Assembly (NCBI GenBank): GCA_964035545.1
Contig: CAXIUT010000310.1
Span: 1-23,122, forward strand
DNA: 23,122 nucleotides
Source: Bugula neritina
Lineage: Eukaryota; Animalia; Bryozoa
Reading direction: 5' to 3'
A model generated the notes under the pieces. The model was not told the origin of the DNA, did no database searches, and saw only the letters and a list, made by a program, of their open reading frames with translations. Each line of letters opens with the position of its first letter. Position 1 is the first letter of the stretch. The translations under genes and the position numbers were made by a program. Shown one piece after another: positions 1 to 23,122 of this stretch.

Positions 1-80
1 CCCAACCCCAACCCCAACCCCAACCCCAACCCCAACCCCAACCCCAACCCAACCCCAACCCCAACCCCAACCCCAACCCC
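1..80 (+). repeat. Terminal telomere (CCCCAA)n
   Basis: About 13 C4A2 units starting at base 1 with CCCAA; one C3 variant near 48-50. Confidence 0.98.
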
Positions 81-377
81 TTCAATCAGAATTGTCTATT
101 AATGCTACTATTTCTATAAAGGAATTCTTTAAAAAAGATAATTTTAATTTTGTAAACAAATTAACAAACGATAACTCAACAATTTCGACTGAAGAAAAGA
201 AAATGTTTTCAAGCAGTCCTAAATTTCTTTTTGTTAAATATGGGATTTTAATATTTTTATTTTAGAGTTCTTTATTACAAAAAGATTATAAATTTTTTTA
301 GTGTTTTTTTCTTTAATTTTAGATTTTTATAAAACCTGAATTTCAATGTCGAGTTTGGGAATAAAATTTGCAAAAAA

Positions 378-393
378 CCCCAACCCCAACCCC
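378..393 (+). repeat. Short internal telomeric tract CCCCAACCCCAACCCC
   Basis: Three C4 runs in about 80% AT sequence, same orientation as the left telomere, 78 nt from the H2A-fusion stop codon. Confidence 0.85.
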
Positions 394-471
394 AGATCCA
401 TATATTTTATTTGATTTATCATTTTTATTTTAAATCAATAGTTATAAAATTAAGATTGATTATATAATTTA

Positions 472-1539
472 TCATTCCCCAATTAATCCAATGGTTACAT
501 TTTGAAGCATTTTATTCATTTCTTAATCATTTTTAAGTGCTCTTTTTATTGATAAAGGAGTTATTCTTTTTTTACCGTCATTTATTGTATCATTTCCTGA
601 TATTTCTAACAATTAAGCAGCCAAATATTCAAGAGTTGCTCCCAAATATATCGCACTTCCAACTCCCACTCTTTGACCTACCATTACTTCTTTGAGCCTT
701 CTTTTTATTCTCCCAATTGGAAAAACTAGACCAGATCTTGAAGCTCTTGTCTTACCTGAGCCTATCGATGCTTTTGCCTTCCCTACTTTGGATAAAGTAG
801 TCTTATGAATAACAGGTTTTGAAGCTGATTTTTTGTTTTTAGAGGGAATACTTTAAAGTGAATGTGTTCTTGCGAGAGCTGTTTTAAGTTTCTTTTTTTC
901 CTTTTCATGAATTGGACGATGGATAGGAGCTGGAGGAGGGATAGGACTTTTATCAAAAAGACTATCTGGAATTCTAGATACAGCCTATACCATTGAAGAA
1001 TTATTAAACGCATCTTTTCCTATTTTATCTAAAGTATCAAGTATGCTCAAAGAAGGAAACATAGTAAAAACTTGTGCTCGATACCCAGGTACCTTTACCA
1101 CTTCATTGTTCAATAAATCTAATTGCAGAAGAGATCTCATATTTTTTAAAGGAACTAAATTTTAAAGTTTTTAAATTTTATTAGCTCCTATCATTAGTGT
1201 TTGGAGATGTCTTAATCCGCTTAAATATTTGACATGATCTCCTGGGATATTATTAAAAACCATGTCTAAACGAATCAAAGACAAGATTTGTGGAAAGTTT
1301 TATAGAGAAATAATTCCACAATCATTTAAGGTTAGCATCTGAAGATATCTATATCTTTCAAGTTACTGTTTTATTTCATCTGTAAAGTATCCACCAAAGC
1401 GGACAGAAACTATATCTATAACATAGACCATATGGGGAGGAACTCCTTCAGTCTGTTCTCTAATAGATCTGATAAGTTTACTTGCTTCATAATTTGCAGG
1501 AGGAACCACTCCATTACTTCCAGTTGCTGATCCAAACAT
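472..1539 (-). CDS. LRR (ANP32/U2A'/Sds22-type) - histone H2A fusion protein, H2A.Y-like, 355 aa, no intron
   Basis: With TAR=Glu: N-terminal LRRs ([59 protein letters not shown]) and LRR cap ([17 protein letters not shown]), a Pro/Lys linker, then an H2A fold ([19 protein letters not shown]...[23 protein letters not shown]...KKRITP...[15 protein letters not shown]). ATG at 1539, TGA at 472-474. Confidence 0.93.
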
Positions 1540-1706
1540 TTCTATTATTATATCTTTGACAAAAAAAGCACTAATAAAATATTCTTATGAAATCTATCAA
1601 AGAGAAAGGAGGTAAAATAAAATGATAAAATAAATAAAAGAAACCTTTAATATTTGATGTAGTACTAACAATAAAACAGATTTCTTCATTTTAAATATAA
1701 TGATAA

Positions 1707-2957
1707 ATGTAAAAGATAATCAGTTAAGTTCCATAGTTAGCTAGGTTTCTTTCTTCAATACCTAAAAATCAGCATAATGAAGCTCTTCAAGATCTTTTGC
1801 GTCTTGGACTCTCATGCACACGCTCATGTCACTGTAAATTAAATAACTTTATCCCATCAAATATGTTTAAATCATAACTTGATCAAATTTTACTCAATAT
1901 CTCAGAACTAAATCATCTAGTTAAATACCAAAAATATCATTATTAAATAAATGAGAATAATAATCCCCATAATGTTTGCTCTCAAAATTAACCCAAATAT
2001 AACGACTGTAATGATGAAATTACAATTAAAAATTAAAACAGAAATACCCAAAATAATACTATCATTGATTCTACATTGAAATAAACTTCTTAAAAAAGAA
2101 AAATTAAAGGATTTTTTGAAAAATAAATTGATGATAAAAAACATAAAGAAAATCATACTTTTTCATTAAAGAAAAAGTATGTTGCTACTCGTCATCATCT
2201 TGATGATACTGAAGCCAGAATGGCAATATAATTTCCACCAGATGCTTTTGTAAAACCAGATATCAAACTCAAACGGACTTCAAAAGAATTTAAAAAGCAT
2301 ATCTATCAATAATAGATTAACAGAGAAGAAATTGTAAAGCTAAAATAAGATCATAAAGGATCAAGTTAGGATAAATTGAGGTAAAAAAGAACAGTATCGG
2401 AATCCTGGAAGGCAACTAGCAAAATAAAGACTCTTCTTGACAAAGATCGTTTAAGACATGAGCAAAAGAAGAAAAACTTTTAGTTTTAAGAAGGTTATAA
2501 TAAATATGAGTATAGTGAAGAAAGCTAGATTAATTAAAGTAGTTTACGGGAAGATTCTGACCCTTAATAAACTGGTAACAACTAAACTTATCCAAAATTT
2601 GCTTCAAATAATGCTAATAGCTACAACATTTAGTCTAGTTTTAAAAATAGTAATCAAACCAATAGTAAAAAAAATTGTTTTTATTAAACTTCTTCCAAAA
2701 AGAATATTTAACAGCCTAAAAATGAAGCTAGAAGCAAATTAGAAGGACTACTTAGTTCAGATAAGTTTAGCAAAAATAGTTGCAAAGGTTAGAGTAATAA
2801 CTATTCCAATCATTATGGTTCTAAGGAAAGTAACATGCTATATGAATATGAAGAAGATGATGTGGTCAGTAACAGTTCAAGTTTTTCTCAGTTTTCTATA
2901 AATGGAAGTAAGAAAAAAGAAATCGGGAAAATAAATCGCAGAAGTCAAATAAACTGA
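1707..2957 (+). CDS. Hypothetical low-complexity N/E/K/S-rich protein, 416 aa
   Basis: 1251-nt frame with no internal TGA, from MEKIISEVPELARFLSSIPKNQHNEALQDLLRLGL to RRSQIN-TGA. No recognised domain. Confidence 0.7.
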
Positions 2958-3042
2958 ATGATTCTCTTAAATATTAAACTCTATTTCTTATCAAATTTAA
3001 GTTTGAAGATGGATATTAAAATAAAAGCATATAATAATGAAT

Positions 3043-5048
3043 TCAGTATTTGAAATTTTTTTGATTATTTCCAATTCTGCTTGTAGAAGCACTTCCTCGT
3101 AGTATAGATTGTGTTTTTTCCATTTTGAAAGTAGAAGAGCTTCGAACTAAACCAGTCTTTTGAGCTTATATTGGCTTATTTTCTTTATCTTAACGCCCAT
3201 CTCTTCTAAACCCATCTCTCATATTTTGCAATACTGATGCGATATATTTATGTCTTTTTTTGATCTAATCTGTCTGAGATTAAATTCCTTCTTTGCTAAA
3301 ACTAGTTCTCTCTCCAAACTTATTAACGTATGTTATTGAATCTTTTGAAAAAAGAAGTTCAGTATAATCCTGAAAAATAGTTTGATAATCTTTATTATTG
3401 AACCAGAATATAGTTGCTTTAGCTGTTTTAGCATGTTTCACCACCCAAGTATTCAAAGCATTTTCATTATTTTACTTTAGTCTCTGACGTTATTTCATTA
3501 TTATCTGTTCATTACTTAATCCTTTTTCATAACTCTCTTTTTTTATTTTCATCTATTTCTGGTAGTAGCTAATAATTTTGAACTTTTTCGTCAATTTTTG
3601 AGGAATAGATGATACATCAAAAACTTAAAAAGTTTTTTCTTATTCATTTTTTGCTAAAAAATCGATATACTTCATTTTCTGGAATTGACAGTTAGAAATA
3701 AGAGTAGTAGAATCGTTAAATCTCATTCCAGTTCCATTTGAACTCAATAAATAAGCAGTTCCAAATTTAGGATTTTCTTAAAAGAAAGTAATCCAAACAA
3801 GAGGTCCATTTTGAGACCTGACTTCGTTCGAACTTATTTTAACCACTTCTGTTTTAGTAGAAAGCATTCTTCCCCGAGTTAAAGCAGCTGTAGAAGCAGC
3901 TCTTTGTCCATAGTTGTTTTTACTTAATTGCTAAATACTATTAGTTCTGATTAAAATTCTAGCTGATTATCCTTTTTCAAGAATTTTTTGTCCAAATTGT
4001 GAATCATTACTCTACCTGTGTCGAAGATCTACAGAACATCCCAAATTATACTTATCTAGGAATATTTTATTGGGTGCACAAGCAAGAAGAGTTGTAGGTA
4101 AAATTTCAGGTATTGGAGAACTAAAAAATTAGTCGTTTAGAATTTCTTCAATGGTTAGGCGATGTTTAGGATCTTTTTGAAGAAGTTTTGAAATAAATTT
4201 TTTAGAAACTTTTTATAGATGTAAATGGTCAGGGAAAGAGTAATTGCACATCTTAATTTTGGCATATGTGGTTTTGATATCGTTTGTTTCAAAAGGAGGA
4301 CGACCAACCAGACAAGCATAGGCAATAACACCCAAACTCCAAATATCAACTTCATAAGAATGTCCTAAACTGTTATCTTCATTATTACATAAATACTCTA
4401 AATAATTTAAGGTGCAATATAGTTGGGAGTTCCACACATAGTTCTTCTTCTTTCTTGGTGATAGTTTAGCTTTGCAGCTAATCCAAAATCACTTATTCTG
4501 ATTTAAAGGCTATCAGTAAGAAGAAGATTTCCAAGTTTGAGGTCTCTATGAATGATCATTTGTTCTTGAAAATCTTTTACAGCCAAAGCCATTTGTCTTA
4601 AGTAGTATTTTGTTTCAATTTAACTAATTCTTTTTCTTCTTTTAATCAATTAGTTCAGAGTCTGGTTGGGACAAAGTTCAAGTAAAATATACACATTGAC
4701 TGAGTCTTCGAAATGTCTTTAGTACTTAACCACAAACTCTGATTTTACAGACTTATGAATCTCTATTTAAGAGGCAAGCTATCTATCTAAAATAGTACTT
4801 TTTATTTAGCCTTGCTTCGATTTAGGGTAGCTTTTTCAATAATTTTAGCTGCATACTTTCGACCTGTGCTGATATGAGTCAACTCATAACATTTAGCAAA
4901 TCCTCCCTGAGTTTGATTAAATATACTTTGCCAAGGTATCTTCCCTTGGAGTATTTATTGACTACAACTCCTTGCTTATTCTTTTCCTCTACTATATTTT
5001 ACCCTAAATTACTTAAAATATACCTTTTATTGATGTTCTATCTTCCAT
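3043..5048 (-). CDS. PLK: Polo-like kinase (kinase domain + two polo boxes), 641 aa, four 20-nt introns
   Basis: [61 protein letters not shown]; polo boxes VWIT...KFGTAYLLS...GMRFNDST and [14 protein letters not shown] introns at 5004-5023, 4907-4926, 4779-4798, 4377-4396; spliced length 1926 nt. Confidence 0.97.
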
Positions 5049-5244
5049 ATGAATTTAAGTCACTAACGATCAAATATCAATGAATTAATTTTAAAATATT
5101 AAATCATCATCTTTACTCTACTTTTATCAACTAGTAACTCCTTCCTCAAACCATAAAGAAATATAAAATTCAAAACTTTACTCATTCCAAATTAATTTGA
5201 GACTATCAGAGTTTAACATTAGATAATATATAAGGTTGCGAGCG

Positions 5245-5873
5245 ATGGGACAAGATGAACATAAACCTCCTCCCAAGAAGATGTCTCTGGAAGACAACAT
5301 AATAGAGATGAAGATCCAGTGTAAGCAGTTAGAAAGGGCTTCAAAAAAGGCAGAAAAGGAATCTCATAGCTATCAGAAGAAAGCCAAAGATGCCCTAAAA
5401 AAAAACAATGAAGAAGGTGCTAAGATGTATTTGATGAGCGCAGCAAACAAAAGAAATGAAGGTATCTTTTGATTAACAAAGCTTTATCAACTCAAAGAAC
5501 AGCTTTAAAGATGTAGTACATGTGCGGACAGATAAAATCAATGAAGAGCAACGAAGCAATGATAAATAATTTTTCAAATTTAGCTCAAATAGCTAATCAG
5601 CAGATGGGCAACGTTAACTTTTAGAATATGTCTAACCAGTTGGAAATGTTCAATAACAAGATGGACTAGATGATGATAAACAACAAGATGATGACCTAGG
5701 TGATGAGCACCCAGTAGGCAGGAACTGATAACGTGGTAGAAGATATGAAGAATGTCCTTCAACAAGAAATAGCTATGGAATAAAAGAATAAACTCATGGA
5801 AGAAGAAAAAGTTCACTATGAAAAAGAACAAGCCAACAATGATAAATTCATGGACTAACTAAGAGGACTATGA
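5245..5873 (+). CDS. CHMP1: ESCRT-III CHMP1/Did2/Vps46 (Snf7 family) protein, 202 aa
   Basis: [25 protein letters not shown]...[17 protein letters not shown] matches the CHMP1 N-terminus. One 20-nt intron at 5462-5481. MIM1-like C-terminus DKFMDELRGL-TGA. Confidence 0.9.
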
Positions 5874-5942
5874 TTATTCTCACCATCGATATTATCATGA
5901 TTCTCATCATCATCAATATTATCATTATTCTCATCATCGATA
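5873..5942 (+). repeat. Three degenerate 24-27 nt tandem units between the CHMP1 stop and the telomere tract
   Basis: ATTATTCTCACCATCGATATTATC / ATGATTCTCATCATCATCAATATTATC / ATTATTCTCATCATCGATA. Confidence 0.7.
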
Positions 5943-6011
5943 GGGGTTGGGGTTGGGGTTGGGGTTGGGGTTGGGGTTGGGGTTGGGGTTGGGGTTGGGG
6001 TTGGGGTTGGG
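5943..6011 (+). repeat. Internal telomere tract (GGGGTT)n, 69 nt
   Basis: Perfect G4T2 units ending TTGGG, followed directly by non-telomeric sequence. Confidence 0.98.
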
Positions 6012-6085
6012 AAACTAATTTTGATTTTAGATAAGCATATTTTGAATTTGTAATAGGTTATATTTGTATTAATAGTTGAGTTTAT

Positions 6086-6647
6086 TCAAAGTGATTGAGA
6101 TGAAGTGGCTAGACATTTTTCTTTTATTAGTTCCATTACTCTAGCTCTAGGTTTAGAATATTCGGCTAGTGTTATTTAATAACATAGCTTTTGATTGCTA
6201 TCTCTAAAACTTAAATCTGAATATCCTAACTATTAATTAATCTTTACGAGCTAACAGTAATATACTTTGCTCAAAGTTATCGGCCCTAGATACTTTCAAA
6301 CTATGCATCAAACTCGTATCTCCAGCATTATTTCTAGTATTTGCATTTATTGAACCTTACTTTAATAAATATTTCATCATCTTTATGTTTCCATACTCAC
6401 TACTAATATGAAGGCAACTACTACCACTCTAGTGCTATCGGTATTTACATATTCTATTATCCAATTATTTCGACAAATTATTTCCACCTCTAAATCTGCA
6501 AATATCGAATATATTTTATTCGACCAAACTTTATTCGATACTTTTCCGATCTATTTCTTTAATTTTTTTATTAGATCCAGCAATGTGACTAGCTTTAAGA
6601 TAAAAAAATTTATCAGAAAGACTCAATCTATCTAAAAAATTCTCCAT
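6086..6647 (-). CDS. Ankyrin-repeat protein, about 179 aa
   Basis: SGSSCLHISSEYGNIKMMKYLLKEGSINANTRNNAGDTSLMHS is an ankyrin consensus. A probable 22-nt intron at 6226-6247 gives LLARYSDLSFRDSNQKLCYEI and TGA at 6086-6088. The 3' end is less certain because the other two frames also stay open. Confidence 0.78.
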
Positions 6648-6731
6648 TTTTTTGAATATCTACTTTTTTTAATCTAATTTAATCATAATTAAATTTGCTA
6701 AGCATAACATTGAAAAAAAAAGTCATTTTTG

Positions 6732-7570
6732 TCAAAAATATCTGATTTTAATTATAAAATATTTTATCAATAAGGCAACCAATAAGATTGTCCTTTGTCT
6801 TTTGATTGCCTTGATAAATAACTTGAAATTAAGATTTTTTATCTCTATTGTCTTTTTATAGCCCAAATAGTACTTCAACTAAAGATTTTGATGGCTTGTA
6901 TTCCAATATCCTAAAGACTATCTCTCAACTTAAAAATGTTTCATACTTCTATTTTCTCTTGGTTTTTAAATGAAGAGAAAGATTGATAAAAACTATTTAA
7001 ACTTTATATTGAATTTGACCCTTGTAAGTTTTTTAAGATGCCACTTCAAATCTTTTGACTCATAACTTGAACTTTTATCATTATGAAAGAGATGATGACG
7101 TTTAAAATGTTTTTTCTTTTGTAATAATCTCTTCTTTTCAATCTTTCAATGTCTTAACAATTAGATAGAATTATTTTAGAAGAAACAAAAGGACGAGTCC
7201 CAATCTAATTTTTGAATTATTTTTATTTTGACTTCTATTTTGCATTTTACTTTGACTCAACACTATTTTTTATATTTATCTTTGATTTGAAGTTAGAAGA
7301 CCTAAATTTGGTTGACTAGCATTGGATAAAATATTTCCTTTCTATTTTTTATTCCTTCCTAAACATTCCTGTCGCTTTTTATCTTTATATCTTTTCATAT
7401 CTTACTTCTATTTTTTCACTTGCTCTAGAATTGACAAGTAATTGAGGTTTTTATTTAAACTTCTAGATATGCTAGTTTTCTTGTTTTATTTATCTTTCAA
7501 TTTTAGCTTAACTAGTTGAAATATAAGAAGCACTGCAAGATAATAAAAAAACACTAATTTTCAATGCCAT
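6732..7570 (-). CDS. Hypothetical K/E-rich protein with possible signal peptide; 3' end uncertain
   Basis: MALKISVFLLSCSASYISTS... is open to TGA 7046-7048 as written. A one-base change in the A-run near 7110 would extend it to TGA 6732-6734. Confidence 0.45.
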
Positions 7571-7731
7571 TTTTAAACAATTATTAATATATTAAATAAA
7601 ATTAGCTTAATAAAATATCTTATTAATTATATTCAAACACAAATATTATTTACAAATAAAATAATATAAAAAGATAATATTTGTGTCATAAATTTGATTA
7701 ATGTTATTTTTTTTCATAAATTATAATTGAA

Positions 7732-9093
7732 TCAAACTCTTTCCAAATCCTTATCATATAAGTCAACCAAACTTTTTCTACCAGAGTTTATATTTTCCTA
7801 TTTTATCACCTTCCTACTCGTAAGTTCATTCATCTTTCCCATCTTTTGTCCTTATAAAATTCCTCTGATCTTATTCTCAAAAGCTTTTTTACTTGTTTGA
7901 GAACGATTATCACTCAGAGTCGAATATCTTCCTCCCATTTCCTTTTCAGCTGCATCATAACCTATTTATTAAATTTTATTATTATGTCTAATACTCTGCT
8001 CGTGATGTTCTAAAATAGTTCTAATCTTTTCCCTATCATCATGCTTTATATAGGTTTATAAAGTTTTACGTAGACTAGCAACTTTTTTATTTTTGTTTAA
8101 AGCCAATGAATGTCTCACATTTGACCAAAGTTTGTGTTCATAGTTATCTAAAGACTATCTTTTAGAATAAATTTTAGAAAACATTCGGTCTCGCTCTGCT
8201 TATAAATACATTTATTGAGAGTTTTTAACTTTCTAATGTTTAGAATTCATTTTTTATTTCTCTTTCTTTTTTAAATACTCTATTAATTTTATTTTTCTAA
8301 CTTATTCAATCTCAACTGCTCCTTAAATATCTTTCTTATACCCTTGATCTTCAAAAGGGTTCGTCTTGTTTAATCTGTAAGCTCCTAACTTCTTCAATAA
8401 AGCTTTTTGTTTTGTTTATTTTAACAAAAGAGATGGATTTATTTTATAAACCTCTCTTTTTATTGTCTCTTTAAACTCCTTTTATTTCCATTTGTGCTCG
8501 TTCTAAAACCTATTTATTAATTTTTTAGTCTTATCTTGATATTTGCAGTCAAAATCCTGAAGAGTTTTGAGTTAGTTTTATCTGTGTTAATCAGATCTCT
8601 CTTCTTTCGATCTAGCCCAGTCTTCTTTTTTTTCTTTATAAACTTGCTAAAGTAAAAGTTCTTCATACTAAACTATTTTAGGAATAAACCATTCAATCAA
8701 CTTTCGATGTCTGTCAGCTATTTAAACTTTGACACAATCTGCGGCCTTAACTTTTCTTTCGTTGAGTTCTTCTAATAATTTTACAAGCAATCGAATTTGA
8801 CCTTCTTCTCCCATTTTATTATCTTCTCTTTCCACCAAAATATTCCATAAATCTTGAAAGTTGTTGACATTTAGGTAGTCTCTGAAAAGATCTTTATTTT
8901 CTGAGTGTATTATTTCAAAGTCTCTAGCCAAAAAAGCAGATCTCTTGCGAAGAACATTCTTCATCGAAATAAGTAAAGTCTAAATTCTTGACTAAGGGGT
9001 AATATTTGGAGTAAATTCGTTAATATCTGATGTCTAGGACTTAAAGAAATGATCAGGCTTAGTAGAAGGCAAGCTGGTCAGTATTTGTTTCAT
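7732..9093 (-). CDS. Hypothetical coiled-coil protein, 453 aa
   Basis: 1362-nt frame with no internal TGA, from MKQILTSLPSTKPDHFFKS to LVDLYDKDLERV-TGA. Contains ORF-track fragment 8722-8964. Confidence 0.8.
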
Positions 9094-9160
9094 TGTCTGA
9101 TAATAAAATTATCTACTTTGAACTTTAAACAGTGATGCTATAATTTAAATTGTATCAAAA

Positions 9161-10623
9161 ATGTCCATCCTATAGCACTAAGAGCTTACTGAAGCAGTTC
9201 TTGCTTATCTCAATGCTCACGACCTATCCAAAGTGTCTTAAAGCATTACTCAAGAAGTCAAAAGTATAATTTCTTCTATCAAGATAAGTATATGCATAAA
9301 AAGTTAAAGCCTTTCACCAAAGGAGTTGAAATCCCTCGTCTTTTAAGTCTAAAAAAGAGCAATGGGTCTTTGAGCCGTCGGGAAGTTAACCTTGATCGAT
9401 AGCTTAAAAACAACAGCAAAAAGTTTAGACAAATTATTCAATCATCTAAAAATGTATTTTCTGTGACTATTAACTTGATGCAAATGCTTGGAACATTTAA
9501 ATAAGCCAATAAACCTGAAATATCATAAATGATAGAAACCTACAAAATCCAACTGGCCAAGTACTTTAAAGTAGTTGAAAATTAAGGTAAACAATAAGGA
9601 GAAGAACCAACGGAAGTTGTATTTTTCTAACACAAAAACAAACTGGATCGCTTTGTTGCTGAAAAAAATGTTGATGGAATATGTTAAGTGCTTCTTAGCT
9701 TCAGAGTTAATGCCTTGCAGATAGCTCCTGAACTACGTAAAAATTTGGTGTATTAACTGATTCGCAACGACCTATTCAAAATTGAAGAGACTGAAAAGTT
9801 TGACTTCTTGCTCAGTTTACTTGAAAATAACTCTCCAAAACTGAGATATGCCATTATTCCTTTGGTCAGCATTGTCTGTAGCACTCTTCGAGGAGTTGAA
9901 TATCTTACTTTTCGCAAAAATATGGTTGTGATTGATCGAATTATCAAAGTACTTCTTCCTAATAAAGATTCTTAAAGAACAAGATCAAGGTTCAGTTATT
10001 CAACGCTTTTGTCTTGCTCTTCTTCAAAAATGTTCAGTGAAAGATACAGTTATTCCAGCTTTACTATAACATAATATGATAAACTGGTTAATGGACTTGA
10101 TAAAACTATCTCTAAATAAAAAGATTCATCATTTTTCTTTGGATTTCGGCTCTGCTTTACTGGCGAATATAATTCATGCTCCTTCGACTCTATCTTCTCT
10201 TGCTCAAGATCCTAAACTAGCTCAAATGGTACTTATATTCAAACTTAGTTGATGGAATCGATGCTAAAGCTCTTGAAAATGACTAATTTACAAGTATCAG
10301 TCCTCATGCACCTTTTGATTTGTCTTTCCTATCTTTCCAAAGAAGAATACTTTAAAGTTCAAAGATAAAACTGCGCATTTGTTTAAAAAATAAGTGAATT
10401 TGTTGAATACTACTCTCAAATCAATACTTCATAAAATGAAGCGGCATAAATTGATAAAAGAACAGTTTTAGACCTCTGTGCTCACATGTTTCATCCAAAA
10501 GACGTAGACCTCGACAACTCTGAGTCAATGGAGTATAATTAACTCAAAACCTAAGACAGAATCCGATAGTATGAAAATTAACAGGGATAACTCATATTTG
10601 AATGCTTCCAAGACTAAGTATGA
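9161..10623 (+). CDS. ARMC9: ARMC9-like LisH + armadillo ciliary protein, 467 aa, three introns
   Basis: LisH-like N-terminus (ELTEAVLAYLNAHDLSKVSESITQE), LIRNDLF, STLRGVEYL, SVIQRFCLALLQKCS, MINWL, FSLDFGSALLANI. Introns at 9264-9283, 9949-9967, 10229-10248; spliced length 1404 nt. Family call is from motif recall. Confidence 0.8.
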
Positions 10624-10796
10624 TCCACAATATCGATTCATATATTAAATATAAATTAAGTTACAGACATAAACTTCTACAAGTTAAGATTAATCTATCA
10701 ATATAAATCCAAATAAAAGCTCACATTCAATGATTCTGTTCAAGTAATTCCTCAGTTGTTTGAAGACTTAAATAAATTTATATTTATTCAATAAGA

Positions 10797-11990
10797 TCAT
10801 TATCCCAAAATAAAACTTCTCAACACAGGATCTTCGATTTCATTACTCTCAACTGGTCTCACGAAATGATCAGAAAAAAACTACCCTACAATATCGATTC
10901 CATCTTTAGTTAACCTTCCTAATCCATTCATACGATCAGCTCCCCACTGTCCTCGGTATTCTCCTCCTTACACCCAAAGATAATGACCTAAACCTTCTCT
11001 TTTGTCCTGATTAAACTAGCCAACATAAGTATCAGCCGTTGCCCATCGATATTTACCATGTCCATGTTTCATACCTTGATGAAAATTTCCTTCATATTGC
11101 TCCCCAATATCAAGAGTAAGGTTTCCTAATCCTTACTTGAGATCGTTTTTCCAAAATCCTTGATAAATATCTCCATTTTTATAGTAATAGACACCCTGAT
11201 AGCGAAGATTATCTTTAAAGCTTCCTTTGAATACATCTCCATTAAAGAGAGTCAGTTATCCCTAGACTTTAGCATCTCCTGTCCATAATCCTTCAAAGAC
11301 AGTACCTTCACTGAAATAGTAACTTCCTTTTCCTTCTTTTTTACCTTATATAAAATTGCCTACATATCTATCTTTGTTAACATACTAAAAACTTCCCTAT
11401 CCGTTGGGTAAATCCATCTAAAAATGTCCAGAATAAACACTTCCATCTGGAAATATTAATCTCCCTCGTCCATGTCTTCTATTTTTCATAAACTATCCCA
11501 CATAGGTTTCTTTGCTGACTTTGTTGTCGTGATAGCCACTTCCTGAATATTATCCCATACGCCATTCTCCTTCATAGATTTCTTCTTCACTGAAGTATAG
11601 ACCTTCTCCTTGTTTGAGTCCTTGTTGCCAATTTCCTTAATAGTAAGAATTTCCGTTGCCATAATAATAAATTCCTTTTCCTTCCATCTTTCCCTGTTGG
11701 ATCAGCCCATCAAATATCTCACCGTTAGAATGCATATAGACTCCTTGAATGTGGAACTCATCATCGTTCCAAGTACCAAAGTAAACATCTCCTTCTGGAT
11801 ATGTATAAATTCCCTTTCCTGTCCTCAATTGTTCACCAGATAGTTGTCCCAAATATATTCCACCATCAGGATATGTAACTTCTACTACATCAGAAATGCT
11901 CTGAAGTCTTTGGACAAACTAGTTCTTTCGTAAGTTGTAAGTCCTTAATACCTAGTTTTTTATTTGAGAAGGTTGCGTTCTGAAAGACAT
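10797..11990 (-). CDS. MORN-repeat protein, 397 aa
   Basis: More than ten Y-x-G-x-W/F...G-x-G units (GDVYFGTWNDDEFHIQG, NSYYEGNWQQGLKQGEG, EQYEGNFHQGMKHGHG). Single frame ending TAA-TGA. Confidence 0.95.
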
Positions 11991-12069
11991 AAAACTTATT
12001 CGATAAATTATAATAAAATCAATTAACATACAAATGTCTATAAAATAAACTATTCAAAGAACAAACGAT

Positions 12070-12599
12070 TCATAGTTATGAAGATTATTCAGTTTTAACT
12101 TTTATGATATCTTAATTTTCTGCTTCAATTGATTTTTCTTATTGTTCTCTAAAAGAATCTTGATTTTCTTCTGATAAAGGACTTTTATCTTTTCCAAAAA
12201 TAGTCATAATTATCTAAGAATATTTCGATTAATGTTCCAATAAGAAGGGAAGGAACTCTTTAATTATGTCAAAATAGAAGTCTTGAACTCCAACTGTTCC
12301 ACTTTTTTATCTTTTTACATATTCTGATGTGGCTTCCAGTATTAGCTCTCTAAATTAGGGGGAAACAGATTTATGGGTAGTAAATATTGCATTTATAAGA
12401 ATATCACTTAAGAAGTAAGGGTACTTTTCAAGAGCTACAGTTGAATAATCTCAATATATAGCTATTTACCTGAATGCTATCTGTAATTGTTGATAAGTTG
12501 CTCAAGGACATCAGAAACCAATTTTACCGTTGACTCAGTTTGTTGATTTTGAATAGTAAAAAACAACAACAATGAAACAAAAACCAGCCTAAATATCAT
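12070..12599 (-). CDS. Secretory-pathway protein with signal peptide and C-terminal SSEL, 169 aa
   Basis: MIFRLVFVSLLLFFTIQ signal peptide; 20-nt intron at 12450-12469; acidic tail ending TEESSEL-TGA. Confidence 0.75.
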
Positions 12600-13320
12600 T
12601 TTTGAGATCTTATTTAGATTTAAATATCAATTAAGTGATTTATATCATTGTTTAGTCCAAAATTAAAAGGATAGATTTCCTTTTACTTCATTGGGAAGTT
12701 CGCAACTATAAAAAGAAGACTTCCAACTCAAATTATACAACTCTTTCAAAGGAAGATCCCATTGATTACCTACATATTTGCTCTCTAAAGGTCCTTAAAA
12801 TCGAGATAACATAAAGGAGTCGATCAAATTAGTTCTTCCTTCCTCAACCTACTTGTAGTAACCTTAAAAAAATTTTAAACCACATTCCACTAAAACTGGA
12901 CCAGATTTCTTCTTCTCTACTATCTTTTCAACCAATTCTGTGTAGTATTAAAATTAAGGCAAAGTCATTAATTAATAGTATTAAGAATTAACCAGCTTTT
13001 ACAACTAAGCATGGTTATGATTTTTAGATAAAGCTATTAACTTTTGTTTCGTAGAACCTGTCAATGATTAGTATAGGTCTATTACATGGTTATCACCATA
13101 ACTTTAGCGAGAGTTATAGAGACCTTTCTCCTATCTTAGAATGACTCCTAAATAAGATAGAAAAGACCTGATGTAAGAAGGACTGAAGCAGAAGCTCTAA
13201 GAATACTAAAAGCTTGCCAATCAAGTGGAACATGAAGAATGCCATCTTTAAGAAGAAGATAATCTTTACTATTGTTAGAATAAACCAAAAAGCTAGTGGT
13301 CACTGAAGATTTTTCAATGA
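12572..13320 (+). CDS. Hypothetical protein, about 240 aa; start uncertain
   Basis: Two open frames joined by a 20-nt GT-AG intron at 13014-13033; E-rich C-terminus to TGA 13318-13320. The only nearby in-frame ATG (12572) overlaps the divergent gene. Confidence 0.5.
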
Positions 13321-13462
13321 TTTTGACAGTTTATTTAAAAAGAGTGTTTGTTTGAAAGTAGAGAGGTAACTTTGAAGTCAAGTTTGATATCATGATTTGG
13401 ATAGGAATATTATAATTAGAAATAAGGTAATATTATGAATGTAAAATATATATTTAGACTAG

Positions 13463-14323
13463 TCAGACAGAAAATAGTGAAGGCATATCTCCGAGACAAT
13501 TTTTACTTCTTTTAGTATCTTTCAAAGTACCTTTAGATCTGATATGATCCAACTCTTTATTTCCTCCATTAAATAAAATTTAAGTTAACTTTTCCCTCAC
13601 ATTCTCTCCTGTGACATTTTTTCCACTGATCATGGGTACAGAAGACAATTTCTTGTTTTTATGTCCTACTCTATGAGATTGCATGCGCTCTCCTCTTTAC
13701 TCCCTGATGACTGTATTAACTTCTGTTCTAAAAAAACATTCCTGAGGTATTTTTTTCTTCTATTTGACTTACAAAGTATCTCCATTAAAGTCAGTTGTTG
13801 TTATTGTCCCTTTTTTTCTTTATAACTTAGGTTTAGATCGCTACTTTTTCTATGCATTTATAAAATAAGTCTACAATTCGTATAGTTTCTGTTTTTTTAT
13901 TCTATATGCCTCTATCTCTGAATCTTGCTCTTAAAACTATTTCAACTTCACAAAATGAGTATTCCTTGCAAAAGGTACATAGGAACATCTATCTTTTCCT
14001 CTAGTTATATTTTGACTTGATGTTTTCTTACTTCGAAAAAATCCAGAAGTTTTATTTGGAGTTGCTGAGTGTGAAAATGGAGGATATTTGTTGGGAGAAT
14101 TTGGAAAAGAAGGAGCAGGTGGTATGTCTTTAGGTTTAGACGAAGGTTCTAGGTCTAAGAAGTTAACAATATGGGAACAGCATTGAGTAGGATAGATACC
14201 AGCAGTTTTTCTACCTTAGTTGGTAAGAGCTAGATGTTTAAGATTATTGAGATGTAATTTAGTTGCTTTATGAACAATAAAATCAGTAGTTTCTTCTGAA
14301 ATTTGAGTCGAATGAGTAAGCAT
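13463..14323 (-). CDS. Hypothetical protein, 286 aa
   Basis: Open frame MLTHSTQISEETTDFIVHKA...Pro-rich...TTTDFNGDTLEVK...PSLFSV-TGA. Confidence 0.68.
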
Positions 14324-14485
14324 GCTTTCTATAATGGAAGTATTTATCACTGAAAGGTATTTATCACTAAAGGTATTTATTCTAAAAGAAAATAACAACA
14401 GATAATATTTAATGTTATTGATGTAAAGACTCTATTAATGAAGCTGTTTTGTTTAGAAATGAAAAGAATATCGATAATAATTTAA

Positions 14486-15457
14486 ATGAATAGAAGAGTT
14501 ATAGTTCCCATCATCTCAGTTCTCATTTACCTGATCATTTACGCCTTGATTCTGCTTCTAAAACCTCCTTCCACAGACTTCATCCACTAATTTCAACAAA
14601 ACATCGAAGAACCACTTTATCATTTAACCTCATCCCACCTTAATAACTATCCTATTGAACTATCTACTCCTCTTCCAAGCTGTCTATCGAAAAAACTACC
14701 AATAAAATCAACAGAACATTTACTCTGCTAAATCCAAACTTCTTTAGAAGTGATCTATAGAAGATAGACTAAATAGATCTATCATAGCGCATAGAATATC
14801 AAAAGTGAATAAATCAATCATTACTCTTGTTATAGATCTTTTGATGAAAAATAATGGAATAGTGTATTTTTTGTATTCGCTATTGTATCTAATTCGGTCA
14901 AATAAGCTATTCCTGCTTACCTTTAAACTTTTAATATCAATCAAACTATTAAGAAATCCATAATTGAAGGACATAATCAAACTATTAGTCACTTATTCAG
15001 TCTACAAAAAACTATTATGGCCACTGATCTCTCATACTATCTAAAAAAATTAAGAATAGTTAAAAATAAGGTTGAGTTCATTCAAAAATATCAAATTCTC
15101 ACTCAAAATATAATTAATAATAGCAGTCAAAATGATAAAGGTTTGATGATCGAGAAAACTATAGCTTTAGAACATTCACTGAACATATCATTTGGACTAT
15201 AATAATCAATTTAAGACAGTTTTGAAGAACAAATAAGATTACTTTATCAACTATCGAAAACAATAAAAAAATATTACGACAACCAAGCACAAGAATAACC
15301 GATTCACATGCAATCGAAACTAGATCTAGGATAGTTTTTTTACTTCTTATTAGGAACAGGTGTAGTCATGATGTATATTCTTTGCCAAATAAATCCTCAT
15401 AAAAAGTCACGTTCTCTCTTCAAACACACACTTCCTCACAAATTTAAACTGCAATGA
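14486..15457 (+). CDS. Hypothetical membrane protein with N- and C-terminal hydrophobic helices, 323 aa
   Basis: MNRRVIVPIISVLIYLIIYALILLLK...FFYFLLGTGVVMMYILC...KFKLQ-TGA; 972-nt open frame. Confidence 0.78.
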
Positions 15458-15600
15458 TTGCAATATCAAACCCTTATAATATCACTTATAAATTCTAACT
15501 TTATCATCAAATTATAAGCCCTTTTTAATCTAATACCAGTATTGATTTATATAAATAGATTATTTAAATAGTCAAATTAATAATCTAATAAGGCGGCCAA

Positions 15601-16131
15601 ATGAGTTAATCTAGATAGTCAGACTGGGTAAAGGTCAAAACAACTCGAATTCCAGTTGATATATCCGAGACATCAAAAGGAGTCAAAGGCACTATCATCG
15701 ATCTACCTAGAACCTACCCTACAGATTTCAAACCAAGTGACATCAACATGAGGTAAGTCAAAACTAAAATTTAAGATAAAGAACACTACCTTGTTCGTAA
15801 AAATTAACTCAACAACTTTAAATAAATAACCTAAAAACACATATAAATCATATCAAAAAAGTTCCCTGAAAGCAAATTCTCAACTACTGTACCTTTCAAC
15901 TTCAACTAATCATAATATCTCTACTTTGCTATCAAAAAAGAACAAAACAAAGTCAAAATCAACCTCCTCGATGGCCTCCTCAAAGCTAAATAGTGGACTT
16001 AAAATAAAAAAACTCCTCTCTCCACTAAACAAAGAATTAAATACAATGAACTACTCGCAGATGCCAGAAGAAAAATCACAGAAGAAGACATTCTCGAAAT
16101 GTACGACTAAAATGGGTAATCCTACGAATGA
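15601..16131 (+). CDS. Hypothetical protein, 176 aa
   Basis: MSESRESDWVKVKTTRIPVDIS...ILEMYDENGESYE-TGA; 531-nt open frame with coding-like purine bias. Confidence 0.75.
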
Positions 16132-16140
16132 TACTCGCAT

Positions 16141-16236
16141 CTTATCATAAATAATCTAATTGACCTTGTCATAAATAATCTAATTGACCTTGTCATAAAT
16201 AATCTAATTGACCTTGTCATAAATAATCTAATTGAC
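16141..16236 (+). repeat. 24-nt minisatellite x4 between convergent 3' ends
   Basis: CTT(G/A)TCATAAATAATCTAATTGAC at 16141, 16165, 16189, 16213, plus a partial copy near 16245. Confidence 0.92.
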
Positions 16237-16366
16237 ACTCTCACCTTATCATAAATATATCTCATTTAGTCTCTTACACACAAATAGCACCTTACACGTA
16301 GTCATTGATATCAGAATGGTTTTAAGAAATAGAACTTGATAGGGTAAGATGTTGGATAAATGTTAA

Positions 16367-17404
16367 TCATTTGCAGTTTTTGAACTCTTGGCAACGCTCT
16401 ACTAGTCCTCCAGCTGATGTTTTGATAGCTTTTCCAGTGGCATCTGAAGGATATTGCCAATGAGCAATACCAGCGTACCATTTATGTTAATCATAGGCCT
16501 TGTTAGCATATTTTCCTAAATCTTCCATACTGATCCAACCTGTGTTAGAAGCATCAGAAGTCAATATAGGTTTAGCAACTACTATCTTCTTTAGAGGAAC
16601 TCCTCGTTTGTTCACTTCCATTACAGATGTCCCATTGAATACAGAACCAGTAGCATGAGTAAACAACTCTTAATAACTATCATATTTAGAGTCAACTTGG
16701 TTATAAAATTGCAAACTGTAGAAGTTGATCAAGTCTCCAACCTTGTCGTTAATAGTTTTATAACCTCCATTGGGGTAATATTAGTTTTTGAAGTAAGGAG
16801 CCTGAGGGCAATGACTTACAATATGATAGGGAATAACTTCTCTGAGAGCTTTAGTAAAATCGATGAGCCAAGCCTAACCTGTTCCTTTGCTCATAGCACT
16901 ATTGTCTTCCCAATCAATGTCAGCTCCATCAAGGTTGTTTTCAAGAACATATTGACCAAGAGCTCTACCACAGCGAACAGGATCTGAACCAGCTGAAGTA
17001 GGAAATTAACTATCTCCAAAAGCACTCACCATGATCTTGATATTGTGAGCATTGTATATCTTCTTAATAGCCTTTTGAATAGATTGAGTATCATTTCCAA
17101 AGGAATTTCCTTGGGCAAAATATGTATAAGCATTGGCCCAAACCATTGCTATATCTTTAGGAGCTCCAGAACAACTCCAAAATGCCAATAAAATATAGTT
17201 ATAATCATGAGGAGGAGCATACCCTGGAACTCCTAAAGCCTCAGCAATACTATCTCCATACCATGACTTGATTCGGTCAATATAAGCCAGTCTAATTGGG
17301 TAGTTGTTTTTGGACAAGGTAGGAGTTTTATCTTTTAACCGACGGTTAATGAAGAAAGCCTGCATGCTGAAAACAAGCACCAACAGCAACACTACTCTCA
17401 ACAT
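16367..17404 (-). CDS. Secreted GH18 chitinase, 345 aa, no intron
   Basis: Signal peptide MLRVVLLLVLVFSMQA; YNYILLAFW; KIMVSAFG; catalytic NNLDGADIDWED (DxxDxDxE); SHCPQAPYF; FYSLQFYNQ; KIVVAKP; WYAGIAHWQY. Confidence 0.95.
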
Positions 17405-17545
17405 AACTTTATTGGTATGATTATTTATCAAAAATTAAAGCTTATCTCCTTATTACGCCTTATTAAATCATCCTCTTTTAAAAATTACTTCTCTATCATA
17501 TCAAAAATAAGACAAAAATATTTTAAACATTCAAATAACAAAAGA

Positions 17546-17679
17546 CATCATCTCAAAAGCAACTGGCACATCATCTCAAAAGCAACTGATACAAATAATC
17601 TCAAAAAGTCAACTGATACAAATCATCTCAAAAAGTCAACTGATACAAATCATCTCAAAAAGTCAATTGGTACACATCA
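17546..17679 (+). repeat. About five 23-27 nt tandem units overlapping the stop codon of the TLDc gene
   Basis: ATCATCTCAAAAAGTCAACTGATACAA-type units. On the minus strand they re-encode ...TTG ACT TTT TGA. Confidence 0.85.
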
Positions 17680-20600
17680 TATTCTTCTAGTTCAAATTTT
17701 TCGTTTTTGAACAGTTTTTTTATTTTTCCAGTTGAAGATTAATAACTACAAGGAAAACAACTACTATTGACTACTGCTCCATCAGATATAACCAAATCTC
17801 CATCTCCAATCATAGGACCTTCCACCCAACTGACTCCAGCAGCTCGATCTCCATTTTTTAACCTACAAAACTCACTTTCCTGAGGACTAAATAAAAAGCT
17901 CAGCTTCCTGGAATCCTTCACATAGCCTCCAAACACTCCATTACACTTGCTCATGTCAAAACCTTCCTCATTATAGAAATATATTTTCTTTTTCTCTTTT
18001 TTTTCCATAATAACCAACAGCAATTGCCTTCTATCCAAAAGACTCTCATAAAAGCACCTAGAACTGAACTTACTGTGACTTCCTCTAAAAATAGGTAGTA
18101 TTTTTTTAACTGTTCTATTTTGATGAGTTTTGAAATAATCACCTATCTTCTTCTTATGTTCAGTACTAATCAATTCTTCACTGTGACTTCCTCTAAAAAT
18201 AGGTAGTATTTTTTTAACTGTTCTATTTTGATGAGTTTTGAAATAATCACCTATCTTCTTCTTATGTTCAGTACTCATCAATTCTTCACTACCCTTCAAG
18301 TCTAGTATAAACTATACTCCATTCTTTTTTTTCTTTTTATAAATATTTTATCTTTGCTTACAAAAGTGTCTACCTGTTGAAAGTCTAATTGACTTCTGTC
18401 TGGATTTGTTTTAAATCTTTAAGCATGTCTTTGAGTTGTTTTCTTTCAGACGGAACTAAATTCAAACCTTTTGCTAGTTCATTTAAAGATAATTTACAAT
18501 ATCTTTTATAATCGACCATTTTGTCCTATGAAACGATCTTGAATTACTTGGATTTATCTTCATCCATGTTCTCAAGCTACATTATTTATTTTCTAAATTA
18601 TTTGCCAGTCAATGATCCAAAAACAAACAAACTCACCTTCCAAATATCATTTAATCGAACATCCTTTAAAAAATAAAGACTTAAAAATAAATTAAGGAGA
18701 AACATATCGAAGAGAACGACCTACTAAAGCTGACTTCTTCAATCGATTGCTTTCTTTTTTCTTTATTTACTCCAAATCTTCTTCTTAGGTTTCTCTCCAG
18801 TGCTTGAACCAATGACCAGCTACTTTAGCTCTTTCTTTTTGCATAAATAATATTTAATCAACATTATGAGGAAAAAAAAGCCATTTGATGTTAATGAAGA
18901 ACAGATACAGCTTTCACCAATTATATTGACAACTTTACTCTTCTAATAAAATCTTATTTAGTTTTAATTTAGCCTTCTAATTGATTTTTATCAAATCTAG
19001 CTAATTCTCCTTCTGCCAGTAGCTGTAATAAAACTTACTTCCCAGCTTTTAAGGTTGGTTTACCTTATTGGATTTTGTTTTATCCTTATTTCCTAGCCTA
19101 TTATTTTATTTTGATAAAAACACCCAAATAACCCATAACTAAACATAAATTGATTTTAGATATTTTATTTATGCTTTTCATCATCTTTGCTTTTTACTCT
19201 TCGATTATCTCCTTTTTGTTCTATACAACTATACTTTCTATCACAGTTAAATTAACTCTAACATCCTCTCCTGAACCGAATATCTCTCTCTTTGAACCTT
19301 TGTCCTACTTCTATTATTGTTATTATTTTTATTATTGTTATTTTAGAATAGTCCTATTTTATTTTTATGATAGAACTTTTTTCTAAATATCAGATGATTA
19401 TTATCGAATAGGTAATATAATATTTTATTGAGTTTATTGATTATTTTTTTTAAAAATTTGTGATTTATTGAACTTATTCTATTTTCCTTTATGGTTTAAT
19501 TTCAATTTAAGAAGTAGCTATTTGACCAGCAATTTCCTTCTTGTTCTTTTGAACTTATTCTATTTTCCTTTATGGTTTAATTTCAATTTAAGAAGTAGCT
19601 ATTTGACCAGCAATTTCCTTCTTGTTCTTTTGAACTTATTCTATTTTCCTTTATGGTTTAATTTCAATTTAAGAAGTAGCTATTTGACCAGCAATTTCCT
19701 TCTTGTTCTTTTGAACTTATTCTATTTTCCTTTATGGTTTAATTTCAATTTAAGAAGTAGCTATTTGACCAGCAATTTCCTTCTTGTTCTTTTGAACTTA
19801 TTCTATTTTCCTTTATGGTTTAATTTCAATTTAAGAAGTAGCTATTTGACCAGCAATTTCCTTCTTGTTCTTTTGAACTTATTCTATTTTCCTTTATGGT
19901 TTAATTTCAATTTAAGAAGTAGCTATTTGACCAGCAATTTCCTTCTTGTTCTTTTGAACTTATTCTATTTTCCTTTATGGTTTAATTTCAATTTAAGAAG
20001 TAGCTATTTGACCAGCAATTTCCTTCTTGTTCTTTTGAACTTATTCTATTTTCCTTTATGGTTTAATTTCAATTTAAGAAGTAGCTATTTGACCAGCAAT
20101 TTCCTTCTTGTTCTTTTGAACTTATTCTATTTTCCTTTATGGTTTAATTTCAATTTAAGAAGTAGCTATTTGACCAGCAATTTCCTTCTTGTTCTTTTGA
20201 ACTTATTCTATTTTCCTTTATGGTTTAATTTCAATTTAAGAAGTAGCTATTTGACCAGCAATTTCCTTCTTGTTCTTTTGAACTTATTCTATTTTCCTTT
20301 ATGGTTTAATTTCAATTTAAGAAGTAGCTATTTGACCAGCAATTTCCTTCTTGTTCTTTTGAACTTATTCTATTTTCCTTTATGGTTTAATTTCAATTTA
20401 AGAAGTAGCTATTTGACCAGCAATTTCCTTCTTGTTCTTTTGAACTTATTCTATTTTCCTTTATGGTTTAATTTCAATTTAAGAAGTAGCTATTTGACCA
20501 GCAATTTCCTTCTTGTTCTTTTTGAACTTATTCTATTTTCCTTTATGGTTTAATTTCAATTTAAGAAGTAGCTATTTGACCAGCAATTTCCTTCTTGTTC

Positions 20601-21001
20601 TTTTGAACTTATTCTATTTTCCTTTATGGTTTAATTTCAATTTAAGAAGTAGCTATTTGACCAGCAATTTCCTTCTTGTTCTTTTGAACTTATTCTATTT
20701 TCCTTTATGGTTTAATTTCAATTTAAGAAGTAGCTATTTGACCAGCAATTTCCTTCTTGTTCTTTTGAACTTATTCTATTTTCCTTTAAGAAATAGCTCT
20801 CTAATTGCTAACTTAATTCTTATGTTATAGACCAGTTTTATTTTATGGAGTTATTATTTATTGATTATTTTAGACAATACTTTGAACAATATTGTCAGGA
20901 GGAATTGAAGTCTTTTCTATCAGAGTTTATTCTTGTGAAGATGGAGTAAGTGGTATTTATGATTGTGACTGTTTCTTCAATTGATTCAATTGATTAATCA
21001 T
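17655..21001 (-). CDS. Multidomain protein: 27-aa repeat array + pseudokinase + coiled coil + TLDc, about 1113 aa after five +1 frame corrections
   Basis: ATG at 21001 (MINQLNQLKKQ); 16 x QKNKKEIAGQIATSEIEIKPERKIEEV; kinase-like RVKLSIELVKAVSVLHEHQMAFFPHNVDEILF, AKVAGHW, GRSLRYVSPE, NDIWK; TLDc IFRGSHSKFSSRCFYE, SFLFS, GPMIGDGDLVISD, FELEEYDVYQL-TGA. 3347-5=3342 nt is divisible by 3. Confidence 0.7.
18072..18290 (-). repeat. In-frame 108-nt tandem duplication at the start of the TLDc domain
   Basis: SEEL(M/I)STEHKKKIGDYFKTHQNRTVKKILPIFRGSH occurs twice, nearly identical at DNA level. Confidence 0.95.
19468..20787 (-). repeat. 81-nt coding tandem repeat, 16 full copies plus a partial copy
   Basis: Identical units start every 81 nt from 19468. 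The only variant seen is one extra T at about 20521. Confidence 0.98.
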
Positions 21002-21116
21002 CTATTAAAACTATTTATATATGATAACTAATGAGATAAAGTAGGTAACCCATTTTAAGAAATTATTTATCAGTTATTTCAGAATGTTTAACTTTTAGTA
21101 TTTAATGATATACATA

Positions 21117-21699
21117 TCATTTTATATTATGCTTATTTTCTGAGGCTAGAACTCCAATCATAAAAGTAGCAAAAGTACCAAAAGTACTAAAAACAAATAA
21201 ATAAAATAGACAAATGTTATTTTTACCTGCACATTTTCCAATCCACATACAATGATGGTCAAAAACCCCTTATACAAACATCACATTGCTGACAATGTCT
21301 TGAGTCGATAGGTCGATATCCATTACATTTAGGACACAGCTTCTCATTGCTCTCTACGTTTCCTTCAGAAAGAAGAGTTTTGTTTTTAGGAATAATGCCA
21401 GGATTAGAAAATCCAACCATCATATAGCTCATCATAAATATAATTATGCCAACTAAAATCACTACTTTCCATGAGTGAAAGAGTCTGTCTTGGGATCTAA
21501 TGAATAAAAAGACAAATAAAAAAGATAAGAAGAGAAATCCGCAAAAGAAAACAGCATCTTTGATAAGATTAGAGTTACAGTGAGGACCAAGAGTGCAGAT
21601 AGGCTGATCATTGCAAATAAATATACCTTTATTAGCTCCATACTAGGAAAAAGTCTCTTCTTTTTGCTATTATTGTTCAAGACTCTGTTCATTATTCAT
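21117..21699 (-). CDS. DHHC palmitoyltransferase, about 186 aa, with one apparent +1 frameshift
   Basis: [16 protein letters not shown], probable 21-nt intron at 21558-21578, two TM helices, [48 protein letters not shown], then a TM helix. An extra base at 21261-21269 splits GF from DHHC. Confidence 0.88.
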
Positions 21700-21844
21700 A
21701 GATGTTATATTTTGTTTTGATTATTAAGACTCTGTTCATTATTCATAGATGTTATCAAAGATCTAGATGTGATTAACATTATTCATAGATATTATATTTG
21801 TTATGATTAAAAATTGAAAGACTTCTTTAGATTGTATCATCAAA

Positions 21845-21925
21845 GGGGTTGGGGTTGGGGTTGGGGTTGGGGTTGGGGTTGGGGTTGGGGTTGGGGTTGG
21901 GGTTGGGGTTGGGGTTGGGGTTGGG
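21845..21925 (+). repeat. Internal telomere tract (GGGGTT)n, 81 nt
   Basis: Perfect G4T2 units ending TTGGG, followed by unique sequence. Confidence 0.98.
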
Positions 21926-22043
21926 ATTTGTCTTTCAAAATTAAAAACATGACTAAAATCTTATTCATCTCTATATACTAATTTACTAAAACCTTTTGAT
22001 TATTAAAATGAATTGAAATGTTCTTGTCTTTAGCAATCACCTT

Positions 22044-22213
22044 AACTCTTCAACTATTACAACCACAACTTGAACTCTTCAACTACTACAATCTCTTTCA
22101 ACACTTCAACTACTACAATCTCTTTCAACACTTCAACTACTACAATCACTTTCAACTCTTCAACTACTACAATCACTTTCAACACTTCAACTATTACAAC
22201 CACAACTTGAACT
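22044..22213 (+). repeat. 27/30-nt minisatellite, about six units
   Basis: CTTCAACTACTACAATC(T/A)CTTTCAAC(A/T) x4, flanked on both sides by CTTCAACTATTACAACCACAACTTGAACT. Confidence 0.9.
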
Positions 22214-22296
22214 AGAAACAATCAATAGTTGACATAGATAATTAAGGTTTAATAAAATTTGATAAAATAATAGAGAATTAATCAAGAAATATAGCA

Positions 22297-22995
22297 TCAT
22301 TTCTTTATAGAAGTACGAGTATATTTCTTTTTGGGAGAAGAACTATCTCTTTTCTTTTTCTATTGTTTGTTATATTTATCTTCAAGTAGAGATCCTTAGG
22401 TTGATATTGTTATCTTTGAACTTTCTTAGACCAGCTATTCATCGCCTGCTTTCTCTCTATCCTTTGATTGCTTTGAAAAACTATTTATTTTACTATCTTC
22501 TGGATTTTTTTAATCCCTCTCTTCAATATCAATTGGCATAGTTGTTTCTTTTATAGTCTAATTTTTGAAGTTATGATATTTATTCTTTTATGTATTGAAT
22601 GATATTCTTTTTAGTTTGTTTTTATTTCTATTTTTATTGTAAGTTTCATTGACTTGTATATTTTTGACTGTATTATTGATAGTTGTTTCCATCAATTCTT
22701 TATCTTTCTATGAAAAACCTTTGATGAACTCTTGGTGACTATATTGATACTTACGATTAACTCTTTCTTAGAGAGATAGTTTGCGACGATATTGCAGAAA
22801 GGTAAGCTGCAAAATCTTTAGGACTACTAAAAGGTAAATCATAAATTTAATAAACAAAAGAACTTGGTTACCCAAATCGAGGATTATTGTATTCCAACAG
22901 TATTCTGAAGAGTGGTGATTTATAGTATGAGTTACCATTATGGTAAATAATATAATTAATTTAAACTATTAAAACTATCTAAACTACTTCTTCAT
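22297..22995 (-). CDS. Hypothetical membrane-anchored protein, 232 aa
   Basis: 699-nt frame with no internal TGA: MKKEFREFEEFKLIILF...VLLFIKFMIYLLVVLKILQLTFL...K/E/N-rich tail...TSIKK-TGA. Confidence 0.6.
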
Positions 22996-23023
22996 TAAAT
23001 ATAAACTAAATAAAATATTCTAA

Positions 23024-23122
23024 GGGGTGGGGTTGGGGTTGGGGTTGGGGTTGGGGTTGGGGTTGGGGTTGGGGTTGGGGTTGGGGTTGGGGTTTGGGGT
23101 TGGGGTTGGGGTTGGGGTTGGG
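23024..23122 (+). repeat. Terminal telomere (GGGGTT)n
   Basis: About 16 units to the end of the window, ending TTGGG; one G4T and one G4T3 variant. Confidence 0.98.

Follow-up and report, generated by a model that had tools for sequence, protein, structure and literature searches.

TAA and TAG break every gene in the window, the whole 23,122-nucleotide stretch of DNA analysed here, when it is translated with the standard code, raising the question of what these two codons mean and which codon ends translation. A sequence-only reading had proposed that both specify glutamate, the latter less firmly than the former, and that TGA is the sole stop. We examined seven genes on this one chromosome, counting codons within frames and pairing them, codon by codon, with orthologues from related uncultured species, taken from bog and lake metagenomes.

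A complete macronuclear chromosome

The window carries a (CCCCAA)n telomere at its left end (1–80, forward strand) and a (GGGGTT)n telomere at its right end (23026–23122, forward strand). With C4A2 telomeres at both termini, it is therefore an entire 23-kb ciliate somatic (macronuclear) chromosome. An internal (GGGGTT)12 tract lies between two genes (5943–6012, forward strand), and a Logan contig of 15 kb from run X1 contains the internal G4T2 tract (5934–6018). Tracts resembling it were also seen at 21845–21926 and, as a short stretch in C4A2 orientation, at 378–393. Runs X3–X5 represent the same species as the window, with 0 or 1 difference per contig; given a single well-supported SNP, divergence between these runs was dropped as a source of substitution patterns. 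Neither rRNA nor eRF1 was found in the window or the fetched related loci, and tRNA and Rfam scans came back empty, with no tRNA gene in the window or in 14 related loci. None of the window's open frames is on record in named protein collections, and a literature search for the accession numbers of the related contigs gave no paper.

Codon counts on this chromosome need frames joined across GTA...AG introns of 19–32 nt. A TAG in the open frame of the kinase gene (DR*LAS, upstream of LAS*IEIH), not among the sites cited by the sequence-only reading, falls within a 20-nt intron (4779–4798) and is non-coding, so exon joining must precede codon counting. Protein and domain searches used stop-free pieces, and read-through translations with X at TAA and TAG were handled in scripts.

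At 472–1539 on the reverse strand lies a gene fusing LRR and histone H2A (ATG 1539–1537, stop TGA 472–474), recognised by a PDB match to H2A and a hint of LRR_9, with in-frame TAA at 523, 613, 853, 1162, 1171, 1300, and 1363 and TAG at 985; full-length orthologues with 64%–72% identity and the same terminal TGA occur in loci L001, L011, L019, and L020. The poorly conserved gene G2 (1707–2957, forward strand) begins M-TAA-K-I-I-S and has 21 TAA and 7 TAG in its open frame, which are kept or exchanged with GAR in the blocks conserved with its orthologue in L019 (43% identity, 413 codons). A Polo-like kinase (PLK) with a kinase domain and two polo boxes (3043–5048, reverse strand; ATG 5048, stop TGA 3043–3045) is interrupted by introns at 5004–5023, 4907–4926, and 4779–4798 (20 nt each) and 4365–4396 (32 nt). 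Its three tallied 3' exons hold 18 TAA and 5 TAG, with an extra TAA (4998–5000) in an untallied upstream exon, and its identity is based on Pfam Pkinase and POLO_box matches on pieces, PDB PLK1, orthologues in L019 and L020, and a paralogue in L016.

Downstream, a CHMP1/Did2-like ESCRT-III gene (5245–5873, forward strand; 20-nt intron 5462–5481, stop TGA 5871–5873), whose putative family name comes from the motif match of the sequence-only reading and a weak PspA_IM30 match, has 2 TAA and 5 TAG in exon 2 and orthologues with the same terminal TGA in L001 and L019. G9 (9193–10623, forward strand), a gene without assigned function, changes frame because of introns of 19 nt (9949–9967) and 20 nt (10229–10248). 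A MORN1-like protein with roughly 15 MORN repeats (10797–11990, reverse strand; stop TGA 10797–10799; 7 TAA, 9 TAG), assigned by Pfam MORN and PDB MORN1, has an orthologue in L015 (60% identity, 405 codons) that terminates with TGA TGA TGA. An exhaustive protein search with a 93-residue MORN piece was set aside, its best matches being long multi-repeat proteins and only P0039, a piece from a relative, being useful; a word search with a coiled-coil piece (8725–8979) gave no match. The remaining genes are a secreted-looking protein with a DGADIDWE motif, putatively GH18 (16367–17404, reverse strand; open frame with stop TGA 16367–16369, 4 TAA, and 1 TAG), for which no relative was found, and a DHHC palmitoyltransferase gene with a +1 frame break (21117–21735, reverse strand; Pfam DHHC).

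UAA and UAG at glutamate positions

Across 1,915 confirmed codons in five genes, 38 TAA and 21 TAG stand in frame, making up about 3% of positions in intact, conserved genes. All positions cited by the sequence-only reading proved to be in-frame TAA or TAG of the gene it had named. In the kinase, the TAA at 4407–4409 follows CGTPNYIAP, the alignment to human PLK1 in PDB stopping at that P, at the glutamate of the APE motif where relatives have GAG, GAG, and TAG; the αC TAA in LAS*IEIH (4767–4769) is opposite GAA in three of three relatives. In H2A, the TAA at 613–615 follows LEYLAA, where the alignment ends at residue 60 of 129–130-residue chains and relatives have TAA, GAA, and GAA, and the TAA of ND*E (523–525) is opposite GAG, GAG, and GAA. 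TAA in the window thus occupies Glu61 and Glu91 of H2A and the APE and α-C glutamates of the kinase, and relatives have TAG of their own at H2A Glu56, Glu64, and Glu92, positions that are GAR in the window.

The other three sites cited are likewise in frame. The MORN TAA in YY*GNW (11637–11639) is opposite GAT (Asp) in the single relative, and the CHMP1 TAG (5622–5624) is opposite GAG in the closest relative and GCA in another. For the gene with the TAG at 16874–16876, Pfam and PDB searches on pieces did not confirm the GH18 label, yielding only an EndoS TIM barrel (E = 0.13).

The wider comparison covered 3,735 codon pairs from L001, L011, L015, L016, L019, and L020. TAA in the window (33 sites, 88 comparisons) was opposite GAA or GAG 43 times, TAA 16, TAG 9, Asp 8, Gln once, and Lys never; TAG (20 sites, 36 comparisons) was opposite GAA or GAG 20 times, TAG 5, TAA 5, and neither Gln nor Lys. 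GAR partners occurred at 14 of the 20 TAG sites, the partners at the other six being just TAR or, at variable positions, non-Glu residues, and TAA and TAG replaced one another in 14 comparisons between window and relatives. Controls paired as expected (CAA/CAG with Q, AAA with K, GAT with D). Among these related species, TAA and TAG interchange with GAA, GAG, and each other like synonymous codons, and counting TAR as Glu raises glutamate content from 4.9% to 8.0%. Using a substitution table from the same alignments and one relative per site, log10 likelihoods for Glu, Asp, and Gln were −9.9, −20.9, and −26.1 for TAG (18 sites) and −14.8, −30.4, and −48.2 for TAA (31 sites). Glutamate is thereby favored over the next-best residue, aspartate, by about 10^11 for TAG and 10^15.6 for TAA, and over glutamine by 10^16 and 10^33, respectively. 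As TAG is found opposite Glu and never opposite Gln or Lys, the doubt that had attached to it is settled in favor of glutamate.

We conclude with high confidence that the organism reads UAA and UAG as glutamate and UGA as stop, in agreement with NCBI table 30, the nuclear code of peritrichs. Judging from other ciliates, decoding of TAR would fall to glutamate-charged tRNAs with the anticodons UUA and CUA, probably descended from tRNA-Glu, and termination would rely on an eRF1 recognising UGA alone.

UGA as stop, and a frame break in the DHHC gene

No TGA occurs in frame among the 1,915 window codons or in the orthologues, compared with 114 in the other two frames of the same stretches. All five tallied genes end at TGA, as had been proposed; in all, six genes end at TGA where their orthologues do, the LRR-H2A, PLK, CHMP1, MORN, and G2 frames sharing this end with their relatives to within three codons. 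UGA is missing inside frames, and every gene with a C-terminus anchored by orthologues terminates at it. In CHMP1, a TAA four codons ahead of the stop does not end the frame: the conserved LRGL of the C-terminus comes after it.

The exception is the DHHC gene, the frame of which runs into a TGA at 21259–21261 and resumes in the +1 frame (GGT TTT T|GAC), with no fitting GT..AG intron at the break; a second TGA (21117–21119) follows AAA 47 codons downstream of the first. With UGA as a plain stop, the gene can be read only if one base in the sequence is wrong, and the +1 shift at TTT-TGA-C may reflect either a miscounted homopolymer or genuine frameshifting. It is conceivable, yet unlikely, that UAR encodes glutamate here while UGA is not a plain stop, being used internally for +1 ribosomal frameshifting as in Euplotes or as a sense codon, with termination dependent on context. 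This would account for a shift needed exactly at TTT TGA C and for the second TGA, which interrupts a protein expected to reach a fourth membrane helix. Against it stand the clean frames of the confirmed genes and their orthologues, and the position of the break within a G4T5 homopolymer, in which a single wrong base would produce the same pattern. Moreover, two sampled 31-letter words of 21235–21294 are absent from all listed runs, including X1 and X2, which hold 97%–99% of the words of a 5.9-kb stretch (3000–8900), hinting at a mismatch between the window and the short reads near the break.

A search for DHHC orthologues with a 127-residue piece returned no relative. A 47-residue core (two-row alignment) retrieved 51 loci, all paralogues or distant homologues and none an orthologue in which conservation of the +1 break could be followed; these loci read through in one frame, L035 changing frame via a 25-nt intron. 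Scanning blindly for pairs of frames that meet at a TGA gave too noisy a result, because stops at TGA alone leave all frames long. Programmed +1 frameshifting reportedly occurs in Euplotes at AAA-UAA/UAG, in work attributed to Lobanov et al. in 2017. The DHHC gene resembles that system in that the organism's stop comes directly after a homopolymer codon and the frame continues at +1, and differs in being a single candidate site, possibly a sequence error, at which the stop would be UGA. If true, +1 shifting at UGA would make the organism part of a second ciliate lineage in which, independently of Euplotes, ribosomes shift frame at stop codons.

Other readings of UAA and UAG

Besides glutamate for both codons, a split code would assign TAA and TAG to separate residues, the situation in Oligohymenophorea sp. 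PL0344, or leave TAG with a meaning other than glutamate. Such codes are known in ciliates (PMC10553269, PMC11687900), and the window has fewer TAG than TAA sites; nonetheless, the lack of Lys in all 88 TAA comparisons, the GAR partners of TAG, the 14 swaps between the two codons, and the lead of Glu for both by more than 10 orders of magnitude make this very improbable. Glutamine for both codons (table 6) is less probable still. This is the commonest ciliate variant and the inferred ancestral state of Oligohymenophorea (PMC10553269), and glutamine does meet TAR at a few variable sites, with CAR in the window's H2A tail opposite TAG in two relatives and one window TAA opposite CAA in the distant paralogue L016. 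Set against the codon pairs, where Gln accounts for 1 of 88 TAA and 0 of 36 TAG partners, the likelihoods, and TAA at invariant glutamates of the kinase and H2A, a table 6 reading of the window is refuted. The outcome that would have overturned the original proposal, mostly Gln or a TAG unlike TAA, was not seen. That the codons are true stops of decayed pseudogenes or sequencing errors, for which there speaks only the breakage of every gene under standard translation, is refuted and of negligible probability, as 59 TAA and TAG stand in five genes with otherwise intact frames 60%–80% identical to orthologues in which such codons also occur, often at identical sites, and the sole well-supported difference between samples is synonymous (CCT>CCA).

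Lineage and comparison with known codes

The ciliates named as having UAR = Glu are the peritrichs (PMC11687900), and this reassignment is inferred to have a single origin, in Peritrichia (PMC10553269). Most likely the organism belongs to the peritrichs, or if not, to the same UAR=Glu lineage; it may instead lie outside Peritrichia, so that UAR=Glu would have two origins. Several of its uncultured relatives, bog and lake ciliates, appear to share the code. The code being textbook knowledge already described for peritrichs, the finding is correct and not new, and adds an instance rather than a principle. Its practical consequence is that annotation of this genome needs table 30 and exon joining across 19–32-nt introns, since a standard or bacterial code splits every gene into short pieces, as public gene callers have recorded the relatives. 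Fetching such short open-frame pieces from metagenomes and counting the codons that replace TAA and TAG also offers a cheap reading of a variant code from one small contig.

Table 6 ciliates (Tetrahymena, Paramecium, and Oxytricha) have reassigned this pair of codons too and likewise stop at UGA alone, with Gln in place of the window's Glu. Condylostoma and karyorelicts use codes without a dedicated stop; the confirmed genes here, the DHHC site apart, do not have all three stop codons in frame. Oligohymenophorea sp. PL0344 reads UAA as Lys and UAG as Glu (PMC10553269), sharing UAG = Glu and UGA as the only stop and differing in UAA, which is Glu in the window and never opposite Lys. Table 30 agrees in all three codon meanings, with the caveat for UGA of the DHHC break at TTT TGA C, and shows no difference in code; compatible with it as well are the AT-rich, oligohymenophorean-style genome, the G4T2 telomeres, and the tiny introns, which vary little in length, a narrow range of this kind having been reported for three peritrich genomes (PMC13685798).

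A ciliate chromosome, its genes and introns

Telomere repeats at both ends of the window ((CCCCAA)n at 1-80 on the left, (GGGGTT)n at 23026-23122 on the right) identify its 23.1 kb as a full ciliate macronuclear chromosome. Its G+C content is 30%, and translation with TGA as the only stop gives long open frames on both strands. On the minus strand these frames hold a fusion of leucine-rich repeats and histone H2A (LRR-H2A; 475-1539), a polo-like kinase (PLK; 3046-5048), a MORN1-like repeat protein (10800-11990) and a DHHC palmitoyltransferase (about 21120-21735), and on the plus strand a CHMP1-like ESCRT-III gene (5245-5870); several further genes have no assigned family. Searches of Pfam and PDB with stop-free pieces backed the H2A, kinase and polo box, MORN and DHHC calls, and gave no confirmation of the "GH18" label that the sequence-only reading had placed on 16370-17404, for which a DGADIDWE motif is the sole basis. 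The LRR part of the fusion is ANP32/LRR_9-like and its H2A is divergent; the fusion is conserved over its full length in four related species (contigs L001, L011, L019 and L020). We take it to resemble Tetrahymena H2A.Y, a likeness for which our literature search found no paper.

Frame changes within the window genes occur at short GTA...AG introns, five of the seven being exactly 20 nt long (kinase, 5004-5023, 4907-4926 and 4779-4798; CHMP1, 5462-5481; and 10229-10248 in G9, a gene without an assigned family) and the remaining two 19 nt (G9, 9949-9967) and 32 nt (kinase, 4365-4396). Codon counts must allow for them, as the TAG just upstream of LAS*IEIH lies within the 4779-4798 intron and is noncoding. 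At 19393-20919 (minus), near-identical units repeat in a long tandem array that is open in two frames simultaneously, one reading KNKKEIAGQIATS-TAA-IEIKP-TAA-RKIE-TAA-VQ and the other RTRRKLLVK-TAG-LLLKLKLNHKGK-TAG-NKFK.

Telomere-type repeats also occur at intergenic positions, as (GGGGTT)12 (5943-6012) and (GGGGTT)13-14 (21845-21926) in right-telomere orientation, and as a short (CCCCAA) tract (378-393) in left-telomere orientation. The 5943-6012 tract is contained within a 15-kb Logan contig of sequencing run X1; in runs X3-X5, depth is near zero immediately to its right (6000-6400), as though a shorter chromosome consisting of 1-6012 existed alongside the full-length one. An ankyrin-like gene (5937-6722, minus) has an open frame that crosses this tract as (Pro-Asn)n and then meets TGA TGA. 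Reads mapped to the window show the same species in three studies with almost no differences, the one well-supported SNP (4096, CCT>CCA) being synonymous in the kinase frame.

TAA and TAG encode glutamate

Across the 1,915 codons of five genes with frames fixed by homology, we counted 38 TAA, 21 TAG and no TGA, confirming that TAA and TAG lie in frame; TGA occurs 114 times in the other two frames of this DNA. All TAA and TAG coordinates of the sequence-only reading hold. The TAA at 4407-4409 directly follows CGTPNYIAP, and the human PLK1 alignment stops one residue before the APE glutamate; that at 613-615 directly follows LEYLAA, and H2A alignments stop at residue 60, the next residue of H2A being Glu61 of the acidic patch. 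Counting TAA and TAG (together TAR) as Glu raises Glu content from 4.9% to 8.0%.

Homologues were sought with stop-free gene pieces as bait. The H2A piece matched two short metagenome proteins and the kinase piece 26, and an exhaustive search with the MORN piece gave one useful match (P0039, a protein piece from a related species). These proteins are fragments of the corresponding genes of related species, split at their own TAA and TAG codons by standard gene callers. We retrieved the contigs encoding them (L001-L010 from peat and bog, L011-L014 from lake, L015, L016-L018, L019 and L020-L021); L019 is the closest relative and carries PLK, LRR-H2A, CHMP1 and the poorly conserved gene G2 (1707-2957, plus) together, as in the window. 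All frames were translated with X at TAA and TAG and aligned by BLASTP, and each aligned column was mapped back to its codon pair, yielding 3,735 pairs at 44-91% identity by gene segment and relative.

Window TAA codons (33 sites, 88 comparisons) were paired with Glu codons 43 times, TAA 16, TAG 9, Asp 8, Gln once, Lys never and others 11 times. For TAG (20 sites, 36 comparisons), which had been held less firm than TAA, the partners were Glu codons 20 times, TAG and TAA 5 each, and A, D, T, S, I and N once each, with neither Gln nor Lys among the 36. At least one relative carries GAA or GAG at 24 of the 33 TAA sites and 14 of the 20 TAG sites. In the reverse view, relatives' TAA met window Glu 26, TAR 21, Asp 6 and Gln 3 times, and relatives' TAG met Glu 20, TAR 14, Asp 4 and Gln 3 times; control pairs behaved as expected (CAA/CAG with Gln, AAA/AAG with Lys, GAT/GAC with Asp). 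When each of the 20 amino acids was scored with a substitution table from the same alignments and one relative per site, Glu was best for both TAA (log10 likelihood -14.8, against -30.4 for Asp and -48.2 for Gln) and TAG (-9.9, against -20.9 and -26.1), and the procedure recovered the correct residue for the controls GAA, GAG, CAA, CAG, AAA and GAT. TAA, TAG and Glu codons interchange at invariant alignment positions, as in H2A LEYL(T/A)AELLEI (with x for TAA and z for TAG, window E..x..E, L011 z..x..z, L001 E..E..x), and likewise within the conserved blocks of G2. Both TAA and TAG are thus glutamate codons in the window, and TGA is the stop.

The same UAR=Glu code is used by at least four or five uncultured relatives at species level (peat-bog and lake; L001-L021, from JGI, ENA and Logan contigs). 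They also share part of the gene order (PLK, CHMP1, LRR-H2A), and in public gene calls their genes appear only as fragments of 30-170 residues.

TGA as the stop codon

All five counted genes end at TGA, as had been claimed. For LRR-H2A, PLK, CHMP1, MORN and G2, the aligned end of the open frame in every relative falls within three codons of that in the window, and the terminator is always TGA (three in a row in L015). In CHMP1, conserved C-terminal residues follow a TAA that lies four codons ahead of the stop, so TAA is sense even near the 3' end, which speaks against context-dependent termination there. The spacer between CHMP1 and the telomeric tract (5872-5942) is TGA-rich in several frames of the minus strand, with ATGATGA-type repeats, in keeping with TGA as the sole terminator.

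The zinc-finger frame of the DHHC gene meets TGA (21259-21261, minus) and its sequel lies immediately in the +1 frame (GGT TTT T|GAC), a +1 shift at GGT TTT TGA C being needed to reach the DHHC motif; no GT..AG intron fits the break. Either one base is in error in the homopolymer G4T5 run or ribosomes really shift to +1 here, at the only stop codon. An error finds some support in two sampled 31-letter words of 21235-21294, neither of which was found in any listed run, X1 and X2 included, and these two runs contain 97-99% of the words of positions 3000-8900 elsewhere in the window. The +1 frame is closed by another TGA, which follows AAA (21117-21119), ahead of the expected fourth membrane helix. 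An orthologue to test the break was sought among 51 fetched DHHC loci and none was found; all are paralogues, which read through in a single frame or, in L035, change frame via a 25-nt intron.

Comparison with known codes

As Lys is never the partner of window TAA, the code of Oligohymenophorea sp. PL0344 (UAA=Lys, UAG=Glu) is excluded. Table 6 (UAR=Gln) is likewise excluded for the window, Gln being the partner in 1/88 TAA and 0/36 TAG comparisons. Decoding would involve Glu-charged tRNAs carrying the anticodons UUA and CUA, and an eRF1 that has lost recognition of UAA and UAG; no tRNA genes were found in the window or 14 related loci. The interpretation of UAR as Glu with UGA as stop, TAG included, is supported, and the code itself is already known: it is cited as the peritrich code (PMC11687900), and a UAR=Gln ancestor is inferred to have given rise to it once, in Peritrichia (PMC10553269). 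All three codon meanings are the same in the window, and its 19-32-nt introns agree with the narrow intron length range in three published peritrich genomes (PMC13685798).
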